A stretch of 64,000 nt of DNA from Psammoneis japonica (Eukaryota). How positions within the stretch are numbered: position 1 is the first letter of the stretch; each line of letters begins with the position of its first letter. Made by a program: the position numbers and the translations under genes. The stretch spans positions 186,001 to 250,000 of the forward strand of contig QPGO01000061.1 of the NCBI GenBank assembly GCA_008632985.1, given 5' to 3'. Shown here one piece after another: positions 1-64,000 of the stretch. Below the pieces are notes generated by a model, which worked only from the letters and a program-made list of their open reading frames with translations, was not told the origin of the DNA and ran no database searches.

Positions 1-599
1 TGTGCTGAAGCCACTGCAATCTGGCAGCTTTCTAGGACTCCACAAGTCCAATGTCTCATCTGCCCTCTAAGTCACATCAAATTCCATTGCCCTCCTGGCA
101 AACAACTGCAGAGGCAAGTGCCACTGCGCTGTTGCTCTGACGGGTGAAGAAATCCAATGCAATTGCTGTGAGGCACAGAATTTTGAAGGGTGTCTTCCTC
201 AAAGAATTGGGAACATGCATCTCTTCAGCAATGCAAGGGAAAAGGATGGTGTGGCAGTGGTGGAGGCAGCTCAGACATTGTGGGAAGCAGGCCATGTGCA
301 CAAGAAGAGAACAAAGGCGATGCTTCTCCCAATGCTTCTGGCAACTTAGAAACACGTCACAGTGATTCAGAATCCAAGACTGTTGTTGATGGCGGATCCA
401 AAGGATTGGGCAAGAAATTGGCAGATTCCTTGATTGCTTCTGCAAATGAGCTGCGGCAGAGCAGCACGTCATTGCATGCCGGCATGCGGCAGGATGATGC
501 TTGAGAGAGGTTTCTCTGTGTGGGAGTTGCTTGAGCACAGCAATGGCTGTTCACACATGATCACAAGACACCAATGCAATGCTTTGCAGAGTGTTTCAG

Positions 600-3060
600 T
601 TCGACAATGACGGAGTGGTCAAGTCCATCTGCAAGAACACAACGACTGGTGTGTTGGGTGTTTCTCTGTGCGGGAATTGCTCAAGCACTGCAGCAACTGC
701 CATTGTGAGACACCAATGCAATGCTCTGCAGAGTCTTTCCATTGGATGCTGCCTCTCCTCTGATGCATGAAGTGAAGTTAACTCCACCATTTCCATTCAA
801 GGTCCCTCTCAAGCTGAGCTGCCTGCTTCTCACAAAGAGAGAACTGTCTGTCTCCAAATCTCCCAGCAAAAACCAGGTTTTGGGGTGCTTGTAAAAACCA
901 TCAGGTGTGGGAACTTTGAGATGACTTTTTCAGTGGTGCTCAGGAAGCCGCGGCATTGCCTCTCCTCTGGGGTGTCACTTGCCACCATCGGTGCGCATCC
1001 TGACCCTCACCAACAACACCTTGAAAGTTCCCACACTTCTGCAAGCCACTCTCAAGGTAAGTCTGGAGGCAGTGGTGCTGGCAGTGTCAAACTCTGAAGT
1101 GGGGAATGTGTTGAAAAACTTTCTGCTTGGGTGCCCATCTTCATTCTCATCAGAGAAGTGTGAAGGACACCAAGGGTCACCTGCAACACACTTTTCAAAG
1201 AAGTTGAAGCAGATTCAAAATGACTGGCTCATTGGGAAGGGAGCTCCTGGACTGGCTGGTGGGCCAAAAACCTCAAAGAGTGACCCAATCATGTTGAACT
1301 TGGCAAACCGGCTCTTTCTGAATTGGTGGCTCATGTCCTTGAGAACGGAAGTGTCACTCACCCAAAGGTGTCTGACACCATCAAACTCACCCTTGTCCAT
1401 CAAGCTGAGTGTCTTTGACAGGAGGTTGTCTGGGTCAGCCAGCTCTGCCATTGGCTTCTTAATCAGCTCCTGTTTGTGAAGTGAGAACAGCAAAGTCAAC
1501 AAATTGTCCAGCCTGCAAGTGTTGTTGATGCCAGGATGGTCTCCTTTGCTGGGACATTCCATGGGATGCCTTGGAATGAGGTCACAGCATGCCTGGGTGC
1601 AGTTTTCTTTGATGCTGGTGTCTTTGTTTGATTTTTGTTTGCTTCATGGTGCCTCCTGACTGCTTCTTGCTCAAAGAACAAAGCTTTGCTGCCTCCCCTG
1701 GCCTCTTTTTGGGCGCAAGCTTCTTTTTGGCCTTGCCAGCTGCTTTGTGGTGTCTGGTGCTCTTCCATCATTGGGTTTTTTCCCTTGCTTTCTTTTGCTC
1801 TTGGACTTCTTGTGGCCTGACTGGATGGTTTTGTGAGCTCGCAATGGTGTGAAATTCCCCTTGCCACTGCCTTTCTGTCAAAGACATTTGCATTGCAGAA
1901 CTTGAAAGCATGCAAAACTGCTTCTCCAATGGTCAACTTGGTCTTTGGTGCACTGCGCGGAAACTGTTTCCCAACATTTTCCTGTGCATTTGTGTCTGTG
2001 CAGAGCTTTTCATGCCTCTGCTGCTGCAGCTCATCCAGCTGCCTGCATGCAGGAAAGAAATTCTTGCCCTCCTTGGGTTGAGAAACCACTTCAGCCATGA
2101 CTCAGCATTTGGGTGAGATCTGATGAGCAGCTTGCAGGACTTTTCAAACTGAGCAAAGTCTCCTTGGTCAAAGCCCCTCAATCTGTTGACATGGTGGTTA
2201 AAGACATCCTCCCCGTCTGAACTGACAACAGCAGAGTTTCTGGCCACCCTCACAAGCTGTAAAACTGGGCAATCTCTTCATCTGTGGCTTCCCTGTCATG
2301 ACGCTCAAGTGCAAGCTCCTGCATGGCTGCAAAGAAGCCATTTCGAATGTCATCTTGGAAGTTGTTCAAGAAAGCATCCCAGGTGTCAGCCTGGCAGCAC
2401 TGAAGAACCCTGTGCCAGTGGGTTTTGCAGTGTGCAGAAGTTTTGCCAAACAAGATGGAGATGCAGACTGGGACCCACTGCTGCAACACTGCATCAAACA
2501 GTGAAGAGAAGATGACATTGATCTGCCCCTGGAAGTCTGCATCAACAACAAATCCCTCCACTGAGTCAGTCTGCATGGGTGACACTGGCTCTGTGAGCAT
2601 GTCAATCATGTCTTGGTCTTGCATGACAATGTGAGCATCATCTGTGGTGAGCTGCTCTGAAACAATGAGGCTTGAGTCCACTTCTTTTTTGGAAGTTCCC
2701 ATTTGCTTCAAGATCTTCTTCCTCATGTTTTCAACACAGTCTTTGTTGTGAAGGGCTGGATGAATCTGTCATGCTCGAGGCCTGGTTGCAGCCCCAGGTC
2801 TGAGCTGTGCTGGAGTCAACTCAGGAGCAGCTGAGACAAGCTTCTCAAGCCTTTTTTTGTGCCACCACTCTAGGAGCTTGGATGGCGGGGGTCTTGGGTG
2901 TTGGTGCCTCCCTTTGTGGCTCATGAGCCAAGAGTTGGTGCTGACTTCTTGACAGGTCAGCAGGCAAAGGCACTCTGTGTGCTCCAATGTTGACTCTTGC
3001 TCATGATTGGGGCACACTGACTTGGGAGGGAGTGGCAGCCCAAACTTCTTCCTTCCTGTC
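600..3060 (-). pseudogene. Degenerate Mutator (MULE)-like transposase remnant with a WRKY/GCM-like HPRPP motif and a possible C-terminal cysteine-protease-like segment
   Basis: Fragmented minus-strand ORFs (2769-3017, 2250-2726, 1933-2253, 1496-2098, 1215-1562) carry HKGRHQHPRPPPSK, RVARNSAVV, WLKWFLNPRRA, FPAC and DTNAQE, which resemble GCM-type MULE transposases. NNTCRLD and LRGTLNGNGGVNFTSCIR resemble USP-like Cys and His boxes. The region is frameshifted and TpA-depleted; boundaries are approximate. Confidence 0.45.
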
Positions 3061-3077
3061 TGTGGCTGCCAGGGGAG

Positions 3078-3416
3078 AATTCACCCAAGCCTTTGGCCCA
3101 CCACTTCATCTCACACAGCTCGGAAACTCACGCTCTTCCACCACAGCTTTTAACAAGCTCTCATGACAGGGCACTTCACTGACTCAGCAGCAGCAGCTGA
3201 GGGGTTTCTCTCCTCTGCATGCCAAACCCTGGGCTGGGTGTGCCTGATTCACCCAAGCCTTTGGCCCGCCACTTGATCTCACACAGTTCAGAAACTCATG
3301 CTCTTCCACCACAGCCTTTGATGAGCTCATGACAGGGGGCTTCATTGACCCAGCAGCAGCAGCTGAGAGAGGGGTTTCTCTCCTCTGCATGCCAAACCCT
3401 GGGCCAGGTGTGCCTG
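3078..3416. repeat. Tandem duplication, about 170-bp unit x2
   Basis: ttcacccaagcctttggccc...ctctgcatgccaaaccctggg occurs at about 3079 and about 3248. Confidence 0.85.
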
Positions 3417-4169
3417 GGGCCCACCTCAGCCTCCACCGCCCAGAGGATTTCACCCACCCTCTGTCAAGACTTGATCTCCTCCATTTTGGCTTGTGACAAA
3501 AGAAACTGTCGAAAAAAAAACTGTTGTCCAGAGCAAGTTTTTCATGCTGGGAAAAGCTTCTCCCATCATCTTGTGAGTCATCCCCGTCCATTGTGGTGGC
3601 AAAAGGTGTTCAAGCTTGTCAGTTGTGGAGTGTTTCTTGGCAGTTCTCTGAAAACAAAAACAAAAATTGGGGTGCCACAGCCACTTGACAGGATGGTCAG
3701 ATGAAACAGCCCACGTGGTGCAACTGTGAAGAAATTGGATCTTGCGCTCACCAAGCAGTGCCACAGTGCTTCTTTAAAAGGCGGGAAAGGTGCAATCAAA
3801 TGTGAGATTTAACACACGTGGAATTCTACAGAAATCTTGTGCGGCGCGATTTGTGTTGCATCCACACAGAGCGGAAACACTGCTGCAAGAACAACGGTGG
3901 ATGAATCAGATAAACAATGAAAGACAATGCAAATCGGACAAATGCACAAAATTACAAACAACAACATTGATGTACAGGGAAAAAATCAAGGCAGACAATG
4001 GCAGCTACGGTCACCTTGTCGATTGCACTTACACCTTGGACAATTTCTGTTGAGTTGCATGTGTGCGGTTGTGTGCGATGTACAGGTGGCTTGTACTGAG
4101 TTTTCGCGGGACTCAGTGTTGGACGTCAACAACACTTTTCTGCGTAGAGCCGTACAGTGTTACACGAGC

Positions 4170-4730
4170 GAGTACACTTAATTATGATCAATCGCCACCC
4201 ACGTAGAAATGTGTAGAACAAGTACCAAGAACGTCCAACTTTGCCATTTGGGTGCTCTCGTTGCAATCAAAATACCGGTATAGTGCCAAGAGGCCAAAGC
4301 AATTGACCATAAAAACTTTTACATCACATCGTAAAATACATGATGGAATTTTGGGAGAAAAAACTGGGTTGAAATTGATGCATCGACCAGTCTTATCGAT
4401 TGTAAAGCAAAGTACACTTAATTGTCCATTCGCGACCAATCCACGACTTACGTAGAAATAAGTAGAAACTTCACCAAGCTCATAAGTCTTCACTTTGTCG
4501 ACGATCTGGTTGCGATCGAAATAGTGCTAAACGACAAAAGCAGTTGACAACCAACACTTTTGCGGATAAAATAGTAAATTACATGACAGAGCTTTGGGAG
4601 AAAAAACAGGGTTGAAATTGACAGCTATTGAACTTGTCGAATGGAACACAAAGTACACTTGAAAATTGCAAAAAAGAGTACACTTACGACTGAAAAGTAA
4701 GTACACTTACGACTGAAAATGCACGTAGAA
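4170..4730. repeat. Diverged tandem repeat, about 245-bp unit (about 2.3 copies), with a recurring AGTACACTT motif
   Basis: agtacactt at 4171, 4411 and 4652; tttgggagaaaaaac.gggttgaaattga at about 4350 and 4593; acgtagaaat at 4201 and 4450. Confidence 0.7.
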
Positions 4731-4919
4731 CTCTACGTGGTCATTTTGTACTGTAACAAAAAAGGAAAAAGGGTACACTTCAAGTACACTTTGGTGTGGA
4801 ACGATTTTGAGGACGTTGCAAATCGATACAGGCTGTTGAATACGTTGATAACGCCAAAGGGTAGCGAAATACACGTGCAAAGAAGATTCGGTGACGTGGG
4901 GGGGGGGTTCAGAGACGCT

Positions 4920-6410
4920 ATGCTACGGGTAAGATCATTGCGACCGCCGACAACGAGACGAAAGAGTGTTCAGGAGATGAAGCCGTCGTCATCGGCAACA
5001 ACAGCACCTGCCTCCAATTTTACTAATACAACGACAAAGCGCAAGTCCTTTTTATGGGTAGTCTTGGGTTTATTCGTTTTTCGATTCCTGTCACTTTGGA
5101 TTTATGACGATGTTTCATTGGGAAGTTCTTCGTCCGATAACATGGCAATCGAAGAAACCAAAAATCTTACGAATGTCGCCTCTACCACCACCACCAACGA
5201 CTCGTTCCATGCGGCATCGAATCGATCTTATTTTCACACTCAAAATGATTCCGAGCCAGAACCACCGCGGCTGTTTCAATCGCTGTTGTTGCCCCTTCGA
5301 GACTGGGAGACCCAACCCGTAATCAACGGAACTCTGTCCAAAAATGGACCAAAATTGCCTCCCAAAACTCCATTGACTTGTGTCCGCGGCAGTACGGCGG
5401 CCCACGGCGCCATTGTCTTTCCTGATGGCTTGTGTACGTCCCGGCGGGTCCAAGCTGCCTTTGCCAAAACCCATCGACTGGTCGAGGAATTGTTTCTTCA
5501 AGAACAAGCTAAGGAAGCCACTATCGGCACCATTTGTGACGTCTGCACCATCTTTCATCTCTTTCAGACGGCCAACCTCAAAGTATTGACAGTGTGGGGC
5601 GATTCGGTACAGAACCAAGTCTTTCATGGACTCGTCTGTGAGTTTGCTCGATTCTCACAAGAGTTTGAAATCATTGAGGACCAACAACTGCCCGTTTCCG
5701 GCGAAGTGACAGGCTGCGATCGATTTCGACAGCAGATGGAGTGCCCCCACCATACGAGACGGGTCACGGTACGACACTTGGCTTCTGGTTACCAGCTATA
5801 TCTGCATTTGGTCTTTCAGTACCGGCCCCGTCTGCCCCATGAGGTGGACTTGGACCTCCAGCCTGTTTTGGATGCGGGTACGGACGTGTTGTTGTGGAAT
5901 TTTGGATTGCACTTTCTGAGGTCCAATGCCAAGGATTATCGGTTGCGACTATCGGGCGTCCTTCAAGCTCTCAAACGGCATTCATCCAAACTCCAACTGG
6001 TACTCTTTCGAGAGACAAGCGCCCAGCACTTCCCCGTCGACCCGGTCAAGTACAACCCGGTCAAGTACAACCAAACGGATCCGACCTATCAATGCATACC
6101 GACGGTGCCGGCACACAAGCTGGGATGGCGCGACAGAGCGTTTGCTAAAGTCGCCCAGCAAGAACAGTATCCACTGAAAACCGTGTATCCGTGGAGCAAT
6201 GCTGTGGGGCCTAGTAGTAGGAGACCGTTGCAGCAGCCCAACGCCAACCACTCTTCGCCGAAACCACTCTATCTCTTGCCGTTTGCAAACTATTCGGCTC
6301 AGTTTGACTACCTCCATCCACATGAATGTACCCATTTTTGCCACACGCCCTATCTATGGTATCCACTGTGGCGGTCGTTGCCGTTGGCCGTCGAGCATCG
6401 ATTGGGATGA
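4920..6410 (+). CDS. Type II membrane SGNH/GDSL-like acyl-esterase or O-acetyltransferase (PC-esterase/TBL-like)
   Basis: N-terminal TM segment (FLWVVLGLFVFRFLSLWIY), then WGDSVQNQ (GDS), WNFGLH, RETSAQHF and a C-terminal ECTHFC (DxxH-like) motif. The ORF is open from 4719; ATG 4920 was chosen and 4977 is also possible. Confidence 0.75.
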   Translation: MLRVRSLRPPTTRRKSVQEMKPSSSATTAPASNFTNTTTKRKSFLWVVLGLFVFRFLSLWIYDDVSLGSSSSDNMAIEETKNLTNVASTTTTNDSFHAASNRSYFHTQNDSEPEPPRLFQSLLLPLRDWETQPVINGTLSKNGPKLPPKTPLTCVRGSTAAHGAIVFPDGLCTSRRVQAAFAKTHRLVEELFLQEQAKEATIGTICDVCTIFHLFQTANLKVLTVWGDSVQNQVFHGLVCEFARFSQEFEIIEDQQLPVSGEVTGCDRFRQQMECPHHTRRVTVRHLASGYQLYLHLVFQYRPRLPHEVDLDLQPVLDAGTDVLLWNFGLHFLRSNAKDYRLRLSGVLQALKRHSSKLQLVLFRETSAQHFPVDPVKYNPVKYNQTDPTYQCIPTVPAHKLGWRDRAFAKVAQQEQYPLKTVYPWSNAVGPSSRRPLQQPNANHSSPKPLYLLPFANYSAQFDYLHPHECTHFCHTPYLWYPLWRSLPLAVEHRLG

Positions 6411-9010
6411 GGCTCGTAAGCGGCCGTCGAATATTGGATCAGCTACAAGGATATCTCCTTTTCCCCGTTATTTTCTGGACACTGTAAGATTTTCCGTGTT
6501 GGTTGTGGGGCGTGCTTTGGGAGCATCCATGTGCAAACATAGTTGTAGAGTTTGAATGAATCATCTTACTAACTAGACCACCCCATAAGCTGGCCACAGA
6601 CCAAGTCTGCGCAGGAAATCCTTAGTTTTATGTTGTGCAGTGTGCAGCAACTAGGATTTGCAGCAAGCAGCAGCCTAAGGTCACCTCCAAGGCGGACACC
6701 CTGTCCCTAACAGGCATGGCATGCCCCTCCACCACTGCCAGCAATTTGCCCAGACTGGGTCCGGGACACACGGCATTTTGTCGCACTTGGCGACATTTTC
6801 TTAAGGCTGGATCGATGTTTAGCACTATTTTTTTTAATAGCTCGTGATTTTCGAATTTCCCCGTACTTCGCCCGTGTTATTTTGCGAAGCCTCTGAGCAC
6901 CCCTAAACACATATGAGTGTGTCCAGCCCCCATCAGGGCTGTTAGACCTTTATGTGAACTACACATATTAACCTTCAAACGCCAATCGTCGTACTTGCCT
7001 CGGTTGTTATATGCGAAAAATCGCCATTTTCCGCCAAAATCGGACTGTTACGGTAGATAAGCCACAACTTTCCAGGAAATGCCGATAATTGGCGTTTGAC
7101 CGGCTATAGACATATCTACAGTCGTTAAGCTACACATCGCCCATGGTCGCAATCGTCATATGTGCATTCTATGTTGTCTTACCAACAGACAAAGTTCGAC
7201 CTATCGCTGTTTTTTTTTTGGCGAACGCGCGCATTATTAGTACGACAAATCCGGGTTATTTTAAATATTTACGAGCTCTAAATAAAATCGACCGCTAAAC
7301 AACGATCCATCCTTAACGCCAATCGTATCAGACGCTCATTGCGCGATTTTGCGGCCCGCATGTGGGCCGCAAAAATCTTATCGCAAATTTTTTGCGGCCC
7401 GCATGTGGGTCGCAAATTCTTAAAATGACGCTCATCTCGGAATGCGCGTGCAAAACTTGCATTGCCGACATCCATCGTTGCACACGTGCACTTCTCAGTG
7501 GCACGCAACAAACTGCAGCAGCACAATGGTGCCCACCGCTGGTCTCCCACTTTACGGTGTGACATCTCAATGATCCTCACACCGATTTCCCCGTTTCTTT
7601 CATCAATGTTGGGAGGGAATGCACAATGCATCTAAATGGATTGGCCCCATCTTCTGTCATTGAGAATTGTGGATTTCTGTTTTGTTCGAAACCACGTGGA
7701 ATTTTCAAATTTGGAAAAGCACGAAATGACGGAATGAGCACTGATTTACAAACACCACACAAACAGTTGTTCTTTTGTGACATGCTAAAACAGATGAAAC
7801 ATGGTTGCACGGAATGTGGTTTCCAACGGCAGCCACTTGGCTGCTGATCTGGTCCAGCTCCTCAACTGTGATGACAGATTGCCGCGCCAGCTTTTTTGTG
7901 GAGTCAACAGAGCGGCTGTTGCTGACACGTGAGCTGTGGATCTCGTGCCTCAACTGTGATGTAATGAACTGCAGATGTGCCAGCTTTGCAAGGAGCAAAC
8001 ACTTTCTTTCAATCTCTGCCAATGCCAACTTGTGTCCTCCTGCAACAGTTCCGTCGCCACGGCGCCTGACCTCTCCTTCGTCTGCGCCCATCATGTTTTC
8101 TTGATGCTTTCCCAAATTGATCACATGGGCATGGGCAATGACCTTGAATCGCACTCGAGCTCTCTTGGCCATTGGCGACTCCACAGGAAGACTTGGAGGG
8201 GGGGCATGTGCGGGTGCAGATGGTGCTTCGGCAGCAGACTGCGACACCGGATTTCGCGGCATGTCTTGAACAGGCGAAAAAGGCATGTCCGTTCCCGCTG
8301 TGAGCAACGCTGACACATCTGGCACTTCTCCAACCATGTTGTCAGGCGTCCGAGATTGCTGGAGTGAACATCCTTCACCGGTGTGGCCTGCCGCAGGGTC
8401 CACCATGGTGGAGGGAGAAATCGGCGAAAAAGTGCGCGAAAATGCATGCACATTTTAGAGGCTACGACAACAACCACTGGGACTTTTTTGACAGATGAAG
8501 TGTCGATTCCCATGTTTTCGGGTGTGCAGAATTCGACTGTGGGGTCAATTCATCGATTGTCTGCATCGTTGAAGATTTGAAAAAATTTGCGGCCCATGTG
8601 TGGGCCGCAAACGGGCATCTGATGCGATTGGCATCAAGGTGGCATGAGACAAAAATTGGCGACAATCGTTTCTGCGCTCATTTTCATTGAAAATCACGGG
8701 AATCAGGAATCCGTCGGCATGGCAAAAGCATTGTGCTTTGTCAGCGAACCACATGGGTCGGCATGCGCGTGATTGCAACTGTGTCGCTCAACGGAAATTC
8801 CGTTTTGGCGATTGATCAGTTGTCGCTTCTTTCTCAATGTCATCTCAGGAGGGCCAGGAAAGGCACTTCCAAGATGAAACACTCGGGAATTCAAGCATGC
8901 AGACACTTTCTCTTGGCTGTCGAGTGAAAGAAACTGCACCTTTTGACACTTTTTTCTGCCTGAGCATCCAACTCAAAACTCAAAGCAGAAAAACAAGACC
9001 TTTTTTGGAA

Positions 9011-9395
9011 GACGCGTTCCACCCTAGGTGGGACTCCGTGTGACATTGGGCCCGTAGAATTCTACGTGCGAGCTCCGTAGTACGAGAATTTAATTAATGG
9101 ACACATTTGTCTTCAACATCAAATAAACGGTCAAGTTTGTGGTACAATTATGCCTCTTACCACTCGACGTTTTTGCAACTTCGCCTGCCCTACGCGATTC
9201 TTAAGACATTGTAGAATCGCGCTGTAACAAAAAATGTCAAAAGTTGTTGGACGGATCACTCAATAAGTGTACCGTAAAATGACACAAAATAAAAAATCAC
9301 GTAGAAATCTACGTGCGCGACATACGACGAGACTCAAAAAACTATCGATGTCACAGTTCAGTAGTACGAGGTCCCACCTAGACCTGGAACGCGTC
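9011..9395. mobile_element. MITE, GACGCGTTCCA-TIR family, pristine copy
   Basis: TIR gacgcgttcca...taggtgggac / gtcccaccta...tggaacgcgtc. 4-bp TSD GGAA on both sides. TA and CG are retained. Confidence 0.9.
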
Positions 9396-10405
9396 GGAAA
9401 TTGTAACATCTTGTTCAACAAACCTCAAAACTTGCAGTTTCTTTGCATGGGAAAGCCAAGGAGACACCAATTGTGAGAATGCAGGACACTTGGTTGAAGG
9501 AAGTGCACAGCACTTGACAGCGTCCTGGGAGAGGCCGAAGCGCGGCCACCGTTTCATGTAGAAACATGCAGAAATCATGCCAGAAAAAATTCCCAACAAT
9601 TTTCGTCTTGCACCACTTTGAGGGTGGTTGGTCACTGCTTTTTTTAGCTCAAATTTGACCAAACAGCTTGTGTTTTGCATGTTTTTTCCTGAATTTCACC
9701 GTGCTTCACTGTGGTGAAAAACCGCAAGCCAGAGCAAAGAGATGAAAAGAGCAAACAAACACCAAAGCATGGGTGGATGTCAGCAAAAAAAAAAAAACAC
9801 TGGCGCAAGACCACAGAGTGTGAACAACATTTCTTGCCACAAATCACTCCCAGAGAGTGTGTCCAAGACAGGGGATGCTTTTTGCAGTTGCAACAAAGAG
9901 ATGACAGCTGCAACTGTGCTCCACCCAGTGTGACAGCACAGCAGCCCTGACACAAACGGCTTCAAGTGGGTTTGTTTTGTGAGGCAGTCTTGAGTTGTGA
10001 GGTGTCATGATGGGACGTGTCATGTTGTGACGTGTTGTGACATGTCGTGTTGTGGCTGGCGTGTTGCACGCTGACAATTTTTTTAACTGCCCCGCCTGTT
10101 GAAATGTCATCACCAAAGTGCAGACAACGCACAAACATCATCAAACACAGTGTGTCACTGAACCAACCAATGTTTCTATCCAGATTGCAGCCAAAAATTG
10201 AATTTTGTCTCAAAAATCTCTTTTCCCGACAAATCATAAATCCATTCAAGGGGGGTCATCCCTGCCTTTGTCCTGAAATTTTGGTGGCATTTGAACAAGA
10301 ATGTTTGTGTGAGAGATTGTTGTTGAATGCAAAAACTGCTCTTGTTGTCACACCCGATTGCCAATCGCACACAAAAACGAGAACATCAAGCACCGCGATT
10401 GAAGC

Positions 10406-10794
10406 GACGGGTTCCAGTCCTGGGTGGGACTTTTTGTGACATTTGCCCCACAGAATTCTGCGTGTGAGCTCTGCAGTTCGTACTCTGGCCAATGGACACA
10501 TTTGTCTTCGACACAAAACAAACGGCCAAGTTTGCAGCACACACATCTCTGTTCGTACTCGAAGTGTTGGACAACGCGCCTGCCCTGCACCATTCTTGAG
10601 ACACTCGAGAATGGCGTAGAAGAAAAAAATGTCAAAAGTTGTTGAATGGATCGCCTGACAATTGCACTGTAAAATGATCCAAAATTTCGCCAAAATCACG
10701 TAGAAATGCACGTGCGCAACATGCGACACAATTCAAAAAACTGTCGATGTCACAGTTCAGCAGTGCGAGGTCCCACCTAGACCTGGAACGCGCC
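10406..10794. mobile_element. MITE, same family, partly converted copy
   Basis: Aligns with 9011-9395. TIRs gacgggttcca / tggaacgcgcc; TSD AAGC. Confidence 0.88.
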
Positions 10795-11007
10795 AAGCAT
10801 GACGATGACAACGATCATCAACATTTCTCAAAAATGCAACATGTCGTGTTTCAAACTTTTCATGTGTGTGAGATCTTTGATGCACAAAGAACACAAAACA
10901 AATGAGAGCTGGTGCATGGACTGCCTCTGCAAAAAGATCACTTTGTCTTGGACATTCTGTGGGTGTGAGCTGTGGCAAGCAAGGATCTTCTGCACCAACT
11001 GCTTGTG

Positions 11008-11406
11008 GATGTGTTCCAGCCCCAGGTGGGAGCTTGCAGCACTGATGTGTGACACAATTTATTTTTGTCATCCATTGCATGTTTTGTGCTTGCATTTCTG
11101 CGTGTGACATTGAAATTGTCCAGACTTGCCATTTTTGCGAAGCCCCAGACATTTCACATGACAAATGTGCAGGAACAACAGCACTCCAGTTGCATTCTTC
11201 AATGTCTGAAGAATGTGCCTGGCCAAGCAAAAAATGATGCACTTCAATCATGGACGAGTTTGTGCCGTCGCAAAATTGCCTCATTTTCCATTGGCAGTCA
11301 TTGACATTTTCATCACCTGACAATTTTTCTGCAGAGCTTGCATGCAGAATTCTGCGGGCCCAATGTCACACAAACTCCCGACTCCCACCCATGTCTGGAA
11401 TGCATC
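11008..11406. mobile_element. MITE, same family, heavily converted copy
   Basis: Aligns with 23048-23436. TIRs gatgtgttcca / tggaatgcatc; flanks TGTG and CACA. Confidence 0.85.
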
Positions 11407-12475
11407 CACAAGACATTTGCCAATGCCTTGATTCCAAGAACACCTTTTTCCTGTGTTTGTCCAATCTGTTGGATGCCAATCGAGCAATGAAGTGGGATGG
11501 TGATGCCAAACAGAATCTTGTGTTGAGTGTCTGAAGCTGACATTTCCTTGTTTTCATTGGCACCGGCAGCATCAGGCATTGTGCATCACACTGCTTGGCT
11601 TCATGCATCCAAGAGTTGAGTGCTGAAGGTGTGGCCCGCACTGCTCTTTGCAGATCACACCAACAGCATGTCCAAGACAGAACAATCTTTTCACAACTGC
11701 AAAGTGAAGACATGAAAAAGTGTGAGTGAAGAGATGAAAGGAACAAACAAACATCATTGCATGGGTCAGTGTCAGCAAAAATGACACCGGTGCAAGACTG
11801 CACAAGTGTGGAGGACATTTCTTGCCACAAATCACACCTGGAGCATGTCCAAGACAGGGGGCACTTGACAGGGGAAACTTCTCTTGACTGTCACAAGTTG
11901 ACAAAAGCAAGGGCATCATCAGAGGAGATGAAACAAGCAAGTGAACATCAAGTGTGGGTTTTGCCGTTCAAAAATGGCCAACAGCAAGAAGACCCATGTT
12001 TTGATGTGCACACAAAGAATGCCCTGTTTCTTGTCAAACCAATGGCCTTGCCTGTTGCTTGGACCTTCTAAAAGCAGCACCCATGTCTTCAATGGACAAA
12101 AACGATGAACAACAGCTCAAGAGGGGTCACCCCCCAAGCTCAATTTGCAGAATTTTGTTTTTGAATGCAAAATTCATTCTGCACTCAAATGATTGCACAT
12201 GAAAACAAGAGCATCAGCCACCACAATCAAAGCACAAGCAACAACGATGTTGATCACACAATGCACACAGAAAGCACAATTCCAATGCAAGTGTGATGCC
12301 AGCAAACCTTTGTCACAGACTTGTGGCTTGCTGTTTTTTCCATGGTGAAGCACAGTGAAATTCAAAAAAATCATGCCAATCATGAGCTGTTTTTGGCTGA
12401 ATTTGAGCTAAAAAAAGCAGCAACCAACCCCCATCAAACAGACTCAAGAATGGGTCCGCAGTGCACCATCGCATC

Positions 12476-12565
12476 TTTTGTTGCATGCTGTTGGGGTTTG
12501 TTGGATTTTGTTGCATGCTGTTGGCATTTGTTGGTTTTTGTCGCATGCTGTCAGCATTTGTCGTG
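12476..12565. repeat. Minisatellite, about 30-bp unit x3
   Basis: ttttgttgcatgctgttgg..tttgttgg repeated three times. Confidence 0.75.
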
Positions 12566-14949
12566 CATCCCAACAATTTTGTCATGTGCAACAAAAATTG
12601 TCGCACGTGCGACAAAATTGCCAAAAAACCAATTGATGCACCTGTCTTCACCAAAAGTTCATTTCATCATCCATCACTGATGTTTGTGAGACATTTGCAT
12701 GGGAGACACCCCATCACCAGCTGCATGACAATTTTGTCCAGTTCATTGCCAACAATTGAAATTTGTCTCTCTGCGCATTTTTTCTGGACAAATCATCAAC
12801 TCATTTGTGGGAGTGCTGCAGCCAGCAACAAAAAACCGTGTGTTCCAGGCTTGTTCCCGGCATGGTGCATCATGTGTGCAGGACAAGTGGCAATTGTGTG
12901 CCAGGCCTGCACACATGCAGATTTTTGAAAATTTGCCACTCTTGTGAAAACCGCAGCGCCCCAGAGCCAACAAAAGCGATGCAGAAAGCAACCCCAAGGG
13001 CATGATGTCCTGGCCAAAACTCAATGCATTTTTGCTTTGCTGTGTGAACCAAAAATGCATTGAGATTTGGGCCTCAAATGCCAGTGATTGTCCCTCATTC
13101 CTTGTCACTTTGGTTGCCATTTTTGGCCATCAAAGAAGGAAATCACAAAAAATTCAGGAAACACACCTCGCAGATCCTGCAACCATGCTTCCACATGTGA
13201 TCACAAGTCCCCCATTTTTCACCAAAATGCATTTCTTGCCGACTGACATCACACCAATGCAAAGTTCCCAATGAGACTTTGGGGGTGGCAAGCAGAGGGT
13301 CGCATTGGCTGCAGAGCTGCAACCAAAAATTGTCCCTTGCAATGAAGCACACCAAACTGTCACTTGAATTGATCACATGGCAAGTTCTTCATGCTGGCAT
13401 GTGACTGAACATGTGCTGACTCTGGCCCAGTGTGTCACAAGCTGTTTGGCATCATAAAAGCAGAGCATGACACCTGTCAATTGCTGGAACAAATTGAAAC
13501 AGCACTGACCATGGCAAGACTGTGCAAGGTCTGTTGTGCATGCTGCAGTGCTGTTGCATGCTTGCAGCTCAGAGTGGGCCTGTGCAGGTTTTCCAACGGG
13601 GTTGACTGCTCAACTGGCCACCTGGCTCTTGACGCCAAATTTTGGCAAAACAATGCAAAAAGTTGCCAAGCCAATCAGACACATGTGGTGCAGCTGCACC
13701 CAAATGGTTTGGAAACTGTTCCAGGTGGGCCCAAATTGAACAGAACGAGTCATCATGGTCATGTTGCAAGCAAAAATTGGTGGCTGTCAATTTGCAACAA
13801 TGTGTCAATGGCTGCATGAACAATTAAAAATTCTGGAATGCAATGCAGAATGCTGCTGGCACTGGGCGGGGTTGGTGCAAAAAGCAGTGCTGCGCTGCAA
13901 GCTTGCACATGCAGGGTCGGCGGGCAGGCCTTTGTGTGCAGAAGGTGCTGTCAAGCAAACCCCAGTTGAGTGGTCTGCACTTGGTCAGTGCATGGGCAAA
14001 TGGCTGCAGATGTGCATTCTTTGGGTCATGATGTTGTCTGATTGTGTGGAAACAACAGTGCAGACATGAGTGTGGTGATGACAGAAGGGTGAGAGTTTTT
14101 GCGGCACAGGTTGTGACACCACATCAGCATTTGTTTGCTTCATCAGAGCCACGGTCTGTTGTTGAGCATCCAAGTGCAACAAAATCATCATCACATGGGT
14201 GTGAAACAAAACGATGTGTGCAGCTGTTCATTGCTGTGCAGAACCACATGGGCATCAGCCATGGAAATGGTGCTGGGATTTGCATGTGCGCATCATGCAA
14301 CATCAGATTTTGTGACAAATGCAAGCTGACCATGAGAGAATTGCTGTGGCTGAAATGGCACCACACTTGCAAATCAATTGGTTCTCAACATGTGCAACAG
14401 GCGCCAAACACAGCAGCATGGGATGGCATGCCAGAGCTTGTGCTCATTCAACAAAACAGCATGGGGTGGCCTCCCAATGCCTCTTGACTGCATGGACATG
14501 GAACCACAGTGCTTGCAGAGCATTCAGCCTCCTGTCCATGCCCGTCACAAGAGTCTTTCAGTCACTGTGACTCAATTGTCTTCACAACATGGGAGACATG
14601 GCAGCAGCAGCAGCTCAAGCTCCAGCAGCATCAGCGCCAGCAGTGACATTGGAAAACACTGCAGTTTTTGAAGGTGACGGATGCAGAAGACATGGCAAAC
14701 AGAGTTGGTCATCACACTGACCAGGATGAGAGAGCAACACACTTGCTGCTGTCCAAATTAAGAACTTGCAAGCTTTGGTCCATTGGCTTCATGACCGTCA
14801 GAAGCATGACCTTGCATTGGATGCAGCACTGTTTTTGATCAGGCAGCACCAGCTCATGCTCACCAGAAGAAGTGCATTGAAAAAGACATGATTGAAGCTG
14901 AAGTGTTGTCAGCTCCACACTGATGTTTGAGTCAGAGGATTTTGACAGG

Positions 14950-17230
14950 ATGGAGGATGATGCGTTTTTGAACCTCTTGTCACACAGAAGGTTGGGGCAT
15001 TGAAAGAGCCATTGCATTGTGTGGCAAGGGCAGTGGCAGCACAGGCACATTTCTCAACACTGTCAAAGAGTGCATGTGTCAATTGAGTTTGAATTTGATG
15101 GCATTCAACCAGGACAATTGTGCTGTGCATCGTTTGTTGAAAGCTCACCTGGTCAGTGTGAAAGCGGTGAAAGAGATTGGGAGAGATGCCTTCTGGGCAT
15201 GAGCAGACCATTGCAGTGGACAGGGGGAGCTTGGCAAGTGTGCTCAGTTGGCACTGGCAAACATCAGGTCATTGCATCATAAGAACAAGCATTGTTTGTC
15301 ATTTGAATGGCACATGGCAAAGCTCACCAGTGCATTTGCAACCTTGGCAAAGGATGAGGACCAGTGTGAGACAGAGAGGAGAAAGCTCAGATTCTCCAGA
15401 GAGGGATTGCAGCCAACAGTGTTCTGCTGCAGGCTTGTGTTCCTGCAGTCAGTCAGCAGCATCCTTGTGACTTTCCTGGCATGTGTGAATTCTTTTCTGC
15501 CAAAGTTTCTTGTGTTTGCATGGTGCATGTCAGTTGGAGGCCCAGTGTTGTTCAAAGCACCAGACATTAGAAACATCCTGCGATGGAGGCCCAGACAAGG
15601 GCTTCAATTGTGGTGGCAGTTGAGGCCCCCAAGGAGGTGTTGGCAGAGGACATGGGCCTGGAGGCCATGGCAGGAGATGATTTGGTGGCAGAGGTGCAGG
15701 TGCAATGATTGACGGTGTGGATGTGGCGAATCCCACTTGCACCTTTCCCCCACATGAATGGCAGCAACTGTGAGGTTTGATGGTGGCCAAGTGCATGTCA
15801 TGCAAGCCCATGAGTGCATGGCCATGCAACAACAGCAGGAAAAACAACCAACTGATTCTGCAAGTGCAGGTTGTGGATGCAGACATGAGAATGAGAAAAG
15901 GGGCAGACACGGAGCAGATTTTGGTCGTGGTGCTCACACATGCACCTGACGGCATGGGGCAACAACCGCTTCAGCTTTGCTTGCATGTCATGTGAGCATC
16001 ATTGCATTGTCTCTGCTGTTGCCACTCATGCTGTCTAAACCCCACCCAAACAATGTCACAAAGAGTTTCCAAGGATCAAGGCAACCTCCAAAAGATTGGT
16101 GTGGTCAGCGAATGCCCAAGGACAATTTCAAGCAATGCAGTTCCCGGTCATGTGTCCTGCAACAAATGCAATGCCTGTGCAGACACGTGTGTTGCAGGAG
16201 TGAACTGGAAGTTGATGGAGACCACAACAAAACATGTGAAATGAACCCATTCCTTGAATTGCATGATCCAATTAAGCAAATTTTAGTTGCGCGATGTTGT
16301 GCTCCTGTTTGGACAGATCCAGATGCAACAACTGAACATTTGTTGGTCAGTGACCAGATGTTGTGGTTTGGACAGCAAATGGAACATTCCCTCATCAATC
16401 CAAATCAGTTGCGGGCATGCAACATCTCAGTGAATGACAACCCTTACAATCCCCAAGACAGCTTTGGCATTTCAACAGAAGAAGCCTTTGTCCCTTTTCA
16501 CACCATGGGGGCAGTTGTGCATTTTGAGTCTTGAGTGCCTGCAGAATGGGAGGAATGGAATTTGCTGGTTTTTTCACTTTACAGGCAATGCTTGGAATCC
16601 ATCGGAAGTTGACATGGGTTTCCTGAACAAGACTGCAGGGCAACAGGAGATGTGGACCATCCAATCATTGACACCTCACATGTGAAAGTCACATGCATCA
16701 CAGTCAAGAGCAGAGCAAGGTGAGTCTGCGGCAGTCCAATCCGGAGAAGCAGAGGAGGCCATGGCAAGCATTCTCCAGCTCATCACCTCCAGGTGTTTTT
16801 GTGACTGTGTGATTGCATCTGCAAAGATCGTGTGCACCCAGCACAGGGAGGACATTGGCAAGTTAGAGCAGAAAGTCTTGGAACTTTGCACAAAGGATCA
16901 GCACTCAAAGATTGCAACAGACAAGCCAGCACAGAAGTGGAACATTGGCCTGGATGTGGCAAAAGACACTCTCAACGTTACGACCAAGCAAGGTGTCAGG
17001 ACAGCAACACAACCATCATCAAGGCATGTTTGTGTGTGTCATTTGGATTTGCACTGGAAGAGACTAAAAAAGGAACATGGTTTGCTGACACTCTCACTTT
17101 AAAAGTTAAGCCCATTCTTGGCAGCACTTGTGCCAATGCTTGCACTCAGGGAAAGCTTGCAAAGGTTGCCCCAATGACAGCTTGGTCAGAGGTGGTCAAG
17201 TTTGCAGACAATGTTGGAGTGCCCAAGAGG
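14950..17230 (+). mobile_element. Degenerate Ty1/copia (CoDi-like) LTR retrotransposon fragment: gag, pre-integrase region and start of integrase
   Basis: gag-like GRDAF...HCSGQGELGK...LHHKNKHCLSFE..MAKLTSAFATLAKDED at about 15.2-15.4 kb; LWFGQQMEHSLINPNQLR at about 16.4 kb; WNIGLDVAKDTLNVTTKQGVR, GTWFADTL and FADNVGVP at about 16.9-17.2 kb. Many frameshifts; TpA-depleted. Confidence 0.7.
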
Positions 17231-17659
17231 CATCTTGCCCACCACATCAGTTGGGGAATGACTTCATTTGAACAGAGTGTGTTGGTGCTGCACTGTGTGC
17301 AGCTGCCCACTGCTAAGACTGCAAGCTCTTGTGGGGCAGGGGAGGACAAGAGCTTGCATCTTCTTGTTGTGGGTCAAGAAAAGATCACCCCACCCAGCGG
17401 CACAGTCTTTTTGATGACATGCTTCAGATTTCTTCCTCTTTTGAGCACCGAACTTTGATTGTCATGGTGATGTTGATGCAATGTGTTTGAATGGACTGCC
17501 ATGCCATGCCCTCACTTTGTTGTTGGCTTTCGCGCATGTGCACGTGTGCAATGAAGGTGTGCAGGGAAGCATGCAGCCTGTTCACAACAAACAAAATGGA
17601 CTTTGCTGGTGTGGCAATCTGAGGGAAATCTCCAGCCAGCTGCATCAGAGCGTCCTGAC

Positions 17660-18900
17660 CACCCTTCTCACAGGCAATTTTCAATGCCATCACAGGCACA
17701 AATGTAAAGGTTTCATTTTGAGTGAGTTGTGTAGACCGTGACTTTTTGCTGTGTGTCATGGAATGCCATTTTTCACCATGGGAGCCCACCTCATCCTGTG
17801 GGACCCCTCCCTCAACTGTCAGAATTCCGTCCCTTTTTACCTTTTCAATGTGAAGTTCAAAACTTTTGTTCAATGACAAATTGATGCTGATCAGTGCATT
17901 TCAACGGTTCAAGGAACCTCCCAATGCAAACACTGGTTGTCAAATCAAAGCATGGATCATGCAACAACAATCGCTGAAATGCTTCATTAAACCCAATGAA
18001 TGTTTGCATTGAAACCCAACACATTGCTTGTCCGCTTTCCATTCTCACACCAGCAAAAGCCCCCGATGCCTTTTCACACCGCAGCTTGCTCACTGCCAGC
18101 ATCTACACCCGTTTCGCTTCTTGCATCACTGTCTTCATCCTCCTCCTTGCTGACCTTGTCTTCTCTGTTTATTTCCGTCACCTCTTCTTCCTCCTTCTCC
18201 TCATTGTCACTTGAAAGCTCTGTCGTTGCTTGTGTTCTTGCCTCCTTCCCCACTGGCTTTTTCTTTCTTTTTGATCCCTTGCCTCTTTCGTCACTCTTCC
18301 TTTTCTTGCCTTCGCTGCACCATGTGTCGAGCTGCAACTGCATGCCCTCCTCACTCAACCTGTCTTCCTTCACCGATGCAAGCAGTTTGTTGAATTGCAA
18401 CATCCCTGCATCCTTCCACGAGTCGCGTTGCCTTGACGGGTCTGTGCACTTGGGTGTTGGTTCCGACTCTTCCTCATCCTCTTCGTCTGAGCCCCCCCCC
18501 CCCCCCCGCTCCAGCAGTCTTGTCATGATGTGCCTTGTGCTCCCAACTCTTCCAGCAGTTTTCCAACATCAACAGGCAGCCCCAGAGCCTTGTTGCTCAC
18601 TGCTGCCAGACCGGTTGCCTTTGTCTCACCCGACTCTACCTTCCTTCTCCATGTCACGGTGCTCTTTGTGAATTTCAGGATGTTTTTGTAGAACCAAACA
18701 TGCACTTCCTGGTTCTTGCGCTTGTCTTCCACAATCATCGTCACTGTCTCCTCCTCCCAAGTTGCCAGGAACGGCTCTTCATCTGCCGTCTGATCGTTCT
18801 TCTTCCTCTTCTTGCTTTTCTTCCCTCCTTTGCGTCTTGCTGCCGGTTTCTTCTGACCATGTGTCTCCTCGGCTTCGTTCTCTGTCAACACAACTTCAGC
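17660..18900 (-). repeat. Copy 1 of a degenerate transposon-associated ORF repeat; contains the empty site for the MITE at 25519
   Basis: Colinear with 25065-26690. Both encode WFxxNILKFTKST.TWRRKVESGETKATGLA..SNEAL.LLTLENCWKSW...PKCTDP.RQRDSWKDAGMLQFN.LL. Confidence 0.75.
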
Positions 18901-19389
18901 AAACAAGGGCGCAGCAGTGCCAAGTGCAACCACACTCAACATGCCGTGCACCACAAAACACTTGCCAGCCATTGCATTGTTCTTGATTGCCTGAGTGACC
19001 GTGCTCCTTTTTGCGTCAATCGCGTGCATGACACACTTCTTTGCCCAGTCTTCCCACGCTCCTGCCCAGTCTCACTTGCTGTAATTGCCACCGGCTGTCT
19101 TTTTCCTGATGAGCCATGACACTTTGCCACTGCTTGCCATGTCCGCCTTGACAAGGAACTTTGCCTTCAGCAACAATTCCTTCGGTGTCACCTCTTCCAC
19201 CTCTCTCTTTGTGGATAAATTGCCAAAAAGTGTGGAGCACATTGTGAGAGCACAAGGTAGATGAACAAACATGAGCCGCAACACAGACTTGCCAGTGCAT
19301 TGGTGCATCCGGCGCCACTGATTCCGGAGCAACATGGACGCCGGTGTGTGGTGCAAGACGTTTTGCTGCAATGACCAAGTTTGCCTTGC

Positions 19390-19830
19390 ACCTCCTGTGT
19401 GGCGGACAGTTCAGCTGATGAAATGTTTAGAGCATGGACCAGAAACAGTGGAGAGACTTGGGAAGCCTTTAAAAATGAACCTGACAACTCAGGCAACCTC
19501 CAATGGGTTGCCTCCCCACTCTCTGCCTCTGCAGTCTTTCTGGATCTGGAAGTAGAAATTGGAGAAGACGGGTGCAACGTAAGTGAACACATGAAAAACA
19601 AATGAAGCTCTTTTTGTGCATGCCTTTTTTGAAGAGTGTCATGCACAGCAAAGAACTTTTCATGCGTGTGATTCTGAGAGCTGCAGGAACAAGCACTGCC
19701 TGCCGCATTTCTGGACATTGATGTAGAAATTGGAGAAGACAGATGCATTGTCAGTGAACGCATTAAAAACCAATGAACCTCTTTCTGTGCATGCCTTGTT
19801 TGAAGAGGGTCATTTGTGGCAACTTGTGAT
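19390..19830 (+). pseudogene. Penelope-like reverse transcriptase fragment with an internal duplication
   Basis: ADEMFRAW...WEAFKNE.DNSGNLQW...AVFLDLEVEIGEDG and KPMNLFLCMP resemble the (Y)xDD-IF-W, FLDL and KPMNLxLY motifs of PLE RTs. 19530-19640 is duplicated at 19700-19815. Confidence 0.6.
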
Positions 19831-22800
19831 GATTCTGGATGAAAAACTCTGACATGCACTGTTGCGCCAATGCTGCAGAAACGCAAGTTTGTGATGTGCG
19901 TGCACAAAACAACATGCCAGCAGCTCAGCATTCTGGATGCAGCAGATTCGTGACAGCACACTCGCGATCATGAAACTCAAGCTGCGCCCAAATCAAAATC
20001 CATCTTGACCAACCAGAAGGACAGCAGGTTTCACCATGCGTTGAGCCACTGTCATCGATGTGTTTTCATCCCAGGTGAGAAACGCGCATGCGGAGGTGAG
20101 ATGTTTCGTCTGTCCCTTTTCCGTCGCCGTGCTTTTTGTGCGAGCAAATCTGACTGGACTTTCCCCCAATTTTTCGTTTCTTCTTTCCACAGACATGTTT
20201 TTTTTGAAAAGCCAGCCATTGTTCTCATTGGTTGAAGGGTGCGTGCAAGAAAAGCGCTGTCTCAAAAGCGGCATTTTTTGGAGTGAAACTGACAGCTGTC
20301 TGCTCGTTGTTGTCATTCTGGTGCATTTGAGAGACTGTTCCACTGTTTCTTTCACCGAATCTGACTGCTTTGAAAGAATGTGCGCATTGTTCATTGTACA
20401 AAGAGCTCACACCAAAAAAGAACGGCGTTCTAACTCTGTCATTTGCATGAGAAAAATCGGGGGAACTGACTTCGCACGTGATTTTTTTGCGCGATCGGCC
20501 ATTTCAAAGATCGACTGATTTGTCAACCTGTGTGGCATGCTTGAGTGAATAAAACAATGGGATTGAAATGGCAGCATCAAAGTTCAATGTGTGTCCAGTT
20601 GTCATGTGATTTGACATGCCTGAGCAGAGTTAAAGATGAAATGTTGACAAAATTTCACGGCTCAAAATGACCAGTTCTTTCTCAGAATAAAATGAAATGG
20701 CTGCAACACCAAGATGTCGCTAATGGCATTGTTCTGCTTTACAACAATGAAACTGTCACACTTGCATCTGAGATTCTTTGTCCTCACACACCCTCAAAAC
20801 CGACACATGACGATTCTCTTGTCGGTGGCGAAATCTGATGTTGTCGCGCGACCCAAAAGCGTCATCCCAACGACTCAAAGTGCAGACGACACATTGTGAG
20901 AATCACAGCAACATGTCATAGAAACATTCTTCATTGTCAGCATCCGGTGTCAAGCAGATGGAGCAGCGCGTTGATGAGAATCCCACTTCGCAAGCTGAGG
21001 AAGAGAGAAAGAGGCATCAAAAATGTCATGAGTCAAAAGGCCATCCACAAGGCACAACAAAAAACAAAGATCAAATTTTCAACCACACCATCGCACTGAG
21101 CGTTGTCTTGTTGACCTGTCTCGGCATTCTTGCCTTCTCAGTCACAACATCCGTTGGTGCAAGAATGGACGAGTTCACGGCGACGGCATGGTGCCATTTT
21201 CGGTTTGCGCGAATTGTGGTTTGTGGTTCGAGACATGGAAAAACACATTTTTGCTGTCATGGAGCTCGTTTTTTACCAAGATTTTTGGTGCTAAATGTGC
21301 GTCTCATGTAGAAACACGCAGAAAACCTCGTGATGTGTCCAAAAGTTTCTCACCTGGGATGAAAACACATCCATCGGCCAATGGGGCAATGTCTTTCACC
21401 GCCATGGCCAGTTGTCGATTTGCAGATTTGTGACAACACGCAGGATCCACGTGAATCACAACAGCATGCACACGCTCTCGTTTTTCAAATTTTGGGGAGA
21501 GGGTGCACTGCCATGAAGAGTGCAGAAAAATGCGCATGTGAAAACATGCTGAAAATGCCGCAGATGATTTGCATGATTTTTTTGAATTTCGCCATGCTTC
21601 ACCATGGTGAAAACAGCAAGCCACAAGTCTGTGACGAAGGTTTGCCAGCATCACACTCTCATTGATGTTGTGCTCACCGTGGTGTGTTGTGTGATCAACA
21701 TCAGGTGAGAGCATGATGCCGGCAAACCACGTTTTGGAGCTGTGCCAACATTTCCGTCATCGTCATGCTTCGATCACGGTGGCTGATGTTCTCATTTTCG
21801 TGTGCGATCGGTGTGAACATGGAACAAATTTTCAATTCAAAACAAAAGTCTGTAAAATGTGCTTGTTCAAATGCAGCGTCAATTGCAGGACAAACGAAAA
21901 ATGAAGGTGGGTCACGTGCGTCGCGTGAAGCACTGCATGTGCAGCAGGGCCCTGCCAGACTGCACACGTGCGAAGACACAAACATGTGAGTGAGGAGCAT
22001 GTGGAACACGGCGTAACTTCAGCTTGTGACAAAGGAAGGGAAGAGCGAGGAATTCTGGAGAGGAGGTCCAATTCTTCGACTCCAAAAACTGCTTTTTCAA
22101 GGCACGCGTTGCAATTGTGCTTTTGAGCTTGGGTTGGAACAATTCGAGTCCGAAACCATTGGTGAAATGTCCCATTTCATCAAAATTGCAGTCCTCGAAA
22201 ATTTGGAAAGAAGGGTCAGGGTCGACCTCGTCATTAGACGGGGTAAAGTCGTCAGACGCCATGGCCAACAGTCAGTTGCCAATTCACGTAGAATGCACAG
22301 GAATCATGACAGTGCACCCTCTCATCAAAAGCATTTTGGGGAGAGGGTGTGCTGTCATGAAATGGGTGGAGTGTTGCACATGCAGAAAAGGTGCCAAAAT
22401 GCAGGTGGGGCCCTGGGGAGCTGTTGGCTGGAAAACTGGTGGGTGCAGGTGGAAGCAATGAGCCAGCAGGCACTCATGTGGCCAACTTGGGTGCAGAAGT
22501 GATGCCGTCATCTGTGGCGACGCAAGACTGGCGGTGAAGCTGTTGAAAAGCACTGTCAAAGTCAATGTTTCCACAAACATGTGACAAATTCATCAACACA
22601 AAATGCATTGTTTGACAATGAAAGATGTGTTGAAAGTCTTTGGCAAATTTAAATCAAAATGAAACGGCAACAATTGCAGACACAAAAAGGCAATGACAAA
22701 CTCAACTTGACCATTGAACTTGAAACAGAAATTGCCAATGATGACATGCTTTTGTTGAGTTGAAATTTCCAAAGGAAAGTGAACAACACTGCATTGCGGC

Positions 22801-23047
22801 CTCTGATGTGCTGGCTGAAGAATTTTGCACAGAAATTGTGCTGAAAGAGTCTGTCAATCTGTGCATCAGGGGGTTTTGGTGAATGCTGGACAGACTCATC
22901 TTCTTTTGCGCACGCAAAAATTGCACTTGTAAACCCCCCAAATGCACAGACGAGCAGACTTTTTTCAGCCAGCAGCTGGCTGGCTGGCAGCCACACAAGT
23001 CGTTCAGTGACAGAAATTGTTCAGTGAAAATGCATGACAGACAAATC

Positions 23048-23436
23048 GACGCGTTCCAACCCTAGGTGGGAGCTCGTAGTACTGACGTGTGACACAAATA
23101 ATTTTTATTATCCGTCGTATGTTTCGTACGTAGGTTTCTACGTGTAAAAAAAATTGTCCAGACTCGCTGCTTTGCGAAGCCCCAGACGTTTTATATAACG
23201 AATTTATAGAAACAATAATGCGCCAGTTACATTCTTCAATGTCTGAAGAATGTAACTGGCTAAGTAAAAAATGATGTACTTCAATCATGGCCCAGTTTGT
23301 GCGTTCGCAAAATTGCCTCATTTTCTGTTGGTGATCATTGCCATTTTAATTACCGTATAATTTTACTATGGAGCTCGCACGTAGAATTCTACGGGCCCAA
23401 TGTCACACGGATTCCCACCTGCGTCTGGAACGCGTC
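23048..23436. mobile_element. MITE, same family, pristine copy
   Basis: Perfect 11-bp TIR and TSD AATC. A TA/CG-rich island inside a TA-free tract. Confidence 0.92.
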
Positions 23437-25064
23437 AATCATTCCTCATTTGACCCACCCAGAATTTCCACACAGATGAGAAAGACAACAACAAAAGAAA
23501 TTGAAACCAAACAAGGAAAAATTTAGTGTCGTAAGCTGCTGCATGCCAAGTGCAAGTGGATGCAACCAACACAATTTTTTCATCTGGCGGTTGACTTGTC
23601 TGGAGACTGCAGCTGCCAAAACTCATGAGCGCGCTGCACTCAATGATGACTCAATTCAGTGTCTCCTTGCTTGCGTCAACTGCACTTTTGCCATTGCCAA
23701 TGTCTCAACATGCTTCGCTGCATGTTGTTTGTGAGTGCAAGCTCTTGCATTGAAAGCGACCTTGAATGCTGTGCACAAAAATTCAAACCATGTGGGGTGC
23801 TGCCAATTGTTCAGTGAGCATCGCTGAACAATTTGCGTGGCTGCCAGCTGGAGTCTTCCCCCAGACAATGGATCTTCAACAATGATGATGAGCTCTCAAA
23901 AGATCTGCCATGCTGCGTCTTGTTTTGCTTTGCTGTTCCTTCAGTTGCCAGGGTTGCCGCTGCACAGTTGCAACCACCATGGTGAGTTGTTGCGTTTCCC
24001 TCTCTGAGTGTTGTTCTTGTCATTGCTGGTCTCACCAGCAAGAGCTCATCATCTGTTGTTGGCTTTCAACCTGCCGCATGCAAAATGCACAAACCCACTT
24101 TGAGCTTGACAAGAAAAAATGTTGCTGGAGTGACCCAGTCATTTGGCGGCTTTGACCAACTCAAATTGAATTGTTGTTCTGTTGAGAAGTCATCTTGTTT
24201 GAGAACGCACTCAACTGAGGATGAAAGCATTGGAGACGGCACTGTGTTCTCAAAAGAATTGGTCGTGGATGCTCTTGTCAAGTGTGGAGTGTCCATTGCA
24301 TCTCAGGTGGGCCTCCTTCATGGTGTGACCAAGTGATTGGATCTCGGCTTGGGAGCAGCAGATGTGTCTCTTCCATTCCCAGTGGGGTTGGTGCTCTTTT
24401 GTGGTCTTTCTCTCAAATCAAGAGTCTTCAATCCTTTTGACAACGAGCATTCCAACATCCAAAAAGCCTCTCAAAGCAAGGGATCTGCTGGATTCAAGGA
24501 TCGTGTCATGCCATCCTTTGTGCTGCCAGGTTTCATTTTTCCAATTGCTTGGATTCTTGTCAATGGTTTGTTTCAAGCCCATGCTTCTGCCCTTCTCCAC
24601 AGTGCAACTGGAGCTTTGGCAAGTCCAGCCATTCTTGCCTTTTTGTTTCACTTGTCTGTGGCAACATTTGGAGCACACAATCAATGACGCTGAACAATGA
24701 TGTGGAGTGTCAGCCACTGCAGTTCTTGCCGTTTGGGCATCAGCGGCCCATGTGGCATTCATGTGCAGCCAAGTGGATCCTCTGGTGGGCAAAGTGTTGG
24801 GAGGAACACACTTGTTTGGTTGACGCTTGTGTCATCTCTGGTGGTTGCCACCTGGCAGATTAATCCTGATGATGAAGGAAACTTGGACACACTCTGTCCT
24901 GCTCAAGGTGAGACCAAGATGGAGTTTGCATGGTTTGAGAAAAGCAAGGAAGACTGGAAACTTAAAAAAAGCTGCAAAGCAAGGTTTGATGCCAGCATGT
25001 TCTGGACATTGGCAAATTCTTTCGGTTCCAAGCACCAAATCATCATCAGAGTGTGAAATGCAGT

Positions 25065-26690
25065 GATCCTGACCACCCTTCTCACAGGCAACTTCTGACG
25101 CTGTTAAAGGCACAAATGCAAAGGTTTCATTTTGAGTGAGTTGTGTAGACCGTGATTTTTCATCACATGTCATGGCACACCATTTTTCACCATGGGACCC
25201 CTCCTTCACCTGTGGGACCCCTCCCTCAACTGTCAGAATTCCGTCCCTTTTTACCTTTTGAAAGCAATGTTCATGACGTTTTGTTCATTGACAAATTGGC
25301 GCTGATCATTGAGTTGCGCGTTGGTTTAAAGAACCTTCTGTTGCATGCACTGGTTGTCAAATGAAAGGTCAGATCATGCAACAATTGTCCCTAAAATGCT
25401 GTGTTGAACCTTGTGACTGTTCACATTGAAACCTGCTGCATTGCTTGTCCACTTTCCATTTGCACACTAACAAAAGCCTCCGCTGCCTTTTCACACCGCA
25501 GCTCGCTCATGAACTGCAGACGCGCTCCAGACGCAGGTGGGAATCCATGTGACATTGGGCCCGTAGAATTCTGCGTGCGAGCTCCGCATTAAAATTGTCA
25601 GGCAATTAAAATGTCAATGTTCGCCAACAGAAAATGAGGCAATTTTGCGAACGCACAAACTCGTCCATGATTGAAGAACATCATTTGTTGCTCAGCTGGG
25701 TGCATTCTTCAGACATTGAAGAATGTAACTGGCACGTTGTTGTTTCTATAAATTTGTCATGTAAAACGTCTGGGGCTTCGCAAAACAGCGAGTCTGGACA
25801 ATTTTTTTGAAATGTTGCACGTAGAAAAGTGCTCGCGAAACACACGACGGATGACAAAAATTTTTTGTGTCACACGTCAGCACTGCGAGCTCCCACCTGG
25901 GGCTGGAACGCGTCTGCATCTGCACTCGTTTCGCTTCCTGCATCACTGTCTTCCTCCTCCTCCTTGCTGTCCTCGTCTCCTCTGTTCTTGTCCGTTTCCT
26001 CTTCCTCCTTCTCCTCATCGTCACTTGAAAGCTCCATTGTTGCCTGGGTTCTTGCCTTCATCTCCACCGGCTTTTTCTTTCTTTTCGATCCCTTGCCTCT
26101 TTCGTCACTCTTCCTTTTCTTGCCTTTGGTGTGCCATGTGTCGAGCTGCATGCCCTCCTCACTCAACCTGTCTTTCTTTGCTTCCGCAAGCAGTTCATTG
26201 AATTGCAACATCCCTGCATCCTTCCACGAGTCTCGTTGCCTCAATGGGTCTGTGCACTTGGGTGTTGGTTCCGACTCTTCCTCATCCTCTTCGTCCGAGC
26301 CTGCCCCTGCTCCAACAGTCTTGTCATGACGTGCCTTGTGCTCCCAACTCTTCCAGCAGTTCTCCAGTGTCAACAGCGCCAGAGCCTCATTGCTCGCTGT
26401 AGCCAGACCGGTTGCCTTTGTCTCACCTGACTCAACCTTCCTTCTCCATGTCGTGGTGCTCTTCGTGAATTTCAGGATGTTTTCGCAGAACCAAGCATGT
26501 GCTTCCTTGTTTTGGCGCTTGTCCTCCACAATCATTGTCACTGTCTCCTCCCAAGTCGCCAGGAACGGCTCTTCCTCTTCCGCATGATCGTTCTTCTTCC
26601 TCTTCTTGCCCTTCTTCCCTCCTCCTCTGCCTCTTGATGCCGGCTTCTTCTGACTGCGCATCTCCTCGGCTTTGTTTTCTGTCAACACGA
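25065..26690 (-). repeat. Copy 2 of the degenerate transposon-associated ORF repeat, interrupted by a MITE
   Basis: Colinear with 17660-18900; contains ORF 25870-26688. Confidence 0.75.
25519..25914. mobile_element. MITE, same family, intermediate conversion
   Basis: TIRs gacgcgctcca / tggaacgcgtc; TSD TGCA. The paralogous site at about 18097 lacks the insertion. Confidence 0.92.
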
Positions 26691-26957
26691 CTCCAGCAAA
26701 TTAAGGTGCAGCAGTGTCAAGTACAACTGCACTTTACAACAACAGTGCAAGCAGCACGAGCACAATGACAACCGCCGCCATTGGGGTCGATCTCTTTGTC
26801 AGAATGTCGTTCTGCGACGCACTGTACCGGTGGTGCGTGGAAGCAACAACAAGCAACTTTCATTCGTGAACCGCGACCAGAAAGCGCGACCGAGCGAGCG
26901 AGCGAACCCGTCCACCACGCACAACATGCGTGTGCCATAGCTGCGCGCAGCAATTAT

Positions 26958-29900
26958 CCCCCGTGAAGATTTTCGTCTGTTTTTTGTCCGTTCGTGCCCA
27001 CAGGGGCACGAAAGGAGGCTACGTAGGACTGTGCCAGCAAATCCTGTAGATGCACGTTTCCATGCCAACAAGATTCATGAACCTCTCAAACGAAAAGAGA
27101 CAATGGCGTTCGTTCTGGATCAACGCCATAGTTGCCACGTCTGAAACCGCAGCGCGCCGCTTTTCTGCTCGTAGACTTGTACGCTGTCCTGGTACAAAGG
27201 TCATTGCATGCACAGAGTCTACGATGAGGTCACACTGAAGGAAGAATTCTCGAATTTGAATTCTCAGCAATCAACCGAGTTTGTTTACTTTCTATTTTTT
27301 TATGCTGCCAACCAAGTCTTACAATCACACATCCCTGATTCTACCTGCATAAGACGACACTGAGATTTCAGTCCACACATGAGTTCACTTGCACCAATGG
27401 ATGAATCGGCGTTGTGCTCGGTGACGACGTCCGAATCAGATTGGGTGGAGCATTTCAATCCAACAGAGGACTTGAATTTTTGCGACGAGGATCTCCACTT
27501 GATTGAGGACAGCTTGATGGATGAGCATGATAGAACCGAGCAGTCAAAGGACCGTCCAAAATGGAAAGTGGACAATGATGGGAAAGATGTTAAGATTGCC
27601 TTTAGCCAAGCTCCCCAAAAGGTGTGGGAGACGGCCAAAGCCGAGATTACAGAGTGTCAAGGTCATTCAGAATGGTTCCAAGGACGCAAGCATGCATTGA
27701 CCTCCTCTGGTTCTGATGCTCAAGTTTCAGTTCACCTTAGATTGGACAAAGCGCGAGAGCAGAGGCAGTCGCATTGGGTGTGCCTTGAGAAGCATCTCGA
27801 CACGGCATCTGGTGTCGAAGATTTGGTGTGTCAAAATGATGACGATGATGCGGCACCGGCTCAGAATGACAATGATGATGCCACTGCACAATCCAATCCA
27901 ATGACTGTTGGTGAAGGGAATGCTGCTGGCTCAGAGGACACCGATGATGATGACATTGTAGATTGGGCTGAGTTGGAAAAACACTTAGATTCAGACATGG
28001 AAGAGGAGGAGCGGATTTCTGTTATCGAGAGTCGCCGTTGGGAAGCAAAGGAGGCGTTGAAGAAAGCAAAGGAAATTCTTAGTGATGCAGTTGACTCCAC
28101 CAAACGAAATGAGGTGTTGCGAGCCAAACTAATGTCGGAGTTGAAAGCTGGCGAGCACAAGGATCTCCTGAAGGCGTTCGTCAAACAAATGGGGTGGAAG
28201 GTTTGTAAGACGCACAAGGCAAACCTGAAAAACGCAGTTACGTGGCTAGAGTGTACCCCCGCCTCTCGACCCTACATCGTGCTGAACAAGGAGCAACTGA
28301 AGGTAAGCATGTGCAATTGCTGCTACTGACATTATTTTACTATAGATCTAACCGAGTCGCTCCGAACCATTATTTGCTGACAAAGGCAAAATACCGAGAA
28401 TGCATTAACAGCACGATACCGTCGAGTGTGACAAAAAACGATGACTTCATAGCGATTCTGAGCGGTGAAGTCTCCGCACCAGTTGCAAGAGATGGCGATA
28501 GTGAGCCAAAAACGCCACTGGAAGCAATGGTGAAAACCACTTTTCTTCCACCACTCAAAGGTGAGGCGGCGGAGCTCTGTAGATTGGGACATGAGATGGA
28601 AGAACAGTGCGGAAAAGATTTTCTTGGTGTTGCAAGCGGCGAAGGAGTGCGACTCGAAAACAGATCCGTATTTGTTGCAAACAATCTCTTCAGAGCCGGC
28701 CTGCTACAGAAGCAAAATCGCCCTTATCAAAAGGACAGTCCAGACTTCCTCTGCACTGGAACAATAGACGATAAGCGAATCGTAGCGGTTGTCGAGATGA
28801 AGGCGCGTTGCAAATCTACTACCGCCGCCAAGGAGCGTCAGCGCATCTCCGAAGTTGGTGAATTTTCGTTTGTATCATGTGATTCGCCTGAGTTACGCAA
28901 GTTCATACTTAAACGTTCAGAGGCAGTTCAGGTGAGCTGATGCACGGAATAACTATTTGATACTGTCGTTGTAACGGTAACTCACCTCAGTCTCCACGAC
29001 TTCCTCGCTACAGTGCGCTCATCATGCAAGCACCCTTGGAGTCAACCACGTCATTCTTGCCACTGGAGACAGAGTAGGCCTTACAGCAATGGTGGTTATT
29101 GAGTGCTCCGACGAGTTCCTTGAAAACTACGAAAAGTGCATCAACGACATGTACGAGTCGGCATTGAAGTGGGCGTACGAGGAGGGCGTCGACATTCCAA
29201 CCGAAGAGCTCAAGGCTGCTGTGAAAACTGCACGAGTAAAGGTGGACTATGAGTCATTTATGAAATCAATTTACTTTTGGAAAGAACTGACGAAGCCTCA
29301 GTACTTACCACTCCCACCGTGCGAGAGGATCATTCCCATGCAGGATGCGTACTGGAACAACACCAAGCATGGGTCGGACGTCAAAACCCAGTACTGCCAA
29401 AACCTATCAGCCCCAATTCCTGTCACATCTGCCGGAGCTAAGGCATACGACCGCATGCAAATGACAGCACTATCCGACATCCACAAAGGCGCTACCATGT
29501 TTATTACCAAGGAAGATCTCAACCAGTGCAATTCCCTTCACGACTTCAGAGACGATGCAAAGCACAAGATGAGCTTCAGAAAAGCACTCCTTCGATTGTC
29601 TAAGTTTTTCAAGAAGCTGAGCCAGCAAAATCTCCAAAGTGGAATTGGTTCTCCTTCGTCTTTTACAGGGATCGTTACACCATCACCAGCAACTCCAGTA
29701 CAGCCGCCGAGGTGGATGCGCGGTGAAATTCAAAAGGAACCAACCAATTTTGTAGCAAAAGGAACTGGAAAGTCTCCCAAGCGCTCTCACCTAGAAGCTC
29801 TACTGAAACCAAAGGACAGTTCTGAAGAGGTCCCTTCCAAGCGATTCAAGAGTTGTCGGGGTGTACCTGTGTTCAGAGCAAATGAAAACAATGGAAGTAA

Positions 29901-30368
29901 GAAAGGGAGTGGAGCTTTGGCGCGATGTATCATGTGCGACTCCAAGACACATTGGTATTGCTCTGGCTGTCGTCAATGGTATTGTTGCGATAGTCCCCGT
30001 CCGCAAAGCGCTGGAGTCCCATACTTTCAAGATTCGTCAACGTACCGTGATGGGAAAAACAGGGATCGACCAATCGCCGGCGTGTACACATGCTTTATGC
30101 ACTGTCACCCATCCATTGTGAACCAGGGATAGTAATATGTATTTGTATTTAGTGAATATATCATCTTTTTTGACCACCGGCGTAATTGTAGTACTTTGGA
30201 ATATCATTTGTTGACAAGACGAGCGTTGTGTTGATGCTTTATCAATGAGAGCCGGTGTTTGTTTTGCACGTACAACTCGGTATGAAACCTACAGGGGGCG
30301 TCGTTCGTGCCCACAGGAGCACGAACTTTTGCGTTCGTGCCCACACGCGCACGAAACTATCACGCGGG
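26958..30368 (+). mobile_element. piggyBac-like DNA transposon (3411 bp) carrying a YqaJ-like nuclease domain
   Basis: TTAT|cccccgtgaagattttcgt ... acgaaactatcacgcggg|TTAT, an imperfect TIR with CCC/GGG ends. Hairpin subterminal motif ttcgtgcccac....gcacgaa at 26991, 30304 and 30334. One spliced ORF inside. Confidence 0.75.
27379..30132 (+). CDS. Element-encoded protein (about 862 aa; exons 27379-28302, 28386-28931, 29014-30132): YqaJ/lambda-exonuclease-like PD-(D/E)xK domain plus piggyBac-like C-terminus and Cys-rich domain
   Basis: GT-AG introns 28303-28385 and 28932-29013 join three ORFs in frame. YqaJ-like motifs: LGHEME, AGLL, DSPDF, VVEMKAR and Q-CAHH. WNNTKHGSDVKTQ resembles piggyBac YNxxKGGVDxxDQ. 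CIMC..KTHWYCSGCRQWYC...CFMHCH resembles the piggyBac CRD. Confidence 0.75.
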
Positions 30369-30940
30369 TTATGGTGGGTGGAAATCATCGCCCATGACAA
30401 TCACAACAACGAACTCGCTCTGACCCACAGAAAGATGGCAGCCTCCAACGAGAAGAGGCAGAGCAATGTACTAAATTGCTTTTCATTGCCGACAATATGA
30501 TGACTTTGAGCGACATGAGGCTATCCGAACCATCGTGTCAGTGATGACGTCAACCGCGTCAATGCCAATCTCACCGCTCATCAATCGTGTGTCACACACC
30601 GCTTCTCCAAGATTCTACGACAGGACAGCCGTATGGAAAGCAAAACAGGTGTTACTCGGGCGAATAAATGAGAACCCTTATTCCCGCCATTTTTTCCTAT
30701 GACAGCTGTCGTCGATTCTACGCACCGGTATCGTACAAGGTGTTACGACATGACTGAGCATCGCGAAATCGACTTCTCATCCTTCTCATAATTTTTTTTC
30801 CATTTTCCTTTTAGCAAAAACACTTTCTCAACAAACAGGTACGTTCTCTGGAAGCATGAACGAGTCACAACAAATCAAATCACCATCTCTCTAACGAAGG
30901 AAACATACCTGGTCCTAATTTGTACCCAGCGTGGACTATC

Positions 30941-33021
30941 ATGAGCATGTATCTTGCCAGTTCTGCAGGAGGCAGCGACGCGTCGACTGCCTCTTCAAGT
31001 AACACGGCTCCAAATCAAAATGCAGTGACGACAGCCACCACCATCCAGGCTCCTGAAAATGAAAGGATCTCTGGTGACATCTATCACCAAACCCAACCGT
31101 ATATGGAGTCCGTACCAGAAACAATGGACCCTGAATACGCAGTTGTGGATGTCTCACTGGATGAAGAACGCGCCATGGAACAGCCTCCAAAAGAACCAGA
31201 GACCAAAGAGGAGGAAAAAGGCTTTTGGACCCGCCGTAACAAGATCATTGTCGGAGTATTGGGGTCGATAGTTCTTGTTGGTGCCATTGTTGGAGTTGCT
31301 GTTGGCGTTAGCAGCTCTGGTGGTTCCTCATCCACTGAAAAACCACGAGAGGAAGTATCTACTAGCGCTGTCGAAGGCACCAACTTTACCGACGTGTGGC
31401 CTTCAGAAGAAGGCATTGTCATTGGTCCTTCCTATCAGTCTTTTGCCGTCACCACGCTTGCACTGTGTGCTCAGCAGTGTGAGGCTGTGGGTGCTCAAGC
31501 TGGATTCTTCAAGCCCAGCCAAGGCTTAAACGACCCGACAATGTGCGGCTGTGAATTCGACTCCAAGTGCTTGGACCCATCACTAGCGATAACCGGAGCC
31601 CAGGTTTTCTCTCGATTTTCCAAGCCAAGCACGTGCGCAACGTCGTTTTGTGACTTGTCGCCGGATGATTCGGTTTGCACACTATCGTCTACAGAGACGC
31701 CGTCTCCCACTACACAACGCCCTACGACGCCATCTACACTACGTCCAACGTCGTCTACGCTGCCTCCAACTACGGCTCCCTCACCTCCCTCTACTAGCTC
31801 ATCAGCACAGGCAGCAATTTACCATGCGGTTTGGCTTGGTGTGAATGATCCAGACGATTTGTGCGATATTCCGCAGCCTGGATTGGAAGTTTCCTGCGGC
31901 CCTGGCGGTGTGGTAGACTTCCTAAACTCAACGGCCAATGCGCAGTGCTCGACGATTGGCCTTGGTAAACTCAGCTGCGAAGGCGCCTTTAGTGATGATG
32001 ATCCATTAGCACAGGTTGCATACAGTTGTACCGGCACGTCAGAATCAGCTTGGTCGTCCCAAGTAAGCGCCATTGAAGACACATCCGTCAATTGTGACAA
32101 TGAGGGCGCGGCAGGTACCCAATTGTTACTTGCTCAGCTTTGTCCAGGAAAAGACTATGATTTCAATAACATGCAGTGCAATCCGTCAAGTGCTCTTGGC
32201 ACAACGGATGGCGGCGTGGACAACTGCCTCACGTTCAACTCCTGCCGCGCCGCTTCGTGCAATCTGAGCACCCCCGCGGTGTCTTCAAGTTTCACTCCAA
32301 GCTTGGTGTCAAGGGATTGTTTGGTGAACATAGACAGTAACCCTTCGCCACCTCAGACGTCCCCACCAACGCCTGCACCGCTGACTCCTATGAGCGCACT
32401 TTACCAGGCAGACTGGTTGGGGGTATCCAGAGACGCAGAGCTGTGTGGCGATCCAATTCCAGGAATTCTTATTTCTTGCGGGGCAGGGGGCGCAGCTTCA
32501 ATACTCGAAACAACCGACAAGGCCAACTGCGTGATGGTGTCTGGAAAAGAGCAAATACGTTGCTATGCCCTCCCGTCAGAGGATAGTGCCTGGGGTATTC
32601 TTTATTCGTGTCGAGGTGAAACGCCCGCTTCCATGACTACTTCCGTGGAAGTTCTCAGCGATCTCCCTACGTTGTGTCAGGAGGGGGGTGTTTTAGTTAC
32701 TGGCGTCTTTATAGGTAAGTAGTTGAAACTTTGTTGTCATTCATCTTGGGTTTCTATGAGAAAAACTGTAGCTCACGCACTAGCATGGACACAACTGATT
32801 TTGCTTTCCTCATAGGTAAACACTGTCCAGGAACTGATGACGTGGATTACAGCGACATTGAATGCGATCCCAACGACGCTTTCTTTGAAGAACCATCCTC
32901 GGGTCACGGCAGCTGCGTGGCGACCAATACTTGCCTCCAAGAAAAGTGTGCTCTTGCCACTTCTCCAGTAGCAGGGAGTATTCCGGCCTCGTCAATATCT
33001 GATAGCTGCCTCTTCACGTAA
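30941..33021 (+). CDS. Single-pass (type II) membrane protein with Pro/Ser/Thr linkers and two related Cys-rich extracellular repeats; intron 32715-32815
   Basis: TM segment IIVGVLGSIVLVGAIVGVAVGV; repeated AxYxAxWLGV...LC..P.PG...SCG.GG module. A GT-AG intron restores the frame (IG|KHC). Confidence 0.75.
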
Positions 33022-33782
33022 AAGAGATCCTGAATGATTTCTGTTTGTGGCGCCGCATACGATTTCACAATATCATGTTGCATGTTTATTTCACATTTAG
33101 ATTTTAGATATAAGCAGTCACGTCTTTATTATTCTGATTTCCCGTAGTATTGTTGACGGGTTTCACGTATCTAACAGAATAACGCAGCGTTCTTCCGCCT
33201 CGGAACTATCGTGGTACTCGTAGTGCGACGTCTTGTCCTGAGGTGTAGCTTCCGACCGAACGGTCAGAAGGGTAAGGTACGATAATCGAAACTGATTGAA
33301 CGTACAAGTAAGCGTGACCCATCAATATCGATAAGTTGTAAGGCTCCCTTTGAGCGATGAACGATTGTGTTGGTGTTGCCGACTGTCCGCAGAATTGGTG
33401 GCCGTTCACATCACGTCTTCCTTGACATGGTAAACCTCTCTCGTCGTCATTTTGAGTTTAGATATTTGATATATTTCATAATGGTCTAGAAAAATCTTGT
33501 TTACACGAGATTGAGGACTTGGCGGTGCATGGGTAGATACGGAGTTCTTATGTTGAGCATTCGTCTTTGCATGATGGAGTTCTCTACAATGAGTTCCACA
33601 TCCTCCGTCGTCTTGCGACGAAACGAACAGGTGTACACGCCATCAATAGTTCACCAGCATTGGTGGTAGCATAGGAAGACCTTATACTTATATACAGTCA
33701 GTTTGAGAATTGCTGCCTGACTCGGGTTCCGTCGACTCAGCACAATGTGGTTTTCCTGTGACCATAACAACATATCGCTTGA

Positions 33783-35618
33783 TCAATTGTTTACACACAT
33801 CGACTCCCATGCTGTTACTTCCTTTCCAATGAATCCCAATCTATCACCACTCTCGGGGGCCATCCATTGACTTGACGCAATTGGTGACATTCGTGATGGT
33901 TCTTTTTCGAGTGTTTGTAGGCTACGAGAAAGCATGGCGTATGAATGCAAGCGGCTTGAATCAAGACTCTGGGCGACTGATGCCGAGGAAGATGGCAACG
34001 GCGAAATTGACAAGAAGCTTCGTAACCTTGTCCGAGACTCACTGTTAGCCTCGACCAAATCGTGTTTCCGGTGAGGAGGGTCGGGCACTGACTTGGTGCT
34101 TGTCACTTGACCCGTAGGGCTAGAATTGTTATTTCGGCTTCTGCTTCTTGACCAAAAGGACTGTGAATCACTCAGCTCTTCCTCGTTAAGGGATGCAGTA
34201 ACGCGAGTCATTGCAAAAAAGCTTTCAAGCGACTTTGCCTTTTTCTTTTTCTTCTTCTTCTCTCGAGACGCAACGGAGGGCGTGTGAATTTCTCTTGGAA
34301 TCGACAAATCATCGTGTTGCAGCGGGTCACTTCTTGTAGAGGGCGAAGAGGACCACTCGTCCTTGAGAGACTCAAGCTCCTTGTCCATGCGTTTCTTCAG
34401 GGCTTCAATGCCCTCGTCAACAACACTAGTGCCTTGTTTGACTGCAAGTTTTGCTGGCAATTCTTCTTGAGTATCTTGTTGAGGTGCCGAAGACTCTTCT
34501 TGGGTATCTTGTTGAGATTGTTCGTGGTCAACGGAACTAGCCCCGGACATGGAAGAGACAGTTGCTTTTGATTCGTTTAGGTCTAGCATTTTCATAGCGC
34601 CTTTCCACCACGCCGTTATTTTACTAGGCGCGTCGTCTTTTGATTCTTGTTTGCCTTGTACACTGGTATTGTCACTGTCCGTCTTGGTAGTCAGAGCTCG
34701 AACCCGCTCGACTGCTTGGTCTCGTTCCAATTCGATTTCTTGCAGGGACCTTTCCAGTCTAACTTGTTCTCTCACCAATTGCTTCAGAATAGTCGATACT
34801 TCCTTGCCGTAACGGTTCTTCAAGTGACCCCGGAGAAGTCGATTTGTTTTGCTCAGGTCTTCTAGTTTTGCTTTGGCCTCTTCAAGCTTGTGTTTGGAGA
34901 TTGAATATTTCTCTTTCAACCGGATGTTTTCCATTTCCAATTTTTGATATCTCAAGTTGGCATTCTCTCTCATGGAGACTAAAGCATTCTGTACATCTCG
35001 ACACTTATGAACCAGCTCGGCATTGGTGGATGTCTCGAGAGACCGTTGAGATGTCACCGACACGTTGCTGCTCCTACAGCCATCCCTTTGTTTGGACCAG
35101 AAGGACTGATTTCCATCAACCTCTTCCGAATCCAACGAGTTCGTTGCTCTCTCAAAGAACAATTGAAGTGCGCTTTTGCCCTTCTGATCTTGTTGGCTCG
35201 CACCTTCTGTAGGATCAGTGTTGCTCTGCATGTATCTAGGAAGATCAGGAACGAACTTATCATTTGAAAATGCCGATGATTTCGTTCCTTCGTGTCTCCG
35301 TGCACCATCCGTCGCGAAAACATCATTCAACGTTATGCTGTCTTGGTCGTCACAATGATCAGAACGCGGTGGAGCACCTGAAGTAGTCCATTGAGAATTC
35401 TGTTCGACAACGTTTCGAAATTGAGAGGCTCTCTCTGACATTTCGGAGCATGATTGCGACGCCAAAGAGGCGCTGCTACTTGTTCGATAGCTCTGTTCAT
35501 CGTCGTCATCATCAATATGGAGCTGTCGTCGTTCTTCTTTTCTTCGCATGCTGGCCGCCTGAACAGCATCCGCCATTCGCACTAACCGTTCCGCTTTTTC
35601 TTTCACAGTCTCCTCCAT
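33783..35618 (-). CDS. Hypothetical coiled-coil, low-complexity protein
   Basis: Long ORF with normal TA/CG content and a heptad-rich middle (LEMENIRLKEKYSISKHKLEEAKAKLEDL). First ATG at 35618. Confidence 0.7.
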   Translation of the reverse strand: MEETVKEKAERLVRMADAVQAASMRRKEERRQLHIDDDDDEQSYRTSSSASLASQSCSEMSERASQFRNVVEQNSQWTTSGAPPRSDHCDDQDSITLNDVFATDGARRHEGTKSSAFSNDKFVPDLPRYMQSNTDPTEGASQQDQKGKSALQLFFERATNSLDSEEVDGNQSFWSKQRDGCRSSNVSVTSQRSLETSTNAELVHKCRDVQNALVSMRENANLRYQKLEMENIRLKEKYSISKHKLEEAKAKLEDLSKTNRLLRGHLKNRYGKEVSTILKQLVREQVRLERSLQEIELERDQAVERVRALTTKTDSDNTSVQGKQESKDDAPSKITAWWKGAMKMLDLNESKATVSSMSGASSVDHEQSQQDTQEESSAPQQDTQEELPAKLAVKQGTSVVDEGIEALKKRMDKELESLKDEWSSSPSTRSDPLQHDDLSIPREIHTPSVASREKKKKKKKAKSLESFFAMTRVTASLNEEELSDSQSFWSRSRSRNNNSSPTGQVTSTKSVPDPPHRKHDLVEANSESRTRLRSFLSISPLPSSSASVAQSLDSSRLHSYAMLSRSLQTLEKEPSRMSPIASSQWMAPESGDRLGFIGKEVTAWESMCVNN

Positions 35619-36746
35619 TTCGGATTGCGAGGAATAACTGGTGACCGTAGTCGTGCAAGACAGTCCCAGGAAAAACGAAAATGTAAATATCGCCACACCA
35701 CACTCAAAACCTCAACGTGCTTATATTACACTTCCACCTTTCATAAAAACATTGCAGCTTGAAAAAATGGTACTCTGAAACAATAAGCTCGAAGCTATTC
35801 AATGCCAACAAGGAGTGAGATAAGAACTTACAACGATGCGAAGCTCCCGTACAGTAGTGCGACACTGTAGAGCCTTGGGGCGGTGAGCGGTGAATTTCGA
35901 AACGCCACCACAAAAATGACCGATAATGACTCTACGAGTAGCTATGACATCGTTTGTACCATTCGGGACTCCTTCCAATGACCATGACATTTACTCATCA
36001 TGAAGAAATTAAAAGGTATAATAAAACGTCATATAAATCTGATAGACAGTCACTTGAGGCAGAAATGACATAATAATTTCCCAATTTATCCGTCAGTCTT
36101 GCCCTCCTAAATAATTCGAAAAATTTGAAAATTTTAAGGCAATAGTAAACTCTAGGCTGTCCCAATACAATGACCACGGAAACTGGTCACTTATTATGCT
36201 GAACAAGCATCCACTCTTTTTTGACTGTATGACAGATTTGATGTATGCATTTTGTCTATGGAATGATTTTTTGAATTTATCCGTTGACCTTGGATGTCTC
36301 GCTATCCTGCCTAAACGAGTGTCAAATGTCTCGCCACATTGCCTGCTTGAGGTCATTGCACCGGCACACGTCAATTTGCACCTCCGTGTTGAAAGAAATC
36401 CTTGAAAGAAATGACTCGAAAATTCATGCAGAGTTGTGTGGAATGAGGCGGCAACTGCGTTGGCTCTTGTGAGACTGGCCGCATTCGGTCACTCCAGATA
36501 AACAAAAAAGACACAAAGAGGGAGCCACAAACAACTCTTCATGACAACAGGGCCTTTTTCCAACTCAGATTTTACACACACTCACACAAGCTTCCAGCAA
36601 GTGAGACACTTTTTGGTTGAAAAAAGTCAACCCACCCTGGATGCTGGTGGCAAGATCTCCCTCATCATTGCTGCAAAGCACTTTGCTTGGAATGACTTTT
36701 TCATTCAAATCCACAAGTCCCAGCCAGTGGTGTGTGCTGCACACCA

Positions 36747-37564
36747 GACATGACGAGCTCCAGCTTCTCCAGGCACGGGATCTCGCGCTGCCGAGCTGCG
36801 ATGTCGACAGTTTTTTGGATCACGCCACATGTCAGGCATGAGCATTTCTGTGTGACTTTGGTGGAATTTTGCATCATTTTGCAGTGCAGTTGTTGGGCCA
36901 TCCATTCAACAACTTTTTGTGTTTTTTTTCTGCACCATTTTTTCTCAAATGTCCCAAGAATGGCGCAGGGCAGGTGTGGATGTTCAACAACTGCGAGCAT
37001 GGACACCCAAGTGCAAATGTGCTGCAAACTTGGCTGTTTGTTTGTTGTTGAAGACAAACACATCCATCAATTAAGTTCTCACACTGTGGAGCTCGCACGC
37101 AGAACTCTCTGCAGGCCCAATGTCACACGGAGTCCCGCCTGCTGGCGGGGCTGGAACCCATCACGTGTGCTCCTCTCCACCAGCAGCTCCAGGGGAGGCT
37201 TGCACCACTGCACTGCAATGTGAGAGTTTTTTGGCCATGTGTCACCACATGCAAAATCATTGTTCTGCGTTCCCTGTTTTGCCAACAAAAAGGCTTTTTG
37301 TTGCAACCACTCATGATGAGAGCAAAACAGGCCGGGTGTTTCCCTCTGCAATGTCTGGAGAAAGCACGCTGGGCAAAGTGGAAAAACATGTTCTTCAAAT
37401 GTGGAGGAGTTTGCACATTTGAGAAACTGCCTCTTTTTCTGTTGGCAATCAATCGCACATGTGTTCTTGTGTTCTTGACCCAGCACTTTTGCTGCAGTGC
37501 TCAAATGCTCAATTTTGTGGGCCCAATGTGTCACACACAGTCCCACCTGTGGCTGGAGTGTGTC
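36747..37564. mobile_element. Old MITE copy (flanks ACCA/GCCA) with a second copy apparently nested in its left end
   Basis: Interior 37200-37560 aligns with the 53175 and 58945 copies; right TIR tggagtgtgtc. Confidence 0.6.
36752..37162. mobile_element. MITE, same family, converted copy
   Basis: Reverse-orientation match to the 9011 and 10406 copies. TIRs gacgagctcca / tggaacccatc; flanks ACAT/ACGT. Confidence 0.8.
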
Positions 37565-38108
37565 GCCACTGTTTTCTTCTCAACCAGCTCTTCTGAGTTA
37601 TGTTGGCAGGTGCTGGCCCAGCCAGAACTGCAGATTTGGCACCTCTCTGGCACACGGCACACAGGCTGCAGTGTGCGCCACAACTCCAGCAGCTGTTGTG
37701 GAAGAGCAGCTTGCACTTCCCACTGCATTTTTCTGGAGGGTTGGCATCAGGAGGCAACATCCACAAGCTCGCTCCATGATCAGACTTCCAGCTTGCACCC
37801 AATCATTGCCGTCTGGTGCCTCCCACAGACCCCCAGTTGGGAACAACCCTGCTAAAGAGGGCTGGAAACGGAGACGACACACTGGAATGAAATTCCCTCA
37901 GAAACGTACAGTAGATTGGATAAATAACCCAACATAGAAAGGACAGTTAAATGAGTTCATCAGAAATGAGGATTGGATAAAAATCCTGTCAGACGGAAAC
38001 AACACGGTGTCGCATAAAAGCGCCAAAGCCATCACCATCATAGCAACCAGCATAAATTGCCAAGCGTGTTGCTCACAATCGCCGAAAGGCAAACCAGTTG
38101 AGTCTCAA

Positions 38109-40649
38109 ATGTCGAAGCGATCAATCGAACAAGTTACCATGGCGGAGGAAAGCAACGCCAAGCAAGAGCGGCATCGAGGAGCCATCCCTACTTCGATAGC
38201 CGATGTTTTTCAAGACTTGAAAGGCTTGGAAATACCAGGTGCTCCCAGTGTTGGCGGCAAGGCTGTTGCAGTACCCGCCTTGCCTGGACTGGGGGTTACT
38301 AGTGTGGGATTACTGTCGCTTCCTCTCATCTCAAGTGACATTGTCAAGCAATTGACGACAGTTGCGACCAAAGCTCCTTTTGGAAAGGGGTCTGATACCC
38401 TATTAGACGAATCTGTTCGCAAGTCATGGCAGATTGAGCCGACTCAGGTTTCTTTCGAGAACCCTTTGTTTCCGGAGGCAATAGACAATCTCGCAAAGAC
38501 GGCTGCGATTGGTCTTGGTATTCCTGAGGACATCTCTGTGCAAGCCATCTTGTACAAGGTACTGTTGTATGAACCCGGCGGATTCTTCAAGAAACATCGT
38601 GATACCGAAAAGAAAGATGGAATGTTTGCGACGTTGGTGGTCCAGCTTCCTTCGGTCTATACAGGAGGCAATTTCAAGGTGTCTCATGGAGAGGATACAT
38701 CAAAAGTCTACGCGATGGGCACAGACGATGGAACTGCGCCATACTGTTGCCAATTTGTTGCCCATTATGCCGATTGCGAGCACGAAGTCGGCACCGTGGA
38801 GAGTGGATACCGCATTGCTCTGGTCTACAGTCTCTGCTACAAAGGACTAGAGACAGGATCACCTCTACCAGTACCCAACATGGCAAAAGCAACCGGTCCT
38901 GCAATGAAACTGCGTTCAACTTTGGAGCGTCTCCCGGAAACGAAGCAGGTTATGTTCTTCCCACTCAGCCATTGCTACACGACTATCTCACTTACTCGAT
39001 ATGGTTTGCAGGCTCTAAAGGGACGCGATAGGGCCATCCTGCATTCCTTTGAAATGAATGGATCATGGAAATTCCGCATTTTTAGATTGAATCGTACATA
39101 TCATGAATGTGACTCGTCGGAATTTCTGGAGGATTTCGATTGTTCAGAAGAGGAGCATCAACGAATTCACCAATCTGATTTCAAAAATGGTGAGGCCGAC
39201 TTCGAAGAAGTATACTGGACAGAAGGCATCGACGACCGCCTGTCAAGTGACTGGCTAGGCAAAGCATGCCTCTACTATTCCTGTGACAATGGCGGTCGCG
39301 TGTTGAGCAGCGCAGATGAGATCACCTGTGCCTGGAAGAAAGCCAATCAAATTGAATCTGGATATACAGGTAACGACGGCTACACAGAACGTGAAACGAA
39401 GTATCAATGCTATACGCTAATGATATACCAACCCAGTGCTGAAATCGACCTGGTCATGGAGTATGATATATGCCGAGCGATCGAAGTAATTGGCGCTGGT
39501 CCAGAAAAGGACCCTAGCATCATTGAACGGCTCTTTCATGTGCTGCGATCTCTTCCGCAGCGTGAACTTCCCTGCTATGAAGATGGGGTTGTTGATGCTG
39601 AGAGAGCATTAAGGCTACTAGCTGAACCAAGGGAAGCAGGGTCTCTAGAGGAGGTTTGGGTGAAAAACTTTGCTTCCTGTATCAACCTCATTGCTTTTGA
39701 GAATGTCAATAACACTGTGGATCCGTTTTGGACGGAACTGGGTAGCATTTTCGCCAAGTGTTCAAAAGCGCGGAATGCGCAAATCATAGCCAATCATCTC
39801 GGTTCGTTTTTGGCAAGGGTAAAAGACCTTACAGATGCAACAGTGAAGGCCTACTTGATTGCGCTGGTCTCTGTTAATGCCCCAAATGTTTCCATCGAAT
39901 CAATGGTTAAGACACTAGAGAGCTCGATTGATCCAAAGTGGGAACCGAGCAACGAATGGAAAGTCGTAAAGGACATGATGGAGTTAGACATACCTCCGTC
40001 ACTTCGCCCACTTTTGAGAAAATTATACCCGTTGTGGAAGAATGGGATTCGCAAGCTTGATGCTTGCAAGCTCGTCAGTGTTATGAGAAGCAAGATGGAC
40101 ACAAGCACTATCGAGAAATGGATTGATGATATTGTCGACGACTCCGTAGTTGATGGCTTTCTCCGTTACTACACTTATCAACTGAAAGAAGCCGCCTTGT
40201 TGTTTCAGATGATCTTTGAACGCGGGACGAACACGCATGTGGAAAAGCTAAGCACCATTTTTAAAGAGAAAGGGGAGAGAGCTGTTGAGTTTCGCTGTTT
40301 GCTTGCTATGTTCTGGACAGCCCAAGAAGGTTCGACACGAAATCAAGCATGGAAGCCCTTCATGGATCAACTTGTTGGTGTGGCAATCAAAGAAACGGTG
40401 GAGCGGCTATTGGATCCAAGTAACTTGCAGCTGGACGCCGAACTTGTGCACTTTCTTTTTGCAAACGGAAGCGACGAGGATATAGTCAAATTGCTAGAGA
40501 TCGTTGATTCAAAGAAAGGGAGGGCGGCATATGTGCGGGAAAGATTGCTCAAAATGTACAAATCCTATGAGGGCTCCGTCAAGGGCAAACATGCTTGGGA
40601 AGTTGTGATTCCGCGTTTGGAGAAGGCTGTGGGGGCAGCGACACACTGA
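38109..40649 (+). CDS. 2OG-Fe(II) oxygenase domain protein (prolyl-4-hydroxylase-like superfamily) with a long helical C-terminus
   Basis: APFGKG..T..D.SVRKSWQI, LYKVLLYEPGGFFKKHRDTEK (HxD), FATLVVQLPS.YTGG and YADCEHEV..VESGYRIALVYSL (distal H and R). ATG at 38109. Confidence 0.85.
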   Translation: MSKRSIEQVTMAEESNAKQERHRGAIPTSIADVFQDLKGLEIPGAPSVGGKAVAVPALPGLGVTSVGLLSLPLISSDIVKQLTTVATKAPFGKGSDTLLDESVRKSWQIEPTQVSFENPLFPEAIDNLAKTAAIGLGIPEDISVQAILYKVLLYEPGGFFKKHRDTEKKDGMFATLVVQLPSVYTGGNFKVSHGEDTSKVYAMGTDDGTAPYCCQFVAHYADCEHEVGTVESGYRIALVYSLCYKGLETGSPLPVPNMAKATGPAMKLRSTLERLPETKQVMFFPLSHCYTTISLTRYGLQALKGRDRAILHSFEMNGSWKFRIFRLNRTYHECDSSEFLEDFDCSEEEHQRIHQSDFKNGEADFEEVYWTEGIDDRLSSDWLGKACLYYSCDNGGRVLSSADEITCAWKKANQIESGYTGNDGYTERETKYQCYTLMIYQPSAEIDLVMEYDICRAIEVIGAGPEKDPSIIERLFHVLRSLPQRELPCYEDGVVDAERALRLLAEPREAGSLEEVWVKNFASCINLIAFENVNNTVDPFWTELGSIFAKCSKARNAQIIANHLGSFLARVKDLTDATVKAYLIALVSVNAPNVSIESMVKTLESSIDPKWEPSNEWKVVKDMMELDIPPSLRPLLRKLYPLWKNGIRKLDACKLVSVMRSKMDTSTIEKWIDDIVDDSVVDGFLRYYTYQLKEAALLFQMIFERGTNTHVEKLSTIFKEKGERAVEFRCLLAMFWTAQEGSTRNQAWKPFMDQLVGVAIKETVERLLDPSNLQLDAELVHFLFANGSDEDIVKLLEIVDSKKGRAAYVRERLLKMYKSYEGSVKGKHAWEVVIPRLEKAVGAATH

Positions 40650-42569
40650 CAGGCTTGTTATTGGAGCACCCCACCACAACTCTGTCCCTGCAGCATGTTG
40701 CTCTAGCTGTTTCATGCTTGCAAAAAGCCAAGATGATGTGCATGATGCGATTCTTGATCTTCTTCTTTAGCCCACATTAACATTCTAGGTGCAAATGTAG
40801 CTGCCGGACCCAGCTAGCTCCAAGAACACCATTGGCCCGAATTGCCTTCAGTTTTGCTCCGTGCCATGCTTCTGTGCCCTGCAGCTTGACACAAATGAAG
40901 TGTTGTCCATGGATGTGTCCCTGAGCCAACAGAGTGCTTGCTCATTGGCAGCATCAATGACTTGAGGGGCATCACTGGTCACCACTGAGCAAATGGGGGA
41001 GTGCACCAGTGACACACAGCCACTGCTGCTCTTCTTGGCAGCCCTTTGCATCAAGGATGTGCAACCACATGAGACTCATTGAAGCTCATCTTCACCAGAG
41101 TGGGTGCGCCCTGAAACAGCAGCTCTTGGTTCTTTGGAAAAATGACTCCAAGAGATCAGAGGCAACAGGAGAAGGTCCAGGCATTGGCTCATCCATGCAT
41201 GTGCTGAACATGGCAGCTCCCACATGCACTGGGCTCTTTCTCTTGCTGCATGCATGCATGAGGCCAGTGGCCATCACCTCTTTTCTTGCTGGTCCTTTGC
41301 ATTGAGGATGGCCAAATTCACTTGACTTTTTGAACTTGTCCAGGAGCACTCTGCAATCCATCAGCAGGTTCAGGGTGCTTGTGATGGATTGAAAAGGCTC
41401 TGCCGCAGCACAGTTGCTGCACACCATCAGGGCCTCTCCAGCGCCACTTCTGAGTGAAGAAAAAGCAAGCAAGGAGCCAAACCGATTGAGCAGGATGGGT
41501 GGGCATGACTGGTGGGCTGGTGGCATCATGGAGGTGGAGGCATTGGAGCATTGTTTTGTCCAAGTGCTGCCAGCTGAAGACATTTGCATTGCATTTGTGC
41601 CAATGTGTGTGTGTGCCAACAGGGGCACAGCAGCAGCCACTCAAAGGTGGCAGCTGGGCTGAGCACCATGACTGTCATGTGAAAAAACAAAAAAACAACC
41701 CACAAGAAGTGTTGCTGCACCTTTGTGCCCATCAACAAAGGTGTCAGCTGACACCCAACACATTTTGCTGTGTGGTGTGCAACATTGATGTGACGCTGAT
41801 GGGGGTGATGCAGCATGACTGGTCCTTTTTGGTCTGGCGGTGGGATGACAGCCTGACAGCAGTGGTCTGGAGATGGGTCTTGCTCCTTTTCTTGCAAGAC
41901 TGGAGTTGGCGGACAAGTCAGAAACCCACAGCCAAAGGAAGTCTTGAGAGGAAGCACCGCTTCTGACCCCAGCTCTTGCTCTGTTGGCAAAAAGCACAAG
42001 GTCTTCTTCTTTGCCAGCTGTTTGCCAAAAGGAGTGCAGCAAGAGTGCACATTGTGCAAAGGCCCTTGCTTGGCAGTTGCTTCTGGCTGATTCTTGCAAA
42101 ACAGCTCAGCAGCCAGGCAGAGAGCTCCACACCCCAGTGACAAAAAGCTGACACCAGAGAAGAAGCACCACCATGCAGTGTGCATGAAAGTGGCATTGAC
42201 AGGTCATCTTGTGTGACAGCAGGCTTGAGCAACAAGAGTGTCACAGCACAAAACCTCCCCTGGAAAAAGAAAAGTTGATGAGTTCTCACAGCCAGCTGAG
42301 CAGCTGAAAAGCACTGTGTTGTGCACCCACTCAGCATGAATGCTGTGGCTTTGGTGACAGTGGGTGGTGAAGGGAAGTGAACATGGTGTTGCTGAAAATT
42401 TGAGCTTCTTCACTGTGGAAAATTTGTGGCTCCAAGTGCAACATTTCGGAGTTTTTGCGAATGTGGCTCAGCCCCAAAAATTGCTGACACACACTTTGTG
42501 CCCAGAGCTCAACAGAAAAGAGACCAGATGTCTCAAAGGACAGTGCAGCAGCTTGCTAAGATCTGCTGG

Positions 42570-43625
42570 AACTTGGGTGCATTTCACATGCAGAGGAAAC
42601 AGTGAGTTGGTTGGACTGGCATTGTTGCGCAATTTTGCTGAAATGCACGGGTGGAAAAGCAGAAAAGAGTGGGGGACATTGTTCAGGCAGGCTGCAGTCC
42701 ACACTGTCAGTGTGTGCAATGCAGTGTGAGCCCTGCTCTGTGTTGTGTGCATTTTACATGCAGAGCAAACAGTGAGTTGGCTGGGCTGGCACTGCTGCAT
42801 GATTTTGTTGAAATGCACAGGCAGAAAAGCAGAAAAGAATGAGACATTGTGTGGACTGCAGTCTGTCGGCTCAGCATGTGTGATGCAATGTGAGCCCCAC
42901 TCTGTGTTTGTGTGCATGTCACATGTGTGGAGGAAACAGTTAGTTGGTTGGCACTGTTGCATGATTTTGTTGAAATGCACAGGCAGAAAAGCAGAAAAGA
43001 ACAGGATGTTGTGTTGGCTGCAGGCTGCAGTCTGTCGTCCTCTCAGCAGTGTGTGCGATGCAACGTGAGCCCCACTCTGTGTCATGTGCATTCTCATGTG
43101 TAGAGAAAACTGCAAGTTGGTTGGGCTGGCACCATTGCATGATTTTTTGAAATGCACTGGCAGAAAAGCAGAAAAGAACAAGAGACACTGCGCGGGCTTC
43201 AGTTTGTCAGTGTGTGTGCGATGCAACGTGAGGAGCCCCACCCTGCATCGTGTGCATTTCACATGCTGAGGAAATGGCAAGTTGGTTGGGCTGGCACTGT
43301 TGCATGATTTTGTTGAAATGCATGGGCAGAAAAGCAGAAAAGAACAAGATGTTGCGTGGACTTCAGTTTGTCAGTGTGCGCAATGCAACGTGAGGAGCCC
43401 CGCTCTGCATTGTGTGCATTTCACGTGCTGAGGAAACAGCAAGTTGGTTGGGCTGGCACTGTTGCATGATTTCGTTGAAATGCACGGCCAGAAAAGCAGG
43501 CCTCTAGAGTAGAGTGCCGGTAGAGAACAGCAGATGCCCACTGTGCTGTAGAGTAGAAAAGAACAAGACAGACAGACATTGCGCCGACTACAGTCTGTCA
43601 GTGTGTACGATACACGTGAGCCCTC
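42570..43625. repeat. Tandem array, about 165-175-bp unit x6 plus a partial seventh copy
   Basis: gtgcatttcacatgc.gaggaaac...gttggttgggctggcactgttgcatgattttgttgaaatgcac.ggcagaaaagcagaaaagaa recurs at about 42577, 42747, 42911, 43086, 43252 and 43414. Confidence 0.9.
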
Positions 43626-43983
43626 TTCATAATGTTCTGTGCAGGCAATACAGTATCATGATGATTCTACTTCAACATTACAGTAACTTCAATGCTCGTC
43701 GTGACGTGAGCATCTTCTGTATGTACAGTACTGCACTGCACGTAGACCTACAATATCGGCAACGCTCGCTCAACGCCTCAACGCTCGAACCCCCAATTAA
43801 TCGCCCATCCACATCCATCATCAATCATCACAACATCATACCGTACACGACCGATCGACAGAAAGTGACCGTAGGAGCCTGTTTCTCTCCGAACAATCCA
43901 AGACCTCGGTCCTTTTCGGCGTCTATCGACAAGGCTTGTCGGTGCAGACAATCTCAATACGCACACTTTGTTACGAAGTCTGA

Positions 43984-44871
43984 ATGAAGTTTGTTGCTTG
44001 TCTTGTTGTCACGTGGTTAACAATGGCTATCGGCTCGACAACTACTCGCAGTGCTAGGAACAGCATTGATTTCCCACCTCCCCATTTTTCTGGATGGAAA
44101 CACGAAAAGGTGTTCTTGAAAGCCAGTGATGGAACTAAAATTCGTGGTCATTCCAATGACAAAGGCTTGCCGCTTGGTGTTCCCTTTGAATTCGAGACTC
44201 CTCTTTTCAAAGGAAGAATGCTTGTCCGATTGCGAAACGCCAAATCTGACTCACCGGAACAGCACGATGCGTACTTTGAAGGACGTAAGCGGCTTATGCA
44301 GACTGTAGTTCAAGGAAAATTCAAGAAATCCGTTCCCATGTCTGATGTTTTCGTTGGGAGCCTCTTTGACAAACCTTTGAAGCAGGCGCCACCACCAGTT
44401 TTTGTCAGCATTTTGAACACGGTCATTAAGCGTGTTGCGCCCGGAGTCGTTCTTGATCTTGCCTCGGAAAAGCCCAAGATTCTTTCACTCTATGCGGGGT
44501 CTGCTCAAACACTTAGTGTTGATCTTCCGGGGGAGGAACCAGACATTACAGGAGTGGATATCCCCGAAAACGTGTCTCGGGCGTTTGGTGACAAGTTCAA
44601 GTCGGCTTCTTCGCGTAAGAAGAAAATGTCTACTCCCAAGTCGGCAGGGAAGTACGAGTTTGACACGGAACATGTCTACACGTTTCATACTTATGATGAC
44701 GCAATGGACTATGGCAACTACAGCATGCATCTTCCCATATATGGAGAGTATGACCTGAGTCAAGCTCTTGGTCCCCAGCCTCTAACACTCACGGCGATAA
44801 CGTCGCAAGGCGAACATGTATTCTCTTTTGATGTTTGGCATCAGAAAATCTACCCTCATCAAGAAACCTGA
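43984..44871 (+). CDS. DUF1769-family protein with signal peptide (paralogue 1)
   Basis: PFEFETPLFKGRMLVRLR...YFEGRKRLMQTVVQGKFK...FDTEHVYTF; hydrophobic N-terminus. Confidence 0.8.
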   Translation: MKFVACLVVTWLTMAIGSTTTRSARNSIDFPPPHFSGWKHEKVFLKASDGTKIRGHSNDKGLPLGVPFEFETPLFKGRMLVRLRNAKSDSPEQHDAYFEGRKRLMQTVVQGKFKKSVPMSDVFVGSLFDKPLKQAPPPVFVSILNTVIKRVAPGVVLDLASEKPKILSLYAGSAQTLSVDLPGEEPDITGVDIPENVSRAFGDKFKSASSRKKKMSTPKSAGKYEFDTEHVYTFHTYDDAMDYGNYSMHLPIYGEYDLSQALGPQPLTLTAITSQGEHVFSFDVWHQKIYPHQET

Positions 44872-45765
44872 ATGCATTTGGGCATCTCTCGTCTTTTTGT
44901 AACCGCCGTTCTATGCTGAACGCGGCATCTTCGTACTCAGACAATTTTTTACTCTACATTGTTCTTGATTCTTCCGACGTAACTATCTACCTAGATTACA
45001 ATTACTACCAAGTATTTTCAAACTTGCTTTAGTTTAATGTAGTTCACTGATTCCCCAAGATGTGTCTATGCAGTTCGGTTCAAATGCCCTTTGCTAGTTC
45101 AATTTTTGATCCAAAAAGTGTTGAGGTTCCCATCTTCTTTTGACCGTGATCCGTTCGTTCACGATGCGCTCAGCGCTCGCCGGGAAACGACACGAAAATT
45201 TTTCGATATGTGCTGCGGACAGGTAACCTTACCGGTAGGGCCCTCTCTACTCTAGAGAGGAGACGGTAGGCCCTCTAGAGCTAGTAGGGCTAGAGTCGTC
45301 GAGTGCTCGTTCCGAAACGCCTTTCAAGGAAAATCACTCTGAACTCGAGAAGACACGCGGGATTCAAAATTTGGTGAAATCAATATATGAATTCATATAT
45401 TTTTAATTTAAAGTACGCATACAGTATTAGTTCTTGCGACCATAAGTAAGTAAAAAATATGGCGCGAACTCTGTGTGTGTATGCAGTTTCCATCACAATT
45501 TAGCGGCACCGCTGAAGTCCGTTGGGCTTGTCTCGCCAGTCACTAGCCATCAACCCCCCTTTATCACACGGCGCAATCAACTGCTCCTTGTTATACTCAG
45601 ACTCATTCATTCCTCCGAAAAATGCTACATTGATAGGCCAGGATACGTACTTTTGCATCTGTTCTCTCGGATCCGCGGCAGCTTTTTCAACAGAAGCGAC
45701 AGGTACCTTTTCCTCAGCCAACTCGCGACATTCCCAGAAAAACGATCGAAGCTACTTTGGGAACA

Positions 45766-46647
45766 ATGAAGGCTTTATCATGTATCGTTCCCTCTTTGTG
45801 CACGGTTGCTCTTGCCTCGACACGCAAAATCCTCGATATTCCTCCTCCCCACTTTTCCAGATGGCGACACAATCCAGTCTTCTTGAAAGCAAGCAGCAAG
45901 GACACCAAAGTCATTGGGCATCATTCGAAAGACGAGGGTTTACCACTTGGTGTGCCGTTTGAGTTTGAGACTCCTCTTTTTAAGGGACAAATGCTTGTTC
46001 GGTTACGAAATGCCAAGTCAGACTCACCGGATCAACACAATGCCTACTTTGCGGGCAATAGCAAGAGACTCATGCAGACTGTTGTCCAGGGTAAATTCAA
46101 GAGACCTGTTTCCATGTCTGACGTTTTTGTCGGAAGCTTATTCCGAAAACCTCTCAAGAAGGTACCACCACGTTGCTTTGTGCGTGTTATGAATACCATT
46201 GTCAGTCGAGTTTCACCAGGAGTAGTTTTGGATCTCGCCTCTCAGAAACCCAAGATTCTGTCTCTGTACGCTGGGTCTGCGCAGACCTTTAGCGTGGATC
46301 TGCCAGGAGATGAACCCGATATTTCTGGGAGGGATATTCCCGAAAATGTGTCTCGTGCATTTGGTCACAAATTCAAGTCCATCTCTTCCCGTCGAAAGAA
46401 AATGTCCTCACCCAAATCGGCGAAAAAGTACTGGTTCGACACGAAGCATGTTTATACCTTTCATATGCACGACGATGCCATGGATTATGCCAACTACAGC
46501 ATGCATCTTCCCATGTATGGTGACTATGATCTCAGCCAGGCTCTAGGGCCTCAGCCCATGACCCTTACGGCCGTGACTTCCAAAGGTGACTACCTCTTTT
46601 CTTTTGATGTCTGGCACGAGAAAGTCTACCCCCGCGAGGAACTTTAA
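45766..46647 (+). CDS. DUF1769-family protein with signal peptide (tandem paralogue 2)
   Basis: Colinear with and highly similar to 43984-44871; ATG at 45766. Confidence 0.8.
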   Translation: MKALSCIVPSLCTVALASTRKILDIPPPHFSRWRHNPVFLKASSKDTKVIGHHSKDEGLPLGVPFEFETPLFKGQMLVRLRNAKSDSPDQHNAYFAGNSKRLMQTVVQGKFKRPVSMSDVFVGSLFRKPLKKVPPRCFVRVMNTIVSRVSPGVVLDLASQKPKILSLYAGSAQTFSVDLPGDEPDISGRDIPENVSRAFGHKFKSISSRRKKMSSPKSAKKYWFDTKHVYTFHMHDDAMDYANYSMHLPMYGDYDLSQALGPQPMTLTAVTSKGDYLFSFDVWHEKVYPREEL

Positions 46648-47117
46648 TGCGCCGTTGATAACAAATATCATCCGGTCGATTCCATCTGCATTTTTATTTC
46701 AATTAGAATACAGAGAACAGAATAGTACAATATTGTGTAAGTTTATATCAAGCTAGAGTACTTCCTTCGATTGTGGCAAACGAAGTCGTGAAAAGTGATG
46801 ATGTGGATAAAAGACATATGCTCTTCACTCAAAAGAGACAAACGTCCTCCAGACAAAATCCTAAGTCAAATAGCGAGTTCTCGAGCGCAAGCGTTTCACT
46901 GTTTCCACCCAAACGAAGTGTTTTGTGCTAACGTGTTCAAAATTCTTTTTCATTCCATTTCCTTGGACTGACAAAGAACGTCTTGACATTGGCATCAGCG
47001 GCATTCTTGAGGTGTAATAGCGGAAAGAAGTTGGGACTGAAAGGTCCTCCTACTTATTCGTGGTTGCCCTATTTGAACAATCCGAAATGGTTGCTTTAAC
47101 AGCGAGTCGGACGATTG

Positions 47118-49852
47118 TTATTGCGAGGTAACGGCTGCGTGCTTTTTGTACAAACGCTGATACTTTGGGCTGTCGCAGCCTGGAAAAGTTCTGCCGTTGA
47201 AACCCTTGTTTTCAGTGGTGATCTCCAAATCAAATCGAGCACAATCACCAGGCTCTGCCCATTCCAAGCCGGGATCCTCTGCCTGATAGGGAATGGGGCT
47301 ATTGTGAAATCGAAGCTCAACGTCAGTCATGTTTTCTGCCTCACAATTGGGAATTCTGGTTCGCCTACAAAACTGCTCACATCGCATCCATGGAGCCGAA
47401 GCAATTGATACTTGGACATTTGCAGGCCACAACACTGTCGGAGTTTTTCATACAGGCTCATGTGTTGCTTCAAGAGCTCCACATCCTCGTCTGTAAGGTC
47501 AAAGATGGTTCGATACTGATCAATCTCGCACAAGCTACAATTCAAAAGCCGATCCTTGTATTGGTTGTAATGCCCATAAGAAGCTCTCTTGCCAGACGTA
47601 AAGACGGCAATGTTTCCCTTGTCGTGCAGTTCTTGAAAGATTGGTTTTTTGAAATGAAGCTTGAGCACAAAGGACGTATCCTGGGCAATGCTCTTTTGAA
47701 ACTTAGTTTGATCCCAGCTCCGAGGATTGACAAAGTCGGTATGAATCTCCGCGTCGCTTGGACTCTTGAGGTGTGCAATCGCCTGAAGGAGTTGATACTG
47801 AAAGGTACTCCCGCTTCGTATTTCTCCAATTTGAACAATGCGAAAGGGTGGTTTTAATATGCGAGCGGTCATTGCCGCTTCCGTCGAGACGACTTTCTTT
47901 TGGTAAACGCCTCGATATTTCCTGCTCTTGCATCCTGGAAATATGTTGCCATTAAAGCCCTTGTTTTCGCTTGTAATTTCCAAATCAAAGCGAGCACAAT
48001 CGCCAGGCTTGGACCAGTCCTGTTCGGGACTGGCACTGTGATAGGGGATGGGACTATTGTGGAACCGCAGCTCCAAATCTGTCATGTTCTCTGCTTCACA
48101 ATTGGGATACGCTGGCTCATTGACAAAGCTGTTCACGTCGCATCCATGGAGTCGGAGCATTTGATACTTTGACATTTGCAACCCACAGCACTGTCGAATC
48201 TTTTCATACATGCTCATGTGTTGCTTCAAGAGTTCCACGTCCTCGTCCGTCAGGCCAAATATTGCTCGGTATCGATCAATCTCGCACAAGCTACAATTGA
48301 GTAGCCGCATCATTTCTTGATTGTAATGTGTCGCATGAGCTCTCTTGCCAGATGAAAAAATAGCAATTTCTCCTTTTCTGTTCAATTCTTGAAAGATTGG
48401 CCTGTCAAAATGAACCTTGAGCACAAAGGAAGTGTTTTGGGCTACCGTATCCAGAAAGTCAGTTTCATTCCAAGCCCTTGGACTGACAAAGAAGGGGTGA
48501 ACATGGGCGGGACGACTACTCTTGAGGTGCGCAATCGCGGAAAGGAGCTGAAATTGAAAGGTACTCCCACTCCGTGGAGTCCCGATTTGAACAATGCGAA
48601 ACGGTGGTTTCAACAAGGGAGACGACGAATCTTGCACAAATACAAGCTGCTGCTGTTTGTCGTCCCGGATGAGTGTGTGGCTCTCGTCTATTCCGATTTC
48701 AACGTCATCGTGTTTGTAATCGTCCTCGTCTTGCTCCTCCTCCTCATAAACATTCACATTCACTCGCCCACCACCACCATCATTTCCTTCTCGTTTCAGA
48801 ACGGGCCGGATTTGTTTGAGCAAGAGTCGGCATCCAATCAATTCCGAGCTACGTTCCAAGCATTGCTTAACGACATGGGGCAATCCAAATTGGACATTTC
48901 GCATATTTTGACCGTGCAACGAATCTCCGTGCCGTTCTTTTTTCCATGACCCGTCTCGACCCAAATGAAAGGTAAGGCCGTGCTTGGAACGAAACACTTT
49001 ATGGTGTCTACTAGTACCCGCCAAGAGTTGGGCTTGTGCCAAAATGACACGACCGACAGGAGGATAACCCAAAAAGACCTTGCCAAACTTCATTTTCTCC
49101 ACAATATCTTTGGAGAGAATAAAACAATCATGACCGGGATGGCCCTTGCCGGGTGTTTTATAGAGTTCCTCCAAATCGTCCTTGGTAAACAATTCACCAG
49201 TCTTGGTAAATTTGGAAATTTCCAATCGATTCACCGCAAATGCTTGTAATTGTTGTGTTGTAATAATGTTGGCAATTTGATTGTAAAAGTCATGTCGTAC
49301 AGCAATGTCCACATTGGAATAAATCACATAATCAAATTTCTGGGACGAACGAAAACTGGAAAACACGTCCTCCACAAAGGGCAGTTGCCTGGATGTTTCA
49401 TAGAGAGTCGCCGTCGAGCGATTCAAGAGTGGTAACGTGACGAAATCCGATGGAACAACGTTGAGAGAATCGGGCAAGACGGAGGCTGCCAACGTCACGT
49501 GTACTACTCCAGAAGAAGAAGCACTTGTATCGCGAGCACGTTGCATACTGGCAATTGTGACACTCTGAGCTTGATCGTATGGACAATAAAGATCATCACA
49601 ATCCAAGACGCGATATGGAGAAATCACATGAAGCAGTTCAAGTGGGCGTTGTTGTTGTTGTTGTTGCATCAAAACAGCAGTGTTGTTGGTTGAAGTGTAT
49701 TCCACGCGATGATATTGTTGAACGGCGTCACGCAACATGTACTTGTTTGCAGCGGTCGTCGATTGTTTGAGATAACGAGCCACCAAGACATAAAACAGTA
49801 GACACAATGATAAGGGAAGCAATGCTAGCTTTTGAAAAGAAAACTTCGTCAT
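47118..49852 (-). CDS. Type II membrane protein: glycosyltransferase-like domain plus two tandem sulfotransferase-like (P-loop) domains; apparent 1-bp frameshift near 47352
   Basis: N-terminal TM; YVIYSNVDIAV and GHPGHDCF; RIVQIGTPRSGSTFQ and RIVQIGEIRSGSTFQ (5'-PSB-like). The tail of repeat 2 (PNCEAENMTD.ELRFHNSPIPY) continues in another frame to the stop at 47118. Confidence 0.7.
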
Positions 49853-51933
49853 GGTTGTTTGTGCGCCGAGAGGTGAGAGGTGGGAAATGAAGAGGTAAGA
49901 CGCAAAGAGGAGGTCAGGAGGTGATCCATGAGTGCGGCGAGGCGTGATGATGATGAGGCGTTGTCCGTTGTGACCATTGAGATGAAGTCATTGAAGTCAT
50001 TGTCATTTTCAAAGGTCATTTTGGACAAAAAGTCAAGTCACTAACGATGCCCGACACCAAGCTGAACGATTTTAGTCACTCGTGCTTCAATGTGCGTGAT
50101 GCTCCCAATCCAACTTGGCTGCTTGTTGCCACTGCTGCCATGGCACTCTACTAGAGAGCCAGAGTGGCAGGGCCCAGACTAGAGAGCTTGCACCGGTCAA
50201 GCGCCATGAACTCTTGCTTTTGCAGCTGGCTGAGTGGCTGGCTGCTGGCAAGCACCTGCTGCTGCGTTGTGGCTGTGCTGGAAACCACGGCACTTCTTGT
50301 TTGCTGAGTGCTGAACAGCTCAAAACAGCAGTTTAAAATGTGCTCACACCTGCCTGCCCATCAGCGATTGCTTTTAAAAAGTTGCAAAGTGGCTGTGCAG
50401 CACGCCACTGCTGGTCGGTCAGAGTTGGCATCGCCAATGCGACCAACTGGCCCATTTAAAATTCTGCCCATGTCAAAAGATTTTCAATTTTGTGGGCTTG
50501 CATGGTTGAGCTTCAAATTGCACAGGTGTCCTGCAGAGATGCGTGCAAAAAGACACCAAAATCAAATTTTGAAAATGTGAAATCAAGCACGACACACAAC
50601 TCTTTGGCTCCAACGGCGGATTGCAGCGACAATGGCAACAATTGAAGATGTTGCTTTTGTGTGCATTGGATGCAGCAAGGAGCAAGAGGAGGAGTGCACC
50701 ATCATGACAACTCTTTGTGGTTGCAAAACATGTCTTTGCTGCATGGTTTGTTTGCCTCCTGCAAAGAAGATGCCCAAAAGTTCAACATTTGTTGAAGAGC
50801 GGCTTTGAGCGCTGCAGCTGACACTGCTTGCTCCAATTGACTCTGCTTTTAATTTTGCAATGTTTGGAGCCTGCTGCTCATGACATTGTGAGAAGGCACA
50901 TGCTTGCCCACTTGCAAGAGCTGCAAGAACCAGCTGAGACAGCAGAGCTCAATGGAGTCCACCAAGTGGGTGCCTTGCTTCATCTGGCACACTGCCTCCA
51001 CTGTGAAACAGAGGGCAAGAGATCAAGACAAGTTGCGATCATTTCAAAGGCCATTGCAGGAAGAAACTTGGCTCTCCAACAGCTTCTCTTGTGCTGGCAA
51101 TGTTTTTTGTTTCATGTTGCACAGTCCTTGGCACTTTGGAAGCAGATTGCAGTGCTGCCCCAAGCTGTCAGACAATTTGTGTTGTGGCCAAGCACTCTCT
51201 CCCCCCATCAGCCAGAGAACCCCATGCAACAAAAACAATGCAGACAAAGACAGACAACCATTTGATTCACAAAACCCAGCGCTGGCACCCCCCACAGCAT
51301 CCACACTCCTTGTGACAGGCTTGGCAGCCTGGCTCTTCTCCCTTGTGCAACACAAACTGTGCCACTTTTGCCAGCGCAGCTGCACACTTCTTAGAGCAAA
51401 CTCTTTGTCATCTTAGATGTGATGACACAAATGGCAGTCTTTTTTGCATTCACAATCTTCTTCCACCAGCCAGGAGCATGAGGTTGCCACCCTGGAGCAC
51501 TTCTTCTTTTTTCATCCTCTTTGTGGATGCACAGGTGCCGTCTGCCACTTGGGCTTCTCACACAAAAAACTTGTGCAAATTTGCTTGTCACCCTTCTGAA
51601 GACCATGGTGGTGTGAAGCATTGCAGAGAGCCACTCCTTCCTGGCCCCAAGAGCCAAACCTGCTGGAGCTGATGCTCAGGTCACTCTTGGTGTCAACCAA
51701 ATTCCTCATGATGAGATTTGGGCATGAAGGGGAGACATGCATGATTGCTGAAACACACTCATCTGTCCCAGAATTTTTTTGATTGTTGCGCCAGTCTGTG
51801 CAGCACGGGGCTTGACCACAGCCAACATGATGTCAGCCACACATGAGTGTCCCAGGGCTTGACACTGCTTGCCATGGTGTGGCCCCTTCACTGGCCCAGT
51901 GGCTGGCCCCAGAGGACCAGGAGGGCCCTCCCA

Positions 51934-52330
51934 GATGTGCTCCAGATGCAGGTGGGAATCCATTTGACACATTGGGCCCATGAAATTCTACGCACAAGCT
52001 TTGTGCTAAAATCATGAGGCAATGGATGTGTCAATGATTGCCAACAGAAAATGAGGCAATTTTGTGAATGCACAAACTCGGCCATGATCAAAGCACATCA
52101 TTTTTCACTTGGCCAGGTGCGTTCTTCAGACATTGAAGAATGCACCTGGTGCATTATTTACCCACAATTTTGTCAAACAAAATGTCTGTGGTTTTGCAAA
52201 ACAGCGAGTCTGGAGCAATTTTTTGTAAGATCACAAGTGGAAATGCAAGTGCAAAACATGCAATGGATGACAAAAAATGATCACGTCAAATGTCAGTGCT
52301 GCCAGCTCCCACCCAGGGCTGGAATGTGTC
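51934..52330. mobile_element. MITE, same family, heavily converted copy
   Basis: Aligns with 52658-53036. TIRs gatgtgctcca / tggaatgtgtc; flanks CCCA/TCCA. Confidence 0.85.
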
Positions 52331-52657
52331 TCCAACCAGCACCAGTGCAGCACATGCCATGATGCTGTCAACGTGAAGGAAAATGGTGGGGGTTTTGGCT
52401 GGGTGTCATTGAAAACCCTTGTGCCACCAACTGACCAGCTAAAAATTAATTTGAGGTTTTGCGTGACATCATGCTCAGTGGCATGGAAAATCGGCAACAA
52501 AATTTGTGGCTTGTCAACACAAAATTAGAAATGGCTTGCATTTGCGCACATGACAATGCCAGTGACAAGGTCTGGCCATCGCAGCTTGCACACATGTCAG
52601 TGGCAGGTCTGATCTGGCCAATTGCTGCCCAAAGCAGAAACACTTTCGTTCGCACTT

Positions 52658-53036
52658 GACGCGTTCCAGACGTAGGTGGGAATCCGTGTGACATTGGGCC
52701 CGTAGACGTAAAAATTATACGGTAATTAAAATCTCAATGATCGCCAACAGAAAATGAGGCAATTTTGCGAACGCACAAACTCGCACATGATTGAAGTACA
52801 TCATTTTTTACTTAGCCAGTTACATTCTTCAGACATTGAAGAATGTAACTGGCGCATTATTGTTTCTATAAATTTGTTATATAAAACGTCTGGGGCTTCG
52901 CAAAACAGCGAGTCTGGACAATTTTTTTTAAATATCACACGTAGAAATCTACGTACGAAACATACGACGGATGATAAAAATTATTGTTGTCACACGTCAG
53001 TATACTACGAGCTCCCACCCAGGGCTGGAACGCGTC
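52658..53036. mobile_element. MITE, same family, pristine copy
   Basis: Perfect 11-bp TIR; TSD ACTT; TA/CG-rich. Confidence 0.92.
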
Positions 53037-53174
53037 ACTTGCCACACACAAAAATGAGAGAAAGTGGCCAATTTTTTGTTTTGTGGTCGACTTTCTGTGC
53101 AACCAGTGTGAGCTGAAGTGCTGCCTGCCTGCCAAAAATTGGGAGACATGCAGAATGGGCACCAGAGGCTGTGC

Positions 53175-53571
53175 AGCGTGTTCCAGCTCTGGGTGGGACC
53201 TCGCACTGCTGCGCTGTGACATCAAGAGTTTTTTGGATCATGTCACACATCACGCACGCAGATTTCTGCATGTGATGTTCTGTGAAATTGTTTCATGCTC
53301 CCCATTTTGCAAAGCCAAAGGCTTTCCATTTTCAACATTTGTGAGAGTGAAAATGCTCTGGGTGCATTCTTTGATGTCTGCAGAGTGTGCCTGGGCAAAC
53401 TGTCAATGATGTGCTGCAAGTGTGAAGGAGGAGACACATTTGCAAAATTGCCTCTTTTTCTGTTGGCGATCATTCACATTTTCGTTGCTCAACAAATTTG
53501 CTGTGGAGCTCGCACACAGAATTCTGTTGGCCCAATGTCGCGCAGAGTCCCACCCAGAGCTGGAACCCGTG
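53175..53571. mobile_element. MITE, same family, converted copy
   Basis: TIRs agcgtgttcca / tggaacccgtg; TSD GTGC. Confidence 0.8.
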
Positions 53572-54299
53572 GTGCGGAGGATTTGAATGACGTGCAAAGC
53601 CTGGCACTGAAACTTGGTGGCAGCACACGCACAATCTTGCTGGACATAACATGCAGGTGCAATGGCCAGACATCACCCATTTCTGTCAAGATGTTGAGCT
53701 GCGTGGGTTTTGCTGGCCACTCGGGCATGCGATGTCAAAAAGATTTGTTTGTGACTGACTGACTGGCTGACTGACTGAGTGTGTGTGTGACTGCTTTGGT
53801 CTTGGGAATGTGACAGTTTGTCGTGGAGCTTCCGGGTTGTGACAGGAGTTCGTGCAACGTTGTAATGCAGTGCGGTGATTTTACATCGATGCACATGTTG
53901 TGAGAGTTCTGAGGGGTTCAGACCTCGTGCAATGACTCCGCCGTGCAGCGCACTTTGTGCTCTGCGCTGCTGTGTGTCACATGATCCTTCATGCACGGAC
54001 AACATAAGGCAATGGCGTTAGCACACACATAAACCGCTGTTTATTTCCATCCTTGTTTCTGAACATTTCCATGTTGCACTCGAGCACGGTGGTCAATGCC
54101 CTGCCGAATAAGCAAGGGCTTGTTATTTACGGTAGACGTACGTACAGTACATGTTCTACGGTACGTGTCGTCCCACAATGTCAGTACATAGTGTCCAGTG
54201 ACATTACGTAGGATCTGGTACATGTTCTACGTATCGCCCTTTTTGCGACGGCCGTAACCCTGCCAGACTGTCACCCGAAAACGGTAAACAGCTGAATAT

Positions 54300-54428
54300 C
54301 GTGGCGAGTCGTCATTGAGGGTAAAATCTTCGTCATTGTATGTGCTATAAAATGCCAGCTTTAAGTACGTGGCGAGTCGTCATCGAGGGTAAAATCTACG
54401 TCATTGTATGTGTTATATAAAATGCCAG
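54300..54428. repeat. Tandem duplication, about 68-bp unit x2, upstream of the GPCR gene
   Basis: cgtggcgagtcgtcat.gagggtaaaatct.cgtcattgtatgt..tata(ta)aaatgccag at 54300 and 54368. Confidence 0.85.
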
Positions 54429-54561
54429 AATTAGTACGATTGCATTGTACTACAAATCACATGCGAATGCAATCGATCGCAACAATATGTAAAATACATA
54501 AGAGCATCATCAGCATCTACTGTATGATAGGGCTACTTCGTCCTTCATCCTTTCAACAAGA

Positions 54562-57500
54562 ATGAACCTCTGTCAGCCCGGAATTTTCGGTGACGATGAT
54601 GAGAGCATCTGTCAGAATTCCGACTTCTCGATTCGACGCGTTGGCAACTTGAACGTTGTTCGCAACCCAGTCACTGGACGGGAGCTAGGCATTTGCCACC
54701 TTGCGGGGATCATCGGATTTACCTTGATCGCCGGCGACGGTGAAACGTATCCATTTTCGTATTCCTACCTTCATGCCGCGACTGCTCAGCTTGCGATTCA
54801 GCACTTTAATACAGGCAACGGAACGATAGTGCCGGATTTTGAAGGCATCGACAAGCGGTGCCCCATCAGACTCTCGGCAGAGTGGGCGGATACCAAATTG
54901 TCTGAATTTGAGAGCTTGCGACTGCTTACCAAGATTGTCACGCGGAGCGGGGGAATCGATGATGTCTTGCCTTGCGCCATACTGGGTCCGTCGCGCTCCT
55001 CTTCCACTGTGCCGGCTTCGATTCTTTCGTCGGTGCATGGGTATCCGAGTATGTCGTAAGTTTAGAAGGTTTTCATCCCGTATGTATCAATTGTGACCTT
55101 GATGCCTTTCTCACTGTGAAGCTTTTTTTTTTGTTTTCTATTTCTAGATGGACTGCTGCCAGTGCCTCTCTAAGCGACAGGGATGAACGTAAACACCCGC
55201 TCTTTGCACGGGCGATAGTTTCTACAGATGAAGTTGCCGAACTTGGCGTTCGTCACATTCGGACAGAACTCGGCTTTGAACACTGCGCGTGTCTCTTTCT
55301 CAATGACGAATACGGCAGTGCGGTGCAACGAGCCTTTTTCGCCGGCGCCAATAACGCGGGCTTGACAACCATTTCTGTTCCCTTTCCCAGCACTCCCACC
55401 ACTGAACAAATACGCGAGGCAATCGCCAAAGTCAAGCAGACAGAGTTCCGTTGCATTTATGGCGTACTGGCTACATCTGATCAATATGAAGCCTTCATGG
55501 AGGAAGCATATCATCAAGGAATTGCCGGGGAAGACTATTTCTGGCTCATTGCCAATCCTATGAGGTTGGGTGAGTATCCAGCTGGATCGCCTCTTGATTT
55601 GGCTATCCAGGGCAACGGGTTTTTGGCGGGTGACGTTGGGAGAGGCCCCGGGATCAACCGTTTCAAAGCGTCTTGGGGCAGTTTGGATAGCAACGACTTG
55701 GAGTACCTCAATTCGCTGCTGCCTCCGACACCCTTCAACTTGACTGATTTTTTTACTTTGGGAGATCAAGATATTGACGCTGGCAACTTTGTGTATGACA
55801 CCGTGGCTGCGATCGGTCTAGCTGCATGCAACGTAACGAATAGGTCCGGAGGCAACTTTTCACTTTTCACAGGAAGAGAACATGCGCAAGCGATTATTCA
55901 AGGACGACCTTTTCATGGTGCTTCTGGCTTTGTCAGGATCAATCCACAAAGTGCCTCACGCACAGGAACCAGTGTTTCTTGGGACGTATCAAATGCACGA
56001 AGAAGCGGTCCCGTCAATGGAACCTCTTCCTTTGAGATGACTACGTCTGTGATCTATCGGCCGAACGAAGATGGGACCGACTGGGAAATGAATATCACCG
56101 ACCCATTTGTTTATGCGGATGGCAAACTGAATCCACCGGCGGATTTGCCACCCATCAACGGAGGCAACGGCGTAGATATGAATTATATCGGGTCCCTGTC
56201 AATTGTGGGTTATGTTCTCTTTGGAATTGTTCTGAGTTTTTGCCTCGCCTTTGCTGGCTGGACGTACAAGAACCGATCTGTCAGACTTGTACGCGCATCT
56301 CAGCCTGAATTCTTGGGAATGATTATTGCGGGTACAGCAATCTTTTCGTCGGCCATCATTCCACTGACAATGGACGATCAACATTACACATCTGAGCAGC
56401 TCAGTATCTCATGCATGTGTGTTCCTTGGTTGTTGGCAATAGGATTTGGCATCGCCTTGTCTGCACTGTTCTCGAAACTGTGGAGAGTACGGAAGATTGT
56501 GGGCAGCGCGTCAAGGTTTCGACGTGTTCAGGTAAAGCCCAAAGAAGTCATGGCACCCCTTTTGGTAATATTGACGCTTAACGTCATTGTTCTGATATGC
56601 TGGACTGCGCTGGCGCCACTAGAGTTCTTTCGGGTGCCCGCAGTGGGGACCGACAAGTTCAACCGCGTGATTGAGTCATACGGCGAATGCTCAGCGGCCG
56701 AGACGGCTGCGGCAGGAGGGACCACCCCTTACTTAGTCCTTCTCCTGGTGATAAACTTCTCTGCCACTGCAGCGGCACTCATTGAGGCCTACCGCACGCG
56801 GCATGTGTCTACCGACTACAGCGAGTCAAAATACGTCTCTATTGCTGTGATATGCATTGTTGAAGTTTTCGTCGTCGCGATACCTCTGATTGCACTCATC
56901 GAACGAAACCCGCAAGTGTCTTTCATTCTAACTGCCTCATCATATTTATTATATCGATGGCGATCATAATGCTGGTATTTGTGCCCAAGGTATGGTTTGA
57001 AAGACAGGAAAGATTTGAACTCGAACAGAAGAAGAAACGGAGAGCGGAACGATTATCTAGCCAGCAATTTTCAGGTACGTCGTTGGCGAGCGATACAGAG
57101 TATGGCTTGGGAGTGTATGCTCTGCCTACAATTGAGCACACCATGGGCGGCAAAATTCGACGGAGCCAGCTACCATTGGTAAACGGAGCCGAGGAAAGTA
57201 CGAGGGGGGCAGCGGTGGATCCCGACACAGGTGAAGAGTCACCGAGTTTGGGAGGTTGCGTTCACCCTGATATCGAAAACACTCAGTCGGGTGACATTCT
57301 AGAGACGCAATCGCGTCAGATGCCCGCAGAAGATGAACAGGAGGAACCTCAGCTCCCTGAAGAGTCGCCGAGTTTGGGAGTTTCCGTTCACCGCGATAAC
57401 AAAAGCACACAAGCAGAGGAAATTCTAGGAACGGAATCGCGTGAAATGTCCGTGGTAGAAGAAGACGGAGATGAGGAACCTCAGCTTCCGCATCTACCGG

Positions 57501-57568
57501 TACCCGAAGCCGAAGGACAGGAGGAACCAGATGCTGATCGGAACGTAAAATTTGACTTGAGCGCTTAG
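54562..57568 (+). CDS. Class C GPCR (GABA-B receptor-like): Venus-flytrap/ANF ligand-binding domain plus 7TM; intron 55056-55147; apparent 1-bp frameshift near 56934
   Basis: AQLAIQHFN, AILGPSRSS, SLSD...HPLFAR, VRASQPEFL, CMCVPWLLAIGF...ALFSKLWRV, AYRTRHVSTDYSESKYV and LVFVPK. The true start may lie upstream. Confidence 0.85.
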
Positions 57569-58944
57569 CTAGAAGAACTTTCCCATTTGATAATTTATTT
57601 CGCCTAGTTGTTGAGTGGAGGAGTCTCTACAGTAACTCCGCACGCTACAAAATGACAGGTGGCAACTACTAGCGGAGCCCTGAAATGAATCGGAAATGTG
57701 GAGACAATATGTGTGTTCGACAACCCAACAACAAACCGATGCTACCTGCCTCCAGAGGATAGCGCAAAATTATCTCTACCGCATCATAAACTACTTCTGC
57801 ACAAGTTATCAAAGCGTTGACAGCCAACAAACCGAAGCTGATAATTATTTGTTCATTGGATGGGGTGAGATGACAAATTTTTGGAATCAAGCAGTCAAGG
57901 ATGAAGATGACCGAAAGACACCCGTGACTGATGTGACTTACAAAAATGCATTCCATCTCATGGCTTGTTGGCAAGAGTTCAGAAGGAAAGGGAATGTCGT
58001 GGCAACTGTTCTGCCAGTGAAGGAGGCGAACAGGAACTTGAGACGGGAGTTGAGAGGACCATCTCGAACAACAGACATTGCTTTCCTTGAAAGCAGGAAA
58101 ACAGCAGGAAGGACTCCTCGCAGTGAGCCGGCATCAGAATCAATGGAGGATGATCTGAAGCCACACTCTGTTTTTGAAGACGACCAAAAGATTCCGACCG
58201 TTGTTGATTTCCACAGCACAGATGATGATGCTGACTTTCTTCCAACAGCTAAAGACGACCACAATGTGGGCGATGCAAAAGATGCAGAATCGCCATCACA
58301 AGAGCCTGTTGCTGTCCTTCCTTTCACAGGCAAATGATGCATCAAGGGAGGTGGAGGCACTGCTGTTGCTCAGGGAGTGGTCAGGATGGGGAGATGCATT
58401 GTTGAGGCCAAAATGGAAGAATGATTAACACCGGGGAAACCTGTGAAAATGTCGGCAGAGAGCGCGTGGGCTGTCATTGTCACCAACCTGGACAGTGTGC
58501 AGGTTGTGACAGGGGTGTGACATTGTTGTTTGGCAGATGACAGATCGAAGGACAGCTTGTGAAGTGTGCAGAGGGAGAAAGGGACAGGCGCCAGAGATGG
58601 CAGAAACAGAGCAAAACAGAGAGGAAAAAGCTCATGAATGCAAGGAACAGGAGGGACAAAACACACGCAAACTTAACAAGTTCAAAATGCAAACTAATTG
58701 AGCCACGCAGGTGACTTGAAACACACAAAAACAATCAAATCATTCATCACTTGACAACTGCAAAACAACAAAATCAACAACCATGCAAATTGAAGATTGG
58801 TGGAGACAACTGGTGTGCATGTGAAAATTTTGTTTGTCAACAAGTTTGGCTCTTGTCAAGTGCCAAAACATGTCACAGACGGCAATGTTGGTTGTTGTTG
58901 ATGGTGCTGCAATGGCTGTGTCATGCATTGCAAGCTCTGGCGAG

Positions 58945-59340
58945 GATGTGTTCCAGCTCAAGGTGGGGCCTTGTGTTGCTGAAGTGTGACATCAAGAGTT
59001 TTTTGGATTGTGCCACATGTTGCACACGCACACATCCATGTGTGATCTTTTGCGAAATTGCTCTACACTTCCTGTTTTGTGAACCCAAAGGCTTTCCATT
59101 TTCAACATTTGTGAAAATGAGAATGGGCTGGGTGTGTTCTGCGATGTGTCCGCAGAATGCAGCCGGGCAAACTCAATGATGTGCTTGAGTGTGAATGAGG
59201 AGATGTGTTGTCAAAATTGCCTCTTTTGCTGTTGGCGACCACTCACATTTTCATTGCTTGACAATTTTGCTGCGGAGCTTGCGTGTGAAAACACACGGCC
59301 CAAATGTTGCACTGAGTCCCGCCCAGGGCTGGAATGCATC
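58945..59340. mobile_element. MITE, same family, converted copy
   Basis: TIRs gatgtgttcca / tggaatgcatc; flanks CGAG/CAAG. Confidence 0.8.
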
Positions 59341-59739
59341 CAAGCTGTCTTGGTCTTTCAAACTTCCCAAACTTGCCCTTTGTCAATGAGGTGCCATTGG
59401 GTCCCTGGGGCACTGCCCATGTCAGGAATGAAAATTTCCAACATCAGACTGTTCGCACTCGGGATTGGAGTCCACAACCTGAGGTGAGGACTTGGCTCGA
59501 TGGGTCATCCTGTTGTCATTCAACTGCTGACAACACCGCTGACAAGGAGAAGCACCGCCATGTGGACCGAGACACGACTCGATCACAGCACTGTGGGGCC
59601 AGACATCTCTTGCTGCAAACGCAACCTGCAGGTGCAAACAATGTGCAAGCATGTGCTGCATCATTGCAGCATGTGCTGTTGCAAAATTGCCTCTTTTTCT
59701 GTTGTTGGCAATCATTTTTAACATTCATCATCTGATTCC

Positions 59740-62700
59740 TTTCACACAACAAAGAGCTTTCAACAATGTGACACATTCGCACAAGCAGGGCCCGAGCAAA
59801 TCTAGCTGCCGAACAGGCTCAGCCACTCACAGTCTTGGTGCGACAGCGCGAATGCAACCGACAAGATGCTTCTGGGCCTGTTGCAACTACAACAGATGCA
59901 ACAAGTGAAAACCATTCCGTGGTCATCGGCATTTTGGTCCGCACACCAGTCACAGTTTCTCCACAGCACCTCCCAGAGCACACCAGACAGTCCCTGATGC
60001 ATCGGATTTCACTCGGTCCCCTCGAAATGTGCCTGACTCGTAAGGCACAATTCGATCCAATGCTGCATCAGTGGTCTAACTGAAACAATCTTGACTTGTC
60101 GATCGACGTAAAACCCTTGCCAGGGAAAAGCCGCCAATCCTCCATGCATGGTGCAAACCCTCACCAGGGAAGAAACTCACCACCGCTCCATGCATCCATC
60201 TCAATGCGCGAACTTGTCTAACAGAAAATTCCGCCTGATGGACGACACAACCTTCATGAACAGATCGCCAAGGTTTGTCTCTGTTCCCTCCTTTGCAATC
60301 CTAACAGTCCCCGCAGCAACAGCTTCGCAGTTGCGGTGATGCGCAATGGAGTGATGCTTCTTCTTGAGTGTAGACTCAGGAATGGAGCAATTCTTGTAGA
60401 TGGCCTCATTGTCACAGAAGACATTTGTTGGCCCTTCGATCGGCACTCCAAACATTCGAAGCTTGTGTCGCAGGCCCTCTGTGAGCTCGATGGCACTCTT
60501 GAGTGCAACGATCTCAGCCCCAAATGTGCTAGCCTCCACGGCATTCTGACACTTCGAGTGCCACACGATGGGTGCCCGGTTAACAAACATCAAGATGCCT
60601 GCATGGCTGCGGCGATCGGCAACATTTCTGGCATGGTTGGCATCCACAAAACAATGTGTCGACACCACATTACCTCAAGCTGGTGGTGCATTTGTCAGAA
60701 TGGCTTCTCTTGCATCTCGGTGGAAGTCGCACCAGTCGCACTTCACGAATCGTGATTCATCGATCTTGGGATGAGCCGGATCAAATGCTGCTTGGCACTT
60801 TGGGACCTGTTTGAGGCATGCAAAGATGTGCAACACCTGTTCCAGATGACCAATGCGAGGAAGAGCGAGGTGAGCAGACATTGACGAAACCTCCAAATGG
60901 ATGTCCACTCTGCCGAGTTCCACAGCCCAAACCAGTGTGCCAATCAGCTCTTGACAGCAGTGAAGTCCTTCAGCGTCCAACTCGCCAGCAGTGTCTAACT
61001 GGGTTTGCATCCACTGCTCAATGGGGTTGTCGCCTTGCCAGGCAGACGTTTCCCCTCCTTGCCAAGCCTGTCCTCTACATTTTGGACAGCGGACTTGCAG
61101 TGCTTCTCCGCAGACATTGGCCAACAGGCAGTCCCATCGGCTGAAGTCATCTTGGAAAGCGCAGCACCGAGACAAGAATCTGGCTCAGCTACCTCATCAC
61201 CCTTGAGCTTGAACTTGGACCTGATGCCATCCATTGTCTTCATGGGTTCGTGACTGATCGACAGCATGTCGTCCACATAAACTAGAACGTGTTCGCAGTG
61301 CTTGAATCCGTTGGGTTTCACCGCAGGTCTCATCCATGCATCCGGATCAGCCTTGCTCGGTTTGCACCCCAGATCATAAAGCGTCTCCACCAGGAATGCC
61401 CTGAACGCTGCTCCGGAGCTCTTCAATCCGTGTGGAGCCCTGACCACAATCATGATGCAACCTTCATCCTCGCCAAACTCGGGCCCTGCTCTGGTCCAAA
61501 TCTTCTCCCTGCAAGGGGCAGCAAGGCAGGCGTTCTGGGTGTCACATGCAAAGACTTGTGAGTCATTGAGCGCAGCAAGCGTCAGTGCAATCCTCACCGA
61601 ATCCCGAGAGACGACCGAGGAGCAAGTGATGTGTGCGGGGGTTTCAGCAGTGTGGCCTCCAGCCACCATGTGAGCTTTACGGCGGAAGTTTTCTCCCAAT
61701 TTGACATCAAAAATCACACGACACTTCACTTCCTGGAAACCAGGCACCATGTCCTTAAGCTCCCCTTCACACTTGTCAAAAGCAATCCACACATTCTTCA
61801 TCTCCATGCAAATGGCGTCCCACCACAGGGTGTTGCCATTTGCGCGATCGATCTGGATCGCCTCCTCGACACTCTTCGGGATCCGTGTGCCAAATTTGTG
61901 TGTTCGTAGCCAATGCTTCGACTTGACCTTCGCAATGGAACGCTTGCGGGTTTTCATGACATGGGGAACCCACCAAGCAAACGCTGCCTCGTTCGAGATC
62001 TTGCACTGAATGGCAAACTCGGCAACTTGGACTGGGAAGCTCTCCTTCGCAATCTTCAAGTCGATCCAAGTAGCACTTCCATCCTTCCATTGAAACAAGA
62101 GTTCCCATCCTTTGGCAGTCTTGCGCCTCTTCCGAATGCCTTGCTCGGTCTCAAAGAACTCGGATTCAGGAACGTCCCCGTTGGTGCGGCAATCAACGAT
62201 CTCGTCAAATGAGACATGCCGGTTTCCGTCCTTGTCGATCTGAGCAAACATGTTCATGGCGATGGAGTTAGCAGAGAGTGCAGCATGGTGCCCATCAGGG
62301 TGCTCTGCCTCATGCATCCTTGCATCAAGGATGGGATTGTCATTGGCTGTTCCTGTCGGAATGCCATTGGCATCTCTCAACCTCTTCGTGACACGAGCAC
62401 ACTCAGGACCATCATCATCTCTTGGAAGCGCAACTTCCATGTTAAGGTGTCCCCAGTCCGCCGCCTCCGGTGAGGCTTCCTTGTCTTTCTTGTCGTCATC
62501 GTCATTTGTTGCCTCCTCTGAGGATGTGACACGATCACACTCATCGAGGAATTCATCGTCGTATCCAAGGCAGTCTTTCCAGTCTTTGGGACTGATCTTG
62601 CGATCCTCGTCATCGGGGAAGTCTTGCTCCTTCAACCGGCGCTTGATCTCCTCGTCAAAACTGTCAAACTTCGCCTTTTTCTCTTGAGTGGCGGCTTCTA

Positions 62701-64000
62701 AATTGGTGACTCGTTGAACAGAAGTTCTCGAAATGACACTGCCTGTCTGTGTCAAAACGTAACACGACATGAGACTCCCTGTTCTGTGAGACACACCAAG
62801 CCACCCGCCGAGCTTCTCGTCCCCTGGACCGGCATTCTCCCTGTGCCAGACCCAATCATAAAATCCAAAGTCAAGGCACTCCGAGATGTCCACGGTCTCT
62901 CCGAGAACGTTCTCCAGTGGTGCTCCAGCATCCAAATGATGTGCTCTAAGGAACGTGTGAGACATGGTCTCACATGTCCATGTAAATCCGCAGTCCCACA
63001 GTCGCCGCGGTGCTTGCTTCTTGACCATGATGCGGAACCACTTGCGTCCAACCTCACGTACAACCCCTTCTGCAGGATTCTGGTTGTGTCGATCGGGTTC
63101 GATGATGTGACAATCTGTGCCCTCCTTGCGCACGGTCTTCACGAACTCCGTGCCAGGTTTTGTTTGCTCCTTAGATCCATCCATCAGGAGTTTCTCTGGC
63201 ACGCCAAATTCCTGGCAAAACATCTTGAGAGCCTCACCAGCCTTGCTCTTCTTGTCCATGGGATAAATCGCAGCAAAGCATTGCTTGTTTGTAAAGATCT
63301 GGGCATGTCGATTGCCCTCTGGCGAAACCACCTTGCCATCAACCGTGTCGGTTGCCCATTCACCCCGTAACCTGGGCTTCGTGAACATCCGATCGGCCCG
63401 ATGGCATCAACCCATTGGCATCAACGCTGACCTGATGAGCTTTTGCGCAGTCTTCTTGAGCATGCTTGCTGCTTGCTTGAGTCCTGTGCACCATCGTTCA
63501 CTTGAGTCAGCAACCGACACATCACTGTGTCTCTCCTTGGACATGAATGTCTTCGGGAGTGCCAAGTCTTCAGGTCCTTCGCCGACAGTTTCCGTGGCAG
63601 AGATCTGGACTGTTGGCTCCGATTCCACATTAACGGCGGCTGTGAGCCTTGATTGGACTTGATCGACTCCACAAATGAATTGCTCATTGCAACAGTCCCC
63701 GGACTGAGGGTTGCTGCAGGCAGGATCAGCTTTGAACTCGTGTGTCAGATTGGCGTGGATCGTCGCAATTGACCGAACTAGCTCCATTTCCTCCTCCGCA
63801 GATCGTCGAGTTCCAATGGATTTGAACTCAACGGTCTGTGGATCCCAAGGTTGTTGGGAGGTCATCTGGATCTTGGGGCATTCGTGCAATTCCTGCTCTG
63901 CAGGAGTGCGAGTTGCCGCAACAATGTTGGTTCCCACAGCTTCAAGCGGCATCATGAAAGATCTGTCCTCTGTGAGGATGTGCAGTGGCGAATCGGAGCA
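59740..64000 (-). mobile_element. Ty1/copia (CoDi-like) LTR retrotransposon, 3' part; continues beyond the window
   Basis: Integrase-RT-RNase H domain order. Polypurine tract GAGGGGA on the minus strand at about 60017-60023. Putative 3' LTR at about 59740-60016, with an uncertain left boundary. Confidence 0.85.
60201..63955 (-). pseudogene. copia pol (integrase, reverse transcriptase, RNase H), frameshifted and hypermutated
   Basis: FCQEFGVPEKL..DGSKEQ, HNQNPAEGVVRE, FRRKAHMVAGGH, GLKSSGAAFR, VLVYVDD, FVDANHA, FCDNEA and LKKKHHSIA. Frame breaks near 63390, 61000 and 60670. Confidence 0.9.

Follow-up and report, generated by a model that had tools for sequence, protein, structure and literature searches.

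The analyzed window, a 64-kb stretch of contig QPGO01000061.1 of the pennate diatom Psammoneis japonica, comprises genes and, between them, long gene-free tracts in which the dinucleotide TpA is almost absent. The window as a whole contains 1336 TA (observed/expected ratio, O/E, of 0.31), with O/E values of 0.65 for CG, 1.50 for TG and 1.47 for CA. A two-state HMM run on the TA density of the window delimited nine sharp-edged depleted tracts with a total length of 36,219 bp (36.2 of 64 kb, over half of the window). These contain 171 TA, whereas base composition predicts 2,366 and the gene-region O/E approximately 1,396. The pooled O/E values of the tracts are 0.07 (TA), 0.41 (CG), 1.70 (CA) and 1.73 (TG), with AT, AA and TT near normal; the remaining 27,781 bp (the genes between the tracts) gave 0.59, 0.97, 1.18 and 1.20, respectively. 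TA O/E is 0.02–0.09 in eight of the tracts and 0.12 in the ninth. An earlier note on this DNA had listed intervals closely matching the nine HMM tracts.

Remnants of MITEs and Copia elements are located within the tracts. Tract 1–3774 contains 11 TA (O/E 0.05; CG O/E 0.15), close to the “about 12” counted by eye in the earlier note for 1–3780, and tract 7422–9024 has largely kept its CpG (TA O/E 0.07, CG O/E 0.80). The largest tract, 9405–23062 (65 TA in 13.7 kb, O/E 0.07), includes two degraded MITEs (10406–10792 and 11013–11406), a Copia remnant in the forward orientation (16124–17069) and copy A of a direct repeat (17653–18936). Copy B of this repeat (25067–25509 and 25916–26733), split by a half-mutated MITE (25519–25914), is located in tract 23391–26701. 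Tract 36313–37852 carries a degraded MITE (36777–37162; 1 TA) and a partial copy (37345–37564), and tract 40816–43504, in which only 4 TA were found (O/E 0.02), contains a tandem array of 5.5 units of 162 bp (42573–43499). Further degraded MITEs are present in tracts 50181–52672 (51932–52334; 5 TA, 5 CG), 53007–54004 (53172–53570; 0 TA) and 57847–64000 (58948–59334; 1 TA), the last of which also carries a Copia (Ty1/copia, RVT_2) polyprotein remnant on the reverse strand (60204–64000) that runs off the window end.

The ten copies of the MITE family contain 30, 29 and 26 TA versus 8, 6, 5, 1, 1, 1 and 0. The three TA-rich copies, at 9025–9404 (copy 9011–9393; 26 TA, 29 CG), 23063–23390 (copy 23048–23438; 30 TA, 25 CG) and 52673–53006 (copy 52658–53036; 29 TA, 25 CG), are intact, have a TA O/E of 0.85–0.92 and are nested with sharp edges in depleted DNA, while the half-mutated copy retains 8 TA and 24 CG. 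Both MITEs quoted in the earlier note, 51932–52334 and the “pristine” 52658–53036, were found, together with the quoted strings. Genes and young MITE insertions are spared.

The same note had described the tracts as transposon-derived, which holds for the MITE copies and the two Copia pieces; the origin of most of the tract DNA is unproven, since only one of 111 tract ORFs (at least 110 aa, in 36 kb) contains a transposon-type Pfam domain (RVT_2). Three other marginal, non-transposon matches (E 0.0045–0.0094) were taken as chance. TA-free DNA lacks TAA and TAG stops and so gives rise to long spurious ORFs. No tRNA or Rfam matches and no viral gene were detected in the window.

The sequence was compared with Logan contigs of two sequencing runs, X1 and X2. 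The X1 contigs are word-based and extend for kilobases through the tracts (one of 5,718 bases spans 37108–42825 with 2 differences), and genes and TA-free tracts alike were found at a word depth of approximately 57–63, with the exception of MITE-bearing bins. Only 16 differences from the window were identified in 20 kb, suggesting that this run does not consist of noisy long reads. Six of them are A>G or T>C, one on TpA, giving no signal of present activity. The mutated tracts are single-copy at a likeness of at least 95%, and the words of the TA-rich MITEs reach a summed depth of approximately 800 times that of single-copy bins. Run X2, of uneven depth, covers only 43.8–49.9 kb, i.e. none of the tracts. 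The tracts, whose reality the earlier note had proposed to check in sequencing data, are therefore reproduced at gene-like depth by a run whose platform is not on record and which may be the assembly’s own sample. This last circumstance would leave some room for an artefact, whether of assembly, of polishing or of the base-calling of modified bases, but the depth and continuity of the X1 contigs, as well as the different outcomes observed among copies at the same ancestral site (see below), make such an origin very improbable. The same estimate applies to the proposal that the elements were TA-poor from the start, through foreign composition or selection against TA, which is contradicted by the Copia comparison described below.

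The direction of change was determined by comparing three derived MITE copies with two TA-rich copies of their subfamily. T>C or A>G changes were found at 56 of 141 TpA-member bases, versus 16 of 433 other A/T sites, which is the contextual enrichment predicted in the earlier note. These 56 account for nearly all of the 64 changes at TpA-member bases. Of approximately 24 TpA steps, 18, 23 and 23 were struck in the three copies, while change outside TpA amounted to just 3–10%. C>T and G>A changes at CpG were also found. In the MITE family, with two or three TA-rich copies serving to reconstruct the ancestor, 129 site-by-copy cells (not all independent, since derived copies may share history) comprised 48 CA, 46 TG, 12 TA, 3 CG and 20 other. 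The occurrence of both CA and TG at the same sites indicates a TA ancestor, since TA alone is one step from both.

An outgroup test was provided by the Copia remnant 60204–64000, which shows 58–68% identity to intact relatives but has a Tyr content of 0.75%, compared to 3.65% in the relatives. At 19 conserved Tyr columns (Tyr in at least 80% of 40 intact relatives) the remnant has 7 His, 6 Cys, 3 Phe and 3 Tyr; thus 13 of the 16 changed columns became His or Cys. Other conserved columns were maintained (Trp 15/15, Asn 12/12, Gly 33/35). Among 80 related metagenome loci, kept from 564 confirmed relatives in a sample favouring young intact elements, TA O/E was 0.44–0.94 in every case (lowest 1-kb window 0.32), and no locus of this sample showed TA-free windows or another sign of TA erasure. 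The Copia family is therefore TA-normal in 80 of 80 relatives, which speaks against the escape named in the earlier note, that the transposon consensus might itself be TA-free. The reverse polarity, in which the TA-rich MITEs would be the RIP-mutated copies, was rejected on the basis of this test and of the CA/TG alternatives. Tract composition, the polarised MITEs and the Copia outgroup all support the claim of that note that TpA is lost directionally to TpG/CpA, together with CpG decay and with genes spared; the direction of change is TA to CA or TG, almost entirely restricted to TpA.

Inspection of the flanking bases revealed an extended motif. The 171 residual TA of the tracts include no ATAT and a single GTAT/ATAC, compared to 34 TTAA and 39 CTAA/TTAG. 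In the MITE cells, the outcome depends on the 5′ base: CA 35 and TG 18 after a purine, CA 13 and TG 28 after a pyrimidine (Fisher p 0.0017). Tyr codons of the Copia remnant behave in the same manner (5′ R, 6 His and 2 Cys; 5′ Y, 4 Cys and 1 His). The T that changes thus tends to follow a purine (RTA>RCA, equivalent to TAY>TGY), while YTAR sites, TTAA among them, are resistant.

The changes arose in place. Copies A and B of the direct repeat (17653–18936 and 25067–26733) differ by 190 mismatches, including 14 pure CA/TG double mismatches, and within the tandem array both CA and TG occur in 13 of 18 mixed columns, so that the units of both repeats have diverged by CA/TG alternatives. No strand-coordinated clusters were found in the tracts (runs-test z −1.5 to +1.9; autocorrelation at most 0.02), i.e. 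neighbouring sites go to CA or TG independently. ADAR-like A-to-I hyperediting of transposon RNA, fixed by reverse transcription, would have the 5′ U favoured by ADAR-type enzymes, as stated in the Discussion of a recent preprint (bioRxiv 10.64898/2026.01.13.699255), and one of the affected elements is indeed a retrotransposon. However, MITEs, which are DNA transposons, are struck equally, the divergence of direct-repeat copies and tandem units occurred in place, and both strands are affected equally and without coordination, which renders this route the least probable of the alternatives considered. More generally, APOBEC (cDNA), ADAR (dsRNA) and ADAT2/3 resemble the process described here in producing only transitions, with a fixed 5′ neighbour, in foreign nucleic acid, but their substrates are RNA or single-stranded intermediates, and the clusters that they produce are strand-coordinated. 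In the tracts, by contrast, DNA transposons were altered as resident duplex DNA, symmetrically and at TpA.

The half-mutated MITE 25519–25914 allowed the loss of TpA to be placed relative to that of CpG. This copy has lost 22 of 30 TA but just 1 of 25 CG, with 75% of TpA steps lost at 3.4% change outside TpA and CpG. Across the window, 9 of 128 500-bp windows combine TA below 0.15 with CG of at least 0.7, and the reverse (CG below 0.4 with TA of at least 0.15) was observed in 3 of 128, all at tract edges. TpA erasure therefore outruns background change and CpG decay by a wide margin, and TA loss precedes CpG loss. Decay of 5-methylcytosine, which likewise converts a palindromic dinucleotide to TG/CA in silenced DNA and has affected the same tracts, cannot remove TpA; although it is present, TA was lost faster, including where CpG is near normal.

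It might be supposed that no dedicated enzyme is involved and that methylated heterochromatin, replicating late, acquires the changes through error-prone repair of patches or through translesion synthesis, with WA-motif errors of the Pol eta kind and weak mismatch repair. Such a source would generate single-site events without strand coordination, and the tracts also display CpG decay, as does methylated DNA, in which T:G repair patches would arise. The specificity is, however, too narrow: in the derived MITEs A>G was found at 27 of 72 adenines of TpA but at only 8 of 187 other adenines, among them those of ApA, whereas Pol eta-type errors at WA involve both TA and AA. In addition, TA loss is nearly complete with little change elsewhere, and it comes before, not after, CpG loss. 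This explanation is thus considered improbable.

A genuine mutational process targeted at TpA is highly probable. As judged from a single 64-kb window, with one MITE family and a single Copia copy, the evidence as a whole is likely to reflect an in-place process in old mobile-element tracts (MITEs, Copia elements and further, unassigned material) by which A:T is replaced with G:C nearly exclusively at TpA, with the predicted involvement of a chromatin-directed enzyme that would deaminate adenine in TAY. The tracts would have accumulated many single-site events over time, rather than a small number of processive sweeps along single strands, and two episodes or more are suggested: the old tracts probably were mutated first and the half-mutated MITE later, the untouched MITEs being more recent still. 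The putative enzyme, which would modify one base of TpA, may be directed to silenced or foreign chromatin, given that these tracts go on to lose CpG in the manner of methylated DNA. The favoured reaction would be deamination of adenine to hypoxanthine in 5′-TAY-3′, read as G at the next replication; the identification of the agent as a DNA adenine deaminase is put forward tentatively, at somewhat under even chances.

As A>G on one strand equals T>C on the other, the data fix the motif alone (RTA/TAY), which can be written equally well as purine-T-A with the T changing; the A of TpA, named in the earlier note as the base acted on, is thus one of two readings. The modified base might accordingly be thymine, oxidised in RTA by a JBP/TET-type dioxygenase to 5-hydroxymethyl- or 5-formyluracil, which would occasionally pair with G and yield T>C. 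The palindromic site with strands struck equally (CA 48, TG 46) and the absence of strand coordination fit replication errors at a standing duplex modification, and TpA is the favoured site of thymine hydroxylation in kinetoplastids and dinoflagellates. Neither a thymine dioxygenase nor a deaminase gene was seen in the window. The only 2OG-oxygenase-like ORF (37938–40649), located between two tracts, scored 24.2 against the 27-bit cut-off of PF13640 and had no PDB match or relative, and was dropped as a lead. Oxidation of thymine is therefore regarded as unlikely, though less so than the other alternatives.

For the preferred adenine deamination, an ADAT2-type enzyme provides a precedent, as amphioxus BjADAT2, the one eukaryotic ADAT2 shown to edit DNA, demonstrates that a tRNA adenine deaminase can do so (PMC10354150). 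It prefers GAA (for adenine) and TCG in hairpin loops, rather than TpA, which argues against this particular type of deaminase.

The tract process resembles RIP of ascomycete fungi, a local transition hypermutation that wrecks mobile elements, skews dinucleotides and spares genes. Most known cases of targeted hypermutation in mobile DNA consist of C-to-T editing, as in RIP and APOBEC. The direction is nevertheless opposite, as RIP creates TpA from CpA by C>T, whereas the diatom tracts lose TpA. RIP is also triggered by duplication and affects one strand per event; here, strand coordination is absent and the high-copy TA-rich MITEs are untouched inside mutated tracts, so repetition alone does not trigger the process, and the description “repeat-targeted” used in the earlier note is not supported.

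A closer counterpart is known, contrary to the statement in that note that no such system had been described. A preprint on the chlorarachniophyte Bigelowiella natans (Mettrop et al., bioRxiv 10.64898/2026.01.13.699255) reports TpA-only A:T>G:C hypermutation of integrated viral DNA, measured in mutation-accumulation lines and switched on or off between lines, with 230 of 231 mutations in hypermutable regions being A>G or T>C, all on TpA. Both cases are characterized by almost exclusive A>G/T>C change, restriction to TpA, foreign-derived regions and an otherwise normal genome, and the tract process appears to be of the same kind. The two differ in several respects: (i) the host is a diatom, a stramenopile, instead of a rhizarian, (ii) the recognised targets are MITEs and Copia elements instead of viral genes, (iii) depletion is near saturation (TA O/E 0.07, compared to a Rho of 0.45 for the B. 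natans NCLDV region), (iv) coupling to CpG decay is a feature of the diatom tracts, (v) the sensitivity of RTA/TAY, the resistance of YTAR and the absence of strand coordination are documented for the diatom tracts, the word “context” being absent from the preprint text, and (vi) the B. natans rate was measured, whereas the tracts give a relative figure derived from sequence. Literature searches returned this preprint and no description in diatoms, which its text does not mention. Within the searched literature, the sole previous report of TpA-erasing hypermutation is thus this 2026 preprint, which concerns an unrelated alga; the diatom host, the transposon targets and the near-saturated signature are added by the present window.

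The diatom footprint implies that the process is not peculiar to one strain, that it can erase essentially all TpA across tens of kilobases while outpacing methyl-CpG decay, and that it has a readable extended motif. A chromatin-guided DNA-editing defence that erases TpA (RTA/TAY) from invading DNA may be common to stramenopiles and rhizarians, a possibility held slightly more cautiously than that of the deaminase. Such a defence would either be ancient in the SAR group or have passed between lineages by transfer. Its enzyme would naturally edit A:T to G:C in resident nuclear DNA, as a mirror image of fungal RIP. Comparison of diatoms carrying the footprint, and of the genes that co-occur with it, offers a route to the enzyme. 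Genetic tools exist for diatoms, which are of major ecological importance, and base editing is a field in which an enzyme of this kind would attract interest.

At the protein level, Tyr-free Copia fragments were identified in 3 of 217 homologue clusters, with Y>H/C at 11/12, 4/4 and 5/7 of the conserved columns. Spurious ORFs of the tract type likewise enter protein databases as Tyr-free “proteins”.

Analysis of dinucleotide composition revealed that the observed/expected ratio (O/E) of TA in the whole window is 0.31, and that the shortfall is concentrated in parts of it. A two-state HMM delimited nine TA-depleted tracts (36,219 bp in total) with a TA O/E of 0.07 (171 TA, compared to 2,366 expected from composition), a CG O/E of 0.41 and CA/TG values of 1.70/1.73. 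The gene-bearing remainder (27,781 bp) has values of 0.59 (TA), 0.97 (CG) and approximately 1.2 (CA/TG). The tract intervals that the earlier note had read from the sequence by eye coincide with the HMM coordinates, including a segment (1–3774) with 11 TA. Three TA-rich segments (330–380 bp; O/E 0.85–0.92) are present inside the tracts, and each of them is an intact MITE. TGA is the only stop codon left in the tracts (TAA and TAG are gone), and 111 stop-to-stop ORFs of at least 110 aa are found in these 36 kb, just one of which contains a transposon-type Pfam domain. Gene callers would thus produce spurious Tyr-free proteins from TA-depleted DNA.

Read support was examined with the Logan contigs of one sequencing run (X1) over positions 36000–55999. 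Apart from MITE-bearing bins, the word depth is approximately 57–63, and it is similar in TA-free tracts and in genes. The tracts are traversed by contigs of 5.7 and 8.6 kb, with 16 single-letter differences in 20 kb; contigs of such length and depth presumably require accurate reads. A consensus or base-calling artefact is excluded by run X1, which may represent the assembly's own sample and so does not provide an independent specimen. The pattern is present in these read-derived contigs, which reproduce the tracts at gene-like depth.

The direction of change was determined using a MITE family (length approximately 380–400 bp). Its terminal inverted repeats (approximately 24 bp) are imperfect, and the sequences of the 4-bp flanking duplications, as aligned, are unlike each other in four copies. 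Three copies are intact (9011–9393, 23048–23438 and 52658–53036) and seven are degraded (10406–10792, 11013–11406, 25519–25914, 36777–37162, 51932–52334, 53172–53570 and 58948–59334). Alignment of all ten showed 30, 29 and 26 TA in the three intact copies, whose terminal inverted repeats are preserved. The others have 8, 6, 5, 1, 1, 1 and 0. The summed X1 contig depth of the TA-rich copy 52658–53036 is approximately 800 times that of single-copy bins (a value that is not a copy number), suggesting that the family is a recently active, high-copy element with many near-identical copies.

Columns of agreement between two TA-rich copies of one subfamily were taken as the ancestor, and three derived copies were scored against it. 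T>C or A>G changes were observed at 56 of 141 bases belonging to a TpA, compared to 16 of 433 other A/T bases; of the roughly 24 TpA steps per copy, 18, 23 and 23 were altered. The count over the three subfamilies together comprised 129 site-by-copy cells, with outcomes of CA (48), TG (46), TA (12), CG (3) and other (20). Since a given site may be CA in one copy and TG in another, and only TA is one step away from both, TA is the ancestral state. The same CA and TG alternatives rule out the reverse polarity, according to which the TA-rich copies would be the RIP-mutated ones.

An outgroup test was provided by a Copia polyprotein remnant (60204–64000) that includes a minus-strand ORF (60998–63406) and whose best named relatives are from Fragilaria, Fistulifera and Nitzschia. 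Scoring covered the 354 columns with at least 80% conservation among 40 intact relatives. At the 19 conserved Tyr columns the window element has His (7), Cys (6), Phe (3) and Tyr (3), while Trp (15/15), Asn (12/12) and Gly (33/35) are kept. Replacement of Tyr by His or Cys is the exact coding equivalent of TAY>CAY/TGY. The TA O/E of all 80 related Copia loci from metagenomes is 0.44–0.94 (lowest 1-kb window 0.32); therefore, the family is not natively TA-poor, and a TE family that itself lacks TA does not account for the pattern in this element. The polarised MITE changes together with the Copia replacements bear out the direction proposed in the earlier note, TpA to TpG/CpA.

The outcome depends on the preceding base: CA:TG is 35:18 after a 5′ purine (R) and 13:28 after a 5′ pyrimidine (Y) (Fisher p 0.0017). 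The Copia Tyr codons, an independent repeat, gave His:Cys of 6:2 after 5′R and Cys:His of 4:1 after 5′Y, and all three surviving Tyr codons are preceded by T. The flank spectrum of the 171 surviving tract TA is very unlike that of gene DNA (ATAT 0, GTAT/ATAC 1, CTAT/ATAG 3, TTAA 34, CTAA/TTAG 39). The motif is RTA>RCA or, equivalently, TAY>TGY. The narrow specificity for TpA disfavours error-prone repair as the source of the changes. TG and CA follow one another along the tracts in random order, as in genes (runs-test z −1.5 to +1.9; autocorrelation at most 0.02). The changes are independent single-site events on either strand, whereas clusters generated by RIP and APOBEC are strand-coordinated.

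A 1.3-kb direct repeat (17653–18936 and 25067–26733, with a MITE inside the second copy) has mismatches at 190 of 1,290 columns, including 14 pure CA/TG doubles, with more of these within longer mismatch runs. RNA editing is disfavoured, because divergence happened in place and MITEs are affected as well. The single mismatches of this pair are strand-asymmetric (46 C/T and 12 A/G) in a region that is CT-rich on the plus strand; 19 of the C/T mismatches are followed by G and three A/G mismatches are preceded by C. Among the units of a 162-bp tandem array (42573–43499), 13 of 18 mixed columns contain CA as well as TG, a pattern also obtainable from ancestral CG, which is still found in four of the 13.

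The MITE inserted in the second repeat copy (25519–25914) has lost 22 of 30 TA and one of 25 CG, with 3.4% change outside TpA and CpG. The old tracts, this half-mutated element and the MITEs still untouched thus represent three age classes or more, which indicates a recurrent or long-lasting process. A CG O/E below 0.4 was found in 38 of the 128 windows of 500 bp; TA was below 0.15 in 35 of these, and the other three straddle tract edges. Nine windows combine TA below 0.15 with CG of at least 0.7; TpA is therefore lost ahead of CpG, and independently of it, in the same DNA. The earlier note had the two acting together, and both do occur in the tracts; TpA loss is the faster.

Genes approximately 90–930 bp away from tract edges are spared. 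The proposal that the process targets repeats was not upheld, since the high-depth TA-rich MITE 52658–53036 and two others are unmutated although they lie inside mutated DNA, and the mutated tracts, at a likeness threshold of 95%, are single-copy. Repetition per se is not the trigger; chromatin state or foreignness, together with time, seems to fit better as the basis of targeting.

The changes probably arise in silenced DNA through enzymatic modification at TpA. If the process is real, adenine deamination in a TAY context may tentatively be named as the likeliest form of such modification, since A>G is its direct outcome and tRNA adenine deaminases natively act next to a 5′ T. The native context of TadA is UAC. 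The main rival is thymine oxidation at RTA. The only ADAT2 for which DNA editing has been demonstrated has a preference for GAA and for hairpin loops, which disfavours plain ADAT2 (PMC10354150).

No description of TpA hypermutation was found in the literature on diatoms. In mutation-accumulation lines of Bigelowiella natans, according to the accessible text of the one directly relevant preprint found (Mettrop et al., bioRxiv 10.64898/2026.01.13.699255), integrated giant-virus and virophage regions received 231 of the 302 nuclear mutations; 230 of these were A>G or T>C, and every one of the 230 lay on a TpA. The regional rate was approximately 1000 times the background and was seen in some lines only; reverse-transcriptase and DDE domains were enriched in TpA-depleted CDS, and an ADAT2-like DNA adenine deaminase was suggested. 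Diatoms are absent from that accessible text. The observation made in the earlier note is confirmed and its core interpretation supported, but its statement that no such system had been described is outdated by this preprint. The process is of a kind described once before, here in a second, distant lineage and with a much deeper footprint; the enzyme is putative.

Tyr-free Copia fragments were identified in three of 217 homologue clusters from public collections: P0225/P0261 (Logan), P0259 (NCBI/ENA) and P0237/P0262 (JGI). His or Cys occupies 11/12, 4/4 and 5/7 of their conserved Tyr columns, and the two members of one cluster are unlike in His/Cys outcome. At the protein level, these fragments show the predicted footprint in other assemblies.

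The window is eukaryotic and contains long unbroken ORFs, including a Duc1-domain pair, a class C GPCR gene and a sulfotransferase-like gene. The tandem paralogous Duc1 (PF08588) genes (43984–44871 and 45637–46647) share approximately 73% DNA identity. A protein search identified 43 Duc1 relatives (identity up to 63%), the named ones being from diatoms or a diatom-derived endosymbiont (Amphora, Seminavis, Durinskia). The source was accordingly read as a raphid pennate diatom. Coverage by a second sequencing run (X2) is limited to the Duc1 neighbourhood, with uneven depth of up to 294; this resembles transcript coverage, even if X2 is entered as "DNA?". A 903-aa ORF (37938–40649) between two TA-free tracts has a sub-threshold match to 2OG-Fe(II) oxygenase (PF13640; 24.2 vs 27 bits); domain and PDB searches gave no TET/JBP match, no PDB relative and nothing connecting this ORF to hypermutation. 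The class C GPCR gene (54963–56969) is a single 668-aa ORF with 7tm_3 and ANF receptor ligand-binding domains. An 886-aa minus-strand ORF (47327–49987) has a sub-threshold sulfotransferase match, and a direct repeat of approximately 860 bp (47005–48621; 75% identity) is internal to it.

What the first reader, a model, noticed from the sequence alone, without database searches (positions are those of the whole stretch)
26958..30368. piggyBac-like transposon whose single spliced ORF embeds a YqaJ/lambda-exonuclease-like domain
Seen: CCC...GGG termini, a TTAT (not TTAA) duplication and three exons joining in frame to about 862 aa. A PD-(D/E)xK YqaJ-like core (GHEME...DSPD...EMK...Q) sits upstream of WNNTKHGSD, which resembles the motif around the last catalytic Asp of piggyBac, and of a piggyBac-type Cys-rich tail. 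I cannot find the first two catalytic Asp motifs, so this copy may be internally deleted near 27650. Known: YqaJ-like nucleases occur as separate ORFs in ISL2EU-type elements, and canonical piggyBac transposases lack them. Inference: a distinct piggyBac-related lineage with a nuclease or recombinase inserted in the transposase.
Basis: partly seen in the sequence, partly recalled or inferred. Interest (0 to 1): 0.72.

Follow-up and report, generated by a model that had tools for sequence, protein, structure and literature searches.

The report
Deleted piggyBac-like transposon carrying lambda-exonuclease domain
This is a real, recently mobile jumping gene of a diatom: a shortened copy of a large, undescribed piggyBac-like transposon family whose transposase has a lambda-exonuclease-type DNA nuclease built into the middle of its catalytic domain.

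Summary
Window 26958-30368 is a 3411-bp DNA transposon. It has imperfect CCC...GGG inverted ends, 22-bp palindromic subterminal repeats and a 4-bp TTAT duplication. A public contig from the same sample joins 26953 to 30369, which is an exact empty site. The three-exon gene gives 862 aa, with the first intron corrected to 28303-28385.

Pfam and PDB sequence searches find neither piggyBac nor YqaJ. Exon 3 finds 440 cluster representatives, including about 18 full-length proteins of 1155-1382 aa.

An AlphaFold model of one full-length relative (pLDDT 85.5) matches piggyBac transposase 6x67 at Z 23.3 and piggyBat at Z 19.7. Residues 436-914 of the same chain match lambda exonuclease at Z 13.9. The nuclease lies between the second and third catalytic Asp.

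The window copy lacks about 370 aa holding the first two Asp motifs, so it is non-autonomous. It keeps the whole nuclease, the third-Asp motif and the Cys-rich tail.

Named relatives come only from diatoms. I found no description in print. The nearest published analogue is KolobokE, in a different superfamily. What the nuclease does is inferred, not shown.

The parts
26954..26957 (.). Left copy of the 4-bp target-site duplication, TTAT
   Evidence: Read directly. The empty-site contig has 4 letters that fit either side of the joint.
26958..26976 (+). Left terminal inverted repeat, CCCCCGTGAAGATTTTCGT
   Evidence: X1 contig record 2 begins exactly at 26958.
26991..27012 (.). Left subterminal 22-bp palindrome TTCGTGCCCACAGGGGCACGAA. 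It is a candidate transposase-binding site (inference).
   Evidence: 3 matches in the window, 0 expected by chance.
27379..28302 (+). Exon 1 (308 aa). It holds an acidic N-terminus, the deletion junction, the N-terminal helix motif of the nuclease, an acidic linker and a SAP-like segment.
27637..27654 (+). In-frame internal deletion junction (...TAKAE | ITEC...). About 370 aa present in relatives are missing here. The missing part holds the DDDK and DRGY Asp motifs and GTVRR.
   Evidence: Alignment A5 and tblastn (P0154 residues 36-118 and 471-684 flank the gap).
27658..27708 (+). QGHSEWFQGRKHALTSS, the N-terminal motif of the lambda-exonuclease/YqaJ-like domain
   Evidence: Conserved in the family: W in 33 of 39, R in 34 of 42, S in 36 of 42. 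The profile aligns here to lambda exonuclease residues 13-57, but only at E about 1. The structural match to lambda exonuclease starts at the equivalent point.
28156..28251 (+). SAP-like helix-loop-helix segment inserted within the nuclease module (assigned by alignment to relatives)
   Evidence: Pfam SAP in P0143 (E 9.8e-6) and Rho_N in P0133 (E 2.6e-6), 2 of 25 proteins. SAP-type structural matches at Z 4.3-5.7 on model residues 582-647. For the window copy this is inference from alignment only.
28303..28385 (+). Intron 1 (83 nt, GT..AG, phase 0)
   Evidence: Relatives P0154-P0156 read into it after ...QLK|V. The X2 contig record 8 lacks it.
28386..28931 (+). Exon 2 (182 aa), the PD-(D/E)xK core: GHEME 28587-28601, DSPD 28734-28745, EMKAR 28794-28808
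   Evidence: Family conservation is D in 74 of 83, E in 75 of 84, K in 76 of 84.
28932..29013 (+). Intron 2 (82 nt, GT..AG, phase 0)
   Evidence: Homology to P0001, LKRSEALQ|CAHHAS. No read evidence for this joint.
29014..30132 (+). Exon 3 (372 aa plus stop). It holds the end of the nuclease domain, a helical linker, the third-Asp motif, the C-terminal helical domain and the Cys-rich tail.
29353..29379 (+). WNNTKHGSD, the candidate third catalytic Asp of the DDD triad
   Evidence: Family conservation is W in 101, N in 102, K in 100 and D in 102 of 107, with 4 E at the Asp position. It lies inside the piggyBac-aligned span of the models. Assigning it to the third Asp rests on recall of piggyBac's motif.
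29926..30108 (+). Cys-rich tail, C-x2-C-x3-T-x3-C-x2-C-x4-CC ... C-x3-C-H
   Evidence: each Cys is present in 91-97 of 99-105 sequences. Only weak hits to B-box, PHD or MYND zinc fingers, E 0.2-9. Not shown to be the piggyBac CRD.
30304..30355 (.). Two right-end copies of the subterminal palindrome (30304-30325, 30334-30355)
30351..30368 (-). Right terminal inverted repeat (reverse complement CCCGCGTGATAGTTTCGT)
   Evidence: An X2 contig runs off at 30368 into a different flank.
30369..30372 (.). Right copy of the target-site duplication, TTAT

Best explanation
The element is a non-autonomous, internally deleted copy of a diatom DNA-transposon family. The family's single transposase has a piggyBac/IS4-type RNase-H-like DDD core.

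In full-length members (about 1150-1380 aa) the order along one chain is: an N-terminal helical DNA-binding region; strand beta-1 with DDDK; DRGY about 80 aa later; a beta-rich insertion domain; a module of about 500 aa; the WNxxKGGSD third-Asp helix; a helical domain; and a Cys-rich zinc tail. The 500-aa module is a lambda-exonuclease/YqaJ-type PD-(D/E)xK nuclease that itself carries an acidic linker and a SAP-like DNA-binding segment.

Shown: the ends, the 4-bp TTAT duplication, the exact empty site, the gene structure, the deletion, the two folds in one chain, and the conservation of both active-site residue sets across the family.

Inferred: the DDD core performs piggyBac-style cut-and-paste at a 4-bp TTA-like target. 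The built-in 5'-3' exonuclease-type module processes DNA ends made during transposition. The likeliest role is resection of the donor break, so that it is repaired from the homologue or sister and the element is kept. Another possible role is trimming or cleaving the non-transferred strand.

The window copy has lost the first two catalytic Asp, so it cannot cut DNA by the DDD site. It must be moved in trans by a full-length copy that recognises its ends and subterminal palindromes. Its intact 862-aa frame still encodes the nuclease plus the C-terminal part that probably binds the ends. That product could be inert, or it could modulate transposition.
For: The element is real and recently mobile.
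- TIRs and palindromes.
- Empty-site contig joining 26953 to 30369 with 4 shared letters.
- X1 word depth inside the element is about 700-1300 against about 51 on the right flank, and 344 contigs were laid (80 at 99% or more, 100 at 95-99%, 117 at 90-95%, 47 below 90%). This fits many copies, though the tool warns that depth is not copy number.

The family.
- Exon 3 finds 440 cluster representatives at E<=1e-3 and 185 at E<=1e-10.
- Eighteen of the fetched proteins are 1100 aa or longer and share one colinear architecture.

Folds.
- The P0051 model has pLDDT 85.5 and pTM 0.77.
- VIA-align matches to transposases: piggyBac 6x67_C Z 23.3 (rmsd 4.5, 376 aligned); piggyBat 9c0f_D Z 19.7; Tn5 Z 16.8.
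- VIA-align matches to nucleases: lambda exonuclease 3slp_A Z 13.9 (rmsd 3.5, 205 of 226, model 436..914); LHK-Exo Z 13.0.
- Hermes (hAT) reaches only Z 5.7.
- The independent P0022 model (pLDDT 84.3) gives lambda exonuclease Z 14.1 and piggyBac Z 12.2, although it lacks strands beta-1 to beta-3.

Active sites are conserved (counts over sequences spanning each column).
- First Asp motif: D in 24 of 30, the other 6 being gaps.
- Second Asp: D in 26 of 33, with 7 gaps.
- Third Asp: D in 102 of 107, plus 4 E.
- Nuclease: D in 74 of 83, E in 75 of 84, K in 76 of 84, Q in 90 of 96.

Deletion in the window copy.

Modularity: P0192, a 719-aa Gedaniella transcript, is 74% identical to P0154 over residues 1-455. 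It then jumps straight to AFWNKTKHGSD and lacks exactly P0001 residues 439-934. That leaves a compact core with D2-D3 spacing of 137 aa.

Coding constraint: of the 26 listed coding variants among copies, 14 are synonymous. Random transitions in this CDS would give 33% synonymous.

Hosts: all 3 named sources are diatoms, namely Seminavis robusta, Extubocellulus spinifer and Gedaniella sp.. Two of these are transcriptome-derived.
Against: - No sequence-profile support. Pfam finds neither DDE_Tnp_1_7 nor YqaJ in the window exons or in P0001-P0003. Among 25 long relatives there is one sub-threshold YqaJ hit.
- HMM and phmmer searches of PDB sequences find no piggyBac, and lambda exonuclease only at E about 1.
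- Foldseek puts Tn5 slightly ahead of piggyBac, so 'IS4-like' is as well supported by that tool as 'piggyBac'.
- The duplication is TTAT, not the canonical TTAA. A second copy's right flank reads CTAA. The target consensus rests on two sites.
- No other full copy with both ends could be fetched. No autonomous partner was found in this organism. No genome is held.
- No listed run is on record as RNA, so splicing of intron 2 is by homology only.
- The models are of relatives that are 25-45% identical to the window protein, not of the window protein itself. A spliced sequence could not be submitted.
- The role of the nuclease is pure inference. No residue-level superposition or active-site geometry was available.
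Confidence: 0.85

Rival explanations
1. It belongs to the Kolobok superfamily, in the KolobokE lineage. [quoted passage not shown] Kolobok occurs in diatoms.
For: Passages of PMC9587614 say three things. [quoted passage not shown] Kolobok makes TTAA-specific 4-bp TSDs. Kolobok is reported from the diatom Fragilariopsis cylindrus. The element here has a 4-bp TTA-type TSD and a lambda-exonuclease-like domain.
Against: - The same paper states that Kolobok termini are 5'-RR...YY-3'. Here they are CCC...GGG.
- Kolobok shares a signature with hAT, P and MuDR. The model matches piggyBac at Z 23.3 and Tn5 at Z 16.8, but the hAT transposase Hermes only at Z 5.7.
- The third catalytic residue is D in 102 of 107 sequences.
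- The nuclease sits between the second and third catalytic residues, not downstream of the transposase domain.
Confidence: 0.04
2. It is a eukaryotic IS4/Tn5-like lineage that is only convergently piggyBac-like. That would make it a separate superfamily rather than a branch of piggyBac.
For: Foldseek ranks Tn5 transposase chains at E 5.5e-5 to 4.9e-4, about level with piggyBac at 3.0e-4. VIA-align gives Tn5 Z 16.8. No piggyBac Pfam profile hit appears at any threshold tried.
Against: - VIA-align puts piggyBac (Z 23.3) and piggyBat (Z 19.7) above Tn5 (Z 16.8), with more residues aligned: 376 and 365 against 309.
- The duplication is 4 bp and the termini are CCC...GGG, as in piggyBac. By my recollection Tn5 and IS4 make 9-bp or longer duplications.
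- The third residue is Asp within WNxxKGGSD. By recall this resembles piggyBac's motif, whereas IS4 has Glu in a YREK motif.
- piggyBac and IS4 are themselves considered related, so the two readings differ in rank more than in kind.
Confidence: 0.08
3. The long nuclease-plus-transposase proteins are artefacts. On this view they are two neighbouring genes, as in ISL2EU with its separate YqaJ ORF, or a nested insertion, merged by gene callers or assemblers.
For: ISL2EU elements carry YqaJ as a second ORF (passages of PMC4482050). Most relatives come from unnamed short contigs of 3-6 kb.
Against: - The third catalytic Asp motif and the Cys-rich tail lie downstream of the nuclease, and the first two Asp lie upstream. 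The nuclease therefore interrupts one catalytic domain.
- The same order recurs in 18 long proteins from different sources. These include an annotated Seminavis robusta protein and an Extubocellulus transcriptome protein.
- In the window the nuclease and the third-Asp motif share one exon, and the frame is continuous across GT..AG introns.
- Both models fold as one body with pTM 0.75-0.77.
Confidence: 0.02

Closest known systems
Canonical piggyBac transposons and transposases (Trichoplusia ni piggyBac, PDB 6x67; piggyBat, PDB 9c0f)
   Same: - The best structural match of the full-length family protein is Z 23.3 and Z 19.7, with 376 and 365 residues aligned.
- The termini are CCC...GGG and the TSD is 4 bp and TTA-type, with an exact empty site.
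- The third catalytic residue is Asp.
- There are terminal plus subterminal repeats with unequal spacing at the two ends, and a Cys-rich C-terminus.
   Different: - There is no detectable sequence-profile similarity.
- A nuclease/SAP module of about 500 aa sits between the insertion domain and the third Asp.
- The TSD here is TTAT rather than TTAA.
- The Cys-rich tail was not shown to be the piggyBac CRD.
Lambda exonuclease / YqaJ-type PD-(D/E)xK nucleases (PDB 3slp, 1avq; LHK-Exo 3syy)
   Same: The fold matches at Z 13.9-14.1 with 205-206 of 226 residues aligned, and Foldseek gives probability 0.99-1.00. The motifs G-H-x2-E, S-x-D, E-x-K and Q are conserved.
   Different: - It is embedded inside a transposase rather than being a free toroidal trimer.
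- It is split by an acidic linker and a SAP-like segment of about 220 aa.
- The Pfam YqaJ model does not reach threshold: 1 of 25 proteins at E 0.017.
- Oligomeric state and polarity are unknown.
KolobokE (Kolobok superfamily; Kojima and Bao 2022, PMC9587614, passages read)
   Same: It is a eukaryotic cut-and-paste transposon whose transposase protein also carries a lambda-exonuclease-like PD-D/ExK nuclease. It has a 4-bp TTAA-type TSD and the superfamily is present in diatoms.
   Different: It belongs to a different DDE superfamily (hAT/P/MuDR-like signature) with RR...YY termini, and its nuclease lies downstream of the transposase domain rather than inside it.
ISL2EU elements with a YqaJ ORF (PMC4482050, passages read)
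   Same: A DNA transposon associated with a YqaJ-type exonuclease whose function is still unknown.
   Different: YqaJ is a separate second ORF, and the transposase is PIF/Harbinger-like with THAP and HTH domains. Here there is one ORF and a piggyBac/IS4-like fold.
Diatom piggyBac transposases fused to a DEDDh (DnaQ/TREX-like) exonuclease
   Same: They are diatom piggyBac-type elements whose transposase carries an extra exonuclease domain.
   Different: The nuclease fold is different (DEDDh 3'-5', against PD-(D/E)xK) and so is its position (N-terminal fusion, against internal insertion). I did not examine those sequences.
Tn7 TnsA/TnsB (recalled, not tested here)
   Same: A DDE transposase works together with a restriction-enzyme-fold (PD-(D/E)xK) nuclease that cuts the other strand. 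This is a possible mechanistic analogue.
   Different: It is bacterial, with two separate proteins. TnsA is an endonuclease, not lambda-exonuclease-like. No evidence here bears on strand cleavage.

Membership tests
piggyBac superfamily | Transposase with an RNase-H-like catalytic core structurally homologous to piggyBac transposase | tested here: met
   Full-length relative P0051 matches 6x67_C at Z 23.3 (376 of 478 aligned) and 9c0f_D at Z 19.7. P0022 matches at Z 12.2 and 8.8. Foldseek gives 6x67_C E 3.0e-4, with Tn5 at 5.5e-5. This is met for the family. The window copy itself retains only the C-terminal half.
piggyBac superfamily | DDD catalytic triad present in this copy | tested here: not met
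   The window copy lacks the DDDK and DRGY motifs through the deletion of about 370 aa. Only the third Asp (WNNTKHGSD, 29353-29379) remains. In the family all three are conserved.
piggyBac superfamily | Match to the Pfam piggyBac transposase profile (DDE_Tnp_1_7) | tested here: not met
   No hit for the window exons at E<=1 or E<=10, for P0001-P0003 at E<=10, or for 25 long relatives at E<=0.1.
piggyBac superfamily | TTAA target-site duplication | tested here: inconclusive
   The TSD is 4 bp, and exact by the empty-site contig, but it reads TTAT. One other copy's right flank reads CTAA. Only two sites were seen.
piggyBac superfamily | Terminal inverted repeats beginning 5'-CCC and ending GGG-3' | tested here: met
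CCCCCGTG... at 26958 and ...CACGCGGG at 30368. PMC9587614 only contrasts Kolobok's RR/YY termini with piggyBac.
piggyBac superfamily | C-terminal cysteine-rich (PHD-like) domain | tested here: inconclusive
   A conserved Cys/His pattern is present. Hits are weak only: B-box, PHD or MYND at E 0.012-9. The structural alignments to 6x67 end at chain residue 527-540, before the CRD.
YqaJ / lambda-exonuclease family (PD-(D/E)xK) | Lambda-exonuclease fold | tested here: met
   3slp_A at Z 14.1 and 13.9, with 205-206 of 226 residues and rmsd 3.5. LHK-Exo at Z 13.0. Foldseek probability 0.99-1.00 but E 0.03-0.1.
YqaJ / lambda-exonuclease family (PD-(D/E)xK) | Catalytic D ... E-x-K residues present | tested here: met
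   The window has DSPD 28734-28745 and EMK 28794-28802. In the family, D is present in 74 of 83, E in 75 of 84 and K in 76 of 84. Equating these with lambda exonuclease's catalytic residues is by motif and recall, not by residue-level superposition.
YqaJ / lambda-exonuclease family (PD-(D/E)xK) | Match to the Pfam YqaJ profile (PF09588) above its cut-off | tested here: not met
   No hit in the window exons. Among 25 long relatives only P0129 hits, at E 0.017 and 15.9 bits against a cut-off of 22.
Kolobok superfamily (KolobokE) | Termini 5'-RR...YY-3' and a hAT/P/MuDR-like DDE core | tested here: not met
   The termini are CCC...GGG. Hermes reaches Z 5.7 against piggyBac's Z 23.3. The definition is taken from PMC9587614 passages. 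No Kolobok sequence or structure was compared directly.
ISL2EU | Two ORFs, a THAP/HTH DDE transposase plus a separate YqaJ protein | tested here: not met
   Here a single ORF holds both activities. No THAP or HTH Pfam hit appears. The definition is taken from PMC4482050 passages.

The most novel reading that the evidence does not exclude
This family may be a two-nuclease eukaryotic transposase. The PD-(D/E)xK lambda-exonuclease module is wired into the piggyBac catalytic domain, next to the insertion domain. On this reading it takes a direct part in the chemistry of transposition: either cleaving or resecting the non-transferred 5' strand (a cis-fused analogue of Tn7 TnsA plus TnsB), or resecting the donor break to force homology-directed refilling. 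A 'cut-and-paste' element would then gain copies.

The module may also be switched in and out. A Gedaniella transcript (P0192) lacks exactly this module. Its junction (...GSN|DAFWN) coincides with a GT-compatible codon boundary (N|V) in its close relative P0154 and with a CAG|GAT codon boundary at window 29343/29344. So nuclease-plus and nuclease-less isoforms could arise by alternative splicing.
Probability: 0.15. Interest if true: 0.85.

Novelty: new variant of a known kind. Interest (0 to 1): 0.62.

Why it matters
piggyBac is a major genome-engineering tool and a model for seamless cut-and-paste transposition. All described members, as far as I could find, rely on the DDD core alone.

A large natural lineage carries a conserved lambda-exonuclease-type nuclease and a SAP-like segment inside the catalytic domain. 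It comprises 440 cluster representatives at 50% identity and is invisible to Pfam. This suggests an unexplored way of coupling transposition to DNA-end processing or repair. Accessory nucleases now appear in several settings:
- KolobokE and KolobokD;
- the YqaJ ORF of ISL2EU;
- the DEDDh-fused diatom piggyBacs noted earlier in this scan.

That recurrence points to a general need which nobody has explained experimentally.

The finding also has practical value. These elements are unannotated ('hypothetical' or 'unknown protein') in diatom genomes and transcriptomes. The insertion polymorphism seen here indicates recent activity, which bears on diatom genome evolution and possibly on transposon-based tools for diatoms.

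The natural deletion variants could guide experiments. The window copy keeps the nuclease without D1 and D2. P0192 keeps the DDD core without the nuclease.

Tried and rejected
- **Whole genome.** None is held for this window. Other copies, a TSD logo and the autonomous partner could therefore not be collected.
- **My first intron-1 model** (28306-28346) was wrong. It was replaced. The Pfam and PDB queries used the slightly wrong exon-2 start (28347). Exon 2 was re-scanned with correct bounds, still without hits.
- **Related DNA.** The smaller alignment A3 and the single protein P0154 found nothing in metagenome contigs. A3 found nothing in viral contigs. No DNA of relatives was obtained, so family-level TIRs and TSDs remain unseen.
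- **RNA evidence.** No RNA holder was listed.
- **Sequence-level links.** Searches for piggyBac or YqaJ via Pfam and via PDB sequences gave nothing significant.
- **The P0022 model** was a poor choice for the DDD core. That Seminavis gene model lacks about 60 aa including DDDK. I repeated the fold with P0051.
- **Window protein not folded.** A spliced sequence may not be submitted, and both folding jobs went to full-length relatives.
- **Rejected classifications.** Kolobok/KolobokE and ISL2EU were considered and rejected (see rivals). A domesticated host gene was rejected because of the TIRs, the TSD, the empty site and the many diverged contigs.
- **ESM Atlas.** The first call failed because the machine was busy. 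The repeat gave one 56-member eukaryotic cluster labelled 'hypothetical protein', with SAP in 20% of members. This is a lead only.
- **Literature.** Searches for piggyBac with YqaJ, lambda exonuclease, or diatom plus exonuclease or nuclease domain returned no description of this architecture. Repbase and subscription journals were not searchable.

Full report
**1. What is in the sequence**

The region 26958-30368 is bounded by imperfect inverted ends. The left end is CCCCCGTGAAGATTTTCGT, and the reverse complement of the right end is CCCGCGTGATAGTTTCGT. It is flanked on both sides by TTAT (26954-26957 and 30369-30372).

A 22-bp palindrome, TTCGTGCCCACAGGGGCACGAA, lies once inside the left end (26991) and twice inside the right end (30304 and 30334). 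It is found nowhere else in the 64-kb window, and 0 matches are expected by chance. The two ends are therefore asymmetric in the spacing of terminal and subterminal repeats. Only one copy of the element lies in the window.

**2. Proof that it is a mobile insertion**

One public DNA data set holds 80% of the element's sampled words. When its contigs were laid on the region, one contig (X1 record 1, 846 nt) ran from 26699 to 26953 and continued at 30369 to 30900. It skips 3415 nt, with 4 letters that fit either side. That equals the 3411-bp element plus one copy of TTAT, so it is an exact empty site. The sample therefore holds a haplotype or cell line without the insertion, and the duplication is 4 bp and reads TTAT.

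Another contig starts exactly at 26958. A contig of run X2 leaves the element exactly at 30368 and enters a different flank that begins CTAA. That flank does not occur in the window.

Word depth inside the element is about 700-1300, against about 51 on the unique right flank. In all, 344 contigs were laid: 80 at 99% identity or more, 100 at 95-99%, 117 at 90-95% and 47 below 90%. This fits many copies of several ages, although the tool warns that depth is not a copy number.

**3. The gene**

My first intron-1 guess was wrong. tblastn with relatives and alignment A5 give this model:

| Part | Window coordinates | Note |
|---|---|---|
| Exon 1 | 27379-28302 | 308 aa |
| Intron 1 | 28303-28385 | 83 nt, GT..AG |
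| Exon 2 | 28386-28931 | 182 aa |
| Intron 2 | 28932-29013 | 82 nt, GT..AG |
| Exon 3 | 29014-30132 | 372 aa plus stop |

A low-depth X2 contig joins 28303 to about 28387, that is, it lacks intron 1. The exon-1 proteins of relatives P0154-P0156 all run into an intron after ...QLK|V, so the intron position is conserved. Intron 2 rests on homology only.

**4. Sequence searches**

Pfam finds nothing in the exons at E<=1 or E<=10. phmmer against PDB sequences finds nothing meaningful.

The protein nevertheless belongs to a large family. Exon 3 finds 440 cluster representatives at E<=1e-3, 185 at E<=1e-10 and 12 at E<=1e-30 in the 50%-identity library. Eighteen of the fetched proteins are 1100 aa or longer (1155-1382 aa) and are colinear. 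The closest full-length relative is P0001 (1208 aa), which is 44-52% identical to exons 2 and 3.

Among 25 long relatives Pfam finds no piggyBac family. It finds one sub-threshold YqaJ hit (P0129, E 0.017), one SAP (P0143, E 9.8e-6) and one Rho_N (P0133, E 2.6e-6). A profile of 107 family members against PDB sequences gives only lambda exonuclease at E about 1 and zinc-finger hits at E 0.2-0.35.

**5. The deletion**

Compared with P0001 and P0154-P0156, the window protein goes directly from ...KVWETAKAE to ITECQGHSEW... About 370 aa are missing (tblastn gap).

**6. Structure**

Two full-length relatives were folded with a 107-sequence alignment.

- P0022 (Seminavis robusta, 1190 aa) gave pLDDT 84.3 and pTM 0.75. 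That gene model lacks about 60 aa including DDDK.
- P0051 (1196 aa, complete) gave pLDDT 85.5 and pTM 0.77. It shows a beta1-beta2-beta3-alpha-beta4-alpha-beta5 unit at residues 214-325, with DDDK on the first strand and DRGY after the fourth.

An all-against-48,161-chain structural search of the P0051 model gave these matches:

| Match | Z | Detail |
|---|---|---|
| piggyBac transposase 6x67_C | 23.3 | rmsd 4.5, 376 of 478 aligned, model 68..1037 |
| piggyBat 9c0f_D | 19.7 | 365 aligned |
| Tn5 transposase | 16.8 | 309 aligned |
| Lambda exonuclease 3slp_A | 13.9 | rmsd 3.5, 205 of 226 aligned, model 436..914 |
| LHK-Exo | 13.0 | |
| Hermes (hAT) | 5.7 | |

The P0022 model gave lambda exonuclease Z 14.1, piggyBac Z 12.2 and piggyBat Z 8.8. 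It also gave SAP-type matches at Z 4.3-5.7 on residues 582-647.

Foldseek agrees on the folds but ranks Tn5 (E 5.5e-5) just ahead of piggyBac (E 3.0e-4). It gives lambda exonuclease only E 0.03-0.1, at probability 0.99-1.00.

One chain thus contains a piggyBac/IS4-type core, and nested inside it, between the beta-rich insertion domain and the helix bearing the third Asp, a lambda-exonuclease-type nuclease.

**7. Conservation**

Counts are over the sequences that span each column of the 107-sequence alignment.

| Site | Count | Remainder |
|---|---|---|
| First Asp motif, D | 24 of 30 | 6 gaps (other deletion derivatives) |
| Second Asp, D | 26 of 33 | 7 gaps |
| Third Asp, D | 102 of 107 | 4 E |
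| Nuclease D | 74 of 83 | |
| Nuclease E | 75 of 84 | |
| Nuclease K | 76 of 84 | |
| Nuclease Q | 90 of 96 | |
| Cysteines of the tail | 91-97 of 99-105 | |

Both active sites are therefore maintained across the family.

Among the 26 coding variants that one search listed between copies, 14 are synonymous. Random transitions in this CDS would give 33% synonymous. This is a modest sign of coding constraint. It is drawn from the 40 best-supported variant places listed; 79 more were not shown.

**8. A complementary natural variant**

P0192 is a 719-aa protein from a Gedaniella sp. transcriptome. It is 74% identical to P0154 over residues 1-455. Where P0154 goes on into the nuclease, P0192 jumps to AFWNKTKHGSD and the C-terminal half, and so lacks exactly P0001 residues 439-934.

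This leaves a compact DDD core with D1-D2 spacing of 80 aa and D2-D3 spacing of 137 aa. It shows that the nuclease block is a discrete module. Because its near relative carries the module, P0192 is a secondary loss, either by deletion or possibly by alternative splicing. It is not an ancestral form.

**9. Hosts and expression**

Of 26 proteins looked up, 3 carry organism names, and all three are diatoms:
- Seminavis robusta, a genome annotation labelled 'unknown protein';
- Extubocellulus spinifer, a transcriptome protein;
- Gedaniella sp. CCMP2646, a transcriptome protein.

The ESM Atlas has a 56-member eukaryotic cluster called 'hypothetical protein'. For the window's own organism, no listed run is on record as RNA.

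**10. How it most likely works**

Shown: the ends, the TSD, the empty site, the two folds in one chain, the conserved catalytic residues, and the loss of D1 and D2 in this copy.

From established knowledge of piggyBac (recalled): the DDD core nicks the 3' ends, forms and opens hairpins, and inserts at a 4-bp staggered target, which allows seamless excision.

Inferred for this family: the same chemistry operates at a TTA-type tetranucleotide. The lambda-exonuclease-type module, helped by its SAP-like segment, processes the DNA ends that result.

I think donor-break resection leading to homology-directed refilling is the most likely role, at perhaps 40%. It is what lambda-exonuclease-type enzymes do, and it would turn cut-and-paste into net copy gain. 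Direct action on the non-transferred strand or on the hairpin is a bolder alternative.

The window copy cannot use the DDD site, so it must be mobilised in trans. Whether its intact 862-aa product is inert, inhibitory or helpful is open.

**11. Comparison with what is known**

The core is closest to piggyBac by fold, termini, TSD length and the Asp at the third position. It fails the Pfam profile, and its TSD is not TTAA. I therefore call it a divergent piggyBac-like lineage rather than a canonical member.

[quoted passage not shown] It is the nearest published analogue, but it differs in termini, core fold and domain order.

ISL2EU carries YqaJ as a separate ORF (passages of PMC4482050).

Earlier notes of this scan report diatom piggyBacs fused to a DEDDh exonuclease (unchecked). 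If they are right, diatom piggyBac-type elements have acquired exonucleases at least twice.

Six literature searches found no description of a piggyBac-type transposase with a PD-(D/E)xK or lambda-exonuclease domain. Repbase entries and non-open journals could not be searched.

**12. Verdict**

The copy in the window is a deleted, non-autonomous, insertion-polymorphic member. Novelty: a new variant of a known kind. Interest is moderate to high for transposon biology. The main gaps are the target consensus, the autonomous partner, RNA evidence and any test of what the nuclease does.

Noticed in passing
window 28908-28985, 29228-29308, 29863-30041 (contigs of run X2): Contigs of run X2 skip three short stretches. 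The ends of all three can be read as CT..AC, which is GT..AG on the minus strand. One such contig (record 12, depth 339) also leaves the element at 30368 into another flank. These could be introns of a spliced antisense transcript through another copy, or DNA deletion variants. The library type of X2 is not on record.
   Followed up: partly
P0192 (Gedaniella sp. transcript) against P0154 and P0001; window 29341-29346: A 719-aa relative lacks exactly the nuclease module (P0001 residues 439-934). Its junction ...GSN|DAFWN matches an N|V (AAY|GTN-compatible) codon boundary in P0154 and P0156. It also matches a CAG|GAT phase-0 boundary in the window's exon 3. Alternative splicing that removes the nuclease is therefore conceivable. 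It was not testable without that organism's DNA.
   Followed up: partly
window 25870-26700 (minus strand): A 276-aa Lys/Glu/Asp-rich ORF lies just left of the insertion. It has no Pfam hit. Its word depth in run X1 is about 3300-3400, far above the flank depth of 51. It is probably part of another repeated element or a low-complexity repeat.
   Followed up: no
window 60998-63406 (minus strand): An 803-aa ORF has a copia-type reverse transcriptase (RVT_2, E 5.1e-10), so there is an LTR-retrotransposon fragment near the end of the window.
   Followed up: no
window 54963-56966 (+) and 45637-46644 (+): Host genes lie in the neighbourhood. One is a family-3 GPCR-like protein (7tm_3, E 9.1e-30, with an ANF_receptor domain). 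The other is a Duc1-domain protein (E 5e-46). The element sits in ordinary gene-bearing eukaryotic DNA.
   Followed up: no
variants among copies, window 26400-30900 (table 1): Differences between copies are strongly transition-biased. A>G 37, T>C 24, C>T 22 and G>A 14 make up 97 of 119 listed variant places. This may simply reflect ordinary mutation bias or cytosine-methylation decay. It was not analysed further.
   Followed up: no
P0022 (Seminavis robusta CAB9497204.1) residues about 215-220: The annotated Seminavis protein lacks about 60 aa that all other full-length relatives have, including the DDDK motif and strands beta-1 to beta-3. Either that copy is deleted or the gene model wrongly removed an 'intron'.
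   Followed up: partly

Follow-up and report, generated by a model that had tools for sequence, protein, structure and literature searches.

Loss of TpA and recoding of tyrosine codons in a Ty1/copia pol remnant from an apparent diatom genome

How can a retrotransposon remnant keep an open frame of 797 codons in which tyrosine has nearly vanished? The question is raised by one end of a 64,000-nucleotide stretch of contig QPGO01000061.1 from Psammoneis japonica, the whole of which is called here the window.

Positions 60201..64000 on the minus strand hold a Ty1/copia-type pol remnant comprising the putative integrase region, reverse transcriptase (RT), and RNase H, as identified by tblastn, Pfam RVT_2, and the homolog search. 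In tblastn of the homologs P0001 and P0004, the remnant aligns with residues 146-1383 of P0001. The Pfam RVT_2 match spans residues 566-728 of the 797-aa ORF at E=5.1e-10, its 39.8 bits exceeding the cutoff of 31.6; for the intact homologs P0001 and P0004, the scores are 66.8 and 66.7 bits, respectively. Upstream of RT, approximately 560 conserved residues can be aligned with full-length homologs; Pfam rve is absent in the query and in the intact homologs alike. Among 8000 scored candidates, 1956 are homologs at E<=0.001, the closest being 63% identical. Close homologs number in the hundreds in marine and freshwater metagenomes, and the sole organism-named homolog among the matches listed belongs to the diatom Fragilaria crotonensis (56% identity). 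The element appears to be a dead member of a Ty1/copia family that is present in many copies and is of a kind found in diatoms. Its 3' end probably lies near 59793, where heterogeneous loose ends begin, high repeat depth persisting to approximately 59600-59800. The same evidence tentatively assigns 59793..60200 (minus strand) to the 3' untranslated part and 3' LTR. The gag N-terminus and the 5' LTR fall past the window end (base 64000). A neighboring 7tm_3 receptor gene matched 11 homologs.

The 797-aa open frame pointed out in an earlier, sequence-only reading of the locus exists (60995..63388, minus strand, by ORF call), but it is merely part of a broken pol. Its upstream bound is an in-frame TGA at 63407..63409 (minus strand), a CpG-type change from CGA at a position that is Arg in all 94 homologs. 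Another CGA-to-TGA codon occurs at 60675..60677 (minus strand), where Arg is found in 90 of 94 homologs; nearly all sister contigs of run X1 have G at 60677 on the plus strand, which gives CGA. Tblastn and the sister contigs also locate a frameshift from frame -1 to frame -3 at 61000..61025 (minus strand), with one extra base behind 61000 in three sister contigs (424 of 1043 in summed depth). Pol is therefore not intact, having two nonsense TGA codons and a one-base frameshift. The accompanying idea of inactivation by missense change holds for Tyr and the other recoded residues described below, but these two nonsense codons and the frameshift have to be added to it.

The ORF indeed contains only six Tyr, or 0.75% of its residues, compared with 3.51% when 120 homologs are pooled (median 3.46%, range 2.73-4.13%). 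Cys makes up 3.26% of the ORF versus 1.60% in the homologs, and His 3.14% versus 2.49%. Conserved Tyr columns were defined by the presence of Tyr in at least 80% of 94 full-length homologs; there are 27, with Tyr in 76-94 of the 94 homologs, column by column. In the window copy Tyr is kept at three of them and replaced by His at 12, by Cys at nine, and by Phe at three. Kept and changed columns thus number 3 and 24 for Tyr, versus 499 and 90 for the remaining conserved columns (odds ratio 44, Fisher p=5.5e-16). The same pipeline applied to intact relatives found Tyr rather than His or Cys, conserved Tyr being kept at 25 of 27 columns in L001 and 28 of 30 in L003. In the 13 segments flagged by the sequence-only reading, every flagged His or Cys occupies a Tyr position of the consensus of the 94 full-length homologs, although conservation of Tyr is lower (50-80%) for the VWHREN His, for the final His in DARMHEAEH, and for two of the three FKHCEH sites; the T of D-T-R-M falls in the same 50-80% range.

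Which nucleotide changes produced this pattern can be seen from the 114 changed conserved columns. A single TA>CA (25) or TA>TG (17) step fits 42 of them, and CpG decay fits 12 (CG>TG 10, CG>CA 2); the remainder consists of five other A:T>G:C changes, five other G:C>A:T changes, 27 transversions, and 23 multi-step changes. Thus, 42 A:T>G:C changes in pol fall at TpA versus five outside it, in agreement with the proposal that TA>CA or TA>TG explains the recoding. In the controls, TA-type changes account for one of 104 (L001), two of 91 (L003), three of 272 (L008), and two of 245 (L011). Other recodings in the window copy are Ile>Thr (6), Val>Ala (3), Leu>Ser (3), and Leu>Pro (2), whose codons now end in CA with the exception of one Ile>Thr (ACC). 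There are also six cases of Thr>Ala, five of them preceded by T. Residues encoded without TpA remain largely intact: all 21 Asn (AAY) columns and all 21 Trp columns are unchanged, as are 31 of 33 for Phe and 32 of 37 for Lys, so the changes are not spread over all A/T contexts. The amino-acid alignment alone, without any repeat consensus, polarizes these changes, and the direction of mutation is thus fixed independently of repeats, as had been suggested. The ancestral state was taken from homologs at most 63% identical and from a different repeat family, rather than from a reconstructed founder of the copia element.

TA>CA and TA>TG occur 25 and 17 times, and Tyr>His and Tyr>Cys 12 and 9 times, respectively. 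These outcomes are not clustered along the element (21 runs versus 21.2 expected, z=-0.08); the runs test along the element looked for strand-coordinated bursts of CA versus TG outcomes and found none. Since His and Cys occur in balanced numbers and without clustering, both DNA strands must have been hit.

For TpA, the observed/expected (o/e) ratio amounts to 0.15 over 60201-63955 and to 0.17 over the ORF; TG and CA are at 1.43 and 1.47 and CG is at 0.72-0.74 in the element and ORF. In the homologous stretch of 11 related metagenome loci, the TA ratio is 0.31-0.84; the two closest metagenome loci with an unbroken ORF have TA at 0.72-0.78 and CG at 1.19. The estimated loss in the element is approximately 75-86% for TA and 22-37% for CG. 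At the codon level, 7 of 30 Arg CGN codons were lost (23%), compared with 21-24 of 27 Tyr codons (78-89%). Eleven 500-bp windows combine TA below 0.2 with CG of at least 0.7, and two combine CG below 0.4 with TA of at least 0.3. Four measures thus support the loss of TpA ahead of CpG, and CpG is still common here, as the sequence-only reading had stated. The process was blind to coding: TA was lost equally across all three codon-position classes, the number of TA per 1000 codons at positions 1-2, 2-3, and 3-1 being 5.5, 7.8, and 11.8, respectively, versus approximately 40, 52, and 47 in L001 and L003.

An independent view of the same process is provided by a 390-bp repeat family of the window. 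Two unmutated copies, at 23048..23438 (plus strand, TA o/e 0.92) and 52656..53036 (minus strand, 0.86), serve as ancestral proxies. The copy at 25519..25914 (minus strand) is at an early stage, with 17 of 24 ancestral TA and 4 of 21 ancestral CG sites lost. Two late-stage copies, at 11013..11406 (plus strand) and 51941..52330 (minus strand), have lost 24 of 24 TA and 17 of 21 CG sites, and 23 of 24 TA and 18 of 19 CG sites, respectively. The family has thus lost 71-100% of ancestral TA sites, versus transitions at 3-6% of other A/T sites, and 13-21 of the 24 ancestral TA sites are now CA or TG. TA and CG disappeared in the same order as in copia pol. The copies show graded states, with ordinary substitutions and CpG decay alongside, and the three mutated copies differ in the choice of CA or TG at identical sites. 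A further, decayed copy (58948-59340) lies within the older, more decayed flank of the element (58001..59792, unstranded), where TA o/e is 0-0.13 and CG o/e is 0.17-0.54.

The TpA process is confined to repeat-derived domains, the genes alongside being spared. At the sharp border near 58000, the number of TA per 250 bp falls from 6-16 in gene-like DNA to 0-2. Gene-like zones have TA o/e of approximately 0.45-0.85 and CG o/e of approximately 1; repeat zones have TA o/e of 0.00-0.2. The TA-depleted domains coincide with the CpG-decaying ones. Three unmutated 390-bp copies nevertheless sit within TA-depleted domains, and therefore the process either has interruptions or does not automatically act on each repeat. 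The tandem Duc1 genes, 73.5% identical, are untouched. Two mutated TE pairs have 20 and 23 doublets, of which 10 and 8, respectively, are adjacent CA/TG doublets; in pairs from gene zones, the corresponding counts are 4 of 36 and 1 of 60. This is a further sign that the outcome was decided independently in different copies. The flanking bases also matter: among tetranucleotides, ATAT is down to 0 of its expected share, and TTAA retains 57%. Polarized events show a weak avoidance of A as the base after the target A (23/32, p=0.02); the complete ranking T>C>G>A for this position does not reach significance in the polarized events (37/62, p=0.16).

The length of the open frame can now be addressed. 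By the genetic code, TpA>CpA or TpG creates no stop, as had been argued earlier, and it destroys TAA and TAG; therefore the frame stays long while the codons for Tyr, Ile (ATA), Leu (NTA), and Val (GTA) are recoded. Simulated decay at TA only yielded no stops in 2 x 500 runs; with 30% CpG decay, 2.4-2.9 stops are expected, and two are observed. In six frames, the element contains 25 TAA, 19 TAG, and 159 TGA. CpG decay is the sole source of its nonsense codons. According to these simulations, a long ORF is the expected by-product of the TpA and CpG processes acting together.

Sister contigs of run X1 bear on the timing of erasure. Among the best 40 of 661 variant places, which this comparison covers, near-unanimous differences in the element are CpG-type in 11 cases, TA-type in one, and CA/TG doublets in two. 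Hence, part of the TA erasure may be private to the window copy and part may come from an already mutated, later duplicated source. Logan contigs of X1 differ from the window at two of 1114 bases in 58001-59114 and at one of 575 in 59253-59827. Word depth of X1 is approximately 60-68 on unique parts; X1 is possibly the source sample of the assembly and hence not independent.

The likeliest explanation, in our estimation, is that a dead Ty1/copia copy was hit after insertion by a strand-symmetric TpA>CpA/TpG process, with slower CpG decay. The changes have a definite direction, are restricted to TpA and symmetric between the strands, precede CpG loss, and occupy repeat domains with sharp borders. 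In the proposed scenario, a copia element would have entered the chromosome, and mutation would then have acted on double-stranded DNA, converting TpA to CpA or TpG through a transition of A:T to G:C within the TpA step. Both strands would be equally likely targets, regardless of the coding effect, and CpG would decay to TpG or CpA alongside, at a slower pace. The agent may be a dedicated enzyme, the simplest candidate being a DNA adenine deaminase for which 5'-T-A is the target and A is disfavored as the next base; it would be aimed at transposon or heterochromatic DNA as a genome defense. A thymine-modifying route would leave an identical sequence trace. More speculatively, diatoms and chlorarachniophytes might share a dedicated mutator of double-stranded DNA, directed against transposons and integrated viruses, preferring 5'-T-A followed by T or C and sparing TTAA. 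This would be an old stramenopile-alveolate-rhizarian defense that mirrors fungal RIP, kills by missense only, and leaves DNA rich in long open frames. We offer this broader scenario as a tentative possibility.

Could the same pattern arise with no dedicated mutator? In silent, methylated chromatin, inefficient repair or patch repair prone to errors, for example, translesion synthesis at T:G mismatches from 5-methylcytosine deamination, would agree with the coincidence of TA-depleted and CpG-decaying domains, and restoration of CpG with miscopying of nearby TpA would fit the earlier loss of TA. Polymerase eta, acting in the A:T phase of antibody hypermutation, prefers A after A or T. However, the specificity seen here is much tighter than A or T before A: Asn (AAY) and most Lys codons are kept, other A/T sites of the 390-bp family change far less than TpA, and ATAT has vanished while TTAA mostly persists. 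The unmutated repeat copies within the same domains also argue against a simple domain property, and this origin seems unlikely to us. Editing of retrotransposon RNA from A to I followed by reverse transcription and integration is suggested by the nature of the element and by the A-to-G change with a 5' U preference resembling ADAR-type activity, a possibility raised in the main text of a preprint on Bigelowiella natans (Mettrop et al., bioRxiv 10.64898/2026.01.13.699255). It predicts A>G on the coding strand only, and thus Tyr>Cys. Since both strands were hit, RNA editing is disfavored: Tyr>His outnumbers Tyr>Cys, and T>C on the coding strand accounts for 25 of the 42 TA-type changes. With the same signature in non-coding flanks and in a short inverted-repeat element family, and with outcomes at one site varying between copies, RNA editing is highly improbable.

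The substitutions might also be apparent, if a TpA modification in repeat chromatin was miscalled and fixed in the assembly as CA or TG. Symmetric modification of the palindromic TA would give TG from one strand and CA from the other, mimicking a 50:50 unclustered pattern. The X1 contigs match the TA-depleted stretches almost exactly, which speaks against such an artifact but, X1 possibly being the source sample, is not decisive. The graded states among family copies, accompanied by ordinary substitutions and CpG decay, weigh against it too, as do the de novo TpA mutations of B. natans, which are real in Illumina data according to the main text of the preprint (10.64898/2026.01.13.699255); we consider a base-calling origin quite improbable. 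Finally, His and Cys could be normal for the lineage of this element, or selection could have acted on amino-acid or codon usage. Apart from the moderate identity of the closest homolog (63%), nothing favors this explanation. It is refuted by the presence of Tyr in most homologs at each conserved column, by the retention of Tyr in the intact relatives, by 0 of 120 homologs below 2.73% Tyr, and by the equal loss of TA at synonymous and non-synonymous codon classes; the two stops and the frameshift in the copy also speak against it. GC-biased gene conversion was ruled out, the changes being TpA-specific, and so were UV photoproducts at T-A, the changes being domain-confined and transitions.

That selfish DNA can be a target of hypermutation is established for cytosine, as in fungal RIP and animal APOBEC. 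For a TpA-specific A:T-to-G:C counterpart, the only description found so far is one 2026 preprint on an unrelated alga, and the window provides the same TpA signature near saturation in a diatom-type retrotransposon. Recoding of Tyr to His or Cys is a fast protein-level marker of the TpA process, and long ORFs in TpA-erased DNA are no evidence of recent activity or selection. As TA is lost before CpG, the pair can be used as a two-speed clock of insertion age. If the mutator is enzymatic, it would represent a natural DNA adenine-editing activity relevant to genome defense and base editing. If it is shared between diatoms and chlorarachniophytes, the DNA rich in long frames might give rise to mis-annotated or de novo genes.

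Several known systems can be compared with the process in the window. CpG decay of methylated transposons is present as a second, slower process, responsible for 12 changes including both nonsense codons; it cannot account for the loss of TpA or for Tyr>His/Cys. RIP in Neurospora and other ascomycetes is a C:G>T:A hypermutation of duplicates, mostly at CpA. Like the process in the window, RIP involves dinucleotide-preferring transitions on both strands of repeat or transposon DNA, and the elements are killed in place. However, RIP creates TpA and stops, and in the window the reverse is observed: TpA is destroyed (o/e 0.15), and Tyr codons are lost rather than gained. Some members of the multi-copy 390-bp repeat, moreover, stay unmutated in the window. 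The similarity usually quoted for RIP is higher than the identity of the tandem Duc1 genes. In fungi, DNMT4/RID has been linked to RIP, according to the accessible text of PMC9998398.

The diatom copia CoDi groups (Maumus et al., 2009; PMC2806351) share the copia-type RT (RVT_2) with the window element; the terms dinucleotide, point mutation, and degenerate are all absent from the accessible text of that paper. A literature search for a diatom description of TpA hypermutation, covering bioRxiv main texts, yielded only the Bigelowiella preprint, and six relevant terms are all absent from the main text of a 2025 diatom transposon preprint (10.1101/2025.10.24.684338).

The main text of the Bigelowiella preprint (10.64898/2026.01.13.699255) describes mutation-accumulation lines in which TpA>TpG/CpA mutations arising de novo were measured, and TpA-restricted hypermutation in integrated giant-virus and virophage DNA. 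The systems differ in the host, a chlorarachniophyte (Rhizaria) there and an apparent diatom here, and in the kind of evidence, the rate being measured directly in B. natans while the window is known from its end state alone. Coupling to CpG decay and dependence on flanking bases (ATAT gone, TTAA mostly spared) are features of the window, unreported in the Results and Discussion of the preprint. Erasure is also much deeper in the window: the element has a TA o/e of 0.15 and older repeats have 0.00-0.1, versus 0.45 in the B. natans viral region. The likeness, as far as the main text of the preprint goes, is nonetheless extensive. In both cases nearly all changes are A>G and T>C, at TpA only, with TpG or CpA as the product depending on the strand. 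They are limited to foreign-derived regions, here repeat-derived, and leave a long-term trace of reduced TpA along with raised CpA+TpG clustered in 1-kb windows. TpA-poor coding sequences of B. natans are enriched in reverse transcriptase and DDE domains, and the process is inactive in some of its lines, which fits the unmutated repeat copies of the window.

A Ty1/copia-type retrotransposon pol is encoded on the minus strand at 60201-64000. The 797-aa ORF within it (60995..63388, minus strand) is real, and its reverse transcriptase is of the copia type (Pfam RVT_2, 39.8 bits with a cutoff of 31.6; two intact homologs reach 66.8 and 66.7 bits). A protein search with 8000 scored candidates yielded 1956 homologs with E<=0.001; the best 120 of these share 53-63% identity with the ORF, and the diatom Fragilaria crotonensis (56% identity) is the only organism name listed among them. 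The 1383-aa homolog P0001 aligns by tblastn in two minus-strand frames, with residues 146-1117 at 63988-61001 and residues 1110-1383 at 61025-60204. This frame switch and the read-through of pol both place a frameshift near 61000, and the read-through crosses in-frame TGA codons at 63409-63407 and 60677-60675 (minus strand). Pol is thus nearly complete but, with two stops and a frameshift, broken, and the open frame emphasized in the sequence-only reading is genuine but only part of it. Neither the gag start nor the 5' LTR falls within the window; public contigs, by their depth and loose ends, tentatively suggest a 3' end at about 59793. ORF residues 378-400 match EF-hand_1 weakly (20.5 bits with a cutoff of 25.4); they belong to a segment that copia homologs conserve.

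The ORF has only 6 tyrosines (0.75%), as originally counted, far below the range in 120 homologs (2.73%-4.13%, median 3.46%). An initial alignment used the ORF and 60 homologs, the first in id order among the 120; of its 22 columns with conserved Tyr, the ORF has Tyr at 3 and another residue at 19. The main alignment combined the read-through pol, with X at stops, and the 94 of 120 homologs of at least 1300 aa; agreement reaches 80% or more in 616 columns, and the window copy is altered in 114 of these. Here, 3 conserved Tyr columns are kept and 24 changed (12 His, 9 Cys, 3 Phe), versus 499 kept and 90 changed for all other conserved columns pooled (odds ratio 44, p=5.5e-16). Asn (21/21 kept), Trp (21/21), and Phe (31/33) are hardly affected. 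In all 13 segments that the sequence-only reading considered recoded, the homolog consensus bears out the claimed original residue, be it Tyr or one of Ile, Leu, and Val, with a few of the Tyr conserved at just 50-80%.

Each altered column was classed by whether a single step, and in which context, leads from some codon of the consensus residue to the codon now present. The 114 changed conserved columns comprise TA>CA (25), TA>TG (17), CG>TG (10), CG>CA (2), other A:T>G:C (5), other G:C>A:T (5), transversions (27), and multi-step changes (23). Among the replacements are Ile>Thr (6), Val>Ala (3), Leu>Ser (3), and Leu>Pro (2), whose present codons end in CA, save one Ile>Thr with codon ACC, classed as other A:T>G:C. 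TA-type changes also occur across the codon border, for example Thr>Ala with a preceding T (5 cases). The same pipeline was applied to four of eleven related metagenome loci, those with long open frames. TA-type changes constitute 1 of 104 in L001, 2 of 91 in L003, 3 of 272 in L008, and 2 of 245 in L011, with Tyr kept/changed at 25/2, 28/2, 19/11, and 18/9 columns, respectively. Given these class counts and controls, neither outcome that would have refuted the sequence-only reading was found: substitutions in the element are not spread evenly over A/T contexts, and the relatives have Tyr rather than His or Cys (25/27 in L001, 28/30 in L003). Four of the five non-TpA A:T>G:C changes are of the CpA>CpG type.

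These observations show a TpA-specific A:T>G:C process that operates on both strands at the DNA level, is blind to coding, and is confined to repeat domains. Tyr>His (T>C on the coding strand, 12) and Tyr>Cys (A>G, 9) are balanced, and CA and TG outcomes are unclustered along the element (21 runs, 21.2 expected). Editing of plus-strand RNA before reverse transcription predicts A>G only, and is ruled out by the His/Cys balance. The element retains 5.5, 7.8, and 11.8 TA per 1000 codons at positions 1-2, 2-3, and 3-1, versus about 40, 52, and 47 in L001/L003, a loss of 75-86% in each class. Such equal loss implies blindness to coding, and thus action on a copy free of selection. In the non-coding flanks the signature is equal to or deeper than in the element; near 58000, counts of 6-16 TA per 250 bp give way to 0-2, and they remain low through the window end. 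A separate case is L011, whose ORF from base 1 encodes an intact 1321-aa copia relative. Its Tyr codons retain TA (30 per 1000 codons), positions 2-3 and 3-1 are TA-poor (17 and 24 vs about 50 in L001/L003), CG observed/expected (o/e) is 0.29, and TG/CA is about 1.5. One possibility is a live element exposed to the same mutation pressure, in which selection preserves Tyr.

The process is also faster per site than CpG decay, as the sequence-only reading proposed; four measures concur. The ORF has a TA o/e of 0.17, and the closest intact relatives have 0.72-0.78; for CG the values are 0.74 and 1.19. By codon class, CG stands at 36, 45.5, and 66 per 1000 codons compared with about 46, 72, and 96, which amounts to 22-37% lost. 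CpG-type loss affects 7 conserved Arg columns (23%), and another 23 still have CGN codons, compared with 21-24 of 27 conserved Tyr columns lost (78-89%). Over the whole stretch, TA<0.2 coincides with CG>=0.7 in eleven 500-bp windows, and CG<0.4 coincides with TA>=0.3 in two, both borderline. A ~390-bp repeat family tests this at the DNA level, with the unmutated copies 23048-23438 and 52656-53036 as ancestral proxy. Copy 25519-25914 has lost 17/24 TA (13 to CA/TG) and 4/21 CG, copy 11013-11406 24/24 and 17/21, and copy 51941-52330 23/24 and 18/19, with transitions at 3-6% of other A/T sites. TA loss is complete in two more divergent copies, 53172-53570 and 58948-59340, which were weighted less because 14-15% of their other A/T sites are changed.

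Unmutated inverted-repeat copies of this family (23048-23438, 52656-53036, and 9011-9393; TA o/e 0.86-0.92, CG 1.4-1.6) lie within strongly TA-depleted domains, and the first two show few differences, mostly TA vs TG/CA. A second decayed transposon has two copies 80-85% identical (18099-18936 vs 25916-26733; 17653-18092 vs 25067-25509), in which adjacent CA/TG doublets make up 10/20 and 8/23 double differences, versus 4/36 and 1/60 in two gene-zone duplicate pairs. Tandem Duc1-domain genes (43984-44871 and 45766-46647; Pfam E=7.7e-49 and 3.6e-46) are 73.5% identical in DNA and have normal TA content. A weak copia gag-like match at 16217-17024 (36% identity to P0001 residues 67-178) sits in an old block depleted of TA and CG.

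The persistence of the frame follows from the genetic code. As noted originally, TA>TG/CA never yields a stop from a sense codon; it also erases TAA and TAG. Six-frame stops in the element are 25 TAA, 19 TAG, and 159 TGA, or 2.67 per 100 codons vs about 3.7 in the gene-like DNA of the window. Homologs have Arg at the two in-frame stop columns (94/94 and 90/94), so both stops arose by CGA>TGA; at 60677 nearly all sister contigs carry the base giving CGA. When the L001 and L003 frames were decayed at random, 500 runs each in which 80% of TA and nothing else was lost produced 0 stops; with a further 30% loss of CpG, 2.4-2.9 stops arose per 1275 codons, and the element has 2. Thus, the long ORF requires no selection and is not evidence of youth.

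Sister copies were sought in X1, a single public run, possibly the source sample of the window, in which 2046 contig pieces are >=80% alike over 58001-64000. They show 556 transitions and 105 transversions; among the best-supported 40 of these 661 variant places, near-unanimous differences in the element are CpG-type (11), adjacent CA/TG doublets (2), TA-type (1), other transitions (9), and transversions (4). At the frameshift, three sister contigs have one additional base behind 61000. The contigs are consistent with many copies decaying independently, with private and inherited TA changes not separable. At 62672, 62806, 63142, and 63754 the window has CG vs TG in nearly all sister contigs; at 62806 and 63142 the consensus of the 94 homologs (Arg, Met) marks CG as derived, through an A>G after C that created CpG. 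Beside the element, 59001-59400 has the highest summed X1 contig depth (about 6000-9600; unique DNA about 65), being a very abundant repeat that overlaps a decayed 390-bp copy.

TpA loss depends on the flanks. When 33 kb of TA-poor sequence (windows at TA o/e<0.2) is set against 22 kb at TA o/e>=0.45, survival is 0 for ATAT (none left vs 156), 0.01 for ATAC/GTAT and for ATAG/CTAT, 0.04 for GTAC, 0.06 for TTAT/ATAA, 0.10 for CTAG, 0.11 for CTAC/GTAG, 0.16 for GTAA/TTAC, 0.36 for CTAA/TTAG, and highest, 0.57, for TTAA. The same trend holds for the 32 TA remaining in the element (preceded by T in 17, by A in 1), and each of the three conserved Tyr codons that survive reads T-TAT. In 73 polarised events (52 in the repeat family, 21 in Tyr codons), when A follows TA on exactly one strand the opposite strand is mutated in 23/32 (p=0.02); the full flank rank test over these events was not significant (37/62).

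The agent would be an enzyme that mutates DNA, in the simplest case by deaminating adenine. Thymine chemistry on the opposite strand would leave an identical trace, because TA is its own complement. For the adenine route there is a parallel: a preprint on TpA hypermutation in Bigelowiella natans proposes an adenine deaminase on DNA, with a tRNA adenosine deaminase homolog as the candidate (Mettrop et al., bioRxiv 10.64898/2026.01.13.699255). Since unmutated repeat copies sit inside depleted domains, our data indicate an episodic or triggered process, and the flank, more decayed than the element beside it, implies that it acted repeatedly or over a long time.

A full-text literature search, and word searches within two diatom transposon papers, found no description of such a process in diatoms. 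The sole precedent found is the 2026 preprint on Bigelowiella natans, and the kind is barely described. In B. natans, according to the preprint, mutation occurs in some lines only (10.64898/2026.01.13.699255), which parallels the unmutated repeat copies observed here. To this precedent the present locus adds intact-relative controls, a codon-class test, the comparison of Arg with Tyr, the origin of the stop codons, and a simulation of ORF persistence.
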